Source: Candidatus Kaiserbacteria bacterium (GTDB lineage: Bacteria; Patescibacteriota; Minisyncoccia; Phycocordibacterales; UBA2100). Taken from it: a stretch of 64,000 nucleotides of DNA. Shown in pieces: positions 1 to 64,000 of the stretch (position 1 is its first letter; every line of letters begins with the position of its first letter). The stretch is taken from the NCBI GenBank assembly GCA_016432285.1, contig CP066682.1:15026-79025 (forward strand). The letters are read 5' to 3'. The notes beneath the pieces are model-generated. The model was not told where the DNA came from and did not search any database. It saw only the letters and a list, made by a program, of their open reading frames with translations. Position numbers and translations under genes: made by a program.

Positions 1-330
1 CGCATTTTTTGCGAAGGCCGCACACACACTCTTTCGACGAGAGAACGTGTGCAATTTGTATTGTCTTCTAACTGACTAATAACTGAAGACAACTAATAAT
101 GGGGCTTACGCCCATTTGCTAGCCCACCGCATTTCTGCGATGAGGTTAGCAGCAATAGTGTTGGGACATTCGGAATTTCTGCAACTCACCGGAACGTATC
201 TCCCATTTCTGGAATTCAATGAATCTTCACAGGCTCGTGCCTGTGCGTTTGTTTCTCTATGCAAATGTCAACGAACCAAACAGAGAGCGCTGTAGCCCCC
301 TGCCTTTCAATGCCTCATCAAAGAAGCATC
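1..330 (-). promoter_or_regulatory. Long structured 5' leader of a transcript leaving the window leftwards (boxA-like motif plus tandem hairpins)
   Basis: No credible ORF. The minus strand has TATAAT at 342-337, boxA-like GTTCGTTGACA at 276-266, and about five hairpins, two capped by GNRA loops (GAAA, GTAA). Confidence 0.5.
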
Positions 331-384
331 GGGACAATTATATATCAGCAGGGTTTAAGCGCTAATTCAGCGTATTCTCCGTTT

Positions 385-393
385 TGTGGATAA
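385..393 (-). promoter_or_regulatory. Perfect DnaA box (TTATCCACA)
   Basis: TGTGGATAA on the + strand in intergenic DNA; a near match lies at 498-506. Confidence 0.5.
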
Positions 394-571
394 CTTGTGA
401 TGAAAAATGGCCCGTTTTGGGGGCCTTTTTCCGGGTCACTCGTTACGGCGCCACAATACCCTCCCACCGAGCGGGAGTCAATTGTATTGACGGGCCCTGT
501 GGAGAAATCTTTCAGGCCTTCATCTCTATTTAATGGAACAGCCCCCCGGAAGCGCACCCGGGCGTCAGCCC

Positions 572-1309
572 TTACTGTACGAGGGAGTACCTGCTCCAGC
601 GCTTATCTCCCGTCCTTTTGACCCGTCCGAGAGCGATGAGAGCTGCGAGCTCGCGCTGGATCGTCTTTTCGCTGTATTCCGGCAGGTTCGAGGCGATGTC
701 CTTGATACCGAGCTCACCGCGAGAGCGCAGAATGGCGAGTACTCCCTCGCTGCGTGTCCCTGAAGAAGCAGCTCTAACGGACACCGATCTTCGCGGCGTG
801 TCCTTTATCGCGATTCCGCGTGGCCGTGTTGCGTCCTTGTCCGTTAAACTCTCCGAGAGGAGTTCCTCCCGTTTCAAGACCACGCTCTCCGAGAGCGTGC
901 TGCGCTGCGCGGCAAACAGGAAATTGCTCAGTTCATCGAGCGCCTCGGAGAGGATGGAAGTGTTTTGCTGCGAAATGTAACCGGAGACCGCGAGGATCCG
1001 CACGAGCGAGACGAGCTCCCGGGTCGAGCTGATTGTCCGTTTGAATGGGTGCGATTCGCGGGAGCGAAGCTCGTCTCGGAGCTGTAGGACATTCTCGAGC
1101 AGTTGAACGGCCTCCCGCCGGAGCGCGGTTCGCGCCGGCTCATCCGACGGGATGTGGTTGGTGATGAGGTGGAGGGCCGCGACGATGCGTTCGGCTCTGC
1201 GGTAGGCCCGCTCGGCCGATACGTTGCGTCCAAAGGGCTGGATCCGCGTCCGCTCGTCCAAGATCTCGGCCATATCGGTCCTCCTCTGTATGTCTCTTTG
1301 GTCGTCCAT
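572..1309 (-). CDS. Hypothetical protein with an N-terminal helical bundle and a C-terminal DeoR-like winged HTH
   Basis: C-terminal GIKDIASNLPEYSEKTIQRELAALIALGRVKRTG is wHTH-like; start placed at MDDQRD. Confidence 0.7.
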   Translation of the reverse strand: MDDQRDIQRRTDMAEILDERTRIQPFGRNVSAERAYRRAERIVAALHLITNHIPSDEPARTALRREAVQLLENVLQLRDELRSRESHPFKRTISSTRELVSLVRILAVSGYISQQNTSILSEALDELSNFLFAAQRSTLSESVVLKREELLSESLTDKDATRPRGIAIKDTPRRSVSVRAASSGTRSEGVLAILRSRGELGIKDIASNLPEYSEKTIQRELAALIALGRVKRTGDKRWSRYSLVQ

Positions 1310-1454
1310 TGTGTGTTCCTGACGTGTACGTTGCGTGTCCGATTCGACGCATTTGGGATTATATAGATACTTTTCGTGACCGCAATCACGCCCTTCCGTG
1401 CTGTCCTTTAGAGCACTGCGCATCGCGCACGCGATGCGATGGTATGATGCTGCT

Positions 1455-3686
1455 ATGAAAGAGCGCCGAAAAAACGGCAAACAGAAGAAAATCGATCGAG
1501 AATCGCCATCTGCCATCTCGCGCATCAGCGGGGAGGCACTGCGGGGGGTCTCGGCGATTTTTTTTATCGCGATCGCCGGATTTCTCGTGCTCGCGAGCTT
1601 TGAAGTGGGCGGCGCCGTCGGCTCCGTACTCTACGAATGGCTCTCGTGGCTCCTTGGCGTAGGGTACATGCTGCTGCCGCTCTCCCTGCTTCTGCTTTCG
1701 ATCATCATCCTCCGCTCCTTTGAGCGGCACTTCGGAGCGGTCCAGCTCTTTAGCATGGCCGTCTTCCTCTTTTCGGCGCTCGCACTCGTCAACCTCGCCT
1801 TCCCCGGCAAAGGCGGCGTCTTGGGGAGCGCGATCTCGCGCCCACTCGTAAGCGCCGTCGACACCACGGCAACTGTCGTCTTTCTTTTGGCGTTCGTGAT
1901 CGCGGCCTTGATCATCGCCTTCGACATTCACCTCGGTGCCGCTTGGGGCTCGATCCGCGATCGCTTCCGCAAAAACGAAGAATCGGACGATTCGCTGGAA
2001 GAAACCGACATTGAAGACGTGCCGGTCGTCGGTTTGGCGCCAGAAGAGGAAGAGACCGAGGTCGAGGTGGAAGCGGAACCGCAACAAAAGGAGGAGCCGA
2101 AGAAAAACACGATTACCTCCTTCCTCGAGCGGGCGCAGTCATCCGAAGGCTTTCCGATCATCGCCGCGACCGGCAGCACGTACACTCCCCCGCCGGTTTC
2201 GATCCTCGCAAAAAATAAAGGAAAGCCCGAGGTGGGAGATGTGAAGGCCAACATGAACATCATCAAGCGCACGCTTCAGAACTTCGGCATTCAGGTGGAA
2301 ATGGACGAGGCTTCGATCGGCCCCACCGTCACGCGCTACTCCATGAAACCGGCGGAGGGCGTGCGGCTCTCGAAGATCGTGGCGCTTCAGAGCAATCTCG
2401 AGCTCGCGCTGGCCGCTTCTCCGGTGCGCATCGAGGCGCCGATTCCCGGCAAATCACTCGTCGGCGTCGAAGTGCCCAACATCTCTCGCACCACGCTTGG
2501 CATGGCGCCTCTCATCACCGACGATGCCTTCTCCGCATCGGACAAGCCACTCCTTTTGGGACTCGGCCGCTCGATTACGGGACAGCCGCACTATGCAGAT
2601 CTCGCGCGCATGCCGCACCTTCTGGTGGCGGGTACGACCGGTGCCGGCAAATCAGTGGCGATCAACGACTTCGTGATCTCGCTCCTCTACCGCTGCGGCC
2701 CGGAGCGCCTCAGATTTATCATGGTCGACCCGAAGCGGGTGGAACTGACGCTCTACAACTCCATCCCCCACCTCCTCACGCCCGTCATCACGGATGCGAA
2801 GAAGGCGATCCTCGCGATCAAGTGGCTCGCCAAAGAAATGGAGCGGCGCTACAACATCCTCGAGACTGAGCAGGTGCGCGACATTGCTTCGTACCATGAA
2901 AACGTGGTCGCACCCGCGATCGCGAAAGCGAGCGACGGGTCGGAAGAAAAAATGCCGGAAGCGATGCCCTACATCGTGCTCATCATCGACGAGCTCGCGG
3001 ACATCATGTCGACCTATCCGCGCGAGCTCGAGAGCGGCATCGTGCGCCTCGCGCAGATGAGCCGCGCTGTCGGCATCCACCTCATCCTCTCGACACAGCG
3101 GCCGTCGGTGAAGGTGATCACGGGGCTCATCAAAGCCAACATCCCGGCGCGCGTCGCGCTCCAGGTGGCCTCGCAGATCGACTCTCGCACCATTCTCGAC
3201 ACGGGCGGCGCCGAAAAACTCCTCGGTGCGGGCGACATGCTCTTTCTCTCGGGGGAAATGAGCAAGCCGCGCCGCATCCAGGCGCCGTACATTTCCGAAG
3301 ACGAGGTCAAGAAGGTGGTCGCGCACATCGCCAAACAGTCTGTCGGGGAACTGACGAGTGAGATCGATTTCACGGAGCGCGGACAAGCGGGCGGCACCGA
3401 TGCGATCTTCTCCTCCATGATCGGCGAGGAAGAGAGCGACGACGACGAGCTCTACCCCGATGCGAAGCGGACTGTCATCGAAGCCGGAAAGGCCTCCACC
3501 TCGTACCTCCAGCGCAAACTCGGTATCGGATACGCGCGCGCGGCGCGGCTCATGGATCTTTTGGAGGAACGCGGCGTGATCGGCCCGGCGGACGGCGCGA
3601 AGCCGCGCGATGTGATCGGCGCGGGCAATGCGGACGAGCTTGTAGAGGCCGCCGAAGCCGCGGAGGCGGAAGAAGAGAATCGCTAA
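1455..3686 (+). CDS. ftsK: DNA translocase FtsK/SpoIIIE
   Basis: N-terminal TM helices, MPHLLVAGTTGAGKS, IIDELAD, and gamma domain STSYLQRKLGIGYARAARLMD. Confidence 0.97.
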   Translation: MKERRKNGKQKKIDRESPSAISRISGEALRGVSAIFFIAIAGFLVLASFEVGGAVGSVLYEWLSWLLGVGYMLLPLSLLLLSIIILRSFERHFGAVQLFSMAVFLFSALALVNLAFPGKGGVLGSAISRPLVSAVDTTATVVFLLAFVIAALIIAFDIHLGAAWGSIRDRFRKNEESDDSLEETDIEDVPVVGLAPEEEETEVEVEAEPQQKEEPKKNTITSFLERAQSSEGFPIIAATGSTYTPPPVSILAKNKGKPEVGDVKANMNIIKRTLQNFGIQVEMDEASIGPTVTRYSMKPAEGVRLSKIVALQSNLELALAASPVRIEAPIPGKSLVGVEVPNISRTTLGMAPLITDDAFSASDKPLLLGLGRSITGQPHYADLARMPHLLVAGTTGAGKSVAINDFVISLLYRCGPERLRFIMVDPKRVELTLYNSIPHLLTPVITDAKKAILAIKWLAKEMERRYNILETEQVRDIASYHENVVAPAIAKASDGSEEKMPEAMPYIVLIIDELADIMSTYPRELESGIVRLAQMSRAVGIHLILSTQRPSVKVITGLIKANIPARVALQVASQIDSRTILDTGGAEKLLGAGDMLFLSGEMSKPRRIQAPYISEDEVKKVVAHIAKQSVGELTSEIDFTERGQAGGTDAIFSSMIGEEESDDDELYPDAKRTVIEAGKASTSYLQRKLGIGYARAARLMDLLEERGVIGPADGAKPRDVIGAGNADELVEAAEAAEAEEENR

Positions 3687-3689
3687 ACC

Positions 3690-4094
3690 ATGCTCCCGTA
3701 CCGCGACAGCAGGCTCACGCGCATCACCCTCATCGCCTTCTTCCTCTTGGTCGTCGGGTACGCGTACTTTGAGGGCCGCGGCCTCTTGTATGGCCCCACG
3801 ATTGAGATCGAGGGCCGCGCGATGCAGGTGGAGGACCCATTTATTACAATCGAAGGGCGCGCGCAGCGTGTCCTCTCACTCACCATGAACGGACGGGCCG
3901 TGCCTCTCACCGAGGCGGGCGATTTTAGCGAGCCCTTCGTGCTCGCGCCCGGCTACAACAGAATCCTCCTTGAGGCGAAGGACCGGTACGGCAAATCGAC
4001 TGAGCGTCAGATCGAAATCGTCTACACAGGCTCGCTCGCCACCTCCTCCCACAGCAGCGACACTGCGTCGTCCACCGAATCGATAGCACCCTGA
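3690..4094 (+). CDS. Membrane-anchored hypothetical protein with an Ig-like beta domain
   Basis: One TM helix followed by a beta-rich pattern (LxPGYNxIxLxAxD). Confidence 0.7.
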
Positions 4095-4119
4095 AGCGCA
4101 TCTGATACACTCAGTACTT

Positions 4120-5181
4120 ATGGCATTCACCAAAAAGGAAAAAGTGGCCCCCAAGCAAGTCGGCAAAGGATCGGACAAAGACGTGGAGCGCGCGATCTCC
4201 GAGATCAAAACCAAATTCGGCGACGAAGCAATCATGAAACTCGGCGAGCAGCCGAAGGTCGACGTCAACGCGATTCCCACTGGCTCGATTGGCGTCGACT
4301 GGGCGCTCGGAATCGGCGGTCTTCCGCGCGGCCGCATCATCGAAATCTTCGGCCCAGAGAGCTCCGGCAAAACCACGCTCTGTCTCCACGCGGTCGCGGA
4401 AGCGCAAAAGAAGGGCGGCGTGTGCGCCTTTATCGACGCGGAGCACGCGCTCGACCCGGAGTACGCAAAAAAACTCGGCGTGGATATCTCTTCCCTCCTA
4501 GTGTCGCAGCCGGATACCGGCGAGCAGGCGCTTGAGATCGTTGAGTCCCTCGTGCGATCTGGCAAGATCGACGTGATCGTCATCGACTCCGTCGCGGCGC
4601 TCACCCCCAAGGACGAGATCGAGGGAGATATGGGCGCACAGCACGTTGGGAAGCAGGCTCGCCTCATGTCGCAGGCGTTGCGCAAACTGACCGCGATCGT
4701 CAGCAAAACGAAGACGGTCGTGATTTTCATCAACCAGATCCGCATGCAGATCGGTGTGATGTTCGGCAATCCCGAAACCACGCCGGGCGGCAAAGCCCTG
4801 AAGTTTTACACCTCGGTGCGCGTCGACATCCGCCGCATCGCACAAATCAAAAAGGGCGACGAAACCGTGGGCGGCCGGCATCGCGTGAAGATTGTGAAGA
4901 ACAAAGTGGCCGCACCCTTCCGACAGACGGAATTCGACATGCTCTACGGCGAGGGCATCTCAAAGGAGGGCGAGGCCCTCGCGCTCGGCGAAAAATTCGG
5001 GCTCGTGCAGAAATCTTCGGGCGGCGCTTACACGATCGGCGAAACGAAGCTCGGCCGCGGTTACGACGCCGCCCGCACCTTCCTCCGGGACAACAAGCCG
5101 GTGTTGAACGCGCTCCTCAAAGACATCCGAAAGGCGCTCCAAGAGGGCGGCGTCGCCAAGGCAGCGCCCTCCGAGGAATAG
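4120..5181 (+). CDS. recA: Recombinase RecA
   Basis: [18 protein letters not shown] and [14 protein letters not shown] motifs. Confidence 0.99.
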
Positions 5182-5303
5182 CGAAGGTGCGAGCGGGGCG
5201 TTGCCCCCGAGCGAAAACCATTGTGCATTCCGCACATACATGTATAGTGAGCGGACTATTCGCTTAGGGGGCACGGCAGCGATGACCGACCTCAAAGTGA
5301 GAG

Positions 5304-6689
5304 ATGAAAACAACCGCAAAAAAGAAACGCAAGAACGGCCACAAAAAATTCTGGCAGCTCGGCCGCGAGGAAGTGAACACCGCGCACTTCGACATCTCTC
5401 CCGAAGGGACGCTTATGGTGCGCGAGGGCAACTACCAGTACAACATGTTCGATATCGTCAAGAAGTACGGCACCTCGACCGAGATCTTCTTCCCCACCAT
5501 CATCGAAAACCGCGTGCGCGACCTCATCGAGACCTTCAACGCGTACATCAAGGTATCCGGCTACCGCGGCAAATTTTTCTACCACTACCCCATGAAGGTC
5601 AACCAGAACCGTGAGTTTGTGCTCCCGGCAGTCGCCGAGGGTGCAAATCTCGACGTCGGCTCCGCCAACGAGCTCTTTCTCGTGAAGCGGATGGTGGAGC
5701 AGGAGAAATTCCACAACAAGATTCGCGTCATCTGCAACGGCCCCAAGACGGAGCGCTACATGGACCTCATTGAGGAGCTGCGCGGCAAGGGCCTTGTGGT
5801 GATCCCGATCATCGAGGACCGTGTCGAGCTTGAGCGCATGAAAAAGTTCAAGGGCGAAGTCGGCATCCGCGTCGATCTCAACGTGAAAGTGGACAGCCAC
5901 TGGGACAAACGCTACAACCGCTTCGGCTTTACCGAAGAGGAACTCTTGGATCTCGGAAAAATCCGCAACCTCGCGGTCTTGCACTACCACATTTCGAGTC
6001 AGATCGAAAAAGTGGACGGCTTTCTCCAGCCCTTGAAACGCGCGGTGGCGCTCTACGCGAAGATGCGCGAAAAAAATCCGCAGCTCGACACGATCGACTT
6101 CGGCGGCGGCGCGGGCGTCCCTTACGACAAGCGCAAGCGCTTCTACACCGGCAAGAGCCTCATCAGCCAGATGGTCAAAACCGCCAAGAAGCAGTGCGAC
6201 CGCCTCGGCGTTCGGCACCCCAATCTCGTCGCGGAGTGGGGGCGCTACGTGGTCGCGCCAGCGCAGATCACGATCTACCGCATCACCGCCGAAAAGCAGG
6301 CATACAACAAAGGCGGCAACAGCTGGTACGTGATCGACGGCTCCTTTATGAACGACCTCCTCGACACATGGGCCATCAAGCAGAAGTGGCACGTGGTGCC
6401 GATCAATCACATGCACAGCAAAAAGCTCGCGCATGTGTGGCTCGGCGGCTCTTCCTGCGACAGCGACGACAAGTACACGGCGGGCGGCTCGTACATCCTC
6501 CTCCCGCGTCTCGGAGACGTGGACGAGCTCTACGTGGCCTTCCTCGACACGGGAGCCTACCAAGATTCCCTCGCCTCCCACCACTGTCTTCTCTCCTCGC
6601 CGCTGAAGCTCATGGCCCAGAACGGCGAGATTAAAGTGGTGCGGCGACGCGAGAGCCCCGAAGAGGTCGGCAAGCAATTCGGCTGGTAA
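5304..6689 (+). CDS. speA: Arginine decarboxylase, short fold-type III PLP form
   Basis: YPMKVNQ (PLP lysine, SpeA-like), HYHISSQI, DFGGG, EWGRY, CDSD and GAYQ motifs; polyamine gene context. Confidence 0.8.
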   Translation: MKTTAKKKRKNGHKKFWQLGREEVNTAHFDISPEGTLMVREGNYQYNMFDIVKKYGTSTEIFFPTIIENRVRDLIETFNAYIKVSGYRGKFFYHYPMKVNQNREFVLPAVAEGANLDVGSANELFLVKRMVEQEKFHNKIRVICNGPKTERYMDLIEELRGKGLVVIPIIEDRVELERMKKFKGEVGIRVDLNVKVDSHWDKRYNRFGFTEEELLDLGKIRNLAVLHYHISSQIEKVDGFLQPLKRAVALYAKMREKNPQLDTIDFGGGAGVPYDKRKRFYTGKSLISQMVKTAKKQCDRLGVRHPNLVAEWGRYVVAPAQITIYRITAEKQAYNKGGNSWYVIDGSFMNDLLDTWAIKQKWHVVPINHMHSKKLAHVWLGGSSCDSDDKYTAGGSYILLPRLGDVDELYVAFLDTGAYQDSLASHHCLLSSPLKLMAQNGEIKVVRRRESPEEVGKQFGW

Positions 6690-6696
6690 CGCGCGT

Positions 6697-7923
<1,227 letters not shown>

Positions 7924-7930
7924 TCCTTCT

Positions 7931-9133
7931 ATGGAAAAGCGCCCGACCTCGACGCTTGATACGTCGAAAATAGCCACGCCCGCCTTCGTGATCGAAGAGG
8001 CGCTTCTGCGGCACAACCTTTCGATTTTGCGGCATGTGAAAGAGAGGACCGGCTGCAAGATGTACCAGGCGCTGAAGGCCTGGTCCACGTGGGAGCTCTT
8101 TCCCGTGGTGCGCGAGTACCTCGACGGCACCGAAGCGAGCTCGCTCAACGAGGCGCGGCTCGGATATGAGGAGTTCAATCATGACGTACACGTGTATGCG
8201 CCCGCATACAAAGATGAGGAATTCGATGAGCTGCTTCGCTACAGCAGCACGATTATTTTCAATTCGGTCGATCAGTGGAAAAAGTTCAAGCCCCGCATCG
8301 AAGCGAGCGGAAAACAGATCGAGTGCGGCTTGCGACTCAATCCGGAAAATATCTCGAAAGACGAGCACGGCGGCCTCTGGTCCCCGACGGCACCTGGCTC
8401 CCGGCTCGGCGTGCGCCGCACGGAGCTTGAGGCAGCGCTCACAGAGGACAGAGACGCGCTTCAGGGAATCAGCGGTTTCCACTTCCACGTCTTCTGGGAC
8501 AAGACGTTGCCGGATTTGCGCGAAGCCGTGCGCGTGATCGAAGATAAATTCGGTACGCACTTTTCCGCGGTGAAGTGGATCAACTTCGGCGGCGGACAAA
8601 TGATCACGAACGATGACTACGACGTGGAGGGACTCATCGCTCTCATCAACGATTTCCAAACGAAATATTCCGTGCGAGTGCATCTGGAGCCGGGCGCCGC
8701 GATCGTGAAGAATGCCGGCGCACTGGTTGCGAGCGTACTCGATGTGGTGGAGCGGGATGACGTGCCGTACAAGATCGCGATCCTCGATATGTCGTTCAAC
8801 GCGCACACGCCTGATTTTCTCCTCAGCCGCGATCTCGACATGCCAGTGCGGGGAGCTCGCGCCCTGCGCGACGAGAAGAAACTGAAAGGACACGCGTACC
8901 GGCTCGGCGGCGGCACTTGTGTGACGGGAGACACGCTCGGGCACTTTCATATCTTCGAAAAATCGCTCCGCGCGGGAGACAAAATCGTGCTGGAGGACGG
9001 CATTCAGTACAACATGGTGCAGTGCACGATGTTTAACGGCGTGCAGCACCCCTCGATCGTATTGTGGAAAGACGACGCGGCCGAAACGTTGCGAGCCTTC
9101 ACATTTGAGGATTACAAGGCGAGAATGGGCTAA
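7931..9133 (+). CDS. nspC: Carboxy(nor)spermidine decarboxylase
   Basis: ALKAWS, ASSLNEA, SRLGV, NFGGG, LEPG, AHTPD and YNMVQCTMFNGV motifs. Confidence 0.9.
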   Translation: MEKRPTSTLDTSKIATPAFVIEEALLRHNLSILRHVKERTGCKMYQALKAWSTWELFPVVREYLDGTEASSLNEARLGYEEFNHDVHVYAPAYKDEEFDELLRYSSTIIFNSVDQWKKFKPRIEASGKQIECGLRLNPENISKDEHGGLWSPTAPGSRLGVRRTELEAALTEDRDALQGISGFHFHVFWDKTLPDLREAVRVIEDKFGTHFSAVKWINFGGGQMITNDDYDVEGLIALINDFQTKYSVRVHLEPGAAIVKNAGALVASVLDVVERDDVPYKIAILDMSFNAHTPDFLLSRDLDMPVRGARALRDEKKLKGHAYRLGGGTCVTGDTLGHFHIFEKSLRAGDKIVLEDGIQYNMVQCTMFNGVQHPSIVLWKDDAAETLRAFTFEDYKARMG

Positions 9134-10173
9134 TGGGCTGGAAAGACTTCGATCCACAGGGCGTTGGTCTCGAGAATTCGGGTATTTTTGGCTTGCCGTT
9201 CACTCCGGAGGAGGCGCAGGTGGTGCTGATTCCCGCACCGTGGGGCGTCACGGTCTCTTACGGCGGCGGCACCGAAAAGGGGCCGGAGGCAATCCTCGAC
9301 GCCTCACCGCAAATCGACTTTTTCCACGACAGCTACGGGTCCGACTCTTGGAAGCTTGGTATCAGCATGCTCCCGCTTTCGGAGTGGAAAGACGCGCACG
9401 AGGAAGGCCTTGCGCTCCGCAAGCTTGCCGAAAAACACATCGCTTCCCTCTCCGCGAGCAAAGGGGACGCGGCTCCGGCAGAGATCAACGAGCGGTGTAG
9501 AAATTTCCACGAGCGAATCGAGCGGACTGCCGATGATCTCCTCGCGAAGGGAAAGCTCGTGGGTCTCATTGGGGGCGATCACTCCACGCCCCTTGGCCTC
9601 ATGCGTGCGCTTGCGAAAAAACACGAGTTCGGGATTCTCCAGATCGACGCGCACTGTGATTTACGGGATTCGTACGAAGGATTCACCTACTCGCATGCCT
9701 CGATCATGCACAACGCGCTCCACACCTCGCAAATCACGCGCCTCACACAGGTGGGCGTGCGCGACTACTCGATCGGCGAGCGGGCGGTGATCGAAGCTTC
9801 CGGGGGCCGCATACAGACTTTCTTCGATGCGGATCTGAAGAAGCGGCAGTTCGAGGGCGAACGCTGGTCGGAAAGCGTCGCTGCAATCCTCGCGACGTTG
9901 CCCGAAAAGGTGTACCTCTCGTTCGACATCGACGGGCTCGACCCCGCACTCTGCCCCCACACTGGCACCCCCGTGCCGGGCGGCCTCCAGTTCGACGAGG
10001 CGATCTATCTCATCCGCGCGGTCGCGGAATCCGGCCGGACCATCATCGGTTTTGATGTGAATGAAGTGAGTCCGTCGGAGACTTCGGAATGGGACGCCAA
10101 CGTCGGCATGCGAGTGCTTTGGAATCTCGCCATGTGGTCGGCAAAGTCGAACAACATGAAGCCGCTCGCATAA
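9133..10173 (+). CDS. speB: Agmatinase (ureohydrolase family)
   Basis: GGDHS, DAHCD and SFDIDGLDPALCPHTGTPVPGG motifs. Confidence 0.9.
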   Translation: MGWKDFDPQGVGLENSGIFGLPFTPEEAQVVLIPAPWGVTVSYGGGTEKGPEAILDASPQIDFFHDSYGSDSWKLGISMLPLSEWKDAHEEGLALRKLAEKHIASLSASKGDAAPAEINERCRNFHERIERTADDLLAKGKLVGLIGGDHSTPLGLMRALAKKHEFGILQIDAHCDLRDSYEGFTYSHASIMHNALHTSQITRLTQVGVRDYSIGERAVIEASGGRIQTFFDADLKKRQFEGERWSESVAAILATLPEKVYLSFDIDGLDPALCPHTGTPVPGGLQFDEAIYLIRAVAESGRTIIGFDVNEVSPSETSEWDANVGMRVLWNLAMWSAKSNNMKPLA

Positions 10174-10178
10174 AAGTA

Positions 10179-10211
10179 ACCCCATACCGAGGTTTAACCT
10201 CGGTATGGGGT
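10179..10211. repeat. Perfect 15-bp-stem palindrome (REP-like element or terminator)
   Basis: ACCCCATACCGAGGT-TTA-ACCTCGGTATGGGGT immediately after the speB stop, with no U-tract. Confidence 0.6.
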
Positions 10212-10300
10212 GGGCGGCATGTGTCCTCGCGGGGCAAAAGAACTGTATCGAGCCGGGAAAAAGATGGACAAGCCGGTTTTTTTCTCTACAATGCCGCGAT

Positions 10301-10867
10301 ATGTTGAATTACAACGATGTGAAGCCGGGAGTCGCCGTGCTCGTCGAGGGCGAGCCGTACGTCTGTACGTGGAATAACATCATGCAAAAGCAGCAGCGCC
10401 GTCCGGTGAATCAGACGAAGCTGCGCCACCTCATCCGCGGCAACGTGATCGAGTACTCCTTCCAGCAATCTGACAAACTCCAGGAAGCGGAGATCGAGTC
10501 GAAACCCGCAGTGTTTGTCTTCCGCGATGCGCGCAAAAACGAATGGGTCTTCCACGAGACTAAGGACAAATCGAAACGCTTTTCGGTCGACGATGAAAAG
10601 ATCGGCGATGCCGGGCAATTTTTGAAGCCCGCCATGGAGGTGGATACGCTCGCCTTTGAAGGCAAGCTCTTCCGCGTGAAGGTGCCGATCAAGGTGGAAC
10701 TGAAGGTGGTGGAAGCGCCGCCGGACGTACGCGGCAACACCGCACAGGGCGGCTCGAAGATCGTTACGCTCGAAACGGGTGCCTCACTTACCGTGCCGAT
10801 GTTTGTGAAGGAGGGCGACGTGGTCCGCATCAACACCGACACGGGCGAATACGTCGAGCGCGCATAA
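10301..10867 (+). CDS. efp: Elongation factor P with an atypical loop (KQQRRPV)
   Basis: GNTAQGGSK, LETGASLTVPMFVKEGD and INTDTGEYVER motifs. Confidence 0.95.
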   Translation: MLNYNDVKPGVAVLVEGEPYVCTWNNIMQKQQRRPVNQTKLRHLIRGNVIEYSFQQSDKLQEAEIESKPAVFVFRDARKNEWVFHETKDKSKRFSVDDEKIGDAGQFLKPAMEVDTLAFEGKLFRVKVPIKVELKVVEAPPDVRGNTAQGGSKIVTLETGASLTVPMFVKEGDVVRINTDTGEYVERA

Positions 10868-10875
10868 AACACCCA

Positions 10876-10905
10876 AGAGAAAGGCCCCGACCGGGGCCTT
10901 TCTCT
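10876..10905. terminator. Bidirectional intrinsic terminator between efp and rpsR
   Basis: AGAGAAAGGCCCCG-AC-CGGGGCCTTTCTCT between convergent genes. Confidence 0.8.
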
Positions 10906-10914
10906 ATATTCTCT

Positions 10915-11112
10915 CTATTTCTGAATGTACGGGAGGAGCGCCATGAAGCGCGCGCGCTTGACTGCCGCTTCCACCGCGCGCTGCTGCTTCGCGGTGAGGC
11001 TCGTGCGCTTGCGGCTCATGATGCGGCCATGCGGGTTGATGAACTGCTTCAAAAGGTCGATGTCTTTGTAATCGACGTGCTGAATGTCATTTTGGGTCAG
11101 GATGTTGCTCAT
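10915..11112 (-). CDS. rpsR: 30S ribosomal protein S18
   Basis: VDYKD and [19 protein letters not shown] motifs. Confidence 0.97.
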
Positions 11113-11117
11113 AGTAT

Positions 11118-11558
11118 TTAAAACGGAATATCGTCGGGGTTAATGTCTTCTTTTGGATAATCGATGCCGGCGCCATTGGAGGGCTCGTCCGCCTCGTGCG
11201 TGTCGTCGCTGCGGCGCGCTCCGCCCCCGCCCGCGCTCTTGGGGCCGAACTGCACGCGATCTGCCACGACTTCGGTGCGATACTTTTTCTGCCCCTCCTG
11301 CTCCCAGCTGCGGGTCTGCATTCTTCCCTCGACGAATACGGAGCTTCCCTTTTTGAGGTACTGCGCTACCGTGTCGGCCTGACGTCCGAAGACGACGATA
11401 TTATGGAAGTCGGTCTGCTCCTGCTTCTTGCCGTCACGGTCACGGTACACGCGGTTGGTCGCCACGCTGAAATTGCAGACGTTCATGCCGGAAGGAAGCG
11501 AGCGAAGCTCAGGGTCGCGCGTCAGATTGCCAAAGAGCATCGCCTTATTGATGTACAT
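11118..11558 (-). CDS. ssb: Single-stranded DNA-binding protein
   Basis: [14 protein letters not shown] at the N-terminus and a DDIPF tail. Confidence 0.98.
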
Positions 11559-11573
11559 ACAAAAATGGTAGCA

Positions 11574-12092
11574 CTATTCGGCGGTAATGTCCTGAAGTGC
11601 CTTGTCGAGCTCCTCTTCCGAAACGGGCGCAGCCTGCTCTTCCGTGCGGCGCGGCGTCGACTTGATCGTATCGGTGCGCTTCACCTCACGCAGCGTCGGT
11701 GCCTTGTACTTCGCGCGCGTGTCCTCGCGGACGGTGCGGAAGAGAATGAAGCGGATCACGTCTTTGCTCTGCTTCAGCGCGCTTTCGAGCGCCTTTGCGG
11801 CCGCGACGCTCCCCTCAAACTTGATCCAGCCGAAGTACCCGCGGTCGTACTCGACCCGCTTTCCGGCTTCGCGCCCTTCAATCGCGTACGAAAAGCGCGT
11901 CATCGAAGGCGCTCCTTCGGCGATGAATGAGCCCCCTTCTTTTTCGATGCGGGAGCGCACGCCACCGACCACTTTTTCGATGTCTTCCTCTTTGACTGAA
12001 GGGGCGATGTGGTATCCGACCTCGTAGATGCGCGAAACGGCGACGTCGTTTTCCGCGTCGTTTTCGATCGTCGAGACTTCGTTCTCCGTCAT
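11574..12092 (-). CDS. rpsF: 30S ribosomal protein S6
   Basis: YEVGY, FSYAI, GYF and VIRF motifs; rpsF-ssb-rpsR synteny. Confidence 0.9.
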   Translation of the reverse strand: MTENEVSTIENDAENDVAVSRIYEVGYHIAPSVKEEDIEKVVGGVRSRIEKEGGSFIAEGAPSMTRFSYAIEGREAGKRVEYDRGYFGWIKFEGSVAAAKALESALKQSKDVIRFILFRTVREDTRAKYKAPTLREVKRTDTIKSTPRRTEEQAAPVSEEELDKALQDITAE

Positions 12093-12133
12093 ATGTCGCG
12101 GCACTTTAGCACGGGAGGCAGCCCCGAGGCAAG

Positions 12134-12964
12134 CTACGGGAGGCCGAAAACACGCCGCGCATTGGCGACAAGCTGTATCGCGACTTTCTCCTCATCCTCC
12201 GCCCGAATCCGTGCGATCGCACGCACGACTTCCGCCACGTACGAGGGCTCGTTGCGCTTACCGCGATGCGGCACGGGGGTTACGTAGGGAGCGTCGGTCT
12301 CCGAGAGGAGCATGTCGAGGGGAGCGCTCCTCACGACTTCGTCGTAATCGTGCGTGAAAGTGAGCACGCCGGTAAAAGAGAGCGTGAACCCGAAATCAAC
12401 GAACTTCTTCCCCACCTCCCAATTGCCTGCAAAAAAGTGCGTGTCCCCTTTCACCTTCGAGTGCGCTTTCAGTATCTCAAGAGCATCTTCGTACGCGTCG
12501 CGGCCGTCGGAGGGGCGGATGTGGAGCATGAGCGCCTTCCCGAGCACATTTGCGAGTTCGATGTGTTCGATAAACACCTCTTTCTGCAATTCCTTCGAGC
12601 TCTCGTCGCAGCGGTAGTAATCGAGTCCGCACTCCCCGACCGCGATCACCTTTTTGTGCTTCCCGAGCTCCGCGTACTTTGATGCATCGAAGTGCTCGCC
12701 GCGCGAGGTAAAGGCCTTGCCGCCCTCCCCCAACTCTTTTTCATCGTGGTACGACTTCGCGGTGTGAATGGGGTGCAGCCCTATCGTGGCATACACGTTG
12801 TCGTACTGCTCGGCGAGGGCAACGGCCGCGGCCGACGTGTCGTACTGCGTGCCGACCACGTTCATTCCCACCCCAGCGGCCTTCGCGCGCGCGATCACCT
12901 CCTGCCGATCGCTCTCATATGCGGCAAAATTCGTATGCGTATGTGCGTCGAAGTATTTAAACAT
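12134..12964 (-). CDS. tatD: TatD family nuclease
   Basis: DAHTH, GLHP, GECGLDY, ETDAPY and RGKRNEP motifs. Confidence 0.95.
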   Translation of the reverse strand: MFKYFDAHTHTNFAAYESDRQEVIARAKAAGVGMNVVGTQYDTSAAAVALAEQYDNVYATIGLHPIHTAKSYHDEKELGEGGKAFTSRGEHFDASKYAELGKHKKVIAVGECGLDYYRCDESSKELQKEVFIEHIELANVLGKALMLHIRPSDGRDAYEDALEILKAHSKVKGDTHFFAGNWEVGKKFVDFGFTLSFTGVLTFTHDYDEVVRSAPLDMLLSETDAPYVTPVPHRGKRNEPSYVAEVVRAIARIRAEDEEKVAIQLVANARRVFGLP

Positions 12965-12985
12965 TCTAGTATCCTACAAATAAAC

Positions 12986-13013
12986 GGGTGGACGAGCGAG
13001 AGCCCATCCACCC
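12986..13013 (-). terminator. Hairpin terminator after the small Cys-rich gene
   Basis: GGGTGGA...TCCACCC inverted repeat followed by T-rich sequence on the minus strand. Confidence 0.55.
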
Positions 13014-13030
13014 TTCTTCAGGCCGCTTCT

Positions 13031-13306
13031 TCAGCCGGTTATCGTCCCGACAAAGCAGCCGGCAACGCCGATGTTGCAGCACTGGCAGCCAGACCCGATG
13101 CCCCAGCTATACGGGACGACGCACCAGTTGACTTGCGTCTGGCAGATCCAACTGACGCCGGGCTGCCGTTTCGGTACCGGTGTGAACGGTGCCGTCGGAG
13201 ACGCCTTCGAATAATTCGCCTTCGTGATCTCGAACGCCTGAGTCGGCGTCACAGACACGGAAGCGAGAAGCGTAGCCGCAAGCAATGCGGACACGGTACG
13301 TTTCAT
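13031..13306 (-). CDS. Small secreted Cys-rich peptide
   Basis: Sec signal peptide (TQA-F), six Cys in the C-terminal 40 aa, and a strong GGGAGGAG RBS. Confidence 0.75.
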   Translation of the reverse strand: MKRTVSALLAATLLASVSVTPTQAFEITKANYSKASPTAPFTPVPKRQPGVSWICQTQVNWCVVPYSWGIGSGCQCCNIGVAGCFVGTITG

Positions 13307-13403
13307 GTGGTCTCCTCCCTAGGAACAATGAGCTCACCGACAATCGGCCGCCCACGGTCCACCCAGAATCTAATCAGATTCATTAAGAATGTCCACGGTC
13401 TAT

Positions 13404-16178
13404 TTATTGGCTCCGATTGTACGCGGCGATGAGATCGGCCGTGCTATTACGATGCGGCAGCTGGTACGATCTCCAGCGCTCTTTCAGGTCCTCCGCTCCC
13501 TTTGCAAACGAGCTGTCGAGGCGCGTCTGCACACCCTGCCAATCGATCGCGCCGTCCCGGAGGAGAGTGGAATCCACCTCTGCAAGGAGCGTATCGTTGA
13601 CGCGCATGGTCCCGACGCCGCGCGTCGCCATCACTTGCGCCCTGGGCGATTTTTTGAGCACTTCGGAGATATTCTTCACGCCGCCGCATGAGCCGAGGTT
13701 GACCAGCGCCACGCTTTCGTCGAGCAGTCCGATGGTCTTGTTGGCATGGTAGCTGTGCCCGCGGTGCACAATGACCTGCGGCTTTTCCGACTGCTTCAAG
13801 CGCTCGTTCACTTCGAGCACGGTCTTGTCATTGCGATCGGGCTTATTGGCAAAAATGCGAATCGCGCGCTTGCCGTTGGCGCTCTTTTTTTCGATCACGA
13901 TATACTCGCCGCGATCCTCGAGGCCGATCCCCTTTCGCACCGACACCTTCTTGATCGCGCCGTCTGAGCTCCACTGCACGTCACCACCGAGCGTGCGTAT
14001 GAAGTTTCTGAACGACTGGTGTCCGTCCCACGCCGCTTCCGGCTTCCCGTCTCCTCGGTCGTCATAAAAGGCGTGTAGCTGCACATTCAATTCACGACCT
14101 CCCTCCATGCGAAAGCTCGCGGCGCTATCAAGCTTACTCATCGGCTGAAAGAATTCCTTGTACGATGCGACGCTCTCCTTCGCCCATTCTGGAACGTCAG
14201 ACCTGCTGCGAAATATCTCTGCGACGAGGACGCCCGCCGTCGGATCGCTGCGCTTGAGGAAGCCTTGCAGCGAATTGATCACGAACTGCTGAATCGGCTG
14301 GTTTTTGGTCGCGTGCACGAGCTCGTCGATGGTGATGGCCTGCCCCTGGGAAAGCGTACCCGATCCTTCAAAAAGAAACTTCGTGAGCGTGCGCTGCTGC
14401 GTGTCAGCGTCGCCAAGGTCGGCAAGAAATGTATCGAGCAGATCGTTCTGCGAGAGCACCTCAAGAAAGGTGCCGAACGCGCGCTGGCTCGGGTTTGCGC
14501 GCTGTAGAAAGTCAGAAAGAGAGCCGGATTGCTGCACCTTGGCCATAAACGAGTACTCTCGCTCGCGTCCTGTATATCCGTTGCCGTTGTACATGAGTCG
14601 GAAGGACGAAAGGTACGCGTCTGCACCGACGCGCGTCATCATGTCGAAGAGCATCCCCGCATCCGCCCCCTCCAGCTCCTGGAGCCTTTTGCTGGGAGAG
14701 GCGTCGTGCAATTCGTTCATGTTCCACAGTCGTGTGTAGTAGACGGTCGATGCGCGCTCGCGGAGAATCTCACCGATCGCACCTGTGGAATTTTGGCTCA
14801 TGAGTGCTCCGAATTGCCCGAGGGAAAGTTCGACGAGATCCCCCACTTTTTTACCCAGGCGATCCCAGAGGAGCACGTCATCGGCTTCGCGTGCCGCCGC
14901 ATACCCGCTCACGTATCCGACGTCCCGTGACGCTCGCACGGCAGTTTCAAATTCGCGCAGGTACTCCAGATCTCCGAGACGGCCCCGGGTGAGCGCGGGC
15001 AACGCGGAGAGCATGCGTTCATCGTCTCGATACCTCTGCACGAGATTGCTGGCAGCAGACCACGAAGCCGAGTCGGAGGCGTAGTCGCGCAAAAAAAGCA
15101 TCGTTTCTGACAGTCGCTTTTGCGGCACGCCGTCGAGCGTCTGCTTGAAATCGCTGCGGACGAGCATCGGTGCAAATCGTACGAGATCGAAGCCACCTAT
15201 GCGCTGTAGACTCCTCAAATGCAGCGCGTTTTGCACGAAGTCCGGCGAACGGTACGCGCTCGAGGGCAGTCCGATGATTCCGTGCAAAGCCACAACACCT
15301 TGCGCGTGCAAAGCCGTGATGGCATCGACGAAGGCGGGATCACTCATTTTCGATTCAAAATCGCGCCGATCGCTCGGCGCGGACTCATACGGGGTAATGG
15401 TCGATAAGCTGATCCCGGCCTTCGCAGCTCGGGCGATCCCTTCGACGAACGCAGGGTTCGCGAGTGACGCTGAGCCGATGCGCTTTTTCTTTAACTCGTA
15501 GAGCAGATCTGTCCCTATTGAGATCTCCGGCCCGCGCGACACCGCCGCATCGAAAAGTTGCTTGAAATTTGGCGTCTCCTCCTCGGCGTCCAAGAGGGCG
15601 TTGAAATCTTTTATATCGAGGGAGCCCCTGATCGACTGGTACTTTGCCGGCATCTCCGTAAGGCCCGGTCGATCATACCGATAGCCAGGATTTTCCTTCA
15701 GGTCAGCAGGCATGAGGATGTTCTCCTTGCGTAGCTCCGCCGGAATACGCCCGAGAAGTCTCCTTAGTGCCGCATGGTCTTCTATCGTTTGTATCGGAGC
15801 CTGCATGTCAAACCGGGAGATGTCGCCGCCATACTCCCGAATGATTGAGAGGCCACGGAGAAAGCCCTTGCTTCGCAGTGCAGTTTCGCGCTGAAGAAAA
15901 TCTTTTTTCTCCCTCTCAACCCATGCCTCCCCGGGAGACCGCTTTTCTAGTCGCTGCACATACGCGCGCCCCGCGTCAAGGTCCTTTTCGTAAATCTTCC
16001 GTACGCTGTCGAGATCTTCAAGCCCCTTCTCGGCACTTGCGAGGGTTACCGTATTCTGCTCGGGCACTTGTCCGACGGCTGGGGATGCGGTGGCCACCAT
16101 AAAAGCCGCGACCGCCGACTTGAGGTTGAGCCGGTTGTGTTTTCGCTTACTAAGACCGCCTTCGGGTCCAGAAGACAT
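13404..16178 (-). CDS. Large secreted protein with a C-terminal caspase/CHAT-like His-Cys domain
   Basis: 924 aa with a signal-like N-terminus, VIVHRGHSYH and LVNLGSCGG. Confidence 0.65.
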   Translation of the reverse strand: MSSGPEGGLSKRKHNRLNLKSAVAAFMVATASPAVGQVPEQNTVTLASAEKGLEDLDSVRKIYEKDLDAGRAYVQRLEKRSPGEAWVEREKKDFLQRETALRSKGFLRGLSIIREYGGDISRFDMQAPIQTIEDHAALRRLLGRIPAELRKENILMPADLKENPGYRYDRPGLTEMPAKYQSIRGSLDIKDFNALLDAEEETPNFKQLFDAAVSRGPEISIGTDLLYELKKKRIGSASLANPAFVEGIARAAKAGISLSTITPYESAPSDRRDFESKMSDPAFVDAITALHAQGVVALHGIIGLPSSAYRSPDFVQNALHLRSLQRIGGFDLVRFAPMLVRSDFKQTLDGVPQKRLSETMLFLRDYASDSASWSAASNLVQRYRDDERMLSALPALTRGRLGDLEYLREFETAVRASRDVGYVSGYAAAREADDVLLWDRLGKKVGDLVELSLGQFGALMSQNSTGAIGEILRERASTVYYTRLWNMNELHDASPSKRLQELEGADAGMLFDMMTRVGADAYLSSFRLMYNGNGYTGREREYSFMAKVQQSGSLSDFLQRANPSQRAFGTFLEVLSQNDLLDTFLADLGDADTQQRTLTKFLFEGSGTLSQGQAITIDELVHATKNQPIQQFVINSLQGFLKRSDPTAGVLVAEIFRSRSDVPEWAKESVASYKEFFQPMSKLDSAASFRMEGGRELNVQLHAFYDDRGDGKPEAAWDGHQSFRNFIRTLGGDVQWSSDGAIKKVSVRKGIGLEDRGEYIVIEKKSANGKRAIRIFANKPDRNDKTVLEVNERLKQSEKPQVIVHRGHSYHANKTIGLLDESVALVNLGSCGGVKNISEVLKKSPRAQVMATRGVGTMRVNDTLLAEVDSTLLRDGAIDWQGVQTRLDSSFAKGAEDLKERWRSYQLPHRNSTADLIAAYNRSQ

Positions 16179-16201
16179 GTGAAAAGTGTATCACCCGTGC
16201 T

Positions 16202-17635
16202 TTATTTCTTCCGCGGGAACAGATTCTCGGGCTTTTTGTTGGCCACTATCGCTTCGATGATCTTCCGAGACGTCTCCGGCATACATGGCTCAAGCAGGAG
16301 GTCGACAAACGCGAGTTCGCGCACCATTTCAGTGATGAGTTGCTTACCTTTTTCAGGGTCGGTCTTTACGAGCTTAAACGGTTCCATCTGATTGATCTTT
16401 TGATCGAGCGCCTGGATCCGGCTCCACACGTATTCGAGCGCGGCGTTGGTTTCGTACCGCGTGAGAGCGGACGTGTATTCCTCGGGGTACGGTTTCATTT
16501 CTACCGCCACGGGACCTCCGAGATTCGTTTGCGCGAGCTGCATCACGCGTGCCGCGAGATTTCCGATACCGTTCGCGAGATCCGCGTTGTAGGCATCTGT
16601 GAAGCGCTCCATCGTGAAATCGGAATCTTCGAAAGGGTGGACGTGGCGCGCCAGAAAGTAACGCACCGCATCGGTGCCGTACTGCTCCACCAAGGCGATC
16701 GGATCGATCACGTTGCCGATCGATTTCGACATTTTCTGCCCGCCCGAAGTTATGAAGCCATGGTAGAGAATCTGCTTTGTAGTGGAAAGATCTGCGGACA
16801 TGAGCATGGCTTGCCACATGATCGACTGGAATCGCACCTGGTCCTTGCCAGCGAGCTGGAGCGTGAATCCGTCTGTCCAGAATTTCTTGAAATTGCCCGC
16901 CTCGTCCTCTGGCCAGCCGAGCGTCGAGATGTAGTTGGTCAGAGCGTCAAACCACACGTACATCACCTGCGAATCATCATCCGGCACCGGGACGCCCCAC
17001 GAAAGGCGCGATTTTTCGCGCGAGACGCTAAAATCCTCGAGGCCATCTCGGACAAATTTCAGGGCCTCTCCCCGCCGCCACTCCGGCACGATGACGCCCT
17101 CTTTCGAGAGATATGCTTCGAGTTGCTTCTGGTACTTCGTGAGCTTGAAGAAATAATTTTCTTCCTCGACCTCTTGCGGCACCAGATTCGGGTGATTCGG
17201 GCAGCGGCCCTGCACCAAGTCGCTCTCCCGGAGGAACATCTCGTCTCCGACGCAGTAGAGGCCTTTGTACTTTTTCTTGTAGATATCGCCCTTCGCGAGG
17301 CAGCGGCGCCAGATTTCCTGCGCAGCGGCCTTGTGGTGTGCGTCCGACGTGCGGATGAAATGGAGATCGTCGGAGAGTCCGAGCGTGCCCTTGAGGGAGC
17401 GGAACTTCGCGGCGTACTCGTCGACGTACGCCTGCGGATCTTTCCCCTCCTCGGACGCGCGCTGAAAAATCTTTTGCCCGTGCTCATCGGTACCGGTGTT
17501 GAAAAAGACCTCGTCCCCGAGGAGCTTGCGGTAGCGCGCGATGATGTCGGCTGTTACGAGCTCAAATGCAAAACCGATGTGCGGATCGGCGTTGACGTAC
17601 GGCAGTGTCGTCGTGAGGTACAAATGTTTACCCAT
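16202..17635 (-). CDS. metG: Methionine--tRNA ligase (short form)
   Basis: PYVNADPHIGF, GTDEHG, YVWFDAL and KMSKS motifs. Confidence 0.97.
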   Translation of the reverse strand: MGKHLYLTTTLPYVNADPHIGFAFELVTADIIARYRKLLGDEVFFNTGTDEHGQKIFQRASEEGKDPQAYVDEYAAKFRSLKGTLGLSDDLHFIRTSDAHHKAAAQEIWRRCLAKGDIYKKKYKGLYCVGDEMFLRESDLVQGRCPNHPNLVPQEVEEENYFFKLTKYQKQLEAYLSKEGVIVPEWRRGEALKFVRDGLEDFSVSREKSRLSWGVPVPDDDSQVMYVWFDALTNYISTLGWPEDEAGNFKKFWTDGFTLQLAGKDQVRFQSIMWQAMLMSADLSTTKQILYHGFITSGGQKMSKSIGNVIDPIALVEQYGTDAVRYFLARHVHPFEDSDFTMERFTDAYNADLANGIGNLAARVMQLAQTNLGGPVAVEMKPYPEEYTSALTRYETNAALEYVWSRIQALDQKINQMEPFKLVKTDPEKGKQLITEMVRELAFVDLLLEPCMPETSRKIIEAIVANKKPENLFPRKK

Positions 17636-18701
17636 GCGCTCTTCGTACCACTTCGCCCGTAAACGCTTTCTCCTCCTGCCAGTCGCGCACGAACTCCTGG
17701 ATGACTGCCGCCACCGGCACCGAAAGCAGAATGCCCAAGAAGCCAGCGAGCTCGGCACCGATGATGAGCGCGAGGATCACGAGAAGAGGCGGCACGCCCA
17801 CCACGCGAGTCACGACGAGCGGGTAGATGAGATGATTTTCAAACTGCTGGAGCAGTACGTACACGATGATTACCGTAACCCCCTTGATGGCGCCGCCGTC
17901 GGCGAAGGCAATCAAGACGGCGGGGAGCGCCGCGAGTGTGGGACCGAAGACAGGGATGAGCTCGAAGACTGCGGCAACGACCGCGAGAAGGAGCGCGTGC
18001 TTGATGCCGAAGATGGTGAGGAGGAGGTACACCAAGACGCCGATCAAGACCGCAAGCAGGAGCTGCCCCTGCATCCAGAGCGCGATTTTCTGGCGGGAGC
18101 GGCTCCAGAGATCGAGCACGTAGCTTCGGTGTTGCTTAGGGACGATGATCTGCAAAAAGTCGTCGACGCCTGTTTCGATTACCGCGAAGTAGAATGAGAA
18201 GACGATGATGAGGAGGAACGACAGCAGGCCGCCGAAAATGCTGGCGATCGCCGTGAGCGCGTTGCCAAAGACGCCGCTCTCCCCGAGGGAGTCACGTATG
18301 CTCGCGAGCAGATTCTCGGTCGAGACGGTCGGAGGTTCGATGCCGATGATACTCGCGTATTGATCAAAAGCACTGATTTGGTTGAAGGAGTCGATGTACG
18401 AGGGCACCGAGGAGAGGAAGGCCGCAAACTCGGAAAAGACGGTGGGGACGAAGAAGAAAAAGAGACCGAAGAAAAGCCCAAGCACCACGATATAGACGAG
18501 AAGTACGGAAAGTACACGTGGCACTTTGTACCGCCTGACACGCGCAACTGCCGGCTCCAGCGCGGAAGCAATAACGACCGCCGTGATCAAGATGAGCACG
18601 AGGTCCCGGAGCTCAAAAAGGAGCCACGCCCCGGCAAGTACGAGGAGTGCCTTTATGACCGTACCCGTCGTAATCGAGATCGAAAGGGGGCGATCGCTCA
18701 T
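17628..18701 (-). CDS. AI-2E family transporter
   Basis: Multiple TM helices, IPVFGP, QQFENHLIYP and GFLGILLSVP. Confidence 0.93.
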   Translation of the reverse strand: MSDRPLSISITTGTVIKALLVLAGAWLLFELRDLVLILITAVVIASALEPAVARVRRYKVPRVLSVLLVYIVVLGLFFGLFFFFVPTVFSEFAAFLSSVPSYIDSFNQISAFDQYASIIGIEPPTVSTENLLASIRDSLGESGVFGNALTAIASIFGGLLSFLLIIVFSFYFAVIETGVDDFLQIIVPKQHRSYVLDLWSRSRQKIALWMQGQLLLAVLIGVLVYLLLTIFGIKHALLLAVVAAVFELIPVFGPTLAALPAVLIAFADGGAIKGVTVIIVYVLLQQFENHLIYPLVVTRVVGVPPLLVILALIIGAELAGFLGILLSVPVAAVIQEFVRDWQEEKAFTGEVVRRAHG

Positions 18702-18746
18702 ACGGGGCATCGTAGCACGAGTACCATCTTCATTACACGTGAAGAT

Positions 18747-20039
18747 TCAGGAAGCCAGCTTCTCGAGAAGCTTCCCGATCGGCAGGCGCTCCTGCTTCCC
18801 TGTATCGCGATCACGAAGCGTTACGGTGTCGTCTTGAAGCGTATCGAAGTCGATCGTAACGCAGTACGGAGTTCCGATTTCGTCCTGCCTGCGGTATCGC
18901 TTGCCGATATTGCCGTTGTCGTCCCACATGGTCTGCGGCATCATCTTTTTGAGAATCGTGTACACCTCCCGCGCCTTTTTGACGAGCTCGGGCTTGTTTT
19001 TGAGAAGCGGAAACACCGCCACCTTCACGGGAGCGACGGCACGATTCAGTTTGAGATACGTGCGCGTCTCCCCACCCATTTCATCTTCCGTGTAGGCCGA
19101 GAGGAGCAGCGCGAGCACTGTGCGCTCGAGTCCGAACGACGGTTCGATCACGTGCGGCACGAAGCGCTCTTTCGTCTCCTCGTCGAGGTACGAGAGGTCG
19201 ACGCCGGAGGCGGCAGCGTGCGCCTTCAGATCGAAGTCGGTGCGGTACGCGAGACCGTAGAGCTCTTTGCGGCCAAACGGGAAATCAAACTCGAAGTCGA
19301 TCGTGCGCTCCGAATAGTGCGCGCGCTCTCCGTCAGGCACCTCCAGCTCGTGCACGAGCTCGCGCGAAATCCCGACGGCGTCGAGGTAGCGGTACACTTC
19401 TCCTTTCCACGCCTCGAAGTGCGTCTGCCAATCCGCAGGCTTCACAAAATACTCGATCTCCATCTGCTCAAGCTCCCGCACGCGAAAAATAAAATCGCGC
19501 GGCGCGATCTCGTTGCGGAAGGCTTTGCCGATCTGCGCGATCCCGAAGGGAAGCTTCGGGTGCTGAGAGTCGACGACATTTTTGAAATTGACGAAAATGC
19601 CGCCGGCGGTCTCGGGCCGGAGGTAGGTAGTCGCGGCGACTCCGTCGGTCGCGCCGACCTCCGTCTTGAACATCATATTGAATTGCCGCACCGCCCCAAA
19701 GGAGCCACCGCATTCGGGACATTCCTTCTCCACCTGGTCGGCGCGAAATCGTCGCTTGCATTTCTTGCATTCCACGAGCGGATCCTGAAAGCCTTCCACG
19801 TGCCCGCTCGCCTCCCATGCTTTCGCGTTCATGAGAATCGCGGCGTCCACGCCGTGCATATCTTCCCGCTCCTGCACGAACATGCGCCACCAGAGCGCTT
19901 TGACGTTGTTCTTCAGCTCCACCCCCAAGGGGCCGAAATCCCACGTGCCGGAGAGGCCACCGTAGATTTCGGATCCGGGGTAGATAAATCCGCGGCGCTT
20001 GCAGAGGGAGACGATCTTTTCCATCGATGGCTCGGCCAT
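18747..20039 (-). CDS. glyQS: Glycine--tRNA ligase, alpha2 type
   Basis: YLRPETA, FRNEIAPR, RAHYS, VIEPSFG and IGKRYRRQDEIGTP motifs. Confidence 0.97.
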   Translation of the reverse strand: MAEPSMEKIVSLCKRRGFIYPGSEIYGGLSGTWDFGPLGVELKNNVKALWWRMFVQEREDMHGVDAAILMNAKAWEASGHVEGFQDPLVECKKCKRRFRADQVEKECPECGGSFGAVRQFNMMFKTEVGATDGVAATTYLRPETAGGIFVNFKNVVDSQHPKLPFGIAQIGKAFRNEIAPRDFIFRVRELEQMEIEYFVKPADWQTHFEAWKGEVYRYLDAVGISRELVHELEVPDGERAHYSERTIDFEFDFPFGRKELYGLAYRTDFDLKAHAAASGVDLSYLDEETKERFVPHVIEPSFGLERTVLALLLSAYTEDEMGGETRTYLKLNRAVAPVKVAVFPLLKNKPELVKKAREVYTILKKMMPQTMWDDNGNIGKRYRRQDEIGTPYCVTIDFDTLQDDTVTLRDRDTGKQERLPIGKLLEKLAS

Positions 20040-20046
20040 AAAGGGA

Positions 20047-22047
20047 TCAGCGTACCACGGTCGCGCTCGAGGCGCTGAAACCGGGGTCGCCCACGATATT
20101 CGTCGTAACGTCGCGCACATCTTTCGATACCGCTTTCTTCGTCGCGTCGTCGATCCCCGTAAAGGTGATGTCCTGCAAGAGGATCGGCTCCTGCCCGATC
20201 TGGGAAGTGGAGGGCGTAAAGCCGATCGCGATCGCGGCCTGCCGCGGCTGCGTGCCGCCGAGTCCGACGCCCGGTTCGAGTGCACCCACGTCCCAGGTAA
20301 CGGTGCTGTCGGTCTGATTGAACGAGAGATTCTCGGATGATGGACTGTAGATGCCGACCCACCGCACGTACGGCGGCAGCGAGGCCCGGAGTTTACCACC
20401 CGTTACTTTGTTGGTGGTGTTCGTGAGGGTGAAAACGATCGCGTAGGTGGTTTCGGAGCCCGCCTTCGGAGGCATCGGGCCGCTCGAGCCGAACGGATTG
20501 GCGTAGTAAAGACCCTGCGCCGATACAGTCAGATCGCTCGCGACTGCGACGCGCTGCGAAGCGGTCGACTGAAGGTTTTGCGGCACGCCGCTTTCGGAAA
20601 GGCGCTTGCCGGCCGCATTGACCGTGATTGTGAGCGAGGGGTTGCGCACCTCCGCGAGTGCTTCGCTCGCGGGCATCTGGAAGGTGAACGAAACAGTGCC
20701 CTTGGCGCCAGCCGGAATGCTCGAGAGTACGCCGCCGGTCGTCGATTTGTCCCAGATCACCGAGTTGTCACTGGAGCGGAAGAAGCCGTCGATCGAATGC
20801 ACGCTCGTGCCGTCGATCGTAAGACCGGTGAGGCGTGCGACGATCACCGCATCGGTAACCGCCACGCCGAGATTGTTCTGCCACGAAACGACCACATTCA
20901 CGTTTTCCTTCGGCGCGACGACAGCCCCCGTGCCGCTCACCTTGTTGACCGCAACCCCGAGCCCGAGGAAGGCGTCGGAGACGCGCAGCTTGAATGCGTT
21001 TTCGGAAAGGGCGGTCGCGATTTCCCCCTCGCTCGGACTTTTTCGCGTACCGAGCGTGACGCGAAAGACGCGCTCGTCGCCGCTCTCGCCGGTGAGTGTG
21101 CCGCGAAGCACGATCTCCTTTTTCTGCCCCGGCGCGAAATCGCCGAGCTCCCAGAAGCCGGGCTTTTTCGGCGACGGGTTTGCCGAGGTAAAGGTAAACC
21201 CGAACGGGTACGAGATCGAAACGAGCGCGTCTTTGATGATCGTGTTGGCGTTTGAGGCCGCGGTGATCCGCAGCTCCACCGGCTGTCCGGAAACGGTCTC
21301 TGTGTTTCCCTCCACCGTCAGCAGAATCGGCGAGGAGCTGAGAGAGGTGTGGTACTGCGACGAAGAAACGAAAATGGCGCTCGAGCCGCCGATGCGGTAC
21401 TCGAGATCGGCCTTGATCTCCACCTCTTTGCCGCTCTCGCCCGAGAAAACGGCCGAGACGGTGCCCTGCCGCGAGCCACCCGGCTCGATGCTCCCAAGGC
21501 AGATGCGCTGCTGCGGAAAATCATACGTCGGGTCTTTCGTGCCCTCCGGCCGTGAGCAGTTGAACTGCGTGAAATTACCCGATCCGACCGAGCGCGTGCC
21601 CTCCGGATACGTGATCACGAGATCCGCGAGCTGCAAGGCGGTGTTGTTGCGGTTGGTAACAGTGATCTGCAATTGCGTCGGCTCGCCGCCCGCGATCTGC
21701 GGCGGGCCAGAGACGATGATGTCGATGTTGCCGGGCGCAGCCGGAAGCGAGCCGCCGCCGACGAGAAAGTAGTATCCAAAGAATCCCGCGGCCGCCAAGA
21801 AGAAAACGATGGCGCCCCCGAGCACCCACCAGAGGGCGCGTCGCGCGAGATTGATCGTGCGCGGGGCAACGGTGGTCTGATCGACGCCTCGCTCCTCCTC
21901 ACGCCAATCCTCACCGACGATCGGGCGTATCTCGTCCATCGCACGGCGCGGACGCTCCTTGAGCTTTTCACTGAGCTGCCGCGAGTACATCGCGCGGCGC
22001 AAGCGCTCTATTTTCTCCTGTTCATGATCGGAGGCAGGCGGCTCCAT
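20047..22047 (-). CDS. Membrane-anchored protein with multiple Ig-like (DUF11-like) domains
   Basis: One TM helix followed by repeated beta-sandwich patterns (WELGDFAPG, WDVGALEPG). Confidence 0.75.
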   Translation of the reverse strand: MEPPASDHEQEKIERLRRAMYSRQLSEKLKERPRRAMDEIRPIVGEDWREEERGVDQTTVAPRTINLARRALWWVLGGAIVFFLAAAGFFGYYFLVGGGSLPAAPGNIDIIVSGPPQIAGGEPTQLQITVTNRNNTALQLADLVITYPEGTRSVGSGNFTQFNCSRPEGTKDPTYDFPQQRICLGSIEPGGSRQGTVSAVFSGESGKEVEIKADLEYRIGGSSAIFVSSSQYHTSLSSSPILLTVEGNTETVSGQPVELRITAASNANTIIKDALVSISYPFGFTFTSANPSPKKPGFWELGDFAPGQKKEIVLRGTLTGESGDERVFRVTLGTRKSPSEGEIATALSENAFKLRVSDAFLGLGVAVNKVSGTGAVVAPKENVNVVVSWQNNLGVAVTDAVIVARLTGLTIDGTSVHSIDGFFRSSDNSVIWDKSTTGGVLSSIPAGAKGTVSFTFQMPASEALAEVRNPSLTITVNAAGKRLSESGVPQNLQSTASQRVAVASDLTVSAQGLYYANPFGSSGPMPPKAGSETTYAIVFTLTNTTNKVTGGKLRASLPPYVRWVGIYSPSSENLSFNQTDSTVTWDVGALEPGVGLGGTQPRQAAIAIGFTPSTSQIGQEPILLQDITFTGIDDATKKAVSKDVRDVTTNIVGDPGFSASSATVVR

Positions 22048-22059
22048 GCGCGAATTATA

Positions 22060-22153
22060 CCCCGTGGGATACGCTAGCCGGAACGTGTTCCGCGTGGCGA
22101 AACGCGTGCCGACTTCGAATCATCGACAACACGGGACCGATTATCCCATGGGG
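22060..22153. repeat. 94-nt multibranch palindromic intergenic element
   Basis: Closing helix CCCCGTGGGATA/TATCCCATGGGG with nested hairpins. Confidence 0.55.
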
Positions 22154-22170
22154 AGATCGCACATCGCGCC

Positions 22171-22743
22171 TCAAAGCTGAGTCTCGGGCAGCGCCCGATT
22201 GATCGAATCGAGCAGTTTCTGCCGCAGTTGCTCTCCTTCAGAAACTGCATCGAGGTCGTACGCCGTGTGCGTGAGAAGCGCGGTGTCGAGCGCCTCGGCG
22301 GAGAGATACCCCAGCGCGTACAAAAGACGCGCGACCGAGATGATCTCGATCGTCGGTACGATTTCCTCCGATGCGCTCTTGAGAGCTTGGTGCGCTTCAC
22401 TCAGCGTCGCGTAGAGATACACATTCGCTTCTCCAGAACCGGTGAGCCGCACGGTAAGGTCCGCAATCCGCGCGAGAGCTCCGGCGCTTTTCGGCGCAGC
22501 CGGGGCGTTTTGGATCGCTGCCGCTCCCGCGACCCTCCACCCGCGCTTGCCCTTCACGAGCGAGACCGACGCGAGCGAGAGACTCTGGAGCGCGTAGCGC
22601 ATGCGGGAGGATTCCGCGCGGACCGCGGAAGCACGCGCGCGCACGAGACCGAAGTCTTTCGTGTAGAGCGTGAAGACGCGATCGCTCTCCCCGCTCTCGC
22701 GACTCCGGAGGACAAGCGCTTCCGTCGAGTACTTCTGATACAT
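22171..22743 (-). CDS. recO: DNA repair protein RecO
   Basis: TEALVLRSRESGESDRVFTLYTKDFG N-terminal OB fold. Confidence 0.9.
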   Translation of the reverse strand: MYQKYSTEALVLRSRESGESDRVFTLYTKDFGLVRARASAVRAESSRMRYALQSLSLASVSLVKGKRGWRVAGAAAIQNAPAAPKSAGALARIADLTVRLTGSGEANVYLYATLSEAHQALKSASEEIVPTIEIISVARLLYALGYLSAEALDTALLTHTAYDLDAVSEGEQLRQKLLDSINRALPETQL

Positions 22744-22745
22744 AC

Positions 22746-25550
22746 CTACGCAAGCGACACCGTGGTGTTCGTCTGCCGCTCGACATGGGCGAGGTGCTTC
22801 TCGACGACGGCTCTATCCGCCGTCGGCACAGTGATCGATACGGATCCGCGCTCGCCCATCTTCAGCTTCGCGGCCTTGCGGGCCTCTTGCACAAGACGGA
22901 GCGTGTCGCGAACCACGCCTTCTTCGCGCAACTCCTCGGTGAGTGTCGTGTCGAGCGCAAACGTGCCGCCCACCTCGACCTTTTTTACGTTCACCTCTTC
23001 GGCGATGATGCTGAAATATTCGGCAGGCACTTTTTTGTCGGCCGGAATGGTGAGCTTTGAGAGCGGCTGCCGTATCCGGAGCCCTGCCTTCTCGCGGGCT
23101 TCGAGCGCCGCCGACACCAGATCTCTCGCCACCGTCATGGATGAGAGTACCGACGCGTCGCTCTCTCCACGAGAGAAAAGTCGCGCGAAAAAGCCCAGCC
23201 GCTGGCGGCCCTCCGGCCATGCGGCAAGATGCACGCTCTCCGGATCCTGCGGCTCGCGGACCGTCTGGAAGAGGTATTCGGAAAAGAACGGCATCGAGGG
23301 TGCCAAAACGAGCGAGAGCGTGTGGAGCACGTACCGCAACGTCGCGAGCGCTGCGTACCGATCTTCCCCTTCCTCCTTGAACCGGTCCCTGCTGCGACGG
23401 AGGTACCACACGGAGAGGTCGTCGATAAAAAGAGAAATCGGCCGCGTGGCCCGGTCGAGCTGGTAGCCTTCAAACCCTTCGCTGGCCTCCCGCACGAGCT
23501 CGTCGAGCCGCGCCAGAATCCACCGGTCGAGCACATGCCCGCTCCCTCGATCGCGACGCGTCGTGCCCTCGTAGAGCTTGTAGAACGAGAGCACGTTGTT
23601 GAGACGTCCGATATTTTTCTTCACGATCTCGTCGACGAGGCGTTCGTCGAAATTCTTCGAATCGCCCGGCGCGTTGACGGTAAACATGAAAAAGCGCAGC
23701 GCATCGACGCCGTACTTGTCGATCACGACGCTCGGTACCACGATGTTGCCGAGCGACTTCGACATCTTCTTTCCTTTCGCGTCGAGTATGTGCCCGAGGC
23801 AAATGACATTCTTGAAGGCGCGTCCGCGGCCCATAATCCCTCCCACCGCATGCAACGTATAAAACCATCCGCGAGTCTGATCGATCGCCTCGCAAATATA
23901 ATCCGCCGGATAACCCGCGCCCTTGACCCACTCTTTTTTTTCAAAAGGATAGTGATCCTGCGCGAAAGGCATCGTACCGGAGTCGAACCACACATCGAGC
24001 ACTTCCGGCACCCGCGCCATCTGTCCCTCGCACTGCCAGCAGGTGTAGTTGAAATCGTCGATGTACGGCCGGTGCAAATCGAGCGCCGCGCCGCCGGTCT
24101 TTTTGCGCAGCTCCGCGACGCTCCCGATCACCTCGAAGGTGCCGCACTCCTTGCACTCCCAAATGGGAAGCGGCGTGCCCCAATATCGCGAACGGCTGAT
24201 CGCCCAATCTTTGAGATCCTTCAGCCATTCCCCGAAGCGGCCATCGCGAATGTGCTGCGGCTCCCAGTGGATCTGCTGATTTTCTTTGATCAGGTCTTCC
24301 TTCAGCGCCGACATGCGGATGTACCACGAGTCGCGCGCATAGTAGATGAGCGGCGTCTTGCAGCGCCAGCAGAAAGGGTACGTATGCTTGATGATTTCTT
24401 TTTTGAAAAGAAGATCGCGCGATTCGAGATCCGCGATCACCTCCGCATCGGCGTCTTTCACGAACTTTCCGGAAAGCGGCCCGGCTGCCGGTAAAAATTT
24501 TCCGTCTTCGCCGACGAGATGGTACTTCGGCAGTCCGATTGCGGTGCCGAGCTCAAAGTCGTCGGCGCCGTACATGACCGCCGTGTGCACGATCCCCGTG
24601 CCGTCTTCGGTCGAGACGAAATCGGCCGCGTACACTTTGTAGGCTTTCGCGAGCGCCTCCTCTTGGGAATGCGGCAGCGACTGCGCCAGATACGGAAAGA
24701 GAGGCTGGTAGCTGCGGCCGACGAGATCTCTCCCCTTTTTTTCTTCCACGATCTTTGCTTCCGGCGCGATCGCGGAGAGCCGCGTTTTCGCGAGCCACAC
24801 TGCACTCCCGTCGATCAGCGCTTTCACGTAGTCGACATCAGCGCCGACCGCAAGCGCAAGGTTGCCGGGCAACGTCCACGGCGTGGTCGTCCACGCGAGA
24901 AAATATTCATTCGCGTCGGCGGCTTTGAACTTCACGTAGACCGACGGATCCGGTGTGTCGTCTTGGTAGCCCTGCGCGACTTCGTGCGAAGAGAGTCCGG
25001 TGCCGCACCGCGGGCACCACGGCACCACTTTGTAGTCTTTGTAGAGGAGCTTCCGCTCGTGCGCACGCTTCAAGATATTCCAGACCGATTCTATGTAGTC
25101 GTTGTCGAAGGTGAAATACTGGTCGCGATACCAAAAAGCGATGCGCGCCGAAAAATCCTCCCACTCGCCGATGTACCGCAGGACACTCTCCTTGCATTTT
25201 TTGTTGAACTCCGCGATGCCGTACGCCTCGATCTCTTTTTTATTTTTTATGCCGAGCTCTTTCTCCACTTCGAGCTCCACCGGAAGCCCGTGCGTATCCC
25301 ACCCCGCCTTCCGGCGCAAATGGTATCCCTGCATGGTACGAAAACGCTGCACCGCATCCTTGAAAGCGCGTGATTCGAGGTGGTGAATGCCGGGGCGACC
25401 GTTGGCAGTGGGTGGACCTTCGTAGAAAACAAACTCGCCTTTGGGGGATGGCTTCTGGAGCGCTTTGCCGAAAATATCCTTCTCTTTCCAAAAAGCGAGG
25501 ATCTCCTCCTCCCGCCGCGCGCCCTCGCTTTTTTGCTGATTTTCAGCCAT
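22746..25550 (-). CDS. ileS: Isoleucine--tRNA ligase, type 2
   Basis: FYEGPPTANG, GWDTHGLP, WTTTPWTLP, DQTRGWF and KMSKS motifs. Confidence 0.97.
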   Translation of the reverse strand: MAENQQKSEGARREEEILAFWKEKDIFGKALQKPSPKGEFVFYEGPPTANGRPGIHHLESRAFKDAVQRFRTMQGYHLRRKAGWDTHGLPVELEVEKELGIKNKKEIEAYGIAEFNKKCKESVLRYIGEWEDFSARIAFWYRDQYFTFDNDYIESVWNILKRAHERKLLYKDYKVVPWCPRCGTGLSSHEVAQGYQDDTPDPSVYVKFKAADANEYFLAWTTTPWTLPGNLALAVGADVDYVKALIDGSAVWLAKTRLSAIAPEAKIVEEKKGRDLVGRSYQPLFPYLAQSLPHSQEEALAKAYKVYAADFVSTEDGTGIVHTAVMYGADDFELGTAIGLPKYHLVGEDGKFLPAAGPLSGKFVKDADAEVIADLESRDLLFKKEIIKHTYPFCWRCKTPLIYYARDSWYIRMSALKEDLIKENQQIHWEPQHIRDGRFGEWLKDLKDWAISRSRYWGTPLPIWECKECGTFEVIGSVAELRKKTGGAALDLHRPYIDDFNYTCWQCEGQMARVPEVLDVWFDSGTMPFAQDHYPFEKKEWVKGAGYPADYICEAIDQTRGWFYTLHAVGGIMGRGRAFKNVICLGHILDAKGKKMSKSLGNIVVPSVVIDKYGVDALRFFMFTVNAPGDSKNFDERLVDEIVKKNIGRLNNVLSFYKLYEGTTRRDRGSGHVLDRWILARLDELVREASEGFEGYQLDRATRPISLFIDDLSVWYLRRSRDRFKEEGEDRYAALATLRYVLHTLSLVLAPSMPFFSEYLFQTVREPQDPESVHLAAWPEGRQRLGFFARLFSRGESDASVLSSMTVARDLVSAALEAREKAGLRIRQPLSKLTIPADKKVPAEYFSIIAEEVNVKKVEVGGTFALDTTLTEELREEGVVRDTLRLVQEARKAAKLKMGERGSVSITVPTADRAVVEKHLAHVERQTNTTVSLA

Positions 25551-25570
25551 TCCGGCAATCGTATCAAACA

Positions 25571-25599
25571 GAAAGCCCGCCGACGAGGGCGGGCTTTTT
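25571..25599. terminator. Intrinsic terminator
   Basis: AAAGCCCGCC-GACGA-GGGCGGGCTTTTT. Confidence 0.7.
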
Positions 25600-25614
25600 G
25601 GAGCGCATTCGAGA

Positions 25615-25956
25615 CTAAACGAAACGAGCAGCGACGACGAAGACCGGGCGAATAATGCCGAGGAAAGAACCTTCGATTCCGCCGAGTGCCCAGGCGAGAT
25701 CATGCTCGGTTTCAAAGCGGCGGCGCCATCCGTTGTATGGATTGTCCCATTGATAGCGGCGACCGAGCTCAACAACTTGGCAATAGATGGGATACTTGCC
25801 GCGGGCGAGACGCAGTAACTCTGTCTTGTCGTGTGTCCGCTCCCCCATCAGCGCGAATCGACTTGGTGGCGGACGATCGACGACATATTTCAGTGCTTTT
25901 CGACTCACCACAGGGTTGAAGTGCGGAGAGCGATCGAATAACAACTTTGAGACCAT
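25615..25956 (-). CDS. Small hypothetical protein
   Basis: 113-aa ORF with a GGGAGG RBS and its own terminator, between argS and ileS. Confidence 0.55.
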   Translation of the reverse strand: MVSKLLFDRSPHFNPVVSRKALKYVVDRPPPSRFALMGERTHDKTELLRLARGKYPIYCQVVELGRRYQWDNPYNGWRRRFETEHDLAWALGGIEGSFLGIIRPVFVVAARFV

Positions 25957-26015
25957 GTGCGGTCCTCCCTGTTGACCAGAACGATAGTAGCCCCGCGTAA
26001 GCGGAACGCAAGAGT

Positions 26016-27677
26016 TTACATTTTCTCGGGCGCGGGGATACCGAGGAGCCACAGGCCGTTTTTGAGGGTGCTGCGCGCGGCGTCGGCGAGCGCGACTTTG
26101 TGCGCGGCGGCGGGTGTGCCGTCAAGAATCTGCTCCTTCGCGTACCAGCGGTTGAACGCGCTCGCAAATTCTAAGAGGTAGTTGGTAAGAAGATGCGGCT
26201 CAAGCTCCCGTACCGCGTATTCCACCGCCTCGGGAAAACGGTGCAGGAGGCGCGAAAGCTCCGTCGCCTCGGCCGCCGCATCGATTTTCGCCGACACCTT
26301 CTGTTCCCGCGCTTTTTCCACGACCTGATGCGCGCGTGCATGGGTGTACTGGATGTACGGGCCCGAGTCGCCTTCCAAGGAGAGAGCGCGATCGCGCTCG
26401 AAGATAATGTCGCGGCCCGACGCCTGTTTCAGAATCTGATACTTGATCGCAGCCACAGCGATCTGCCGCGCGAGCGCTTCCGTGTCGTCGGCGCGACTTT
26501 CCGCCGCCCGCTCTTTCGCGGCTTCGGTCAGGTCCGCAAGGAGCGATTCGCCCGTGATCACGTTGCCGCGGCGGGAGGCCATCTTGCCGCTTGAAAGGCG
26601 CATCATCCCGTGCGAGATGTGTTTGATTTTCGCCGCGAGATCGGGGAAGACTTCGCGCATGGCGGCGATGACAACCTCGAAGTACCCGCTCTGCTCGTGC
26701 GCCGTTACCGTGATCGACTGATCGAAGGGCCACTTCTGCGCCTTCATGCGGGCGAGGCCGAGCTCTTTTGTCTCGTAGGTGGGCAGCCCCTTCGAGGTGA
26801 TGAAAACGCGCGTGTGGAGGCCCGCTTTCTCTCCCTGGTAGACAACCGCCCCTTCGCTTTTGACGAAAATCTCGGGATGCGCGGCGACAAGCTGCAAGCC
26901 TTCCGGCGCCGTCTCGCTCTCGAAAAAGTAGAAATCGAATTTCGTGCCGAGCGACGCGTAGATGTCTTCAAAGTGCGCGAGAGAAGCCGCGCGGCCCGCG
27001 TCGTATACGGCGTTGATCTCAGGATCGGAGCGGTCGTAGATTTTCGCGTTGATCGCGTCGATCTCAGCTCTCGCGCTTCCGTCGTCTTCAAAAGCCGACG
27101 CCCCGGCGGCATAGGCCGTGCCGAGCGCCGCTGCGTCCGTGGGATCGAGCGTGAGCTTTCGGAGCCCCCAGATCGCTTTGGCCACGTGCGGCCCCACATC
27201 GCCCTGGTAGTTGGCGCGCTTCACTTCGGCACCCGAATACTCGATGAGCCGCGCCGTCGCTTCGCCGATCGCGTTGCTCATGAGGTGCCCAATATGAAAT
27301 TCCTTAAAGGGATTCGGGTCGGTGTATTCCACCATCACTTTCTTTCCTGTATTGATCGAGCCTCTGCCCCACTCTTTTGTGCGAGCACTTTCGATCGCCT
27401 CCGCGACAGCCGCATTCGTAAGAAAAAAGTTGACGAAGCCCGCTCCCGCGACCTCGACTTTGGCGACACCGTCAACAGCATCGAGTGCGGCGACCATGCG
27501 CTCGGCGAGCGCGCGAGGAGTCGTCTTCAACTCTTTCGCGTATTTCAGCGCGATGCTGGTGGAGTAGTCGCCGTTTTCGAGGACGGCGGGGTGCTCCAGC
27601 GGTACCTCCGATGCAGAAATCGAAAGTGCGGCAAGCGCCGCTTTGAGCGCTTCTTTGATGTTGTGGGCCGCTGTCAT
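26016..27677 (-). CDS. argS: Arginine--tRNA ligase
   Basis: EYTDPNPFKEFHIGH, KMASRRG and GDSGPYIQYTHAR motifs. Confidence 0.97.
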   Translation of the reverse strand: MTAAHNIKEALKAALAALSISASEVPLEHPAVLENGDYSTSIALKYAKELKTTPRALAERMVAALDAVDGVAKVEVAGAGFVNFFLTNAAVAEAIESARTKEWGRGSINTGKKVMVEYTDPNPFKEFHIGHLMSNAIGEATARLIEYSGAEVKRANYQGDVGPHVAKAIWGLRKLTLDPTDAAALGTAYAAGASAFEDDGSARAEIDAINAKIYDRSDPEINAVYDAGRAASLAHFEDIYASLGTKFDFYFFESETAPEGLQLVAAHPEIFVKSEGAVVYQGEKAGLHTRVFITSKGLPTYETKELGLARMKAQKWPFDQSITVTAHEQSGYFEVVIAAMREVFPDLAAKIKHISHGMMRLSSGKMASRRGNVITGESLLADLTEAAKERAAESRADDTEALARQIAVAAIKYQILKQASGRDIIFERDRALSLEGDSGPYIQYTHARAHQVVEKAREQKVSAKIDAAAEATELSRLLHRFPEAVEYAVRELEPHLLTNYLLEFASAFNRWYAKEQILDGTPAAAHKVALADAARSTLKNGLWLLGIPAPEKM

Positions 27678-27792
27678 GAGCCCTATTGTACCGTCAACTT
27701 AGAGGTCGGCGTCGATTCCTTACAGGAGCAGTACACCTTGTGGATATTTTGTTCGCAAGCTCCAAAATACCTCACAAGGTCGATCGACACTC

Positions 27793-28212
27793 CTATTCCG
27801 TGTCGATCCCCATGCTCCGGGCCGTACCTGCGATGATTTTCTTCGCCTGCTCGACGTCGTTGGCGTTGAGATCCTCCATCTTTTCTTCGGCGATTTCGGT
27901 GATCTGCTGTTTACTCAACTTGCCGACTTTGTTCTGCGGCTTTTGGGATCCCTTCTCCATGTTGAGCTTCTTCAGGATGAGCCGCGACGCCGGCGGCTTT
28001 TTGACGATGAAAGAGAACGAGCGGTCTTTGTACACCGTAAGCAAGACCGGCACGATGTTGCCGATCATGGGGCGCGTCTGGTCGTTGAACTGCTTCACGA
28101 ACTCTCCGATGTTGACGCCCGCAGGACCGAGCGCGGTCCCGACCGGCGGCGCCGGCGTCGCGGCTCCCGCCGCGATCTGCAATTTGATGATCTTTGTGAT
28201 TTCTTTTGCCAT
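27793..28212 (-). CDS. rplK: 50S ribosomal protein L11
   Basis: [12 protein letters not shown] and GTARSMG motifs. Confidence 0.98.
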
Positions 28213-28256
28213 ACTGTGAAAAGATAGACTGATTATTTTATCCGGAAGACTCGACG

Positions 28257-28802
28257 TTACACACGTTGGACCTGATCGGCTTCAAGCTCCACCGGAGTCT
28301 CGCGGCCAAACATGGGAACTAACACCTTAACCTTTCCGCGCTCCTCGTCAATCTCGCCCACCTTTCCTTCGAGATCCTTGAAGGGGCCGTCGATGATGAT
28401 GACCGCATCGCCCTCCGAAAGATCGATCGCGTGGCGCACGGTATCTCCCGAGGCGCGCTTCAGAATCTTGTCGACTTCCTCAGGAGAAAGCGGCACCGCC
28501 TGGTTGGCCGTGCCCACGAAGCCCGTCACCTGCGGGGTGTTGCGCACTACGCTCCACGCGTCGTCACTCGCGATCATGTCCACGAGCACGTAGCCGGGAA
28601 AAATCTTTTCTTTAGTCTCGGTGCGGCGACCGTTCTTGATCTTGATCTTCTTTTCGGTCGGCACGACGACGTTGAAGATTTTTTCCTGCATGCCGAAGGA
28701 TTCGACGCGCTGCTTCAGGTTGCGCGCCACGGCATCTTCGTAGCCGGAGTACGTATGCACCGCATACCACTGCCGATCCGTGCCGTACGTTTGCTTTGCC
28801 AT
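28257..28802 (-). CDS. nusG: Transcription factor NusG
   Basis: [22 protein letters not shown] and [10 protein letters not shown] motifs. Confidence 0.98.
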
Positions 28803-28803
28803 A

Positions 28804-29076
28804 TTACTCTTGCGGCGTCGAGGTGGAGACGGTGATCTCGCCGAGGCTCGTGCTCGCGGCGCCTTCGAAATCAATGCCCTGCGAAGAAGCAGGGACAAAC
28901 TGCAGGCCACGCGAGAGCGCCGTCGTGAAAATGTAGTCGAAGAGGCCGAGGTACACTGCGACGAAAAGCGAGATGCCGATCACGATCACCGTGTAGATGA
29001 TTGTCTGGATTCGTGTGGGCCACGCCACGTGCTTCAGTTCGCTCCGTGTGTCTTTAAGATATTGAATGAAGCTCAT
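28804..29076 (-). CDS. secE: Preprotein translocase SecE
   Basis: ELKHVAWPT plus a TM helix, upstream of nusG. Confidence 0.95.
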   Translation of the reverse strand: MSFIQYLKDTRSELKHVAWPTRIQTIIYTVIVIGISLFVAVYLGLFDYIFTTALSRGLQFVPASSQGIDFEGAASTSLGEITVSTSTPQE

Positions 29077-29176
29077 ACTTCTTTTTTGCCAATTTTAAAA
29101 CCCCTCGCGGGGTTTCAAACATAGTACTCCGCACGGGCGGCGAGTCAACCCCTCACTGCCTCCTGCCCGACATCCG

Positions 29177-30685
29177 CTAGCCGAGGCTCTTTCGGAGCTT
29201 CCCTGTTTCCACGATCAGGCGGCTGACGTCCTTTTGGCTTTTGCGCTGCAAGAGAAGCTGCGAAGTGAGGTTGCGGTGCAGAAGCTCCCGATCCGCGCGC
29301 GGGCCAAAGCGCACCCCGAGATATTTTTCCGTAAGTGCGATGTCTTCGGCGACCGCTTTCCATGCGGGGTTGCCTCGCGCGAGCCCTTCAAGGTTTTCCC
29401 GATTGAGATACTTCCCCGCTTCGATTAGATCGTCCGTAAAGTACCGGTAGTACTTTTTCAGAAGATCCCGCTCCTTGTCCGTGAGCGCAAGGAGCGCGCG
29501 ACCGGTGCCGAGAAATTCGGGCGGCACGCCCACCGAATAGAACGCCGCCGTAAAGCTGATCGCGCGCGGCAGCGATTTTTTGCCGACCCTGCGCCCGTAC
29601 GAAAGCAGTCCGATATGCTGGCGCCGCTCCCTGCGGCGTGGTACCGCCGCAAAAATCGGAGAAACGTCTTTGATGAGTCGCGGAAGTGTGGATTGATACA
29701 TTTTCGAAAATATCCGCATCACTTTCAAAAGCGCGGCGCGCTCCGAGCGCGGGATGCGTACCGCCGCGCGCCTTTGCAGGTGCCGCTCCAGATACCGCAG
29801 GGCTTTTTTCACCTCGGTGAGCGGGTTGTCGTAGCGAAAGGCAGATTGGATCGTAACGGTGCGCACGCCGGCGTATTCGGCGGCGAATTTCTTGGCACGC
29901 GCGGGAGTAAGACCGCCGCGAAAGACGAGTCCCCCCGCCCCGATGATGGGATAGACCGCCACATCGTACCTTTGCCCGAAGTCGTAGATGTCAGAAAGCG
30001 CGATCTTGTTGGCGAGGACGTTTGCCGTAAGGCCGCTCACGAGCGCCGGGTCCGAGCGAGCGAGGAAGGGACGCACGTAGAGCGGCTTTTTGCGAAAGAT
30101 TCTCTTATGGAGGCGCAGGTATTTCGCAAGCAGCTCTCCGACCTTCGTTTGATGCTCGACGCCTTCGACGAGCGGGATGATCTCGACATACTCGGTGTTG
30201 TGATTCTTGCGGTGGCTGAACACCTTCGACTTGAAACGCGCCAGCTTTTGAAACGCACGTTGGATATAGAGAAGCTGCTCCGCCCGTTCGGTCATCGGGA
30301 GTATCGCTTCGAAGAGCGGCCGGTCCTTGAAGCGCACGTCTTCGGCGAGATCCTCGCTCGTGAGAATCACCATGAGCGCGCGTATCAGACTGTAGCCCTT
30401 TTCCTGCCAGACGTTGGGGAGCCGAAAGGTCAGGAATTTTTTCTTGCCGAGCGGATTTTTCTTGAAGTATTCGAAATGCTGCGAGAGCAGCTTTTCGATC
30501 ACCGATTCGTCGGCGTACTTCCCTTCCCAGTCCCACATGAATTCCTGCACGCCGAGGTCGCGAAAACTCGAAACGCACTCCTCGGGCTCTTCGTGCACGG
30601 CCACGAAGCCGTCGTCGGTATCCCAGTAGGGCCCCTGCGCGTTGTCGGGGTGCTGGGTGGCCATCGTCGCGGGAATTGCTCTCAT
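29177..30685 (-). CDS. ppcA: Phosphoenolpyruvate carboxylase, archaeal type
   Basis: MATQHPDN, MWDWEGK, RPFLARSDPAL, TIQSAFRYD and LPRAISFT motifs. Confidence 0.93.
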   Translation of the reverse strand: MRAIPATMATQHPDNAQGPYWDTDDGFVAVHEEPEECVSSFRDLGVQEFMWDWEGKYADESVIEKLLSQHFEYFKKNPLGKKKFLTFRLPNVWQEKGYSLIRALMVILTSEDLAEDVRFKDRPLFEAILPMTERAEQLLYIQRAFQKLARFKSKVFSHRKNHNTEYVEIIPLVEGVEHQTKVGELLAKYLRLHKRIFRKKPLYVRPFLARSDPALVSGLTANVLANKIALSDIYDFGQRYDVAVYPIIGAGGLVFRGGLTPARAKKFAAEYAGVRTVTIQSAFRYDNPLTEVKKALRYLERHLQRRAAVRIPRSERAALLKVMRIFSKMYQSTLPRLIKDVSPIFAAVPRRRERRQHIGLLSYGRRVGKKSLPRAISFTAAFYSVGVPPEFLGTGRALLALTDKERDLLKKYYRYFTDDLIEAGKYLNRENLEGLARGNPAWKAVAEDIALTEKYLGVRFGPRADRELLHRNLTSQLLLQRKSQKDVSRLIVETGKLRKSLG

Positions 30686-30707
30686 CGCTAACCCACTGTA
30701 GCAACTC

Positions 30708-30802
30708 GCTCGGGATATTGCATCTGATCGGGTCGCGTCTCCTTCTGCTGAAGGAGCGTCCCCGCCAGAAGGCGGGGACGCGAATGGCACGATGCCCCGA
30801 GC
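30708..30802. repeat. 95-nt multibranch palindromic intergenic element
   Basis: GCTCGGG/CCCGAGC closing stem with inner CTCCTTC/GAAGGAG and GTCCCCGCC/GGCGGGGAC hairpins. Confidence 0.55.
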
Positions 30803-30810
30803 AACAATCC

Positions 30811-31623
30811 CTACCTGATCTCGTAGGTAACGTTCACGTTGGAGACGATCTTGTTCTCGCCGGTGGGGAGCATCGGCGCGGAGGCTTTGGTGGATTCCGC
30901 ATCCATGGCGAGCCCGCCCCTCGCGTACGCGTACGGTATCGGGTAGGAGCCGTTCTCGCTGAAGCCGACGATGCGCACGAGCCGCACACCAAGCTGTCCT
31001 GCGAGTGCTTCTGCCTTCTCACGCGCGTCGTCGATCGCCATTTGCCGCGCTTGTGCCTGAAGCGCGTCTTCATCTTCGGTGGTGAAGGAGAGGCCAGAGA
31101 CCTCCGACGCCCCGCGTGATCCGACTCCGGTCAAGAGGTCGCCCGCGAGATCGGTGTCGCGCACCTTCACGGTGAGCGTCTGCGACACTTCGTAGCCGTT
31201 CAAGATCTGCCTCCCCGGCGGGCAGTAGCCGTCGCGGCAAACCGCCGTCTCGTATTCGTACTGCGGATAGACGCTATAGTCGGCCGTCTTGATGTCCTTT
31301 TCTTCGACTCCCGCGCCTTTGAGGTAATTGATGATCGCGTTGATCTTTTCCGTCGCCGTGTCTTGCGCGCTCGCCACCTCTTTGGCACGCTCGCGCACCG
31401 TTACACTAAAGGTCCCCATGTCCGGCACCGCGAATACTTCGCCGTCGCCCGAGACCGTGATCGTATTGCTTGCGGAGACACCGCTGCCGATAAAACGAAA
31501 CTCCTTCAGCTCCCGGACCGTGGCAACCACCAAAAAGAGCGCCAGCATGCCGAGCGCCGCGGCACCCGCCATACGCGGCCAGTGGGTGGCCTCGATAAGC
31601 TTATCTGTCGAACGTTCATCCAT
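30811..31623 (-). CDS. SIMPL (DUF541) domain protein
   Basis: ITVSGDGEVFAVPD, DIKT, and AIDDAREKAEALA motifs. Confidence 0.93.
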   Translation of the reverse strand: MDERSTDKLIEATHWPRMAGAAALGMLALFLVVATVRELKEFRFIGSGVSASNTITVSGDGEVFAVPDMGTFSVTVRERAKEVASAQDTATEKINAIINYLKGAGVEEKDIKTADYSVYPQYEYETAVCRDGYCPPGRQILNGYEVSQTLTVKVRDTDLAGDLLTGVGSRGASEVSGLSFTTEDEDALQAQARQMAIDDAREKAEALAGQLGVRLVRIVGFSENGSYPIPYAYARGGLAMDAESTKASAPMLPTGENKIVSNVNVTYEIR

Positions 31624-31718
31624 AGAAAGATGTGTTTACTCTTTAGAAACGAATAATAGTAATGCTTCGCCGGCTCATGACGATCTGATGAAGATAATAT
31701 TACCACCCGAAAGGCCGG

Positions 31719-32360
31719 CTACACTCGGCCCCAGAAATACTCGCGATATCTGCGAAAGAGCCGTTCGCAGATGTGGAAAATGGTATAGGTGATGAAGTAC
31801 GCGGAGAGTACGTCGATCGAGTAGTGCACGTGCCCCAAGAGCACGATCACCGCAAAAAAGACCGACCACGCGAGAAAGAAGTACCGCAGCAGCCGCTCGC
31901 GCCAGAAAATGAGCGCCAGAAGAAAGGGCGCGCCGGTGTGTCCCGAAAAGAAAAGGTCGTTGCCGCCGATGAAGCTCGTAACGACCGATCCCCAATCGAG
32001 CTGTACGCGATCCGGAAAAGGCCCGAGATGCGTCAGTGAGATAAAGATCGCGCGCACTGTGTAGAAGACACCGAGGCTTGCGGCGGTAAACGGGACCCAA
32101 TGCGGCCTCGCGAACGCGAGCGCGGCCACAAAAGCGACGAGCACGAAGGTACCGAGCACGAAGAGGTCGTCGACCTGAAAAACAGGCGTGTTGGAGAGCA
32201 CGATGTCCTCGACGTAGTTGCTCGCGCGATACGTGGCGTAGGTGCCGGCAAAGAAGTTGACGATAATGCCGAATATGAGAGCTGCGAGGGAAAACGCGAA
32301 GGCCCTGCGAAAGGGCGGCGAAGAGAGACTCTGTCGGTAGCTTTCGACAGCGTGTTTCAT
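31719..32360 (-). CDS. PAP2/sphingomyelin-synthase-like membrane phosphotransferase
   Basis: Several TM helices with DLFFSGHT and HYSIDVLSAY. Confidence 0.8.
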   Translation of the reverse strand: MKHAVESYRQSLSSPPFRRAFAFSLAALIFGIIVNFFAGTYATYRASNYVEDIVLSNTPVFQVDDLFVLGTFVLVAFVAALAFARPHWVPFTAASLGVFYTVRAIFISLTHLGPFPDRVQLDWGSVVTSFIGGNDLFFSGHTGAPFLLALIFWRERLLRYFFLAWSVFFAVIVLLGHVHYSIDVLSAYFITYTIFHICERLFRRYREYFWGRV

Positions 32361-32393
32361 ACGAGTATCAAGAGAAAGTATATACTAATCGCT

Positions 32394-32978
32394 ATGGAAG
32401 GCGGACTTCTGATCCAGCTTCTGATCCAATATAAGTACGCCATCATGGCCCCTGCGTCGGTCGTCTTTGGTCCGACGGCAAGCCTTTTTGCGGGGGTGCT
32501 CGTGCGACTCGGAGTGCTTGAGCTCTTACCGACCGCGCTCATCCTGGCCGCCGGAGAATTGGTGGCTGATATTGTATGGTATTGGCTCGGCAAAAGGTAT
32601 GGGGATTCCTTCGTACAACGGTGGGGCCATTTCTTCGGCATAACGCCTGCCCTCATCGGACGCGTAAAAGCGCTTTTTGCAAATTATCATGACGCGATTA
32701 TCTTCACGTCAAAAATAACGGCGGGGATGGGCTTTTCGATTGCCATCTTTCTCACCGCAGGCATGGTGCGTGTCCCCTTCTGGCGCTATATGCTTGTCAA
32801 TGTGATCGGGCAATTTTTCTGGACGGCAGGTTTGCTTTCCATAGGATATTTCCTTGGCCACGTTTACCTTTCGCTTGGAAGCTTGTTCGAGAAAGCGGCG
32901 CTCGTGGCCGTCCTTGCGATCATCGTGCTCGCAATGTTTGGTTTCGCTCGATACGTACGGGGACAGTTCACTCAGTAA
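32394..32978 (+). CDS. DedA/VTT family membrane protein
   Basis: ADIVWYWLGKRYG and AGMVRVPFWRY motifs. Confidence 0.88.
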   Translation: MEGGLLIQLLIQYKYAIMAPASVVFGPTASLFAGVLVRLGVLELLPTALILAAGELVADIVWYWLGKRYGDSFVQRWGHFFGITPALIGRVKALFANYHDAIIFTSKITAGMGFSIAIFLTAGMVRVPFWRYMLVNVIGQFFWTAGLLSIGYFLGHVYLSLGSLFEKAALVAVLAIIVLAMFGFARYVRGQFTQ

Positions 32979-32984
32979 CAGAGT

Positions 32985-33476
32985 ATGAAAGCGATCGCTG
33001 CCGTATCTTTTTTCTCGCTGGCTGGAATCGTCGGGTTTTTATTGAGTGATGAGCCTTCGACTCCACTTCTTCTGTATTACGTGGCACTCGTTATAAACTC
33101 CTACTTTTCCGTGGCGACGTTTGCTCCGATGACTCCGACGAGCATCCCACAAGCGCTCATAGATACCGCGCTTACGGTACTCTACGGGGCACTCGCGCTT
33201 TCATTCGAGTCGGTCGGCAATTTTACGCTCATCTCCGCCGCGCTTTTTCTCCTCGCGACGCTGAAGTACGTGCACCTTCGTACGGTCGTTTCTTCCCCCT
33301 ACCTTATTCCGCGGAAAATTCGCATAGACCTCCTCGGTGCAGGCCTCTCTCTGGCGACATTTGTGCTCGTACGTGCAGGGTACCCGGATCTTGCCGCGTG
33401 GACACTGGCCGCGCTCTTTATCGGCGCCAACGTGTACCTTCTTTTCGTATCACCGATGTATCGCTCAACTCCCTGA
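32985..33476 (+). CDS. Hypothetical membrane protein
   Basis: Hydrophobic 163-aa ORF starting 6 nt after DedA. Confidence 0.7.
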   Translation: MKAIAAVSFFSLAGIVGFLLSDEPSTPLLLYYVALVINSYFSVATFAPMTPTSIPQALIDTALTVLYGALALSFESVGNFTLISAALFLLATLKYVHLRTVVSSPYLIPRKIRIDLLGAGLSLATFVLVRAGYPDLAAWTLAALFIGANVYLLFVSPMYRSTP

Positions 33477-34496
33477 TTCTCCCGATTTTGAAACGGCGAT
33501 AAGCGAAAGAAACCTCCGAGCGGAGAGATCCCACGCGTACTTTTTTGCCGATTCGCGGCACCGCTCCGGTGAAATCGTAAGACACTTTTTCGCGGCAACG
33601 GCGATATCGTCGTCGATGTATCCGTTCACCCCATTCTCAATAATGTCTCTCGGTCCCATCGCGTTGTGAGCCGCTACGGGAATTCCCAGTGCGAGCGCCT
33701 CGACAATGACGAGACCGAAGGTGTCCGTAAGAGATGGCATGACGAGCACGTCGGCACAGCACATCCAGTCGATGAGCGTCCTCCCGGTTTGGTATCCCAA
33801 AAAAGTCACGGTGGGATACTGTGCTCGTAGACGCTCCGTATCAGGGCCATCGCCGATCACGATCTTCGTGCCGGGAAGCTCTGCTTTTAGGAAATCTTCG
33901 ATATTCTTTTCGGGAGCGACTCGCCCGAAAAAGGCAAAAACAGGCTTTGAAAACTCCTTCGGGCAGGTGCCGCGGGTGAAAAATTTCGAGTCGACGCCGA
34001 GCGGCCACACCTCAACGTTCGTGAGTCCGAAACCAAGAAGCTGCTGCCGTGCCGTTTCCGTGGTCCCGAGAGTAAGCGTTGCGGGAGCGTAAAAATAGTA
34101 GATCAGCTTTTCGATGAGCTTCCGGGCCCATGCGCCAAAGCGCACTTCCGCATATAGATGGAACTGATTATGGAATGACATGGTGAAGGGCTTTTTGAGC
34201 CTCACGCAGGCCGCTCGGGCATACCATGCGACAGGTCCATACGTCAGGATATGCACCTCATCGTAGTTGCCTTCTGCTATTTTTTTGCGGACACCACGAC
34301 GCGAGAAAAGCGCAATGCGGAACTCCGGATACTTTGGAAGCGGGAACGTCCAAAATTGGAGCGGATCCAACACGTCGACATGCACCCCGGTGCGTTCGAT
34401 CTCCTCTTTGAGATGCTCCAGCACCGTAACAACGCCGTTGATCTGGGGATGCCACGTGTCCGTGACGAGCAGCAGACGGCTTCCGGGCCCGAGCAT
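33465..34496 (-). CDS. Glycosyltransferase family 4
   Basis: TDTWHPQINGV, GRVAPEKN and PSLTDTFGLVIVEA motifs. Confidence 0.92.
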   Translation of the reverse strand: MLGPGSRLLLVTDTWHPQINGVVTVLEHLKEEIERTGVHVDVLDPLQFWTFPLPKYPEFRIALFSRRGVRKKIAEGNYDEVHILTYGPVAWYARAACVRLKKPFTMSFHNQFHLYAEVRFGAWARKLIEKLIYYFYAPATLTLGTTETARQQLLGFGLTNVEVWPLGVDSKFFTRGTCPKEFSKPVFAFFGRVAPEKNIEDFLKAELPGTKIVIGDGPDTERLRAQYPTVTFLGYQTGRTLIDWMCCADVLVMPSLTDTFGLVIVEALALGIPVAAHNAMGPRDIIENGVNGYIDDDIAVAAKKCLTISPERCRESAKKYAWDLSARRFLSLIAVSKSGESGS

Positions 34497-34539
34497 AGGT
34501 CTTACAAATTATACAGGTCTCGTGGCGTATAATTGCCGC

Positions 34540-35262
34540 ATGCCGACCCCTTCGGTCTCGATCCTCATTCCTGCACACAATGAGAGCGGACCGATCGAGA
34601 AAACGGTTCGCGCGGCGCGTGCGCAGAAATATCCCGATTTCGAGGTGATCGTGATCGATAATGCGAGCACCGACGATACCGCTGCACGCGCGCAGGAGGC
34701 GGGGGCACGAGTGATACGGGAGGCGCGAAAAGGGATTCTCTTTGCAAAAGAAGCGGGCCGCAAAGCCGCGCGCGGCGAAATTATCGCGGGTCTCGACGCA
34801 GATTGCCTACCCCCGGACGATTGGCTACAGCGCGGTGTCTCGCGCTTCACTGATGACACTATTGTGGCGGTGACCGGAGGTTATGAGTACGACGACATCT
34901 CATCTTTTATGAGCGGATTCATCAAACTCGGATTCAAGTATTGGCAGCCGTACCTGAATGCGATCATGCAGTGGCGGCGACGCGGCGCATATATGATCGG
35001 CGGGAATTGCTTCGTGCGCGCCTCAGCTCTGGAAAAAATTGGCGGTTACGATACCTCAATTCAATTTCTCGGCGAAGATACGGATACGGCAACGCGTCTC
35101 TCAAAAATTGGAAAAGTAATTTTCGCAAGAGATCTTTTTGTCCGCTCCTCCGGCAGGCGCTTCCTCGAACACGGATACTTAAAAAGCTATTTCACCTACA
35201 TCAAAAGCGACGCGGAGGTTTTCAGGCGACACCGCAACCAACGTGGTGGTCAGCTTCGGTAG
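34540..35262 (+). CDS. Glycosyltransferase family 2
   Basis: ILIPAHNE, DNASTD, DAD and GEDTD motifs. Confidence 0.92.
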   Translation: MPTPSVSILIPAHNESGPIEKTVRAARAQKYPDFEVIVIDNASTDDTAARAQEAGARVIREARKGILFAKEAGRKAARGEIIAGLDADCLPPDDWLQRGVSRFTDDTIVAVTGGYEYDDISSFMSGFIKLGFKYWQPYLNAIMQWRRRGAYMIGGNCFVRASALEKIGGYDTSIQFLGEDTDTATRLSKIGKVIFARDLFVRSSGRRFLEHGYLKSYFTYIKSDAEVFRRHRNQRGGQLR

Positions 35263-35600
35263 TCTTCGAGTGCCAAAACGGCCCGGCGTATGGCGATAAA
35301 TATATACGCCCACATGAAGGGAAGCCACAGTGGCATGATGCCAAGGAGGCTGTTGCGCTCGAAGGTCTCCACGCCCGTCGATATGAAGATGGTTTCCGCA
35401 ATGAACGAGGCGACGAGCCCGAAGAGCAGGAAGACACGATCCTTGTGATCTCGTTTGCCGGCGGTCGCGATGATGATAAAGGCAATGTAGATTCCCGTGA
35501 GCACGTAGTCGTTGGTGACCACCGGCACGAGAAGAATCATCCCAACGACCGGGAGCGCGTTGGTGGCGATGCGCGACGCGAGCAGAACTTTTTGAATCAC
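35250..35600 (-). CDS. Small membrane protein
   Basis: Four hydrophobic segments, MPLWLPFMW, and TATAAT 7 nt before the GTG start. Confidence 0.65.
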   Translation of the reverse strand: MIQKVLLASRIATNALPVVGMILLVPVVTNDYVLTGIYIAFIIIATAGKRDHKDRVFLLFGLVASFIAETIFISTGVETFERNSLLGIMPLWLPFMWAYIFIAIRRAVLALEDYRS

Positions 35601-35620
35601 GCCTTCTATTATAACGAGTT

Positions 35621-35695
35621 TGGGCGACCGGCGGGATTCGAACCCGCAACCGCCTGGACCACAACCAGGAACTCTACCATTGAGCTACGGCCGCC
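35621..35695 (-). tRNA. tRNA-His(GTG)
   Basis: Cloverleaf with encoded G-1, GTG anticodon, TTCGAAT T-loop and CCA. Confidence 0.96.
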
Positions 35696-35696
35696 A

Positions 35697-36197
35697 TCAC
35701 GATCGAGCCTTGAGGAGACCGCGATCACGCCCCACATCATAATGATGTACAAGGAAATGGCAATTGTGGCAGAGCCATACTAAATTTCCCTCGGCGTTGT
35801 TGAGCCGGTTCCGATCGATATGATGCACCGCGAGCACTCGGTGATCGGTCGTTTTGCACAGAACGCATAGCTTCGTTCTACCCGCTCGATCGAGCACGGT
35901 TCGGTAGGCCTGTCTGCCATGTTTCCAGTTCGCGTGCTTCGGTCCGATAAATACTTGATTCCGCCATCTTGTTTGACACGATCGGCCGCAAAAGTATTTT
36001 CCGCTTTTCGAGGTGCGAACTTGCTTGGGAGTTCGGTGGACGTCTTTGCCGCAGAGAAAGCAAGAGAATTGCGTCCGGCGTCGGTTTGAAAGATAGCCGC
36101 ACTCGCGGCTGCAATATTTTCCGTGCCCCAATCTGACGTGGCTGGGCTTTGTCTTGAATACTTTCCCGCATCGTGCGCACTCGCGCATGAGAGCCAT
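35697..36197 (-). CDS. HNH endonuclease with N-terminal Cys (zinc-finger) repeats
   Basis: Two CxxC...CxxxC units, then CVLC...VHHIDRNRLNN...NLVWLCHNCH. Confidence 0.88.
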   Translation of the reverse strand: MALMRECARCGKVFKTKPSHVRLGHGKYCSRECGYLSNRRRTQFSCFLCGKDVHRTPKQVRTSKSGKYFCGRSCQTRWRNQVFIGPKHANWKHGRQAYRTVLDRAGRTKLCVLCKTTDHRVLAVHHIDRNRLNNAEGNLVWLCHNCHFLVHHYDVGRDRGLLKARS

Positions 36198-36280
36198 TGA
36201 ACAAGTCTAGCAATGAAGGGAAAGGAGGTAAAGACAGCAGTTTGTGGATTATGTCCACAAGACGATGTATCTACCAATAC

Positions 36281-36307
36281 AAACGCCCGCCGAATCGGCG
36301 GGCGTTT
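36281..36307. terminator. Intrinsic terminator
   Basis: AAACGCCCGCCG-AAT-CGGCGGGCGTTT. Confidence 0.8.
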
Positions 36308-36323
36308 GTCCTGAAGCGCCGCG

Positions 36324-36707
36324 TTACATCGCCGGCTGCATCGAAGAGGAGGAGCCCTCTTTCATCCCAAAGCCGATCCACAAAAGTGCGACGGCAAGAA
36401 TGAGGTGGAGGACATGGTCGGCAGTGTTGGTCATGATGAGACCGAGAACGGTGTCACCCTGCACGAAGCCGACAACCGTCACGACCGCGTATACGACGCC
36501 GAATACCTGGAAGTAGAGGCGCGCGTACTGTCCGCTCATCGCGACCGCGATAGCGAGCGCTCCCGAGAGGAGGTGGATGACGTTGTGCAGGCCATCTACC
36601 TGGAAGATGCCGAGGAGCATCCCGTTTTGGGTGGCTGCCGGCACATATCCGAGAGCGCCGACCGCGAGGAAGACGATTCCGAAAACCCACGCGAGTTTCT
36701 GAACCAT
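36324..36707 (-). CDS. DUF4383-like membrane protein
   Basis: LLGIFQVDGLHNVIHLLSG and NTADHVLH motifs. Confidence 0.85.
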   Translation of the reverse strand: MVQKLAWVFGIVFLAVGALGYVPAATQNGMLLGIFQVDGLHNVIHLLSGALAIAVAMSGQYARLYFQVFGVVYAVVTVVGFVQGDTVLGLIMTNTADHVLHLILAVALLWIGFGMKEGSSSSMQPAM

Positions 36708-36789
36708 ATATGTGTGGTTATGAATACTAATCATCGACCACCTGTTCATTAATTGTTCTCCCCCGGAAAATAAGTGTCAAGTCCCCTTT

Positions 36790-37902
36790 TCACTCCACTT
36801 TCTCCGCGAGCACAGCCGCGCTTGAGGTGGCCACCACGCTGAACGACACGCGCCCGATCACGTGCCCGTATCGCGTGAGCACGTTGAGGCGCCACTTGCC
36901 GGGGCTCGGCTCGGTTTTGATCGAGTATCCGCGGTAGCCGCCCTCCCTGCCGCCCACGATCTCAAATGGAATCGTCTCATCGGTGCGCCATTCGTCGGCC
37001 GCTTCATCGTAGTGCTGCCACTCATGGAAGATCGTGGTCGAAAGACCGGAGGGAGCGAAGACGGCAGAGAATACATACACGGGCTCGCCCGGCGCCCGGT
37101 GGTACACGGTGTTGTACCGGAGGTAGGCCTCGTACCACCGCAAGGGCTCATAGGAGAGCCGGTAGTCGCTGCCCTCGCGCACGACGCGGTGATACACGCC
37201 ACCCTCCTTGAGGGCAAGCGGCAAGGGCGGAATCACGCCGGAAAAGTAGAAGAGGTTGAAAGTCAGAAAAATGATCGCGATCGCTCGCGCCACGTTGGTA
37301 CGCGCTGCCTTTGCGCGCTCGGGCACGAGGTACGCGAGCAGGTGGAAGAATGCGGTGATGAGAAGGAGGCTCACAATCCCGCTGACCACAAACATGTACG
37401 GGCCGATCTGTTTGAAGACGACGGGAAGAAAAAAGATGAGGAACGAAAAGAGCACTGCAAAAAACATGCTCACCTGGAAGGTGAAGCGCATGTAGAAGCG
37501 CACGAAGCGCTCGTTCCCCACGAGCAGTATCGCGAGAATCGCGATGAAAATCCACGTCAGCTCCACCGCGGCGCTCCTGCTGTAGAGCGAAAAGTACGCG
37601 GTGAAGAGCCCGCCGAAGGCAAACTGCGCCACGACGGGGATCAGTGGCGTTATTTTGATGAGCCACGGATTCTTGAGGCGGCCGGTTTCGATCAGATTGA
37701 GGATGGTGATACAGCTTGCCGCGAGCGAGAGGTAGAAAAGCAGGAGGAGATTCCCCGTCCACAGGTCGACGCGCCGCAGGAGCACGAAGTAGTCGAGAAG
37801 GAGCGCCGCGACGAGCGAGATCGGAGAAATGTAGCGCATATACCACTGCGCCAGCTCCTCCACGTTTTTGGGCAATTTGGTAAGCCGGGTGCGTGCCATC
37901 AT
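36790..37902 (-). CDS. Membrane protein with a C-terminal DUF2914-like domain
   Basis: Multiple TM helices, IPPLPL, SAVFAP, GGREGGYRGYS and PGKWR. Confidence 0.82.
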   Translation of the reverse strand: MMARTRLTKLPKNVEELAQWYMRYISPISLVAALLLDYFVLLRRVDLWTGNLLLLFYLSLAASCITILNLIETGRLKNPWLIKITPLIPVVAQFAFGGLFTAYFSLYSRSAAVELTWIFIAILAILLVGNERFVRFYMRFTFQVSMFFAVLFSFLIFFLPVVFKQIGPYMFVVSGIVSLLLITAFFHLLAYLVPERAKAARTNVARAIAIIFLTFNLFYFSGVIPPLPLALKEGGVYHRVVREGSDYRLSYEPLRWYEAYLRYNTVYHRAPGEPVYVFSAVFAPSGLSTTIFHEWQHYDEAADEWRTDETIPFEIVGGREGGYRGYSIKTEPSPGKWRLNVLTRYGHVIGRVSFSVVATSSAAVLAEKVE

Positions 37903-38468
37903 GGATTCGTTGTTTTGTATTCGGGAGAGCGCTCGTCCACCCCTGCGCGTTGGTTCTCGAGTCGCGCGAGCGCATAAAAGAGCGATGAGAGCCGGTTGGC
38001 GTACGCGCGACTCCCTTCGGAGACCGTGCGATCTCCCGATTCGTGGACCGTCACGAGCCTGCGCTCTGCCCGTCTTGAGATAGCACGCACGATATCGAGA
38101 CGCGCGGAAAACTCCGTGCCACCCGGCACGAGGAAGGTCTTGATCGCTGGCAACTCCTTTTCGATGTCATTGATCAAAGCGCCGAGCGCCTCGACGCTCG
38201 ATTGCGGCACCGACTTCTGCGCCCCCGCGACCTCCGCCTGAATCGTAAAGAGATGATCCTGCACTCCGAGGAGCACGTCCCGGACGGGGGTACCAGTCAC
38301 GGGAAAATCGTCGGGAGCGGCCACCTTGCACCAGCCGACAATAGTGTTGAGTTCGTCGAGCTGTCCCAAGCACTTGAAAATAGCTGAAGACTTGGAGATG
38401 CGTACGCCAGGCTTCGAGTCAAAAAGTTTGGTAGTACCGCCATCCCCCTTTCCCGTAAAAAGCGCCAT
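37899..38468 (-). CDS. PduO-type ATP:cob(I)alamin adenosyltransferase
   Basis: FTGKGDGGTT, GQLDELN, RAISRRAERR and NRLSSLFYALAR motifs. Confidence 0.92.
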   Translation of the reverse strand: MALFTGKGDGGTTKLFDSKPGVRISKSSAIFKCLGQLDELNTIVGWCKVAAPDDFPVTGTPVRDVLLGVQDHLFTIQAEVAGAQKSVPQSSVEALGALINDIEKELPAIKTFLVPGGTEFSARLDIVRAISRRAERRLVTVHESGDRTVSEGSRAYANRLSSLFYALARLENQRAGVDERSPEYKTTNP

Positions 38469-38529
38469 GCGGCAATCATAACAAACAGCGCGTCTTACTC
38501 CGTGCGGTATCATGTACGGATCGACAGCC

Positions 38530-39765
38530 ATGGAAACTCTTGAGCGTAAAGACGGGCATGATGATCTTCACACACCCTACTGTGAGATCACTCTCAAGCA
38601 GTACTCTGAAGCAGTGCCCGAGAAAAAGAAGTCGTTTGAAATCGTGATGAAAGAAATCGATCGGCAAGGAATCGAAAACTTCGAAGTGTTTCAGTCGGAA
38701 CGATTTCCCGGGGTCGCCTTTTCACACACGAAACTTCAAATAACTCCAGAATTAATACAAAAAATTCGTGAACAAACAATACCTGCACATGCGGACACGA
38801 CTGACGACGAACAGACTAGTACTGAAAATCAGGAAGAAGAAACAAATGCGAAAAGGCATGATTATTTTTTATTCACTGCGTCTGCCCCACCTCCCGACGG
38901 ACATGCGTTCACGGTCCAGGACGTGGCCATAGACCGATTCATTCGCCTCATGCCTCGCGTCGCGAATGCGATCAGACGGGGCGAGAATCCGCCGGAAGTG
39001 AGCGTCTATCTTCTTGGCGCCCCAACGGGGCTCGGGGGTTCGGTTACTCCAGAGTGGTTGGAGACGATCCGACAACGCGGATTTGAAGGACACGGCGAAC
39101 TCTATGCGGAGTTTATCGAGAAGCAGGAATCAGCGAACAAGAAATCAACCGAGGTCCCTCATATCGTACTTCAGGGTGTGTCGAAAGGAGCTGTCGTTGC
39201 AGAGAAGACCTCGAAATACCTTCCGGGGGAGCTCGCGCAACACACGCAAAGACTCCTCGATAACCCCGCCGGCGATCACGAAAAAAATCCTGCGCGCTGG
39301 CTGAAGGGGGCAGAGGTAGCGCTTGGCTACACGGGCGAGGCACTAGCGAGGATGCTTTTCGACGACACGATGAAGGGCCTTATGAAGCGCGGCAACGCAT
39401 TTATCAATTACCTGTCCCTGGAAAAGGGCATCCCGAAAGATGCGCCTGAACAACTAAAGCTCAAATGGAAAGCGACGATCGTGGAAGTGTGGACGCTCAT
39501 CAAAGGATCTTCTCTCGACACAGACGGGGTACGATCATTTATCCGTCGGGGGATGTACGATCCGGTGACCTTTAGCATGGGCCGGCTTTTTGAGATTTGG
39601 CAGAAATCAAACCAAGGAAAGGGGGCGCAATTTTATCAAGACGGAAAATCCGTCGAGGCTCCTTTCCGCGGACAGCACATGTTTTTCTACAACAGATATA
39701 AGCGCTGGAGCACGATCCTGGATTTTGCTGAAGGCTCTTCCGATACCACACCCGCCCGCCTCTAG
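38530..39765 (+). CDS. Hypothetical protein, possible alpha/beta hydrolase fold
   Basis: HIVLQGVSKGA (GxSxG); visibly lower GC than the flanks. Confidence 0.6.
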   Translation: METLERKDGHDDLHTPYCEITLKQYSEAVPEKKKSFEIVMKEIDRQGIENFEVFQSERFPGVAFSHTKLQITPELIQKIREQTIPAHADTTDDEQTSTENQEEETNAKRHDYFLFTASAPPPDGHAFTVQDVAIDRFIRLMPRVANAIRRGENPPEVSVYLLGAPTGLGGSVTPEWLETIRQRGFEGHGELYAEFIEKQESANKKSTEVPHIVLQGVSKGAVVAEKTSKYLPGELAQHTQRLLDNPAGDHEKNPARWLKGAEVALGYTGEALARMLFDDTMKGLMKRGNAFINYLSLEKGIPKDAPEQLKLKWKATIVEVWTLIKGSSLDTDGVRSFIRRGMYDPVTFSMGRLFEIWQKSNQGKGAQFYQDGKSVEAPFRGQHMFFYNRYKRWSTILDFAEGSSDTTPARL

Positions 39766-39833
39766 TGGGGTGCAGGGAGACTCGTCGACGTAAAAATCGC
39801 AATGCCGCTATCATAGCGGGCGGCACCCTCAAG

Positions 39834-40331
39834 CTAGAGTTTCTTCAGGGCCCCACCGTCTAACCGGTATGTATGCAGATCATCCAACCTCTTTGCACCA
39901 ATGGAGGAGAAAAAGGTACCAGCATCCGAATTCCAATCAAGCGCGTGCCAGTCCAGCCGCCCATAATCCCGCTCCTTACAAATATCCGCAAGCTTCTGCA
40001 TGAGTTCGCGCCCTACACCCGTTCGTCGATGAACCTCATCGACGTAGATGTCTTCCAAAAACATGCCGGGTTTCCCCTCCCATGTGGAGTAGTTCTGAAA
40101 GAAAAGAGCAAGTCCTATCGCTTTACCATTGAACTCAGCAAGTATGCACTCGAAAGGAGGTTTTGGTGATTCGAGCTGTTTCGTTACCTGCTCAGCCGAC
40201 ATGTGGACCTTCTCGCGACCCTGATGATGTTCGGCGAGTTCGTTGACTAGACGGACAATCTCCGCGGCATCTTGCGGCCCCGCCATTCTCAAAGCAGGCT
40301 TTGGTTGCTCGAAGCTGTCGCGTAAATCCAT
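39834..40331 (-). CDS. GNAT acetyltransferase, diamine/spermidine acetyltransferase (SSAT)-like
   Basis: NYSTWEGKPGMFLEDIYV, RRTGVG and LDWN motifs; the ATG overlaps the tRNA-Leu CCA. Confidence 0.88.
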   Translation of the reverse strand: MDLRDSFEQPKPALRMAGPQDAAEIVRLVNELAEHHQGREKVHMSAEQVTKQLESPKPPFECILAEFNGKAIGLALFFQNYSTWEGKPGMFLEDIYVDEVHRRTGVGRELMQKLADICKERDYGRLDWHALDWNSDAGTFFSSIGAKRLDDLHTYRLDGGALKKL

Positions 40332-40417
40332 GGTGCCCAGGGGGGGACTCGAACCCCCACGCCCTTGCGGGCTACGCCACCTCAAGGCGTAATGTCTACC
40401 AATTTCAACACCTGGGC
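40331..40417 (-). tRNA. tRNA-Leu(GAG)
   Basis: Cloverleaf with a long variable arm, anticodon arm ACGCC-TTGAGGT-GGCGT, and CCA. Confidence 0.95.
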
Positions 40418-40419
40418 AT

Positions 40420-41070
40420 TTATAACTTCTGGCCCACTATAGCCAACATTCTCACGATCTTCAATCTCTTCCTCCGCAGACAGAGGACATCGCCGCCACC
40501 GTACATCGTGCGCAGTAATTTCAACGAGGTGCGTTTTGCGTACTTGAGTTGCATCGTCGTCCCTTCGCGGTCGCGCGTTATGTGTCCTTTGACACCCAAT
40601 CGCTTGCTTATTTCCCGACGCAGCCAGTTGATGTGCGACATGCTCGCCGATGCAAACACAGTGTAGAACATGAAGCTTGATTTCCAACGCGGATCCCAAT
40701 ACGAGTAGGTGGAGCCATCGCCGTCAAACGAGCCCCGCAGAAAATCAAAAAAATATTCCCGTGGCACGCTTACCGCGCCGATTATTTTCGATTTATTCGG
40801 CATAAACCCGATAGACAGGAGGTACCGATAAAAGAGCACGTCTCCAAACTGCGCGCGCCAGTGCCCTGTGCTGTTCTTTCCGATGCTGTTTACTATGCCC
40901 AGTGCGCGAAGAAAATTTTCCACCTGCTCTCTGTCTTTTGAGACAAAGACGATGTGGCGGCCGTCAGGCGACAAGCAACCATCTGCCGCGAGAAGCCCGA
41001 GGGCATAGGCAAAGTTCGGAGACCATTCGATCTTGACTTTTCCGGCCGGACTTCTCCCCCGCCTTCTCAT
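40420..41070 (-). CDS. Double-motif LAGLIDADG homing endonuclease
   Basis: YALGLLAADG and FLRGSFDGDG motifs, ending with LRRKR. Confidence 0.88.
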   Translation of the reverse strand: MRRRGRSPAGKVKIEWSPNFAYALGLLAADGCLSPDGRHIVFVSKDREQVENFLRALGIVNSIGKNSTGHWRAQFGDVLFYRYLLSIGFMPNKSKIIGAVSVPREYFFDFLRGSFDGDGSTYSYWDPRWKSSFMFYTVFASASMSHINWLRREISKRLGVKGHITRDREGTTMQLKYAKRTSLKLLRTMYGGGDVLCLRRKRLKIVRMLAIVGQKL

Positions 41071-41133
41071 AACGCGATAAGTATATATCGCTCAAGTAGA
41101 TAGCGTCTACCAATTGTTTAAAAATAAAAAATG

Positions 41134-41589
41134 CTACTCCGCCTTCGCTTCGGTAGACGCAACGGGTTCGCTCTTTGCGCCAACCTCTTCCTCAGTTGCG
41201 GATTCGAGCTTTTCCTCCGCTTTCATACTGCCGCCCAAGACTCGTGTGCGGCGCAACTGTCGGCGGGCTTCGCGGGCCACTTTTTCGCGGATGTAGTAGA
41301 GCTTCGCGCGGCGCACGCGGCTTCGCTTCAGGATTTCGATTTTGTCGATCATCGGCGAGTAGAGTGGGAAGACCTTCTCGACACCAACGCCCGAGAGAAT
41401 GCGGCGGACCGTAAAGGTGGCACCCGCTTCGGTGCCGTGCTTTCGAGCGAGCACCAAGCCCTCGAAGGCCTGCAAGCGGTACTTGCCCTTTTCCTCCTCG
41501 ATCTTTTGCCAGACGCGCACGGTGTCTCCCGGCCGGAGGTCGAGATTCTTTCGCGCATCCATATCGACTGGCGATACTTTCACTGCCAT
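41134..41589 (-). CDS. rplS: 50S ribosomal protein L19
   Basis: [15 protein letters not shown] and VRRAKLYY motifs. Confidence 0.97.
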
Positions 41590-41616
41590 AGTCGCGGCAC
41601 TATACCATCGTGATTT

Positions 41617-41895
41617 CTAGAAAACAACCTCGAAATTCTCGAGCTGCTCGCCCGCTTGGCGCCATTCCACATGCACGTCCGACACCCGCGCGAGGAAGGG
41701 GCCCTTCCGCAGGTGCGCGATCAATTTCTCAAGCCTGTCGTGGTAACCCTGCGCAACGACCTCTACCATAAAATCGGAAGTGTTGCGGACGTAGCCCGTA
41801 AGCGCGAGGTGCCGGGCGTGCTTTACCACGAAATCCCGGAAGAAGACGCCCTGTACTTTGCCCTTGACGATGCATCGGATCTCCTCGGTTTGCAT
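41617..41895 (-). CDS. acyP: Acylphosphatase
   Basis: GKVQGVFFR, GYVRN and KGP motifs. Confidence 0.93.
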   Translation of the reverse strand: MQTEEIRCIVKGKVQGVFFRDFVVKHARHLALTGYVRNTSDFMVEVVAQGYHDRLEKLIAHLRKGPFLARVSDVHVEWRQAGEQLENFEVVF

Positions 41896-42052
41896 GTGCG
41901 CGGTGAGGGATTTGGTCACGGATAATTTTCTGTTGAAAATTTCCGCGACCCCGCCTCGCGCCGTCGCGCTCCGGCTTTCAAATCCCTGCTCCCAAATTTT
42001 ACAACGCCCCTTTCGGGGCGTCGAAAAATTCGGGTGCGCGGTGAGGGATTTG
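41896..42052 (-). mobile_element. 138-bp structured mini-element at the tRNA-Val 3' end, with a 19-bp direct repeat
   Basis: GTGCGCGGTGAGGGATTTG at 41896-41914 and 42034-42052, internal palindromes, no ORF. Confidence 0.7.
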
Positions 42053-42106
42053 AACCCCCGACCTTCTCTGTGTAAAAGAGTTGCTCTACCACTGAGCTAA
42101 CCGCGC
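42035..42106 (-). tRNA. tRNA-Val(TAC)
   Basis: Cloverleaf with TTTACAC anticodon loop and TTCAAAT T-loop; CCA not encoded. Confidence 0.93.
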
Positions 42107-42123
42107 ATCTCTATCCCACCGTG

Positions 42124-42195
42124 TGCCCCCGCTAGGAGTCGAACCCAGATCAACGCCTTAGAAGAGCGCTGCTTTATCCATTAAGCTACAGGGGC
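42124..42195 (-). tRNA. tRNA-Arg(TCT)
   Basis: Cloverleaf with CTTCTAA anticodon loop; CCA not encoded. Confidence 0.94.
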
Positions 42196-42253
42196 ATCAG
42201 CCGAGGGACCGAGATTCCAATCGTAGCCGGGGGCGGGGTGGCGGTCAACGATG

Positions 42254-42586
42254 CTATTTCGACGGATCGGTGATTTGAGGCGACGACTGGAGCGATTGGT
42301 AGTTGGTGGCGCGCAGATCAAAGGTGTCGAGCACCGATCGAAGCTGCATACGATTGAGGGGCGCCACGCCGCTTCCTTGCGGTGAGAGGCCGATGCTGTC
42401 GGCGCCCGTAACGATTGAGATCAGCATGGAAGCGCTCCACAGACCGATCGCAAGTGAGATCGCCGCGGCGGCGGCGAGGAGCGTGCGCCAAAAGAAACCC
42501 GCAAGCGCGCGCAACGATTCCGGCTCGTGACGAAAGTCCCACGCATATCGCACGCTCTCCCATGTGTGCATACCGGGGATTTTCAT
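42254..42586 (-). CDS. Membrane protein in the pil operon
   Basis: ATGA overlap with the upstream gene; one TM helix. Confidence 0.6.
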   Translation of the reverse strand: MKIPGMHTWESVRYAWDFRHEPESLRALAGFFWRTLLAAAAAISLAIGLWSASMLISIVTGADSIGLSPQGSGVAPLNRMQLRSVLDTFDLRATNYQSLQSSPQITDPSK

Positions 42587-43125
42587 GACGTGGGTAGTTC
42601 GGCCGAGGTAAAGACACGCATGCGCACGACGAGACGCCATGCCCCTTTTGCTTCGGCGGCAGGGAGCCGCTCAAGCTGCACGCTCTCGATTGTCGAGGGA
42701 AGCGAGAGCGCGTAGAGCATTTCCGCAGCGCGGAGTGCATGTGCAAATGTGCCTTGCGATTGAATCACGAAGCCCACGGTGTTGAGGGGTTGCGCCGGAT
42801 CGGTGGAAGGCGCCGAAGACACTTGTCCGATCTCGATCGCAGTACCGGAATCGGTGCCCACCTGTTCGATCGTCTCGATCATGCGCACGATGTCCACACC
42901 AGTATGCTCTGCAAGTACAGCCCGCTCCGATTTCGTTTCGCGGGCGATCGCATGGCGGCGCAAGGCAGAGGCTTGCCGCAGCGCCTCCTCCTCATACGAA
43001 GTGCGCACGGCGAGCCGCTCGTCCATGGTGCCGAGCACCGCGAACGCGAACCACCCAAAAGCCGACCACGAAAGCACGGCGAACGCGAGTAGCAGGTATG
43101 CGAGCATGTGCGTGGTGTCTTTCAT
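42583..43125 (-). CDS. PilO-like protein
   Basis: TM helix, coiled coil and ferredoxin-like fold pattern; third gene of the pilM operon. Confidence 0.6.
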   Translation of the reverse strand: MKDTTHMLAYLLLAFAVLSWSAFGWFAFAVLGTMDERLAVRTSYEEEALRQASALRRHAIARETKSERAVLAEHTGVDIVRMIETIEQVGTDSGTAIEIGQVSSAPSTDPAQPLNTVGFVIQSQGTFAHALRAAEMLYALSLPSTIESVQLERLPAAEAKGAWRLVVRMRVFTSAELPTS

Positions 43126-43127
43126 AC

Positions 43128-43661
43128 TCAAAATGCGCCCGTGAGCGTGATCGTAAAGCGGCCTGCGTCCGCACCGGTGCCAGTCAATACATTGAGTGGC
43201 ACCGAAACGGTCTTGAATCGTTTGTCTGCCCGCAGCTGCGCCGCAAACGAGTTGATAGTTTCCCGCGTCGGCGCGCTTCCCGTGAGCATGATCGTACTGT
43301 CGGCACCCGCACTTTGTGCAAACGAAAGCGCCGTGAACAGTACGCCCTTCGGACGCTGCGCGACCACCTCTTTCAGCACGTTGAATCCCGGGGCGGTTGT
43401 CGAGGCCATAGCGATCAGTTGCCGCACGATCGTTTGGCTTTTGCCGAGCTCGATCTGCTCGCTCTTATCTTCCGGCGAAAGCTGGGGCGGGGCGATTACC
43501 TCCTCCACATCATCGGCACGCGTGACGGCATATACCGGGAGGAGCGCCAGCGTACCCACGAGCGCGACCACAATGGCTGCAATCGATCCGAGCAGCAGAA
43601 AGCGCGCGCGGTACAGACGCGACATCTTTTTTTGTGCGGCTTCGGGAAGTACGTTGGTCAT
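43128..43661 (-). CDS. PilN-like protein
   Basis: N-terminal NVLP, TM helix and LTGSAPTRE; follows pilM. Confidence 0.75.
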   Translation of the reverse strand: MTNVLPEAAQKKMSRLYRARFLLLGSIAAIVVALVGTLALLPVYAVTRADDVEEVIAPPQLSPEDKSEQIELGKSQTIVRQLIAMASTTAPGFNVLKEVVAQRPKGVLFTALSFAQSAGADSTIMLTGSAPTRETINSFAAQLRADKRFKTVSVPLNVLTGTGADAGRFTITLTGAF

Positions 43662-44803
43662 ATCAGTGAGACGCCTCGGAGCGCGAGGCCGACGGCCGTG
43701 GCATATTGCAGCGACTCACGATACGTGATCGGCGGTACGTAGTCGTCGAAATCCGCGACATTCTTCCACACATTGGGTTGGTCGGTGGGTGCTTGCACGC
43801 GACCGGCGATGTAGTCAGTGATGCCCTTCATGTTGGAGGTACCGCCGAGGAGGTACACCTGCTCCACCGGAGTCATGCGCTCGCCGTGCTCGTTGCGACG
43901 CGTGTCCCAGTAGTGATAGTGACGCGCCACCTCGTCCGCGAGCGCTGCCGCCGCACCGGCAACGGCTTCGGCACCGGGGGATTTCGCGCCCCCCTCCGGG
44001 GCAATACCCTGCTCGTTGTTGAACTTCATCGCTTCCGCTTCGCTCAGGGAGAGCTTTTCCATGATGGCCTTGATCACGGTGCCGCCGCCGATGGAGACGG
44101 TCGAGGTAAAAATGGGAATGCCGCGCTTCAAGACGGCAAAGCCGCTTCGCGTGCGGCCGAAGTCCACGAGGAGGGTGATCGGGTCGGCGCCCTCCCGACT
44201 CGAGATCGCCCGCGCGATCGAGCTTGCCTCAAGCTCGAGGGAAGCGAGCGGGAGATCGGCGGCGGCGAAGGCCGCCGCGTAGCTTTCGGAAATATCGCGC
44301 GGAAAGACGACGACCCCGATTTCTTCTCCGGCCCCGTTCTTCTCGATGAGATTAAAATCGTAGACGGCGGCGGAGGGCGGAATCGGTACGCGCGCCTCCA
44401 GCTCAAACTCGATGAGACTCAAAATCTGCGCGCGGCGCGAACCCGGAGGCACTTGCATGCTAAAGACGTACGCTGCCTCCTCCGGCAGGGCGGCGTGCGC
44501 GCATTCAATGCCTCGAAGCTCCTTTTTTACCGCAGCAAGAATCGAGACAAGCCCCTCTTTGTCATGCACGAAACCACCCACAACGACACCCTCGGGAATC
44601 GCAATCTCCCCCCACGAACGCACCCGGAGGCCGTTGCCTTTTTTTGCGCTCTCGAGTGCGAGCCATTTGACCGACGCGTCGGAGATGTCGATGCCGGCCG
44701 ATGGCGGCGCAAGGAGCCGCGGCGTCGGAAACGCGCGAGAAAGCGTGCGTGAAAATCCGCGCACGCTCTCCGGCAGATGGATCTGCACGGACGAAAGCTG
44801 CAT
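43658..44803 (-). CDS. pilM: Type IV pilus assembly protein PilM
   Basis: GIDISDASVK, LVDFG, IGG and YATAVGLALR motifs. Confidence 0.9.
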   Translation of the reverse strand: MQLSSVQIHLPESVRGFSRTLSRAFPTPRLLAPPSAGIDISDASVKWLALESAKKGNGLRVRSWGEIAIPEGVVVGGFVHDKEGLVSILAAVKKELRGIECAHAALPEEAAYVFSMQVPPGSRRAQILSLIEFELEARVPIPPSAAVYDFNLIEKNGAGEEIGVVVFPRDISESYAAAFAAADLPLASLELEASSIARAISSREGADPITLLVDFGRTRSGFAVLKRGIPIFTSTVSIGGGTVIKAIMEKLSLSEAEAMKFNNEQGIAPEGGAKSPGAEAVAGAAAALADEVARHYHYWDTRRNEHGERMTPVEQVYLLGGTSNMKGITDYIAGRVQAPTDQPNVWKNVADFDDYVPPITYRESLQYATAVGLALRGVSLI

Positions 44804-44823
44804 GCTGAAAGTATACCGCGCCT

Positions 44824-45156
44824 TTATCGCAACTTTGTGCCGGGAGGCACCTCGCGCTCGGGGAAAAGCAGCGCAACCCCCGACTCGTCGCTCGCGGCGA
44901 GAAGCATGCCCGCGCTTTCGATGCCGCGCAGCACGCGCGGCGCGAGATTCACCACGTACGGCAACCGCCTGCCGACCAGCTCCTCCGGTTTTTTCCACTG
45001 TGCGATGCCCGAAACGATCGTGCGCACGCCAAGCTCACCAAAATCGACGGTGCACTTGATCAACTTGTCGGTTTCCGGGACGAGCTCGGCGGCTTTCACT
45101 TCGCCGATCCGTATGTCGAGCTTCGCGAAATCGTCGTAGGTGATTTCCGGCAACAT
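44824..45156 (-). CDS. Stand-alone tRNA-binding OB-fold protein (MetRS C-domain/Trbp111-like)
   Basis: ITYDDFAKLDIRIG, RTIVSGI, NLAPR and ESAGMLL motifs. Confidence 0.9.
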   Translation of the reverse strand: MLPEITYDDFAKLDIRIGEVKAAELVPETDKLIKCTVDFGELGVRTIVSGIAQWKKPEELVGRRLPYVVNLAPRVLRGIESAGMLLAASDESGVALLFPEREVPPGTKLR

Positions 45157-45161
45157 AGCGC

Positions 45162-45554
45162 CTACTCTACCGCGCGCGGGTGCATATCCAAATACCGCTG
45201 AAGGATCACGGCCGCGGCTGCCGCATCGTTGTGCGGGGAGCCGGGTGGCGCGAATCGCGCCGCCTCCTGGCTGCTCCAGCTCTCCGGCACGAGCTCGACC
45301 GGGATACCGCCGCGTGAGAGGTCGGCGACAAACTCCTCCGCCGCCTTGGTGATCGTGTTTTCCGCGCCGCCTCCGGTGCGCGTGTCGCCCACCACAATGA
45401 GCTGCACGCCCTCGTCTGTGGCGAGCGTCAAAAGCGAGCGCACGATCTTCTCGTCATTGGTGATGACCGCGCGCGGAAAAGCGATCGCGCCGCGATCGTC
45501 GGAAATCGCGACGCCGATGTTCTTCGTCCCATAGTCCACTCCCATGCACTTCAT
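45162..45554 (-). CDS. ruvX: RuvX/YqgF nuclease
   Basis: GVDYGTKNIGVAISD and DAAAAAVILQRYLD motifs. Confidence 0.93.
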   Translation of the reverse strand: MKCMGVDYGTKNIGVAISDDRGAIAFPRAVITNDEKIVRSLLTLATDEGVQLIVVGDTRTGGGAENTITKAAEEFVADLSRGGIPVELVPESWSSQEAARFAPPGSPHNDAAAAAVILQRYLDMHPRAVE

Positions 45555-45557
45555 ATG

Positions 45558-45971
45558 CTAATTGTCGGCGAGTTTTGATGTTTTGTACAACTCCGGCTTG
45601 TGCGGCTTGAGGCGCACAGTTCGGACATTCATTCCTGCTTTCTGCAAATCATCTTCGAGATCTCTCACATACATTCCTTCCTGATCATAGCCGAGCGCGA
45701 TCAGATCCGGCCGCGCCGCTGCGATGTGTGCGACATAGCCAATCTCGTCGCTCAGTACAACCTCATCGACGAGTGGGTGCTTTCGGAGGAGTGCGCACCG
45801 TTCACTTTCTGAATGTCGCGGACGAAATCCCTTGATTCGCTCCACGTTGCGATCCCGCGCAAGCGAGACGATGAGATGCGGATCCGCGGCGAGCGCTCTC
45901 GCCTGCTTGAAAAAATCTTCGTGTCCGGGGTGCACGATGTCGAAGGTGCCGAACACCATGATGCGCGTCAT
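45558..45971 (-). CDS. Cytidylyltransferase-family FAD synthase (RibL-like)
   Basis: [23 protein letters not shown] and YKTSK motifs; coupled to the riboflavin kinase gene. Confidence 0.8.
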
Positions 45972-46315
45972 ACCGCCCGAAAAAAGGCACGCGCCGCTGC
46001 CGCATCTTGCTCGATCGCGGCCCGCAGCGCTTCGTCGCTGTCGTACACGGCGCTCTCGCGAATCTTTTTCAAGAGCTCAACCTCAATCTCTCTGCCGTAG
46101 AGGTCGACGCTCGCGTCGAGGACGTGGGCTTCGAGCAGGTTGCGCTTCTGGTCCGCAAAAGCGACCGCCGGATGCACATCCCCCGCCACGTATACGCGGG
46201 CTACGAAGATACCTGTGATCGCCGGGTCGTCGAGCGTAATGTTGAGCGTGGGAAAACCGAGCGCGGACGCGCGCTTATTGCCGTTCTGTACCACTCCTTT
46301 ATACATATGCCCCAT
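45968..46315 (-). CDS. Stand-alone riboflavin kinase
   Basis: LGFPTLN, EAHVLD, DLYG and KKIRE motifs; the start could be 46306. Confidence 0.88.
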
Positions 46316-46316
46316 G

Positions 46317-46401
46317 CGGAGGGGGTGAGATTCGAACTCACGGTGGGTTTCCCCACTCTTGTTTTCAAGACAAGCGCTTTAGACCTCTCAGCCACCCCTC
46401 C
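46317..46401 (-). tRNA. tRNA-Ser(TGA)
   Basis: Cloverleaf with a long variable arm and anticodon arm CTTGT-CTTGAAA-ACAAG; CCA not encoded. Confidence 0.95.
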
Positions 46402-46480
46402 GAGGCTCGTTGTATCACGTATTTCGACTATACACAGCGACAGCAAAACGGCCTTCACGAGCGGGGTACAATTGCCCCAT

Positions 46481-46885
46481 ATGAAAAACAGAGGCTTTAC
46501 GCTTATCGAATTACTCGTCGTGATCGCAATTATCGGCCTTTTGGCGTCGATCGTCATCGCCTCGCTCTCCACCGTCCAGGCCAAGGCCCGCGATGCCCGC
46601 CGCATGGAAGACGTCAACGCCCTCCAAAAAGCGCTCACCATTTACCTCAGCAACCACGGCTACTACCCGATTTTCACCTCGACGACGACTGTCATTTCGA
46701 CCTCAACCGTGGGAGCGGCGCTCGTGGCTGACGAAGCGATCCCCACCACGCCGGCCGATCCGTCGGTCTATCAGTACAACTACCGCTCCGACACCTCCGG
46801 CAGCACGTACGACCTCAACTTCTGTCTCGAGACCAACACAGTAAGAAATTACGCGCAGGGCTGCGAAAACTACCTGAGACCGTAA
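46481..46885 (+). CDS. Type IV pilin/pseudopilin
   Basis: MKNRG-FTLIELLVVIAIIG prepilin motif and KARDARR. Confidence 0.95.
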   Translation: MKNRGFTLIELLVVIAIIGLLASIVIASLSTVQAKARDARRMEDVNALQKALTIYLSNHGYYPIFTSTTTVISTSTVGAALVADEAIPTTPADPSVYQYNYRSDTSGSTYDLNFCLETNTVRNYAQGCENYLRP

Positions 46886-46975
46886 TCGTTTGATCGCAGG
46901 AGAGCGCCGGACAGGTATTCCCTGTCCAGCGCTCTTTTTGGCAAGCGCAGTGCGATGCTGCGATACAATACGAGC

Positions 46976-47446
46976 ATGATGGAACATGCGGCTCCGATCC
47001 GCTGGCAGGCATACGAGCACGAGCACATCGAGCGCAACCGCGATTGGTTTGTCGCGCTCGGAATCGCTGCCGTTTCTATCGCGCTCATCAGCGCGCTCCT
47101 CGGCAACATCCTCTTCGGTATCCTCATTCTTGTCGCCGCCGTGACGCTCGCGGTACTCGCCAAAAGCCCGCCGCCGCTTGTCCAGTTCGAGGTCTCGGAT
47201 CGTGGCATACGCGTGGCCGGGACGATGCACAAATACGAAGAGATCATCGCCTTCTGGGTGGAGGATCACGACGTGCATCCGCCCGTCCTCTTGGTCGACA
47301 CGATCAAGTGGCTCTCGCCGAATCTCGTGATCCCGATCGAGGGCGTCGATCACCGGCAGGTGCGCGCCTTCCTCGCGGAGCGGTGCGAAGAAAAGCCCAT
47401 GAAGGAGCCGATCTCGCACAAGATCCTGGAATTTTTCGGACTCTGA
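46976..47446 (+). CDS. Hypothetical two-TM membrane protein
   Basis: IRWQAYEH...DWF, two TM helices and a soluble C-terminal domain. Confidence 0.8.
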   Translation: MMEHAAPIRWQAYEHEHIERNRDWFVALGIAAVSIALISALLGNILFGILILVAAVTLAVLAKSPPPLVQFEVSDRGIRVAGTMHKYEEIIAFWVEDHDVHPPVLLVDTIKWLSPNLVIPIEGVDHRQVRAFLAERCEEKPMKEPISHKILEFFGL

Positions 47447-49531
47447 TTAGTTGCTTACTTCCACGGTCGTCGTGGCGTTGCGCTCGCCGCCGCCCTGCGT
47501 CGTGCACTTCAGATTGAAAGCGGCGGTGTTCGTGAGCGCGGGCGTCATCGCCGTGCCATTCACGTTTGTGTTGTTTTTGTTCTGCTCGGTGAAATCCGGA
47601 AGGTCGACACTCGAGATCACGCACGCCTGCATGCCGGAAGTCACCCACCCGATTCTCGATTGCTCGCCGCTTTTCACGTTCTTCGGATTGGCGATCAGCA
47701 CGATCGAGGGTTTTGCGACCTGCACGTTGCACTGCTGCGTCGCCACCTGTCCACCGCTCGTGCACTTGAGGCTATAGGTTGCGGTGTTGGTGTTCCCCGG
47801 CGGCGTGCCGAGCGTTGCGGTGGCGGAGCCCGATTGCGCACCGCCCGTTTGGAAACCCGACCCTTCGCTCGTCCCGGCGGAGCAGGAGTACGAGATCGCG
47901 ACAGACATGCCGACATCGGCAACATCGGGCTGGCACGAGATTTGCGCCGAGAGTGTGGCACCGCTACTGCCGGACGGGACACACTGCCAGCCGTTTACGC
48001 AGTTGCCGCCGTACGTCGGGCGCCACGCTCCGCCCGCGCAACCCGAAGGATTTGGCTGCGGTGGGGAGCTCGGGCAGTTTTGCCCCTGTGCGGGCGCGGG
48101 CGCGCAGGCGTTGCCGGCGCAACCGTACTGACACTGTTGCACCACGTTATCGACGCACTGATTGTTGCGCTGCATGAGCGACGTGCCGCTACAGAGATAC
48201 TGCGGCTGGCAGGTGCCAGGTGCCTGCGGCGTTTGATTGCCGGCCGGCGGCGGACTTTTCTTCCCTCCCTGCTGACCGCCTCCTAAAAGTTTTTGCAGTG
48301 CTTGCATCCAGTCTCCTCCGCCGCCTTTGTTGAACGTATCGTTTGTCCCGGTACCGGTTCCCGTGCCAGTGCCTGTTCCGGTCCCGGTGCCGGTCCCTGT
48401 TCCAGTGCCGGTGCCGGTTCCTGTTCCGGTTCCTTTCTTCCAGCACACATTGAGGCCCGCATCGCATCCGTACGCAGGATTCGCGGCCTTTGTCGCATCA
48501 TATGGCTCGAACGTCGCGTTCGCCGGCGGCGGAGCGGTGGCAACCTTTTGCGCTGCGAGCAATTTTCTCTCTTCCGAGAGCCTTTTGAGCGCGTCATCGT
48601 TGAGTGCGGCTTTCTGCTGAGCAGCACTCGCCTCTTTTTTCAAACCGGCCAACTGTTCGCATTCTGCCTGCGAAAGTGCTATCCGAGCGGTGGCCGAACT
48701 GAGCGAGCGGCATGTCTCATCGGTGATTCCTTGTTTGCCGAGTTGGGCGATTTGATCCGCCGCCGATTTCTGCGAAGCAGCCGCCGCATCTTTCTCAGCC
48801 TGTGCTTTTTTCTGCTCCTCATTGAGGACACTATTGAGTGCATCGTTGACTTGCGGCGAGAGCGTTCCGCCGATCTCGTCGAGAATCTTTTTCTTCTCTG
48901 CGGGAGTCTTGGCATCCTGCCAGGCCGATTTCAAGCCCTCAAGCTGTTTGTCGGCCACGTTGAGATCGTCTCCGGGCTTCACGCCGTCCGCGACCTTGCG
49001 GCAGTTGCCCTCTCCACCAATACAATATTCTACCTGGCACCTTGCCGGAGGCTGACCGGTGCAGCTTTTGAGTGACTGGCCTTTTGAGCAAGAGAGATTC
49101 GGCGCCTCCGCCGGACAGCCCACCTGCGCGCCGGCACGCACCGGCTTCACCGTCACCGACCCTTTGCTCTCAATAACTTTGTAGTTGAATCCCGGGCGGC
49201 AGCTTTGCTCAAGCTTTTTAATATCTTTCACGACACCCTCCTGCGAGCACGCCCAGTTGACGTACACGTCGTTGCCGCGCGCGTCTTTGTACACCTTGCC
49301 GGTGGTCTCTTTGTCGACGATGACGTTTGGTTTGTTCTCGGCGCTCGGCCCGGCGGGCGCAGCCATCGAAGCCGGCCCCACGGCAAGCACGCCGCTCGCT
49401 GTCTGTGTTTCCCCATTGCTGGCGACACTGCCAACAAGATCCGCGACGGCGGCCGCGGCGCCCACCATGCCAAGGAGAACGAGGCTCGCGAGAATAGAAG
49501 CGCCGCGGCTACCCCGCGTGAGTGAAGACAT
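47447..49531 (-). CDS. Large secreted Cys/Gly-rich surface protein with C-terminal Ig-like domains
   Basis: Signal/TM segment, many Cys, coiled coil, (GT)15 linker and two beta domains. Confidence 0.8.
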   Translation of the reverse strand: MSSLTRGSRGASILASLVLLGMVGAAAAVADLVGSVASNGETQTASGVLAVGPASMAAPAGPSAENKPNVIVDKETTGKVYKDARGNDVYVNWACSQEGVVKDIKKLEQSCRPGFNYKVIESKGSVTVKPVRAGAQVGCPAEAPNLSCSKGQSLKSCTGQPPARCQVEYCIGGEGNCRKVADGVKPGDDLNVADKQLEGLKSAWQDAKTPAEKKKILDEIGGTLSPQVNDALNSVLNEEQKKAQAEKDAAAASQKSAADQIAQLGKQGITDETCRSLSSATARIALSQAECEQLAGLKKEASAAQQKAALNDDALKRLSEERKLLAAQKVATAPPPANATFEPYDATKAANPAYGCDAGLNVCWKKGTGTGTGTGTGTGTGTGTGTGTGTGTGTGTNDTFNKGGGGDWMQALQKLLGGGQQGGKKSPPPAGNQTPQAPGTCQPQYLCSGTSLMQRNNQCVDNVVQQCQYGCAGNACAPAPAQGQNCPSSPPQPNPSGCAGGAWRPTYGGNCVNGWQCVPSGSSGATLSAQISCQPDVADVGMSVAISYSCSAGTSEGSGFQTGGAQSGSATATLGTPPGNTNTATYSLKCTSGGQVATQQCNVQVAKPSIVLIANPKNVKSGEQSRIGWVTSGMQACVISSVDLPDFTEQNKNNTNVNGTAMTPALTNTAAFNLKCTTQGGGERNATTTVEVSN
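48344..48433 (-). repeat. (Gly-Thr)15 coding repeat
   Basis: 90 nt with 6-nt periodicity and varied synonymous codons. Confidence 0.9.
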
Positions 49532-49618
49532 GCACGCATGATACCCCGGGAAGCCGAAGGGTGTTTAAAAAATGTGGAAAAACGCGGAAATAATGGTACA
49601 TTTCCTTCGTTCGCTGAC

Positions 49619-49693
49619 GCCCTCGTCGTTCAATGGATAGGACGCATCCTTGCGGAGGATGTAATGTGGGTTCGATTCCTGCCGAGGGCACCA
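49619..49693 (+). tRNA. tRNA-Arg(GCG)
   Basis: Anticodon arm CATCC-TTGCGGA-GGATG, TTCGATT T-loop and CCA. Confidence 0.93.
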
Positions 49694-49694
49694 A

Positions 49695-49958
49695 CTAAGC
49701 GATCGCGCGCAGTTTCTTCGTGAGGCGTGATTTCATGCGGGCTGCCGTATTCTTTTTGATCGTCCCGTTCTTTGCCGCCTTGTCGATCGCCTGGTAGAGC
49801 GCGGGAAGACCCCCGGCTGCTTCGCCCGCCTTTTTGGCGGTGATGAGTTTCGAGACGGTTTTTACGCTGGTCTTCATCGCGCGCGAGCGGCGCGCGTTGA
49901 AAACGCGGCGCCGGAGGGCGACGCGCTGTGCCTTTTTTGCCGAACTCGTATTCGCCAT
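49695..49958 (-). CDS. rpsT: 30S ribosomal protein S20
   Basis: MANTSSAKK, IDKAAK and KNTAARMKSRL motifs. Confidence 0.96.
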   Translation of the reverse strand: MANTSSAKKAQRVALRRRVFNARRSRAMKTSVKTVSKLITAKKAGEAAGGLPALYQAIDKAAKNGTIKKNTAARMKSRLTKKLRAIA

Positions 49959-50022
49959 GTGCGCGGATACTACACGCTTTTTTTGGGGGGCGCAAGAAGA
50001 GCGCCTGGGGTATGATGTCTCT

Positions 50023-50598
50023 ATGATCGGACGGCTCGAGGGAGAAGTATCGGCACTGCGACCCGGATTCTGCATTCTGAGCGTGGGCGGCGTCGGGTAC
50101 CGCGTAGCGGGGACGCGCGAAGCGCTCGCTTCCCTCAAGGTGGGTGAGCGCGCCGCATTCTGGACGTACCTTGCGGTGCGCGAAGACGCGCTCGATCTCT
50201 ACGGCTTCAAAACGGAAAACGAGCAGCACTTTTTTGAAATGCTGCTTTCGGTCCCGGGCATCGGTCCCAAATCCGCACTCGCCATCCTGGATCTCGCGCT
50301 CGTGGAAACACTCCGCAGCGCGATCGCAAGCGGCAACGCTTCGTATCTCACCAAGGTGTCAGGCATCGGCAAGAAAACCGCGGAGAAAATCGTAGTCGAG
50401 CTGCGCGACAAGGTGGGCGCGAGCGCGGAAGGCGTGGAGCGGAGCCTCAGCGGCGACGAGGAGGCCCTCGAAGCGATGCGGGCGCTCGGCTACAGCCACG
50501 CCGAAGCGCGGGAAGCGTTGCGAAAAGTGCCGACGGAAGTCGTGGGCGGCAGCGCGCGGCTGCGCGAAGCGCTTCGGATTCTCGGCTCCCGTTCATGA
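50023..50598 (+). CDS. ruvA: Holliday junction DNA-binding protein RuvA
   Basis: GGVGY, VREDALDLYGF, GIGPKSA and GIGKKTAEK motifs. Confidence 0.96.
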   Translation: MIGRLEGEVSALRPGFCILSVGGVGYRVAGTREALASLKVGERAAFWTYLAVREDALDLYGFKTENEQHFFEMLLSVPGIGPKSALAILDLALVETLRSAIASGNASYLTKVSGIGKKTAEKIVVELRDKVGASAEGVERSLSGDEEALEAMRALGYSHAEAREALRKVPTEVVGGSARLREALRILGSRS

Positions 50599-51872
50599 CG
50601 CCCGGGCAATCGCTCAAAATAGTGCTGAAGCACGCGCTGCCCCCGGCGCTTTTCGAAAAACTGCTCTCTGCATACCATTTTCTGCTCGCGGGCATCGGCG
50701 CGCTGCTGTACCGCTTTCCTTCGAGGAGGCTCCTTGTCGTGGGCGTTACCGGCACCAAGGGTAAGTCGAGCGTAACCGAAATGATCAACGCGATCCTGGA
50801 AGAAGCGGGGCACCGCACCGCGCTCATCAATTCGATCCGCATCAAGATCGGCGACAAATCGATGCGCAACGCGTCGGGTCGCTCCATGCCCGGGCGTTTT
50901 TTCATCCAGCGCTTTTTGCGACGCGCGCTCGCCCGCAAGTGCACGGCAGCAATCCTTGAGATGACATCTGAGGGCGCGAGGCAGCACCGCCATCGCTTTC
51001 TCGACCTCAACGCGCTCGTGTTTACCAACCTCGCGCCCGAGCATATCGAATCGCACGGCTCGTACGAAGAGTACGCCGACGCGAAATACTCGATCGGGCT
51101 TCAGCTCGTCCGCTCGCACAAACGTCCGCGCCTTTTGGTCGCCAATGCGGACGATCCTGAGAGCGCGCGCTATCTTCTCCTGCCGGTCGAATCGGCAATC
51201 CCCTTCTCGCTTTCGGCGCAGCGTCCGTGGACGGCGGACGAGCGCGGCGGCTCGTTCACCTTTGAGGGCGTACAGGTCCCCGTGCAATTGCCTGGAGAGT
51301 TTTCACTCCGCAACGCGCTCGCGGCTGCCATGCTCGCGCGAGCGCTCGGCGTGCACAGAGAAGTGATCGCACGTGCACTCGATACGCTGCGCGAGATACC
51401 CGGGCGCGCGCAGCGTATTGAGGAGGGGCAAGCCTTTACCGTTGTCGTCGACTACGCACATACTCCGGACTCTCTCAAGGCGCTCTTCGAGGCATACCGA
51501 TCGAAGCGAAAAATCTGCGTCGTGAGCGCCACCGGCGGCGGACGCGACAAGTGGAAGCGGCCCGTCATGGGGAAAGTGGCGAGCGAGCAGTGTGATGTGG
51601 TGATCGTTACCAACGAGGATCCGTACGACGAGGACCCCCGGGCGATCGCCGAGGAGGTCGCGGACGGCGCGGCAAAGGCGGTGATCGAAATCGACCGGCG
51701 CACCGCGATTCGAAGAGCGCTTGCGGAGGCTCGTCCCGGGGATGCGGTCTTGATCACCGGCAAGGGTACCGACTCGTCGATCCACGGCCCTGCGGGGAGC
51801 GAAATCCCGTGGAACGACGCCGCAGTGGTGCGGGACGAGCTGAAGAAAGTTTTGCAAAACAAAGCGCAGTGA
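50595..51872 (+). CDS. murE: Mur ligase, MurE-like
   Basis: GVTGTKGKSS, EMTSEG, VDYAHTPD, EDP and GKG motifs. Confidence 0.88.
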   Translation: MTPGQSLKIVLKHALPPALFEKLLSAYHFLLAGIGALLYRFPSRRLLVVGVTGTKGKSSVTEMINAILEEAGHRTALINSIRIKIGDKSMRNASGRSMPGRFFIQRFLRRALARKCTAAILEMTSEGARQHRHRFLDLNALVFTNLAPEHIESHGSYEEYADAKYSIGLQLVRSHKRPRLLVANADDPESARYLLLPVESAIPFSLSAQRPWTADERGGSFTFEGVQVPVQLPGEFSLRNALAAAMLARALGVHREVIARALDTLREIPGRAQRIEEGQAFTVVVDYAHTPDSLKALFEAYRSKRKICVVSATGGGRDKWKRPVMGKVASEQCDVVIVTNEDPYDEDPRAIAEEVADGAAKAVIEIDRRTAIRRALAEARPGDAVLITGKGTDSSIHGPAGSEIPWNDAAVVRDELKKVLQNKAQ

Positions 51873-51901
51873 AGGGGCGGCGCGTACTATAATCTGAATA
51901 C

Positions 51902-52924
51902 ATGGCATCGCACGGCGGCGGAGGCGGAATGGTCAAGACGATCCTGATCTGGTCGGCGGTCATCATCGCGATCATCCTCGTGCTCTTGTGGCTCATTTCG
52001 GGCGGGCCACGCAAAATCCGCGAGGCAGCCGGAGGTATCGGAAATCCGCTCTCGGCGATCTTCGGATTCGGCACCTCCAAGGGAGCGGCGTTCAAACTGC
52101 CGTGGCAGCCGAACGATCTCAACATCGCGCCGGAACTTACCTTTGGCACTGACACGGAATCGGGAGAGTCGCCGAATCCGGACGAGCTGAGCGATGCGGA
52201 GCGGGAATATGAGGAGCTCCAGCGAAAAATTGTGGCGGCCAAAAATTTCGGCGAACCGTCGCCCTATCGCGGACAGGTGTCGATCTACGAGCACGCCGCA
52301 GACGAGAGCGCGGAGAGCGAGTACGTCTCGATCCAGGCTTCGAGCGAAAACACCGCGCCCGTATCGCTCGCTGGCTGGTCGCTCCAGAGCGCGGTTACCG
52401 GTATTCGCGGCTTCGTGCCGCGCGGCACGAGCATCTTCACCTTGGGTGCGATCAACGCGCAGCAAACCATTTCGCTTGAGCCGGGAGTGTCGGCGGTGAT
52501 CGCGAGCGGCTTTTCGCCCGTCGGTACGTCATTCCGCGAAAATCTCTGCACCGGCTATCTTTCGCAAATGCAGGATTTCAGACCCTCGCTGGGGAACCGT
52601 TGCCCCGCGCCTTCGGAATCGCTGCCGCTCACCGCGGACAACGTGCGATTGTACGGCGAGAGCTGCATCGACTTCGTGCGCGAGCTCCCCGCGTGCACCT
52701 TTCCGCTCACCGTACCCAACAACCTCACCTCCGCGTGCCGCGGATTCATCGTCGAGAAGCTCTCGTATAACGGCTGCGTCGACACGTACCGTTATCGCAG
52801 CACCTTTTTGCGCGGCGTGTGGAGAATCTACCTCGGTGCTGGCAACGAGCTCTGGCGCAACGCGCACGATGTTGTCCGTCTTCTCGATGCCGAAGGACGC
52901 ACAGTAGACGTGCTCGTGTATTAG
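51902..52924 (+). CDS. Membrane-anchored protein with a lamin-tail-like domain and a Cys-rich insert
   Basis: TM helix, EYVSI...VSLAGWSL and W...DVVRLLDAEGRTVD. Confidence 0.7.
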   Translation: MASHGGGGGMVKTILIWSAVIIAIILVLLWLISGGPRKIREAAGGIGNPLSAIFGFGTSKGAAFKLPWQPNDLNIAPELTFGTDTESGESPNPDELSDAEREYEELQRKIVAAKNFGEPSPYRGQVSIYEHAADESAESEYVSIQASSENTAPVSLAGWSLQSAVTGIRGFVPRGTSIFTLGAINAQQTISLEPGVSAVIASGFSPVGTSFRENLCTGYLSQMQDFRPSLGNRCPAPSESLPLTADNVRLYGESCIDFVRELPACTFPLTVPNNLTSACRGFIVEKLSYNGCVDTYRYRSTFLRGVWRIYLGAGNELWRNAHDVVRLLDAEGRTVDVLVY

Positions 52925-53385
52925 GAGCGAGCAGAAAAGAGAATCACTCCCGCAGCCACGGCGACGTTGAGGGACTCTTTTTTTCCGCGCATCGGTATTT
53001 CGATCAGCGTGTCGCACCGTTCGCGCAGCTTCGGCGAGAGCCCGCGCACCTCGTTGCCAAACACATAGAGTACGCGCCCTTTCGGCTTCAGCTTCCGATA
53101 ATCCTTCGATCGCGGATCCTGTTCGACGCCGACGATCCTCCACCCCGACTTTCGCAGTGTGGCGATCACCGATTCGGCGGATGCACTTTTTTGCCACGGA
53201 ATGAACTGCTCGGCACCGAGCGCTGTCTTCGCGATCTCCTTTTGCGGACGGCCGAACCGATCGATCGGCGCGGGTGTGAACCCGGAGAGATAGACCTTCG
53301 ATACGCCGGCGGCATCGGCGGTGCGAAAAATGGATCCGACGTTGTGCGTGCTGCGGACGTTGTGCAAAAGGATCGCGATTTCCAT
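52921..53385 (-). CDS. TrmH/SpoU family RNA methyltransferase
   Basis: HNVGSIFRTADA, GNEVRG and IPMRGKKESLNV motifs. Confidence 0.94.
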   Translation of the reverse strand: MEIAILLHNVRSTHNVGSIFRTADAAGVSKVYLSGFTPAPIDRFGRPQKEIAKTALGAEQFIPWQKSASAESVIATLRKSGWRIVGVEQDPRSKDYRKLKPKGRVLYVFGNEVRGLSPKLRERCDTLIEIPMRGKKESLNVAVAAGVILFSARS

Positions 53386-53422
53386 GCGGCACACTGTATA
53401 GGCAATACGCTATACTGTCTCC

Positions 53423-53767
53423 ATGCTCTCGGTTTTCCCCGAAATCCTCTACCTCTCACCATTCGCACCCTTTCTTATTCGCGTCGCGCTTGCGGTCGTC
53501 TTTGGATACGCGGCATGGCAACACTTACAGCGAAATGATATGCCTTCTCGCGTACTCGCGGTCGGCGAGATCGCGGTAGCGATCGCGTTTGTGGCGGGCT
53601 GGTGGACGCAGCCGGCGGCGATTCTTGCCACGATCGTGGGCGCGATCTGGTTTTTCCAACCAACGAGCCGCGTCTATGCCCTGAGCACGATCCTGCTTTC
53701 GATCTTGCTTCCCTTCACGCTCCTCATCACCGGCGCCGGCGCACTCGCCTTCGATCTGCCGCTCTAA
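53423..53767 (+). CDS. DoxX-like membrane protein
   Basis: Hydrophobic, ending with GAGALAFDLPL. Confidence 0.75.
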   Translation: MLSVFPEILYLSPFAPFLIRVALAVVFGYAAWQHLQRNDMPSRVLAVGEIAVAIAFVAGWWTQPAAILATIVGAIWFFQPTSRVYALSTILLSILLPFTLLITGAGALAFDLPL

Positions 53768-53806
53768 TAGCATCTCGAACCGCTGTCTGTTACGATGCAA
53801 AGGTAG

Positions 53807-53878
53807 CCGCCCGTAGCTCAGTGGTAGAGCAGACGCCTTTTAAGCGTAAGGTCGTTGGATCGTTCCCAACCGGGCGGA
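53807..53878 (+). tRNA. tRNA-Lys(TTT) with an atypical T-loop
   Basis: CCGCCCG/CGGGCGG acceptor stem, CTTTTAA anticodon loop, ATCGTTC T-loop; CCA not encoded. Confidence 0.88.
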
Positions 53879-53879
53879 C

Positions 53880-54737
53880 ATGAATGCCTTCGCCAAACGC
53901 TGCGTCGAACTGCGAAAATCGGATCACACGCTCAATGAGATATCCGAGATAACCGGACGACCCAAAACGTCAGTGTATCCCTACATCCGCCACATGCCGC
54001 TCAGCAGGGAGCGGAAAGAGGCGGTTCTCGATTCGTATCGGTTGCGCGTGCGCAAAATTGCCGCGCGGAGGAAAGGAAAGAGCGTCAGAAGCTTCAAGAG
54101 ATTCACTTCGTGGAGTCCGCAAACGGTATCGCTCGTATCGCATCTGATTTTTGACGGCGAGCTGAACCGCTCCGGTTGTAGTTACAACAACCGAAGCTCG
54201 AGTCTCATTGCGCACGTACGGGAGTGTATGAGGCGGATATACGATTACGATCCGAGAAGCTACGTGGATCCCAAGAGCAAGGTAATCCGCATTAGCTATT
54301 ACAACGTCGCTCTTGGACAATACCTGACACGAAAGTCGCGAGAGCTACTCGGCACAATCGATGTCATGTCGACGGATTCCAAAAAGGAGTTCTTGAAAGC
54401 TTTTTTCAACGACGAGGGCTGCATGGACTTTAGGCCCGAAAGAAATGTCCGGCAGATTCGTGGTTATCAAAAGAACGTGGCCGTCCTACAGATTGTAAAG
54501 GGTCTTCTGCTCGATATGGGAATTGAATCAACAGTTAAGAAACCAAATGAAGTCGTGATCGTCGGTCGAGAGAATCTTTTGAGATTTGGGGAAAAAGTAA
54601 ACTTCTCCCCAGGGGTGCGCATCAATGGATTGCGGTCGAACAGCCTCTGGAAGCAGCCGATGGAGAAGCGCGAACTTCTCGAGCGCGCGATCGCATCGTA
54701 CAAACCCGCAGGCAGCAGCGGTGTGCATCGCCGCTGA
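53880..54737 (+). CDS. LAGLIDADG endonuclease-like protein with an N-terminal HTH
   Basis: HTH-like LRKSDHTLNEISEITGRPKTSV; LAGLIDADG-like LVSHLIFDG and FLKAFFNDEG. Confidence 0.82.
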   Translation: MNAFAKRCVELRKSDHTLNEISEITGRPKTSVYPYIRHMPLSRERKEAVLDSYRLRVRKIAARRKGKSVRSFKRFTSWSPQTVSLVSHLIFDGELNRSGCSYNNRSSSLIAHVRECMRRIYDYDPRSYVDPKSKVIRISYYNVALGQYLTRKSRELLGTIDVMSTDSKKEFLKAFFNDEGCMDFRPERNVRQIRGYQKNVAVLQIVKGLLLDMGIESTVKKPNEVVIVGRENLLRFGEKVNFSPGVRINGLRSNSLWKQPMEKRELLERAIASYKPAGSSGVHRR

Positions 54738-56060
54738 TTAGATCGCGATATTGACGGTCGTCTCGTCTTTCACTTTCGTGCCGTCGGGAGCGGTGCACTC
54801 GATCGTAAAGGTCGTTGCGCCCGAAAGCGGCACGGTGGACGCGCCGCCGGAAAGCTCGTCTTCGGTGAAGTTGCCGTCGGAGGAAGTGATGGCGCAGCTC
54901 GTGACGCCCTTCGTATTCCAAAAGACAGAGGTGCGCGAGCCGAGCGCTACCGATGCGGGCGCGGCCCAGATGTCGACCTCGGGCGGTACGACAGTCTGTT
55001 GCTGTGCCGGCGCCTGTGTGCTTCCTTGGGCCGGCGTCGTCTGCTGCGTGAGCTGCACCGAAGGATTCTGCGTCTGCTGCGCGACTTGCGGCTGAAGACC
55101 TACCTGGTAACCACGCCATGAGCAGAGGCTGTCGAAGAAGGAGGGTGGAATGATGAACGAGACGACAGAATTGGACCACGGCCGCGTGGTGCAGAGCGTG
55201 GCGACAACGCCCTGCGGCTGCGTAGTGCCAAAGGTGCTGCCGCCATAAAAGCCCGCAATCTCCGTGTTGGTCTGCGGATCGCGTGCGTTGGCGATCACGG
55301 TGGCTCCCGAATCGAGCACGCGGATGTCGCCCTGCGTCGTCGGCTGCAAACTCGTCGACTGGCCGGCGAGCGAGGAGGTTTGCGTGCCTCCGGTCGAGGT
55401 CTGCGTCGTCGGCTGCTGCGAAGAACCACCCGTGGTGATGTTGAGCAGATTCTGGCTCACGTTGACGGGCGTGCTCTCCTCGTCGCCGAAGGCCGCCCCG
55501 AGCGAGCTTCCCGTGCTGCCGCCGAGCGCACTCAAAAGTCCGTCGGTGCTGTTACTGCTGAGGGGATTATTGACCGATGCGGTTGCGGGCGGCACGTAGT
55601 AGGCGCACGGATCGGAGCTCGGCACCGTCACTTGGTAGTACTGCGTGCAACCGCTCTGTCCCGGGATCGCTCCTCCTGCTGCGCCACCACCGGTGGCGGG
55701 AGACCCACCCCCACCGCCGCCCTTTCCTCCGCCGCCGAGGAGCTCCTTGATCTTGCCCAAAATGCCCATGAATTGGTCCAGCCCCTGGATGCCTTGCATG
55801 CCTCCGCTCAAACCTTGAAAGCCCGTACCCTTGCAGCCGATTGGCGTGCACGTGCCCGTTACGGTTTTGCCGGCTGCAGTCGTTGTGCACGGTTTTGGAA
55901 GACACGGCGGGTTCGCCTGGCACTGGATAAAGTAATTTATGCACATCTGATCCACCCCCTCCGCGACATTGACTTGCGCAGTCGCGACAAGCGCAAAACC
56001 GAAAAGCACGATCGAGAAGGTGCTGAGAGCAAGCGCGAGGCGCAATGACATACGCTCCAT
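54738..56060 (-). CDS. Secreted Cys/Gly/Thr-rich surface protein with a C-terminal Ig-like domain
   Basis: Signal peptide, Cys-rich N-terminus and a C-domain resembling that of 47447-49531. Confidence 0.8.
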   Translation of the reverse strand: MERMSLRLALALSTFSIVLFGFALVATAQVNVAEGVDQMCINYFIQCQANPPCLPKPCTTTAAGKTVTGTCTPIGCKGTGFQGLSGGMQGIQGLDQFMGILGKIKELLGGGGKGGGGGGSPATGGGAAGGAIPGQSGCTQYYQVTVPSSDPCAYYVPPATASVNNPLSSNSTDGLLSALGGSTGSSLGAAFGDEESTPVNVSQNLLNITTGGSSQQPTTQTSTGGTQTSSLAGQSTSLQPTTQGDIRVLDSGATVIANARDPQTNTEIAGFYGGSTFGTTQPQGVVATLCTTRPWSNSVVSFIIPPSFFDSLCSWRGYQVGLQPQVAQQTQNPSVQLTQQTTPAQGSTQAPAQQQTVVPPEVDIWAAPASVALGSRTSVFWNTKGVTSCAITSSDGNFTEDELSGGASTVPLSGATTFTIECTAPDGTKVKDETTVNIAI

Positions 56061-56095
56061 GCTACCGCCTTCGAGTAGGATCGCAATGCATTTTT

Positions 56096-56740
56096 TCAGG
56101 ATTTGTTGACACCGAGAATGTAGCGCTCAAGGGCGTATTCGAGCTCCACACCTTTGCGGCGCGATTCGTGCGGTAGCTCGGCGAGATCCGCTACGTATTT
56201 TTCCGCACGAGCGCGCTTTGCTCCTTCTGACTGGATGAACATCTGTTTGGCGCCCCAAAAGAGCACGCCGTGGATCGCTTCGGGTGCCTCCTTGCGCGCG
56301 AGCGCTTCTTGGTAACCCACCCAGAGCGCCTTTCGGTCGCCTTGGCTCAGAGCCCGAGCGAGTACGAAAATATCGCCGCGCCTTTCCTTTTTGGGTGCAT
56401 CAAACTTCTTGCTCTCTTTTGCGTATTTCTCAATCAGCTTGCGGGTCGCCGCATCGGGCTTCTCCTCAAAAATAGAGAAGGATTCATCGGATTCTTTGAG
56501 ATGCGGAAGCGCTTCCAGCATTACCGCGCGCATCTCCTCGTTGGCAAACACGCCCTCGAGTATCACGACTCGTTTACCGGCAAACATTCCCCCTCCCCGC
56601 AAAGCGCTCTCCAAGTCCGCGAGCGTGTGTGCATCGGTAATGCGCACGATCTCGCCTTTTTTGCCTGCTTCAGCTTCGGCCGCTTTATTCATCGCGGCCC
56701 GCGCCCTTTGCCTGTCTGTTCCGCTAAAAAAATAGATCAT
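56096..56740 (-). CDS. Shortened DNA polymerase III delta (HolA)-like protein
   Basis: MIYFFSGTD, GMFAGKRVVIL, IFVLARAL and LERYIL; coupled to polA. Confidence 0.65.
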   Translation of the reverse strand: MIYFFSGTDRQRARAAMNKAAEAEAGKKGEIVRITDAHTLADLESALRGGGMFAGKRVVILEGVFANEEMRAVMLEALPHLKESDESFSIFEEKPDAATRKLIEKYAKESKKFDAPKKERRGDIFVLARALSQGDRKALWVGYQEALARKEAPEAIHGVLFWGAKQMFIQSEGAKRARAEKYVADLAELPHESRRKGVELEYALERYILGVNKS

Positions 56741-59133
56741 GCGCGCTTTGTTTTTTGCACCTCGCCCCAATTGGGGCCCATGGAAATATCGACGATGATC
56801 GGCACGCCATTGAGCGCTTTCGGCGATACAACGGATTCCATGACATGCCGGATCTCCTCGGAAATCTCTTGCGCGCTCTGTATGTCCACTTCATACACAA
56901 GCTCGTCGTGCACCTGCAAAAGAAGGTCGGCCTTCGCGCGCCACCCCTTCTTCTCGATCACTGCGTCGGCCTCCACCATCGCGAGCTTGATGATGTCCGA
57001 CTGCGTGCCTTGCATGGGGGCGTTGGTGGCCATGCGCTCCGCCTGCGCCCGGAGGTTCGGGAGTGCGGATTTGAAACCGGAGAAGTAGCGGCGGCGCCCG
57101 AAGAGCGTCTCCGTGTACCCGAAGCGTGCAGCTTCGGCCTTGGTGCTCTCGATAAACTGCGCGAGCTTCGCGTATTTCTTGAAGTAGTCGTCGAGAAATT
57201 TCGCCGCCTCGTCGCGCGAGATCGACTCCCCGAGATTCGACCGCAGAGCGTTGACGCCCATGCCGTAGAGGATGCCGAAGTTGATCACCTTGGCGCGGCG
57301 CCGCATTTCGTAGTCCACCTTCTCGGGAGCAACGCCGAAGACTTCGGACGCGACGGCGGTGTGAATATCGCCGCCCGCTTTAAACACCTCGACCAACTTC
57401 GGATCGCCCGAGAGCCCGGCCGCGATACGGAGCTCGATCTGCGAGTAATCGAGCGCCGCGAGCACGCGGCCGGGCGAGGCAGCGAAGGCTTTGCGGATGC
57501 GTCTGCCGTAATCGGTCTTCACCGGAATGTTCTGCAAATTGGGATCCTTGCTCGCCATGCGGCCGGTCGTCGTGCCGGCCTGGAGAAACTGCGCATGAAG
57601 CCGGCCGTCGCTTCCGACGTACGCCGGCATCTTTTCGATGTAGGTAGAGAGGAGCTTCTGGAGTTCGCGATACGCGAGCACGTCGGCGATGATCGGATGC
57701 TGCGCGCTCATCTTTTGGAGCTCGTCCTCGCGCGTGGTGCGCGCTCCTCCCGCGGTCTTTTTTTGTTTCTCCGGCGTGATCTTGAGCTCGTCGTAGAGCA
57801 CCGTGCCGAGCTGTTTCGGGGAGCTGACGTTGAACTCCCGCCCGGCATGCTGGTAGATGCGGGCCGCGATCTCGCCGAGCTCCTTGCTGTACTCGCGCGA
57901 GAGTGTTTTCAAATACTTCGTATCGAGCGATATGCCGGTTTTGTTCATGCGATCCACCACTGGCATGAGAGGCTTTTCGATCTTTTCCCACACCTCCTGC
58001 AAGCGGCCCGTTTTCGCGAGCTCGTCGAAAATTGCTTTCCGCGCCACATCGAAATCATCCGCATTCGTGTACGCGAGGATGTCTTCGAGCGTGGGGTCGC
58101 TAAGGTCGGAGCGCAGAAGCCAGAGTGCGATCGAGGTTTCTCGCAGCTCCAGTGGATCGACCGCGGATCGCTCCTTTTGTGTGACGGGCCGCTGCCCTAC
58201 TTCTTCAGCGAGCGCGCGTACACGCTCCCTGATTGAGCGAAATTCGAGCTCCTCGCAGAGCTTGATGATTGGATCGGTGTGATCGAGGATTTCCCACTTC
58301 TTTTTGGGGAGAGAAAAATCGATTGGCGCATCGTGGTGGATCGTGGCGAGCGATTTGGAGAGCTCCGCCTCCTTTTTCCCCTCCTCGATCAGCTTCACGA
58401 AGCGCTTCTGCACGCCCGCTTCATCGGCCACCTTTTCGTGTCCGACCGCTTTGATTTTTTTGTAGATGTCTTCGAGGCTGCCGTACTGAGCGATCAGCTT
58501 CGATGCGGTTCCCTCTCCCACGCCCCGCACGCCGGAGATGTTGTCGGACGGATCTCCCTTCAGGCCTTTGTAGTCAACGACGTGTTCGGGCCCGAATCCG
58601 TACCGCTCCTTCACCGCATCCACGTCAAAGAGAGCGAGATCGTTGACTCCCGTTTTCATGGTGTACACAAGCACGTTGTCGGATACGAGCTGGAGCATGT
58701 CCATATCTCCCGAAACGATCACCACCTGCATGTCTTTTTTCTTCCGGAGCGTGTGGACCAAGGTGCCGATCATGTCGTCGGCTTCGTACCCCTTTGCGGA
58801 GTATTCGGGAATGCCGAACGCCTCGAATATCTTCGGCGCACGATCGAGCTGCACGACGAGCTCGTCGTCGGTCTTCGCGCGCGTGCCCTTGTAGGCTTCG
58901 AAGAGCTCATGCCGCTTCGTGGGGCCGTGCAAATCGCGCGTGGCGATGATGTAGTCGGGCTTCAGCGTGTCGATCGCCTTCAAGAGCGTGGTCGTGAGAC
59001 CGTAGAGTGCGCCCGTGGGCTCGCCCTTGGAGGTCGAGAAATCGGGAATCGCGTGATAGGCGCGGTGCAAAATGGCGTGAGAATCGAGAATGATCACGCG
59101 CTCCTTGCCGCTTCCCTTTTTCTTTTTTGGCAT
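56737..59133 (-). CDS. polA: DNA polymerase I (5'-3' exonuclease plus polymerase; proofreading domain largely absent)
   Basis: EADD, GDPSDNI, PNLQNIP, DYSQIELR, INFGILYG and QVHDEL motifs. Confidence 0.97.
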   Translation of the reverse strand: MPKKKKGSGKERVIILDSHAILHRAYHAIPDFSTSKGEPTGALYGLTTTLLKAIDTLKPDYIIATRDLHGPTKRHELFEAYKGTRAKTDDELVVQLDRAPKIFEAFGIPEYSAKGYEADDMIGTLVHTLRKKKDMQVVIVSGDMDMLQLVSDNVLVYTMKTGVNDLALFDVDAVKERYGFGPEHVVDYKGLKGDPSDNISGVRGVGEGTASKLIAQYGSLEDIYKKIKAVGHEKVADEAGVQKRFVKLIEEGKKEAELSKSLATIHHDAPIDFSLPKKKWEILDHTDPIIKLCEELEFRSIRERVRALAEEVGQRPVTQKERSAVDPLELRETSIALWLLRSDLSDPTLEDILAYTNADDFDVARKAIFDELAKTGRLQEVWEKIEKPLMPVVDRMNKTGISLDTKYLKTLSREYSKELGEIAARIYQHAGREFNVSSPKQLGTVLYDELKITPEKQKKTAGGARTTREDELQKMSAQHPIIADVLAYRELQKLLSTYIEKMPAYVGSDGRLHAQFLQAGTTTGRMASKDPNLQNIPVKTDYGRRIRKAFAASPGRVLAALDYSQIELRIAAGLSGDPKLVEVFKAGGDIHTAVASEVFGVAPEKVDYEMRRRAKVINFGILYGMGVNALRSNLGESISRDEAAKFLDDYFKKYAKLAQFIESTKAEAARFGYTETLFGRRRYFSGFKSALPNLRAQAERMATNAPMQGTQSDIIKLAMVEADAVIEKKGWRAKADLLLQVHDELVYEVDIQSAQEISEEIRHVMESVVSPKALNGVPIIVDISMGPNWGEVQKTKRA

Positions 59134-59257
59134 TCCCCCGATGATACGCCCGCAGAGGGGGAAGTAAATCGTGCGAGATCTGTTGACGCCGAGAGCATGA
59201 AGCGTAGCATTTGAGGTCGGCCTCGACCCTGAACCAACCGAGGCAATGGAGGAAGCC

Positions 59258-59551
59258 ATGATCTACGTGGTCAACTACATCGACGTGCTCGTGCTCGGAT
59301 TCTTTTTTGCCGTGCGCGCAGTCTCTGATTCACAGCACGACTGTTACCTGCCGCGTGCGGCCGAGTGGGCTTTATACGCCCTCTTTATCGGTGCCGAAGT
59401 GAGCTACCTCGCGTACCTCGCGACAATCGGAACGCCGCGGTCGTACAGAGAGGTTGTCTTGACGGCTGTCATGCTGGGGTTCGCGTACCTCTTCGGCCTG
59501 TACGTGCAGTACACGGTGAAGCACGAAAGCTCGCGGGAGAACACGTCATGA
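59258..59551 (+). CDS. Small three-TM hypothetical protein
   Basis: GGAGG RBS; hydrophobic sequence. Confidence 0.6.
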   Translation: MIYVVNYIDVLVLGFFFAVRAVSDSQHDCYLPRAAEWALYALFIGAEVSYLAYLATIGTPRSYREVVLTAVMLGFAYLFGLYVQYTVKHESSRENTS

Positions 59552-59835
59552 TCGCGATCTATGCGCTCGTTCTCGCGGCGGCACTCGGCGTGGGGTATCT
59601 GCTGTACGCGGAAACCACGACGATGCCGCAGCGCGTCTTCGCGTTCGGTCTCTTGATGCTCCTGATGTTCGTCTACACCGCGTGGCGCCAAGACATCCGG
59701 TTCTATTACGGGTACGAGTTTGAACGCTCCGCGCACGTAATTGTAAGCTTGGTCTTCTACGGCATCGGCACTCCGATCGTGCTGCGGCTGCTCCCGGCCT
59801 TCTGGCGAGCGCTCTCGCGCTCTTTGCACATCTGA
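59548..59835 (+). CDS. Small three-TM hypothetical protein
   Basis: ATGA overlap with the upstream gene; followed by a terminator. Confidence 0.6.
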   Translation: MIAIYALVLAAALGVGYLLYAETTTMPQRVFAFGLLMLLMFVYTAWRQDIRFYYGYEFERSAHVIVSLVFYGIGTPIVLRLLPAFWRALSRSLHI

Positions 59836-59844
59836 CAAGTAGAG

Positions 59845-59875
59845 AAAGCGGCTCCGCGCTGGGGCCGCTTTTTTT
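59845..59875 (+). terminator. Intrinsic terminator
   Basis: AAAGCGGCTCC-GCGCT-GGGGCCGCTTTTTTT. Confidence 0.8.
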
Positions 59876-59893
59876 ACGGTAGAATAGGTACAA

Positions 59894-61585
59894 ATGGCGG
59901 TATTCAACGAACGAAAGCAGGACGAGCGCCTCGAGGAGCTTCGCAAGCGCGAAGAGGAGCAGCTCGCAGAGATGCTCGCGCACAAGTACGGTGTCGAGTA
60001 CGTCGACCTCACTTCCAAATCGATCGACACCGACGCCCTCCGGCTCATACCCGAAAACGAGGCGCGCGCCGCCGAGATCGCCGCCTTCCGCAAGGCCAAC
60101 AAAAAGATTCTCCTCGCCATGCGAGCTCCCGAGCGACCCGATGCCTTGCAGCAAGTGGAGAAGATCCAGCGCCTCGGGTACGAGGTCCTGAGGTACATCG
60201 TATCGAGCGCCTCTCTCGCGCACGCGTGGGATCGGTACCGCGATATTTCCTACGCCACCGAGACCGAAGCCGGCGTGCTCACGCTCTCCAACGAAACCAT
60301 CCAACGCATGCTCTCGCAGCTGAAGACGCTCGAAGACGTGCGCGCCGAGATCGCGAAGTACGCGGCAAGCAAAGACGCGCACCGCATCTCGCGCATCCTC
60401 GAAGTGATCATGTCGGGCGCGCTCTCGCTCGGCGCCTCTGACATCCACATGGAGCCGGAGGAGCAGGGCGTGCGCATGCGATACCGCCTCGACGGCGTCT
60501 TGATCGAGGTGCTCATATTTGACGCTGCCACGTACGACCTCATCGCCTCGCGCATCAAGCTGCTCTCGGGTCTCAAGCTCAACATCAAGAGCGCCGCGCA
60601 GGACGGCCGCTTCTCGATCGTCGTCAACGACAAAGAGATCGAAATCCGCAGCAGCATTCTCCCCGGCGCGTACGCAGAAACGATCGTGATGCGCGTGCTC
60701 GACCCTTCGACCATCGCGCTTCCCATGGAGGCGCTCGGCTTCGACAAATACCTCATGCAAATCTTCAACGCCGAGATCGCAAAACCAAACGGCATGATTT
60801 TGAACACCGGCCCCACCGGATCCGGTAAAACGACGACGCTCTACGCCTTTTTGCGACAGGTGCACAACCCGGGCATCAAGATCGTTACGATCGAAGACCC
60901 GATCGAATACCACCTTCCCGGCATCGTGCAAACGCAGGTGTCGAAAGACTACTCCTTTGCCGAAGGGCTCCGCTCCACCTTGCGCCAAGACCCCGACGTG
61001 ATCATGGTCGGCGAGATCCGCGACGCCGAAGTGGCGTCGACCGCCGTGCACGCTTCGCTCACCGGCCACCTCGTCTTCTCCACGCTCCACACCAACGACG
61101 CTGCGGGCACCTTTCCCCGCCTCATCGATATGGGGGTCAACGCCGACATCCTGGGCGCGGCTGTAACGACCGCCATGGCGCAGCGCCTCGTGCGCCGACT
61201 CTGTGCCAACTGCCGCGAGGCCAAGGCGATGAACGCCGACGACCTGAAACTCATGGCGCCGCTTCTGGCGCATATTCCGCATGCCGACGAGCTGCCGCAA
61301 AATCGCGACACCATGTGGGTGCCAAAAGGCTGCGAGAAGTGCGGCGGCATCGGTTACAAGGGCCGCATCGCGGTCGTGGAGGTGATTCTCATGGACAAGG
61401 AAATCGAGGAGACGGTGCGGCACACCAGCAGTGAGCGCGACATCTGGCATGCTGCGAAGCACCAGCAGATCCGCCGCATGGCGCAGGACGGCGCCGTGAA
61501 GGTGCTCCAGGGCGTTACTTCGCTCGACGAGCTCTCGCGCGTCGTCGACCTTCGCGACGAGGTGATGCTTGAGACGATTTCATGA
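59894..61585 (+). CDS. pilB: Type IV pilus assembly ATPase PilB/GspE
   Basis: ASDIH, QDGRF, GPTGSGKTTT, EDPIE, GEIRD, STLHTND and two CxxC motifs. Confidence 0.93.
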   Translation: MAVFNERKQDERLEELRKREEEQLAEMLAHKYGVEYVDLTSKSIDTDALRLIPENEARAAEIAAFRKANKKILLAMRAPERPDALQQVEKIQRLGYEVLRYIVSSASLAHAWDRYRDISYATETEAGVLTLSNETIQRMLSQLKTLEDVRAEIAKYAASKDAHRISRILEVIMSGALSLGASDIHMEPEEQGVRMRYRLDGVLIEVLIFDAATYDLIASRIKLLSGLKLNIKSAAQDGRFSIVVNDKEIEIRSSILPGAYAETIVMRVLDPSTIALPMEALGFDKYLMQIFNAEIAKPNGMILNTGPTGSGKTTTLYAFLRQVHNPGIKIVTIEDPIEYHLPGIVQTQVSKDYSFAEGLRSTLRQDPDVIMVGEIRDAEVASTAVHASLTGHLVFSTLHTNDAAGTFPRLIDMGVNADILGAAVTTAMAQRLVRRLCANCREAKAMNADDLKLMAPLLAHIPHADELPQNRDTMWVPKGCEKCGGIGYKGRIAVVEVILMDKEIEETVRHTSSERDIWHAAKHQQIRRMAQDGAVKVLQGVTSLDELSRVVDLRDEVMLETIS

Positions 61586-61688
61586 TCGAAAATACCGCGG
61601 ACCGGAAAGAGGCGGGGGCTTTTTACTGGAATTCCCGGACGGCCGACGACCACGGCATGGACGGTTGAGCCGGAAAACTTTACACCAC

Positions 61689-61893
61689 AAAACCCGACTT
61701 GCTGTGGGCACATCGGGTGCTAGAGTTTTCAGAGATCCGAGACGCGCAATTTTGGGCGATGCATTCTGGCGAATGTTGCAGCGAGGTTCTGAGGATAAGG
61801 GCCGTAACGCCGCGCGAGGCGGCATACCGCCGCCGTCCTCGAAAAAGCTACCATCGCCCAAAGCTGTGCGCCTCGGATAGGAGTTTGATACCA
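61689..61893 (-). ncRNA. Candidate 6S-like rod-shaped ncRNA
   Basis: Promoter TTGACT-16-TACAAT (TG-extended), 27-bp imperfect closing stem with G:U pairs on the minus strand, central bubble and a terminator-like hairpin. Confidence 0.55.
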
Positions 61894-62011
61894 AGTTTCA
61901 TTGTAGCATAGAGATTTTAAAAGTCAAGCCCAGTTGGAGAGGCCCGAAGCCCTCCAACGGGCCAAGGCACCCTTCCCTCGTTCCTGTAGGCACCGGGGAA
62001 GCAGCCACACT

Positions 62012-63031
62012 ATGAGTAAAGAAACAGAGAAAAATCCCACAGAAAAAGTGTCGCGCACGCTCGACCAGGCGCTCCGGCCAGACAACTGGAAGGAGTACGT
62101 GGGCCAGCCAACGATCAAGGAAAACCTCCGCATCCTCCTCACGGCCGCCAAGGGCCGCAATCACCAGCCCGAGCACGTCCTCTTGTACGGCCCGCCGGGC
62201 CTTGGGAAGACCACGCTCGCGCACCTCATGACAAAGGAGATCGGCGCTTCGATGCGCTCGACCTCCGGCCCCGCGATCGAGCGCGTGGGAGATCTTGCCT
62301 CCATCCTCACCAACCTCACGGCGGGCGACGTGCTTTTCATCGACGAGATCCACCGCCTCAACCGTACGATCGAGGAGGTGCTCTACCCTGCCATGGAATC
62401 CGGCGTGCTCGACATCGTGATCGGCAAAGGCCCTTCGGCGCGCACAGTGCAGCTTGAGCTTCCCGCATTTACGCTGATCGCCGCGACGACGCGCATCTCC
62501 ATGCTCTCCGCGCCGCTCCGCTCACGCTTTTCGGGTGGCACCTTTCGCTTGCAGTACTACACCGAAGACGAGATCGCGGAAATATTGAAGCGATCCGCAA
62601 AAATTCTCGGCATCGAGATCGACAAAGACTCGCTCCAGGAGATCGCGCGTCGCAGCCGCGCGACGCCGCGCACCGCCAACTACCTTTTGAAACGCGCCCG
62701 CGACTTCGCCGAGGTGAACGAGGAGAAGCTCGACCTGAAAACGGTAAAAAAAGCGCTCGCGCTTTTGGAGATCGATGAGGGCGGCCTCAACCAGACCGAC
62801 CGCGACATCCTCACGATCATCGTGGAGAAATTCGGGGGCGGCCCCGTCGGGCTGAAGACCGTCGCGGCCTCACTTTCGGAAGAAGAAGACACGATCGAAG
62901 AGGTCCACGAGCCCTACCTCATGCAGCTCGGCCTGCTTGAGAGATCGCCGCGAGGTCGCGTGGTCACGGCAAAAGGCCATGAGCACATCGGCGCCGCGCC
63001 GTCGAAGCAAACAGGAGCGCTGAACGTGTAG
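62012..63031 (+). CDS. ruvB: Holliday junction helicase RuvB
   Basis: LRP, GPPGLGKTT, FIDEIHR, ATPR, GGPVG and EPYL motifs. Confidence 0.98.
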   Translation: MSKETEKNPTEKVSRTLDQALRPDNWKEYVGQPTIKENLRILLTAAKGRNHQPEHVLLYGPPGLGKTTLAHLMTKEIGASMRSTSGPAIERVGDLASILTNLTAGDVLFIDEIHRLNRTIEEVLYPAMESGVLDIVIGKGPSARTVQLELPAFTLIAATTRISMLSAPLRSRFSGGTFRLQYYTEDEIAEILKRSAKILGIEIDKDSLQEIARRSRATPRTANYLLKRARDFAEVNEEKLDLKTVKKALALLEIDEGGLNQTDRDILTIIVEKFGGGPVGLKTVAASLSEEEDTIEEVHEPYLMQLGLLERSPRGRVVTAKGHEHIGAAPSKQTGALNV

Positions 63032-63094
63032 AAATGGGGATAAGGGGAAAATGTGAAAAATCAGCGCGTACAATACAGGCACTACGCACGGTAG

Positions 63095-63124
63095 CGAAAA
63101 GCCTCCCTTGCGGGAGGCTTTTCG
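63095..63124. terminator. Bidirectional intrinsic terminator
   Basis: CGAAAAGCCTCCC-TTGC-GGGAGGCTTTTCG. Confidence 0.85.
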
Positions 63125-63335
63125 TTTGCGGTCATTGGCGAATCGATGGTACGTAAAGCGCGTCTTGATATGATCTCCCCGCACTCCCCGCATCACCTCA
63201 CTGCTCTGACCGCCTGTTCCTGCACTGTCTTCGATACCAAAGGCACCGAATAGACTCAAGGAACTACCATCCGGTGTGTCGGGGATTTCTCCCGTCCTCC
63301 TTGAGGCGACTAGCGCACGGTTAGGCACACTAGTT
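63095..63335 (-). ncRNA. Candidate structured ncRNA of unknown family
   Basis: Four consecutive stem-loops with minus-strand G:U pairs, ending in the terminator; weak upstream promoter. Confidence 0.35.
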
Positions 63336-63508
63336 CACCCAATATATATCCGCCGGAATCGCGTCAAATCCGATGAAATATCTCGTTTTCGTGGATTAGT
63401 CGTGCGCGAAGCTGTGGAAAACAATGTGTATATCCAAAAAAAAACCAAACTGGCCCATACACAATCTATGCGCACCCGCGCAGAGTTAGTGTGAGTGAGA
63501 GACGGTAA

Positions 63509-64000
63509 TCAGGAGGAGCGGCCGAAGAGCTGTGAGACGCCCGAGAAGAAACTCTTGATGAGGCCGGCGAAAAAGTCGATCGTCGTCTTCACGGTGAACT
63601 TGGTCGACTCGACGAGGCTCAGCGACTCGCCGCGCTCTTCGAGCGTCGTCTCGCTCGCAAGCGAGTAGTCGTACGATTCCGAAGCCCCTGACACGTCTTC
63701 GGAAACACTCACGATTTCGGCGTCTGAACTGTCTGCTTCGCCAAATGCCGCGCCGGGCGACGTTTGCGCATATACATCCGCATCGAGCCGAAGTGCGAGT
63801 GCCGGCTCGACACCGTCGGTGAAAAGGTTGCGCGTGAGCTCTTCGCTCACCGCACCCTCTTCGTCGTCAGCAGCACGCGACGCGGGAGTGCTGCTGCGCG
63901 GATCGCCCGGGATCAGCGTGGTCTTGTCGGGGGTGAGCGTGAAGCCTGCGAGGCGCTGCGGATTTTCTTTCGTGGCGGCTTTCGGCTTTACCTCCACAAA
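63509..64000 (-). CDS. Hypothetical protein, 3' part only (gene continues beyond the window)
   Basis: Open frame at the window edge; acidic, with an amphipathic C-terminus. Confidence 0.65.
   Translation of the reverse strand, partial: FVEVKPKAATKENPQRLAGFTLTPDKTTLIPGDPRSSTPASRAADDEEGAVSEELTRNLFTDGVEPALALRLDADVYAQTSPGAAFGEADSSDAEIVSVSEDVSGASESYDYSLASETTLEERGESLSLVESTKFTVKTTIDFFAGLIKSFFSGVSQLFGRSS

Follow-up and report, generated by a model that had tools for sequence, protein, structure and literature searches.

Homing without splicing is known from phage T4 and from yeast. T4 segB is a free-standing endonuclease gene that lies among tRNA genes, is missing from related genomes and has its target inside tRNA genes; its product, a phage GIY-YIG enzyme, recognises a general T-loop motif and has many tRNA genes as substrates, among them, in vitro, T4's own (PMC2330249). 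Seg target sites are found at distances of hundreds to thousands of bases from their genes (PMC2988022). The yeast WHO elements put a resistant allele in place of one end of an essential gene, leave the old gene end behind as a fragment and decay to pseudogenes (PMC7282813). The intron-encoded phage GIY-YIG enzyme I-TevI has been shown to repress itself through a look-alike of its homing site; this look-alike overlaps the promoter of the enzyme's gene and is missing a feature that cleavage requires (PMC2988022). Active LAGLIDADG enzymes, such as I-ShaI, have been shown in CPR bacteria, encoded in rRNA introns, and the words 'tRNA' and 'free-standing' are absent from the main text of that report (PMC11270868).

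In the 64,000-nucleotide window that we analysed, from the genome of an ultra-small bacterium, Candidatus Kaiserbacteria, three unrelated nuclease genes each adjoin their own intact tRNA gene: tRNA-His, tRNA-Leu(GAG) and tRNA-Lys(UUU), each a single copy in the whole 859-kb genome. Like segB, the nuclease genes are free-standing and, in all three families, missing at the corresponding locus of relatives, and their targets are predicted to lie inside tRNA genes. Unlike segB, they are chromosomal LAGLIDADG and HNH genes, each is tied and directly adjacent to one isoacceptor whose allele is recoded in carriers, and the predicted sites lie within about 40 bases. The I-TevI-like feature, a promoter look-alike of the predicted homing site, is present in the Leu and His families; autorepression is a prediction here and concerns free-standing genes of the LAGLIDADG and HNH types, and the look-alikes differ from the I-TevI operator in carrying a fixed one-base insertion (Leu) or forming a head-to-head pair (His). 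As with WHO elements, splicing-free replacement of an essential gene's end by a resistant allele is proposed, and decay and, in the HNH family alone, a displaced old end are observed. WHO proteins, in turn, are intein-like with a zinc finger, are eukaryotic and act during meiosis at the 3′ end of a protein gene, and WHO elements form tandem clusters (PMC7282813), whereas the part replaced in the present case would be a tRNA gene's 5′ half. By analogy, the cassettes would work like WHO elements but are not WHO elements. They would thus join traits of SegB, WHO elements and I-TevI, and we found no description of such tRNA-linked nuclease cassettes in the literature.

An earlier note on this DNA had located these genes correctly, since the coordinates of all three nuclease genes and tRNAs were right on re-check. 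The HNH stop ends at 35697, 1 nt from tRNA-His if the G-1 at 35695 is counted (the ARAGORN start is 35694); 2 nt separate the LAGLIDADG stop (ending at 40420) from tRNA-Leu(GAG) (40417); and the HTH-LAGLIDADG ATG at 53880 lies 1 nt past tRNA-Lys, whose discriminator is 53878. The tRNAs are uninterrupted, as described, and full length by Rfam (46.1 bits for tRNA-Leu). All three junctions are spanned, with identical letters, by contigs of one public run, which are not independent support because that run may be the source of the assembly. The note had counted two nuclease families; we count three, because the two LAGLIDADG proteins show no mutual match at E < 1. It had seen neither integrase nor duplication: the former holds for the 30 window proteins scanned, and the latter does not, as partial tRNA copies lie at 41091–41112 and 36227–36275. 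Genome-wide family searches returned no further LAGLIDADG or HNH matches.

Beyond this genome, the enrichment at tRNAs that the note had asked to be checked is strong across Patescibacteria (79/80 Leu, 69/70 His and 16/16 Lys loci). A complete tRNA-Leu(GAG) lies right behind the nuclease gene at 74 of 80 loci, five others being cut by a contig end and one being without the flank. ARAGORN calls tRNA-His at 66 of 70 distinct loci, and three more have visible tRNA-His sequence; among 301 genomes of the phylum, all ten non-self HNH matches lie no more than 80 nt from a tRNA-His (8) or tRNA-Ser(UGA) (2) gene. The Lys family is linked to tRNA-Lys at 13/13 genus loci with a flank and at 3/3 class matches. 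The Lys abutment alone is weak, because gene starts 0–1 nt past tRNAs are common in this genome; it is the family-wide linkage, not abutment, that rules out chance. Convergence of unrelated nuclease families on tRNA genes, as the note had proposed, is supported.

The three proteins retain the residues expected of nucleases. The Leu-linked gene (40420..41070, minus strand) encodes a two-motif monomeric LAGLIDADG nuclease of 216 aa, in which D30, D116 and D118 are invariant in 81/81 homologues and whose family profile, rather than a folded model, matches I-Tsp061I (2dch) at E 2.5e-7. The Lys-linked gene (53880..54737, plus strand) encodes 285 aa with an N-terminal HTH, two LAGLIDADG motifs and an I-DmoI-like fold; D92 and E179 are invariant in 13/13 homologues, and the model (pLDDT 87.6) has I-DmoI as top structural match (E 1.6e-7), with WhiA structures ranked below it at E 1.5e-6. 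LAGLIDADG_3 Pfam scores for the two proteins are 35.2 and 31.8 bits, above the cut-off of 22.5. Fold and paired catalytic motifs are common to these proteins, I-Tsp061I and I-DmoI; those two and I-ShaI are intron-encoded in rRNA genes, whereas the genes here are free-standing at tRNAs (PMC11270868 for I-ShaI). The His-linked gene (35697..36197, minus strand) encodes a 166-aa Zn-finger and HNH nuclease with an HNH_3 Pfam score of 16.6 bits, below the cut-off of 24.8. Its HH..N..N..CxNCH motif and the beta-beta-alpha-metal ligands H125, H126, N138, C143, N145, C146, H147 and H151 are nevertheless invariant in all 22 aligned homologues. The HNH profile matches a maturase chain (E 1.7e-4) and McrA (E 0.093); its model has no fold match at E ≤ 0.001, and the rows with probability >0.6 are Cap5, Gme HNH and McrA. 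Taken together, the sequences support mobile nuclease genes that are free-standing and encode conserved catalytic residues, and for which, as the note had suggested, no intron or intein is needed.

The genes are patchily distributed, and the empty alleles that the note had proposed to look for exist within the genus for all three families. Leu sites (n=86) comprise 18 full, 24 remnant and 44 empty alleles, His sites (n=77) 15 full, 5 remnant and 57 empty, and Lys sites (n=96) 14 carriers and 82 empty; decayed remnants thus occur in two of the three families. Carriers are scattered on the rplS tree, with 16 changes for 18 carriers among 62, and nuclease identity is uncorrelated with rplS identity in a range-restricted set (rho 0.03). 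The genus requires 6 changes on the nuclease tree versus 1 on the rplS tree, beside which an AU test does not reject a single genus clade (p 0.30). Of the 25 closest pairs, 13 allowed nuclease dN/dS to be computed, and the values, 0.05–0.19, indicate purifying selection. No full-length nuclease relative was found in viral contigs, where there is one 26-residue match, and phage records hold distant relatives only.

Carriers and empty sites differ in their tRNA alleles, in comparisons for which edit-distance thresholds and several motifs were fixed after the alleles were seen. The genus's commonest allele is found in 0/18 carriers versus 35/44 empty sites for tRNA-Leu, 0/15 versus 38/57 for tRNA-His and 0/14 versus 33/82 for tRNA-Lys. 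For non-cognate tRNAs, the commonest allele does occur in carriers (2/15 to 5/15); two of these cross tests give p values of 0.017 and 0.038, showing that lineage has some effect. Altered alleles also occur at empty sites (9/44 Leu, 19/57 His and 49/82 Lys). In independent pairs on starred rplS branches, the comparison gave 6.2 versus 0 of 8 for Leu (p 0.03), 11.1 versus 0 of 13 for Leu with remnants (p 0.001) and 7.3 versus 0 of 9 for His (p 0.016); for Lys, independent pairs gave a non-significant 3.1 versus 0 of 9 (p 0.25). Exclusion of the commonest allele from carriers is thus clear for Leu and His and weak for Lys; it may reflect cleavage of a target in the neighbouring gene, as in intronless homing of the T4 Seg/Mob type. 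Carriers have many different recoded alleles and no single donor type, and base pairing is retained: the tRNA-Leu anticodon stem is paired 5/5 in 17 of 18 carriers, with 16 stem variants among these 18 versus 9 among 44 empty sites. The tRNA-His allele is 17–21 edits from the commonest one in 12/15 carriers. Two HNH loci (L392 and L397) are exceptions, with intact-looking proteins beside commonest-type or near-commonest tRNA-His alleles.

At the Leu locus, the intact, single-copy tRNA-Leu(GAG) (40331..40417, minus strand) carries at 40381–40401 the predicted target in an altered form, expected to be resistant. The unaltered site, as predicted from the promoter look-alike described next, occurs without mismatch in 33/44 empty genus sites and in 2/77 carrier tRNAs (L030 and L042); in the class sample, counted by eye among the matches listed (150 of 225), it occurs in 0/12 adjacent carriers versus 31/129 other rows. 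Upstream of the nuclease, a 22-nt stretch (41112–41091, minus strand) resembles the tRNA-Leu D-loop-to-anticodon segment and has one base more; this look-alike, a candidate autorepression operator, overlays the promoter-like site of the leaderless LAGLIDADG gene (41109–41080, minus strand, within a feature at 41080..41112). The look-alike is present with ≤3 mismatches in 62/80 loci versus 2/4000 shuffles. Its spacer is one base longer than the tRNA's in all 74 regex matches (105 loci), whereas the tRNA spacing itself is kept in 95/97. Its anticodon switches with the neighbouring tRNA: GAG, CAG (5 loci), TAG (4) or an Asp-type motif (2). The flanking blocks are conserved, most positions at 0.87–1.0, with free middle bases and protein identities near 57%, and the distance to the -10 box is variable. 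A sigma-70-like promoter in the last LAGLIDADG codons (40436..40464, minus strand) is a candidate promoter for tRNA-Leu, and the end piece holding it survives in the 24 remnant alleles. The conserved upstream neighbour is rplS (L19; 41134..41589, minus strand), likely the left homology arm of the cassette.

The His locus has a similar layout. The intact, single-copy tRNA-His(GUG) (35622..35695, minus strand; ARAGORN, Rfam) is a predicted resistant form, and its candidate sigma-70-like promoter lies in the last HNH codons (35736..35763, minus strand; 10/12 matches, a consensus match only), a part of the gene that three C-terminal HNH remnants retain. Because the last codons of both nucleases hold a promoter-like site, tRNA-Leu and tRNA-His need not be freed from a long co-transcript; the genome encodes RNase P RNA. 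Upstream of the HNH gene are two copies of the tRNA-His D-loop-to-anticodon segment: an inverted one (36227..36248, plus strand), a candidate operator half-site that overlaps the by-eye HNH -35 box and partly doubles as it, and a direct one (36254..36275, minus strand), a candidate operator half-site or recombination arm. Such half-sites occur in 31/77 HNH upstream regions, versus 0/80, 0/524 and 10/7700 in controls. At 12/77 HNH loci, two of which have one common upstream sequence, a whole tRNA-His 5′ half is stranded upstream and stops at the anticodon loop or just short of it; by sequence comparison, the direct copy is an eroded form of this half, which is whole in relatives. TATCCACA is similar to a DnaA box.

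The Lys case as an intronless homing cassette is weaker than the other two. The intact, single-copy tRNA-Lys(UUU) (53807..53878, plus strand) is changed in its anticodon stem and has an atypical T-loop, with A at the T54 position. In its promoter region lies a carrier-specific motif (53775..53804, plus strand) containing GAACC, the reverse complement of a T-loop motif; GAACC is found there in 10/14 carriers versus 0/81 non-carriers, the motif having been chosen after the carriers were seen.

We consider it likely, from these sequence patterns, that the genes form intronless homing cassettes, which swap a tRNA half for a resistant version and repress themselves. The data suggest that at least two of the three nucleases attack the normal tRNA form, bring an altered working version and keep a promoter look-alike. 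Each nuclease gene would be the engine of a cassette targeting the adjacent tRNA gene. The enzyme would cut the common 'naive' allele, between D-loop and anticodon loop for Leu and His and probably in the anticodon-stem-to-T-loop part for Lys, and repair would copy the nuclease gene and, with it, a recoded tRNA half in which pairing is kept and the site is gone. The homology arms of the Leu cassette are probably rplS and the tRNA 3′ half; the His cassette may recombine at the anticodon loop and leave the old 5′ half upstream, as WHO elements do at FBA1. Binding of the promoter look-alike without cutting would repress the nuclease, as in I-TevI, the extra base in the Leu look-alike presumably misaligning the LAGLIDADG half-sites. 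With the tRNA promoter in the nuclease's last codons, deletions would leave that stub. Donor DNA could arrive through natural competence (ComEC and RecA are present in the genome), and drive could arise if the sister chromosome is cut while still unconverted, or if alleles 'cured' of the cassette by transformation are killed. Counting against this reading are the exceptional loci (L392 and L397 for HNH, L030 and L042 for Leu), the altered alleles at many empty sites, the weak Lys association, the two non-cognate cross tests with low p values, the AU test, the low Pfam score and missing fold match of the HNH protein, the fixing of thresholds and motifs after the fact, and the resemblance of parts of the His upstream region to a -35 box and a DnaA box.

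Four other readings have to be weighed. The most serious accepts homing as proposed and treats the upstream tRNA pieces as fossils or recombination arms with no operator role. The whole stranded 5′ halves fit it, as does the proposal that the duplicated WHO fragment is a homology arm (PMC7282813), and the direct His half-site is probably an insertion fossil or recombination arm. The Leu family argues otherwise: 0/101 LAGLIDADG upstream regions reach the acceptor stem, so that no stranded 5′ half is seen, and the identical one-base insertion in every match, the conserved blocks around a free middle and the varying distance to the -10 box are not what a fossil predicts. The second His half-site is moreover inverted, which insertion cannot leave. 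We regard this reading as possible but unlikely. The note's own proposal, a tRNA boundary serving as a neutral homing site, is supported in its tRNA association but not, as worded, in its neutrality. Here the cut would fall at the junction or flank and the tRNA allele would merely hitchhike from another lineage. Genes exactly at tRNA ends, other genes abutting tRNAs in this genome, the weak Lys association in independent pairs and co-conversion of flanks as a normal part of homing (PMC2988022) are in its favour. Yet the promoter look-alikes copy the tRNA interior, not the junction, and track the anticodon; about a quarter of the other class rows listed contain the predicted site, which is nearly absent from carriers; recoded alleles are diverse; stranded halves end at the anticodon loop; and the flanks of empty sites are not conserved. 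This makes a neutral boundary improbable and favours a target within the tRNA gene itself.

Domestication as DNA-binding regulators of tRNA loci, the note's alternative, is a still poorer account. Purifying selection, the WhiA match, promoter motifs hinting at regulation and the unrejected genus monophyly could be cited for it, but carriers are a scattered minority of genus genomes, decay to stubs is frequent, the catalytic acidic residues are invariant, I-DmoI outranks WhiA, and a regulator is not expected to exclude the allele matching its own binding motif; we think it very improbable. WhiA itself has lost its catalytic residues and has a C-terminal HTH, which here is N-terminal (Lys family) or absent. 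WhiA/DUF199 (PMC3984707; 3hyi, 3hyj) is a transcription factor that shares with our proteins a LAGLIDADG fold joined to an HTH and a chromosomal, non-intron gene; our families are patchy and keep their catalytic residues, and these features, with the remnants, do not fit a degenerate, vertically kept regulator of that type. Least probable are remains of integrative elements or prophages with tRNA attachment sites, despite the partial tRNA duplications. Although tRNA genes are classic att sites, the cassettes are single genes of about 0.6–0.9 kb between conserved neighbours, the scanned window proteins include no integrase match, the duplicated part is 5′ or middle rather than the 3′ end, and viral and phage sequences hold no close full-length relative. 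The single-gene cassettes and the 5′ or internal duplicates do not fit an element with an integrase and a duplicated tRNA 3′ end.

Genes that begin 0–1 nt past a tRNA recur in this genome: the riboflavin kinase gene, which lies in the window, prfB and the genes for a DNA methylase and a NUDIX protein do so as well.

The genome holding the window is a single contig of 859,170 bases (58% GC, 97% complete) that carries one copy each of tRNA-His(GUG), tRNA-Leu(GAG), and tRNA-Lys(UUU). The earlier note had placed a free-standing nuclease gene against each of these tRNAs; the coordinates of all three junctions are confirmed, and the tRNAs are, as described there, uninterrupted, being full length and intron-free (ARAGORN intron-mode calls are mostly spurious and were disregarded). 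The assignment to two unrelated nuclease families needs revision, as the three proteins are mutually unrelated at E<1. Both LAGLIDADG proteins, encoded by the Leu gene (40420-41070, minus strand) and the Lys gene (53880-54737, plus strand), pass the Pfam cut-off; the HNH protein of the His gene (35697-36197, minus strand) falls below it, with an HNH motif invariant in 22 of 22 homologues. The Leu protein profile matches I-Tsp061I, the model of the Lys protein finds I-DmoI as its first match with WhiA lower, and a fold search with the HNH model returned nothing significant. The catalytic aspartates are invariant in 81/81 Leu homologues, and the dN/dS of the Leu gene, computable for 13 of the 25 closest pairs (most with dS >1), lies at 0.05-0.19. 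The GC of the nuclease genes, 0.52-0.54, lies under the 5th percentile of long ORFs.

A gene start 0-1 nt past a tRNA is frequent in this genome, where four ordinary genes are placed likewise. The riboflavin kinase gene (45968-46315) starts 0 nt after tRNA-Ser(UGA), and prfB, a DNA methylase gene, and a NUDIX gene start right after other tRNAs; the arrangement suggests that tRNA 3′ processing leaves these messages without a leader. Because abutment is so common here, chance is tested by family-wide linkage. The proposed enrichment of nucleases at tRNAs holds across genus, metagenome, class, and phylum loci, with each of the three families tied to its own tRNA. A complete tRNA-Leu(GAG) lies directly behind 74 of the 80 best Leu-protein relatives (in five others the tRNA is cut by a contig end, and one lacks a flank), and rplS is upstream in 70/80. 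The best 30 genus loci of this family comprise 18 at Leu(GAG), five at Leu(CAG), four at Leu(TAG), two at Asp, and one unresolved; one Asp-linked paralogue (L145) precedes a tRNA-Asp for which ARAGORN calls an anticodon-loop intron of 213 nt.

For the HNH family, ARAGORN places tRNA-His behind the gene in 66/70 distinct metagenome loci, and three more show tRNA sequence. Within the genus, 15/15 full genes and three decayed stubs lie at tRNA-His, and in 301 phylum genomes all 10 of 10 non-self hits are ≤80 nt from tRNA-His or tRNA-Ser. A distant HNH clade (~30% identity) precedes tRNA-Ser(UGA) in 12/12 loci (L164, L165, L167-L176), with L505 and L508 as further examples; no HNH gene of this clade was detected at the window's own tRNA-Ser(UGA) (46316-46401). 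For the Lys family, the gene stands directly behind tRNA-Lys(UUU) in 13/13 genus loci with flank, as do all three further hits (3/3) among 401 class genomes. An ATG right after tRNA-Lys was rejected as a cassette sign, the loose pattern also matching 19/82 sites without a nuclease.

Reading the tRNA loci from most of 116 genus genomes revealed the empty alleles that the earlier note had called for, and these are present at all three tRNAs. The 86 Leu loci (read from 90 rplS loci out of 103) divide into 18 with a full gene, 24 with a remnant, and 44 empty; the 77 His loci (69 via rplS and eight added via HNH search) into 15 full, five remnant, and 57 empty; and the 96 Lys loci into 82 empty and 14 carriers, of which one is frameshifted and another is broken at a contig end. 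The last codons are kept in remnants and contain a sigma-70-like promoter facing the tRNA, found in the window at 40464-40436 in the Leu gene and at 35763-35736 in the HNH gene, both on the minus strand. Leu carriers are dispersed on the rplS tree, with 16 changes for 18 carriers; the window's sister on that tree, a starred one, is an empty site. In one genome (G117, locus L220), a Leu remnant stands before the commonest tRNA-Leu allele, the sole such case among 24 remnants; the site may have reverted and be open to a new invasion.

The proposed comparison of nuclease and host phylogenies gave a divided answer. Comparison of the sequences demonstrates repeated gain or loss inside the genus, and transfer between genera is suggested by the Leu nuclease tree, which needs six genus changes vs one on the rplS tree, although an AU test does not reject a single genus clade of Leu enzymes (p 0.30). 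In a range-restricted set, nuclease identity does not follow rplS identity (rho 0.03). Among the joints listed for four DNA sequencing runs, whose contigs drop rare variants, there was no exact excision of a nuclease gene, a result that carries no weight in either direction; none of the listed runs that contain the sequence was of RNA. The genome holds ComEC, RecA (recA, 4120-5181), and RNase P RNA, and the window also carries pilM, pilN, and ruvX/yqgF (43128-45554). Natural competence has been described for Saccharibacteria, where flanks of only 221 bp suffice, and com genes have been described as conserved across CPR phyla (PMC10633639).

Carriers differ from empty sites in the tRNA itself. 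We compared alleles from the D-arm to the anticodon for Leu and His, and over the anticodon arm and variable region for Lys, with thresholds fixed after the alleles had been viewed. The commonest allele occurs in 0/18 Leu carriers vs 35/44 empty sites, in 0/15 vs 38/57 for His, and in 0/14 vs 33/82 for Lys, and in just 1/24 Leu remnants. At non-cognate tRNAs, 2/15 to 5/15 carriers do have the common allele (p 0.017-0.73); its absence at the cognate tRNA is therefore not mainly a lineage effect. Independent pairs support the association for Leu (p 0.03, or 0.001 with remnants included) and His (p 0.016), and do not support it for Lys (p 0.25), which is the weakest of the three cases. Stem pairing is kept in Leu carriers, which show 16 stem variants in 18 genomes vs nine among 44 empty sites, as expected if resistance is reachable by many routes. 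Two HNH carriers (L392 and L397) have common-type tRNA-His alleles. Altered alleles also occur at many empty sites, where they may be footprints of past visits. A plain T-loop target for the Lys enzyme was borne out only in part: the canonical T-loop is present in 4/14 carriers vs 55/82 empty sites, and the common anticodon stem in 0/14 vs 44/82.

Upstream of the Leu gene, over a promoter-like site, lies a partial copy of the D-loop-to-anticodon segment of tRNA-Leu (41112-41091, minus strand). This look-alike is within three mismatches of the consensus in 62/80 loci vs 2/4000 shuffles. Conservation is mostly 87-100% in its two flanking blocks, the middle bases are free, and its anticodon tracks that of the neighboring tRNA; the copy looks maintained rather than left over. 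It exceeds the tRNA segment by one base in 74/74 regex matches (105 loci; four TAG rows have a spacing of 8 only because a shorter end matched). Subtracting the extra base gives the predicted Leu site, which occurs in 2/77 carrier tRNAs and, without mismatch, in 33/44 empty genus sites. Two Leu carriers thus have the predicted site; the window's genome has the look-alike and lacks the site. In a class sample counted by eye (150 matches listed of 225, with nine non-tRNA rows dropped), the site is found in 0/12 adjacent carriers vs 31/129 other true rows among the matches listed.

Two tRNA-His half-sites in head-to-head arrangement (36275-36254 and 36248-36227) precede the HNH gene. Under a strict pattern, the half-site is present in 31/77 HNH upstream regions vs 0/80, 0/524, and 10/7700 in controls, and with a profile of the inverted copy, empty-site alleles score a median of 11.6 vs ~0 for carrier alleles. 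TCCACA alone (43/77 HNH, 10/80 Leu, and 4.6% of ordinary genes) was set aside as an operator because it is possibly DnaA-box-like, and the comparison was based on the longer half-site. In the tRNA-Lys promoter region, GAACC occurs in 10/14 carriers vs 0/81 others, a motif picked after the carriers had been seen. A profile of tRNA-His 5′ halves matches 14/77 HNH upstream regions; two resemble adjacent tRNA-Arg genes and were dropped, and the other 12/77 are whole 5′ halves, from acceptor stem to anticodon loop or slightly short, merging into the direct half-site. At L159, in one genus genome, the commonest His allele is stranded upstream with a different allele downstream. These stranded halves suggest that the anticodon loop can serve as the insertion point of the His cassette, which supplies a new 5′ half. 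In the Leu family, 0/101 hits extend to the acceptor stem.

That these genes form selfish tRNA-linked nuclease cassettes is well supported. Their mechanism would probably combine tRNA targeting, allele replacement, and autorepression. Drive in a haploid cell could then arise if an unconverted sister copy is cut after uptake, or if cured alleles are killed. The cassettes resemble T4 SegB in their predicted tRNA target (PMC2330249), WHO elements in the predicted allele replacement, with WHO replacing the 3′ end of FBA1 and the His cassette putatively a tRNA 5′ half (PMC7282813), and I-TevI in the candidate operator (PMC2988022), and they belong to none of these families. The reviews consulted know homing without introns from phages and homing by end replacement from yeast; a CPR LAGLIDADG paper appears confined to rRNA introns (PMC11270868), and homing endonucleases are reported in CPR rRNA introns and rRNA spacers (PMC8172020). 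Searches of a mainly open-access literature found no account of tRNA-adjacent free-standing nucleases in Patescibacteria. Viral contigs searched with single-protein patterns, which detect close relatives only, gave no Leu- or His-protein relative and one 26-residue match to the Lys protein; phage records gave just 27-33% matches among the rows listed for two proteins and none for the third. Two of these, from T5-like phages (L509, NC_042090.1; L510, NC_041913.1), are distant Leu-protein relatives between two DNA polymerase fragments and not beside tRNAs.

A fourth cassette, encoding an HTH and one LAGLIDADG-like motif, lies outside the window (G000:C1:246343-247008; L081, L468), with its stop 10 nt inside tRNA-Ile(UAU). 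That tRNA (G000 C1:246999-247071) stands beside the usual tRNA set; a UAU anticodon in tRNA-Ile is unusual among bacteria. The 14 closest genus loci are all at Ile(UAU) (14/14), others are at Ile(GAU), Gly(UCC), and Gly(GCC), and a tRNA is within 150 nt in 27/30 loci. A GAACC...GGTTC inverted repeat that resembles a T-loop is frequent in the promoters. We entertain, at slightly under even confidence, that Patescibacteria chromosomes host gene drives that rewrite tRNAs as a general class, in which four or more unrelated families of nuclease (two-motif LAGLIDADG, HTH-LAGLIDADG, HTH with one LAGLIDADG-like motif, and Zn-finger HNH), each specialized on single isoacceptors, would swap a tRNA half for a recoded version under independently evolved target-mimic operators. 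Were this so, repeated invasion and decay would be a main cause of tRNA sequence diversity in the phylum, odd T-loops included, and each enzyme's target could be read from its operator.

If confirmed, the cassettes would represent intronless and end-replacement homing on a haploid bacterial chromosome, at essential single-copy tRNA genes and probably via natural competence. They would also account for the high variability of some Patescibacteria tRNAs and for the nuclease gene or stub at 42/86 tRNA-Leu(GAG) loci examined in one genus. The look-alikes predict a ~21-base target for hundreds of small LAGLIDADG and HNH enzymes and supply sensitive and resistant alleles to match, which makes the idea directly testable, and the GAG, CAG, TAG, and Asp loci offer a natural series for studying specificity change.

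Fourth-family members are often just upstream of rplS (for example, G046:C30:4751-5269 and G092:C12:10266-10877), and one more site for tRNA-linked cassettes may therefore lie in this region. Stand-alone nucleases do not all abut tRNAs, since one small GIY-YIG gene (G000:C1:291729-291953) lies 82 nt after tRNA-Gln(CUG) and a second has no tRNA nearby. The insert with the first of these ends in a short repeat of the tRNA-Gln(CUG) 3′ end.

Follow-up and report, generated by a model that had tools for sequence, protein, structure and literature searches.

How is a gene expressed when its start codon directly follows the 3' end of a tRNA? The window (the whole 64,000-nucleotide stretch of Candidatus Kaiserbacteria DNA analysed here, positions 15,026 to 79,025 of CP066682.1) contains four such junctions, at three of its seven tRNAs and at one duplicated tRNA end. 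An initial annotation had listed them and attributed them to tRNA 3' maturation, in which RNase Z would cut after N73 and release leaderless mRNAs. ARAGORN tRNA calls, together with the sequence, bore out every coordinate in that list, and all four junction proteins are matched by Pfam. The tmRNA of this genome is not fused to any gene.

One junction is at tRNA-Leu(GAG) (40331..40417, minus strand; N73 at 40334), which encodes its CCA and shares A76 with the start codon of a GNAT acetyltransferase gene (39834..40331, minus strand; 165 aa; PF00583, E 8.8e-16). The ATG, at 40331, lies at +3 from N73, after CC. On the 5' side, the stop codon of a LAGLIDADG_3 gene (40420..41070, minus strand; PF14528) ends 2 nt before tRNA-Leu position 1. 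At tRNA-Ser(TGA) (46316..46401, minus strand; G73 at 46317, C74 at 46316), a riboflavin kinase (flavokinase) gene (45968..46315, minus strand; PF01687, E 3.7e-24) opens at +2 with the ATG at 46315, giving 115 aa; an alternative ATG at 46306 would give 112 aa. This gene heads a run of overlapping or almost touching genes. It lies at +4 from tRNA-Ser in the relative G151 and is unfused in 10 other fetched relatives (at one locus no start was called, and at one the frame was wrong), so this junction is not conserved. At tRNA-Lys(TTT) (53807..53879, plus strand; A73 at 53878, C74 at 53879), a gene encoding a helix-turn-helix (HTH) and a LAGLIDADG_3 domain (53880..54737, plus strand; 285 aa; PF14528, E 1.7e-7) starts at +2. 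A putative -10 box, TACGAT (53791..53796, plus strand), lies 16 nt 5' of tRNA-Lys and is likely the promoter of the tRNA-Lys and LAGLIDADG_3 unit.

The annotation held the GNAT, LAGLIDADG_3 and acylphosphatase starts to be fixed by domain boundaries. This stands for LAGLIDADG_3, whose residues 9-38 weakly match an HTH, and for the acylphosphatase described below, whose orthologues begin at the same Met. The GNAT start is less fixed, because the earliest Pfam match begins at residue 14 and a TTG lies in frame at +42. In support of the suggestion that incoming genes use tRNA-end sites, the GNAT gene (52% GC) was not found at tRNA-Leu(GAG) in 4/4 relatives, nor the HTH-LAGLIDADG_3 gene (also 52% GC) at tRNA-Lys in 5/5.

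The remaining junction lies at a displaced end. tRNA-Arg(TCT) (42123..42195, minus strand) lies 5' of tRNA-Val(TAC) (42032..42107, minus strand; N73 at 42035) and forms one unit with it, both as called by ARAGORN. A folded non-coding element with an inverted T-arm copy inside (41915..42033, minus strand) occupies the tRNA-Val 3' end, and related copies are found behind many tRNAs in this genome and its relatives. It is followed by an exact copy of tRNA-Val positions 56-74 (41896..41914, minus strand; 19/19 identical), 138 nt downstream of the original. Directly 3' of the duplicated C74 is the ATG, at 41895, of the acylphosphatase gene (41617..41895, minus strand; 92 aa; PF00708, E 3.1e-24). 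The element has no integrase gene of its own, as the 119 bp between the copies leave no room for one. In G151, G223, G225, G238 and G266 the element is missing, and at this empty site the intact tRNA-Val(TAC) is fused to acylphosphatase at +2; these are all of the relatives (5/5) in which the tRNA is adjacent. Judging from these sequences, the duplicated Val end is an ancestral tRNA-gene junction displaced by the inserted element. In the window's genome, acylphosphatase and tsaC remain intact and follow duplicated ends that lie 138-146 nt away from the real tRNA, so an adjacent intact tRNA may be dispensable. Pairing of the tRNA 5' strand with the duplicated end was also considered. It was favoured in 8/9 elements; the real value was reached by 0-14 of 20 shuffled interiors, and the fold is therefore not counted as support.

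The initial description of a leaderless-type genome is upheld: TANNNT occurs at -12/-13 in 217 of 798 ATG genes, and CCTCC is not present at the 16S end. These features suggest a genome rich in leaderless genes, with ribosomes that may be able to start on leaderless mRNA. TANNNT also peaks 14-16 nt 5' of tRNAs, in this genome and in the genus. As had been claimed, the fused genes carry no promoter box of their own, and their moved-away orthologues often do. Of 10 acylphosphatase orthologues fetched (56-75% identity to the window's protein), 4 start at exactly +2, as does the one in G151, and a -10 box precedes 4 of the remaining 6. A second case is prfB, encoding release factor 2, which is normally essential. 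Across the order, 6/29 prfB loci start 2-11 nt past tRNA-Thr and are box-less, and a box at -12..-15 precedes prfB at 11 of the 23 others. Within the genus, prfB is at +2 without a box (G152, G158) or at +58 and +51 with TATACT at -12 (G162 and G155, respectively). Both sets of orthologues thus often appear to occupy either a tRNA-end position or a site with a leaderless promoter of its own.

How general is this arrangement? In the window's genome (G000; 859 kb, Parcubacteria-type), a long ORF starts at +2/+3 from N73 for 6 of 46 tRNAs; in 12 relatives from the genus the figure is 12/218. A gene starts within about 15 nt of N73 (at or before +17) for 31/218 genus tRNAs, and only one of these 31 genes has a -10 box, as against 19/29 at +18..+60, a contrast partly forced by geometry. 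Real genes were called by a length-or-score rule; a single-codon coding score alone missed real low-GC genes. The annotation predicted a distance spike at +2/+3. One is present when judged against a flat null (12 of 46 starts in +2..+31 among genus relatives, p 3.5e-5; A-weighted null, p 0.006), but it does not rise above a null that gives weight to pyrimidine-A sites, modelling the C74-A75 bias and the preference for a pyrimidine before ATG (p 0.20 and 0.46). Gene-gene spacers peak as tRNA-gene spacers do (34 at 0-1 nt and 80 at 2-13 nt versus 12 and 19; p 0.39). Since these spacers share the peak and the pyrimidine-A null removes it, the spike is not diagnostic. The tight gene-gene spacers, together with convergent genes that end 1-9 nt from tRNA ends in 11/152 genus tRNAs, indicate that general compaction is real.

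What survives is a zone behind tRNAs, some 15 nt wide, in which pyrimidine-ATGs open genes. A real gene is opened by 26/35 pyrimidine-ATGs within 15 nt of N73 versus 8/52 box-less ones at +16..+60 (Fisher p 3.5e-8, with kin counted though not independent). Within the zone, the real share is similar at +2/+3 (11/13) and +4..+15 (15/22; p 0.43). The zone is strong in the genus and weak across the class. Outside the genus the +2/+3 share is not significant (2/9 in the order, 3/22 in the class), and among 161 tRNAs from 34 class genomes, a sample skewed to high-scoring tRNAs, there was no spike, with no ATG at +2 and three real starts at +3. A T-arm pattern followed by C-ATG occurs in 57/151 class genomes, and at least 100 aa were opened at 7/14 fetched class loci with a tRNA at the pattern position.

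To our knowledge, RNase Z is the sole enzyme that cuts after N73. It was not found in any of 31 genus genomes (TIGR02651 at E<=1e-8; 13/14 controls matched), nor in any of 81 class genomes above the cut-off. The best match in the window's genome is RNase J, Lactamase_B_2 matches are RNase J and a ComEC-like protein, and four class genomes gave weak full-length matches below 80 bits in the TIGR02651 search. In addition, C74 is encoded in 43/46 tRNAs of the window's genome and the full CCA in 4/46, and cytidines 3' of the discriminator suppress RNase Z (PMC7479834). With no RNase Z found and C74 the rule, a cut after N73 by this enzyme is unsupported, and RNase Z was rejected as the cutter at the junctions. 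The genome does encode RNase P RNA (RF00010) and RnpA, as well as the CCA-adding enzyme (a PolyA_pol and HD protein) and RNase J, two of the enzymes that the annotation had proposed to look for.

We propose, with about an even chance of being right, that a nuclease distinct from RNase Z removes the tRNA and thereby frees an mRNA with a short leader or none. The tRNA would head a small operon as its first cistron, with a promoter just 5' of it from which one transcript runs into the gene. The steps would then be: release of the tRNA 5' end by RNase P; endonucleolytic cleavage at or next to C74 by RNase J, RNase Y or another nuclease; completion of the tRNA from C74 by the CCA-adding enzyme; and initiation, by ribosomes that have no anti-Shine-Dalgarno tail, on a 3' product whose leader is 0 to about 13 nt long, with a pyrimidine before the AUG. 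The tRNA end would thus stand in for a leaderless promoter. Deletions and the arrival of genes at tRNA ends could place starts anywhere in the zone, with +2/+3 commonest because the pyrimidine-A needed for Y-AUG is present beforehand in C74-A75 and CC-A. The junctions, the missing promoters, the toggling of orthologues and the enzyme inventory are the observed parts of this scheme. Re-initiation is not available at the junctions, there being no upstream ribosome. Points that weigh against the scheme are the lack of RNase Z, the pyrimidine-A null, the equal gene-gene spacers, the displaced ends, the weakness outside the genus and the non-conserved kinase junction.

A possible, if somewhat doubtful, alternative is that compaction alone made the junctions, each being a deletion end point under a Y-ATG constraint, and that no precise cut occurs. 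Each transcript would then have one of two fates: RNase Y or J cuts inside the ORF and PNPase or a DEDDh exonuclease trims back to C74, making the tRNA and destroying the message; or the message is translated, either on a transcript that keeps its tRNA or once RNase J has degraded the tRNA portion starting at the 5' end. The genome encodes RNase J, RNase Y, PNPase and one DEDDh exonuclease, and RNase Z was not found in it; the tRNA-gene spacers have the shape of ordinary operon spacers, the pyrimidine-A null accounts for the +2/+3 spike, and genes persist behind displaced tRNA ends. Trimming by RNase T halts at C, and C74 followed by an A-rich trailer suits an exonuclease of this behaviour. 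However, ribosomes should initiate poorly beside a 7-bp acceptor helix, and in the precursor most of the 15 nt that precede the AUG are paired (unpaired fraction 0.10-0.29 at 6/6 junctions versus 0.45 at ordinary starts). Compaction alone also leaves unexplained both the box-less start cluster within 15 nt and the recurrence of acylphosphatase at exactly +2, and RNase R/II, RNase E/G, stand-alone RNase PH and YhaM were not found in the genome.

The pyrimidine before the AUG allows a broader reading, which we consider unlikely: one pyrimidine-A endonuclease serving the whole transcriptome, cutting C74/A75 in CCA-less tRNAs and Y/AUG in operons and rendering most mRNAs leaderless. It is similarly improbable that tRNA ends and operon junctions form one punctuation system, mitochondria-like and run by a different enzyme without RNase Z. 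The -1 base is a pyrimidine in 115/119 box-less operon-internal starts of G000 and 105/109 of genus relatives versus 134/217 leaderless-box genes, and A is the first non-C base after C74 in 138/172 genus tRNAs. The HD domain of CCA enzymes may heal cyclic-phosphate ends, a role open to the enzyme encoded here. In the class, the -1 pyrimidine is less constant (57/77), in just 19/39 near junctions is the first pyrimidine-A past N73 that of the gene's ATG, no candidate enzyme was found, and C74 may be retained for recognition by RNase P. Further, U at -1 is already accounted for by its pairing with A37 of the initiator tRNA (PMC10018350); this pairing alone does not predict that C is allowed and purines almost barred. 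A promoter within the tRNA gene, giving a separate leaderless transcript from the AUG, is very unlikely. Leaderless promoters are common in this genome, and C74 would supply a pyrimidine-purine start context; against this, TANNNT, the -10 hexamer that promoter-defined leaderless genes have 6-8 nt before the ATG, is found at -11..-15 in none of the 20 +2/+3 junctions listed, and these positions are G+C-rich stem strands that vary among tRNAs.

If release of the message by tRNA removal is correct, tRNA ends serve a bacterial lineage as places where protein synthesis begins, release factor 2 and tRNA-modifying enzymes being among the products; their expression would be coupled to tRNA maturation, and incoming promoterless genes would be expressed at once. 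Under any of the alternatives, the locus still raises the question of how the 42/46 tRNAs that lack an encoded CCA mature in cells for which searches gave no RNase Z, RNase E, RNase R or stand-alone RNase PH. A search of literature largely outside subscription journals returned no description, for Patescibacteria, of start codons fused to tRNAs or of a loss of RNase Z.

Parts of this arrangement have known counterparts. Integrative elements that target tRNAs leave a duplicated tRNA 3' end; the tRNA-Val element likewise has a copy of positions 56-74 at its far end and has moved the original neighbour away, but it is only about 120 bp, has no integrase and contains an inverted T-arm copy. The E. 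coli thrU-tyrU-glyT-thrT-tufB operon is transcribed as one tRNA-mRNA precursor and processed to tRNA and mRNA. Co-transcript processing would be the same here, with 0-13 nt in place of a long leader bearing a ribosome-binding site. Processing by MazF is also reported to make leaderless mRNAs in E. coli (PMC5001579). MazF is a stress toxin acting without a tRNA, and no such enzyme was identified here; in both cases an endonucleolytic cut near the AUG would give a leaderless or short-leader message. The nearest parallel is the tRNA punctuation of animal mitochondrial transcripts, reportedly described by Ojala, Montoya and Attardi in 1981. Here, in contrast, no RNase Z/ELAC2 was found, C74 is kept, most tRNAs have their own promoter, about 1 in 7 tRNAs leads a gene, partners vary among relatives and starts spread over a zone of 2-15 nt. 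The two systems are alike in having a tRNA that abuts the start codon with no promoter or ribosome-binding site between, no anti-Shine-Dalgarno tail, RNase P, and a gene ending 2 nt 5' of a tRNA.

The junctions at which a tRNA 3' end runs directly into a start codon are a real feature. All four that the initial annotation described in the window were confirmed: tRNA-Leu/GNAT, tRNA-Ser/riboflavin kinase, tRNA-Lys/LAGLIDADG, and the duplicated tRNA-Val end/acylphosphatase. In the source genome (G000), ARAGORN made 48 tRNA calls, two of them doubtful and removed; six of the remaining 46 are followed by a long ORF whose start lies +2 or +3 from the discriminator base N73. Three of these lie in the window, and the others are tRNA-Thr(CGT)-prfB and the junctions of tRNA-Cys and tRNA-Tyr, with partners that we take to be DNA methyltransferase-like and NUDIX-like, respectively. 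Further tRNA-adjoining starts lie at +7 and +8, one each. The tRNA genes end with C74 in 43/46, with C74-A75 in 30/46 and with a full CCA in 4/46. On the upstream side, a LAGLIDADG gene (window 40420-41070, minus) ends 2 nt ahead of tRNA-Leu and an HNH-like gene (window 35697-36197, minus) ends 2 nt ahead of tRNA-His; RNase P would therefore set their 3' ends.

The genomic setting is a single contig of 859,170 bases (58% G+C, 97% complete; the window is G000:C1:15026-79025) whose 16S end has lost CCTCC; this loss and the genome's size are indications of Parcubacteria (Patescibacteria). Among the 854 genes from a purpose-made gene caller, 217 of the 798 with ATG starts carry a TANNNT hexamer (-10 box) at -12 or -13, against a background farther upstream of about 4-14 per position; leaderless transcription is thus likely to be common. 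GGAG-like words at -12 to -10 occur in a minority of starts, and part of these are -10 boxes.

Relatives' regions were picked by tRNA score alone. The genus sample comprised 218 tRNAs from 12 relatives (222 found, 4 removed because of their score or a short flank; the genomes of three relatives were close to complete), with 31 starts within 15 nt of N73: most at +2 (8), then +3 (4), +4, +5 and +6 (3 each), and declining thereafter. Of the ATGs at +2/+3, 12/15 are the starts of real genes, vs 35/147 of those at +4 to +40, and 16 of the 20 near-junction proteins scanned had a Pfam match over the cut-off. A given tRNA has different partners in different genomes (the window's GNAT is absent there in 4/4 relatives, its LAGLIDADG in 5/5), indicating that junctions arise repeatedly. 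The riboflavin kinase junction is not conserved, being at +4 in the relative G151 and unfused in 10 others. Outside the genus the +2/+3 effect is weak (2/9 starts in the order, 3/22 in the class). In the genus, the tRNA trailers themselves have a purine at position 77 in 186/218. Among 102 of them C-A-C-G and C-A-T-G are equally common, at 10 each, so this bias is independent of start codons.

Near genes and distant genes differ in their promoters. In the genus, a -10 box precedes 1/31 genes at +17 or nearer, a figure partly forced because such a box would lie inside the tRNA, vs 19/29 at +18 to +60. Individual genes toggle between the two states. Across 29 order-wide prfB loci (30 fetched, one incomplete left out), six have no box and a start codon that follows tRNA-Thr by 2-11 nt, and a box is present in 11 of the 23 others; two more genomes, G158 and G167, have it at +2, and G162 (+58) and G155 (+51) both carry TATACT at -12. 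The G167 frame after tRNA-Thr(CGT) (L119:9368-9441) ends after 63 aa, with two TAA inside the match, as a frameshift, broken gene or assembly error. The acylphosphatase is at +2 in 4/10 fetched orthologues, with a box in 4/6 others.

This acylphosphatase also clarifies the duplicated tRNA-Val end, a 19-bp copy of positions 56-74 lying 138 nt downstream and closing a folded element (window 41896-42033, minus). The same gene is fused at +2 to an intact tRNA-Val(TAC) in G151, G223, G225, G238 and G266; the duplicate is therefore an ancestral junction displaced by insertion, rather than a fourth independent event. The tsaC junction at tRNA-Val(GAC) is likewise displaced: it stands at +3 behind a duplicate in G000 and behind the intact tRNA at +4 in G161 and +5 in G152. 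Genes for tRNA modification occupy this promoterless zone at three fetched loci (L231, L283, L240), tsaC at +4 and +5 after Val-GAC and tsaD at +6 after Trp. Similar elements follow many tRNAs of G000 and its relatives, in G000 behind Gly 149454, Ser 258594, Arg 387458, Phe 387932, Glu 481376 and 691627, Ala 576730 and Val 696985. They are folded, 110-240 bp long, contain an inverted T-arm copy and end in a copy of host tRNA positions 56/57-74, which formally makes each an insertion in the T-loop. Behind tRNA-Gln(CTG) (G000:C1:291575-292030), a small gene, from its motif presumably a GIY-YIG nuclease, sits between palindromic repeats; past the gene, 379 nt away, 13 bp of the tRNA 3' end are repeated. 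This unit is a possible coding relative of the folded elements.

The initial annotation had proposed a +2/+3 spike as the test of tRNA punctuation. Starts do peak at +2, but short spacing is not peculiar to tRNAs. The distribution of box-less gene-gene spacers in G000 has its maximum at the shortest lengths as well (34 of 0-1 nt, 80 of 2-13 nt), and its shape does not differ from that of tRNA-gene spacers (12 and 19; p 0.39). At 11/152 genus tRNAs, a convergent gene stops 1-9 nt away from the tRNA end. In G000, where a box-less gene inside an operon starts 1-13 nt behind a stop codon, a pyrimidine stands at -1 in 115/119 cases (33/33 at 1-nt spacers; window examples 43125, 28802, 22743 and 20039, minus), and the rule recurs in genus (105/109), order (38/44) and class (57/77) samples. 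A U at -1 aids initiation by pairing with A37 of the initiator tRNA, according to PMC10018350; purines being almost excluded and C tolerated, that pairing alone does not explain the rule. C74-A75 and CC-A supply pyrimidine-A sites, and under a null weighted by these the spike is lost in relatives (p 0.20 and 0.46; all p values given here overstate significance, as related genomes are not independent). G000 alone, the discovery genome, gives p 0.013 and 0.05. By itself the spike demonstrably proves little. What remains is a zone: pyrimidine-ATGs open genes in 26/35 cases within 15 nt vs 8/52 box-less cases at +16 to +60.

RNase Z, the cutter first invoked after N73, was found in 0/31 genus genomes at E<=1e-8 (13/14 controls matched) and 0/81 class genomes over the cut-off. 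Among predicted G000 genes HxHxDH occurs only in RNase J; the second lactamase-fold match looks like ComEC. The prevalent C74 also argues against this enzyme, which a C after the discriminator suppresses (PMC7479834). G000 has RNase P RNA and protein, RNase J, RNase Y, PNPase, one DEDDh exonuclease and a CCA enzyme with HD domain, so that the suggested check for RNase J and a CCA-adding enzyme turned up both; CPR bacteria retain RNase J, RNase III and PNPase, according to PMC12641178. In 42/46 tRNA genes no CCA is encoded, although searches of G000 for RNase R/II, RNase E/G, YhaM and stand-alone RNase PH, like those for RNase Z, found none.

How, then, might these genes be expressed? A -10 box lies 12-20 nt upstream of 21/46 tRNAs in G000, 91/217 in the genus and 3/6 fused tRNAs. 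Transcription from the tRNA promoter would run on into the ORF, as nothing could terminate it beforehand. In ordinary operons a short spacer lets the terminating ribosome re-initiate. Behind a tRNA there is no upstream ribosome, and the 15 nt ahead of the AUG are tied up by pairing within the acceptor and T stems; the simplest route for prfB at +2 would therefore be removal of the tRNA and a start on the freed mRNA end. U stands at -1 in 14/19 genes at +4 to +15, which suggests that their messages keep a short leader, and hence that a nuclease would cut near C74 rather than at each AUG. The strongest rival needs no precise cut: each transcript would become either tRNA or protein. Genes surviving behind displaced tRNA ends fit this rival; otherwise the duplicated end must be processed too, for which a folding test gave no convincing support. 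Removal of the tRNA, with a putative cut and enzyme, is a plausible mechanism.

Our literature search found no description of a tRNA-start fusion system in Patescibacteria. New here are the missing RNase Z alongside near-universal C74, the toggling of genes between tRNA ends and promoters of their own, and the rule of a pyrimidine ahead of AUG; it is also newly shown that a distance spike alone is little proof. RNase Z aside, the junctions of this genome would work as tRNA punctuation does in mitochondria.
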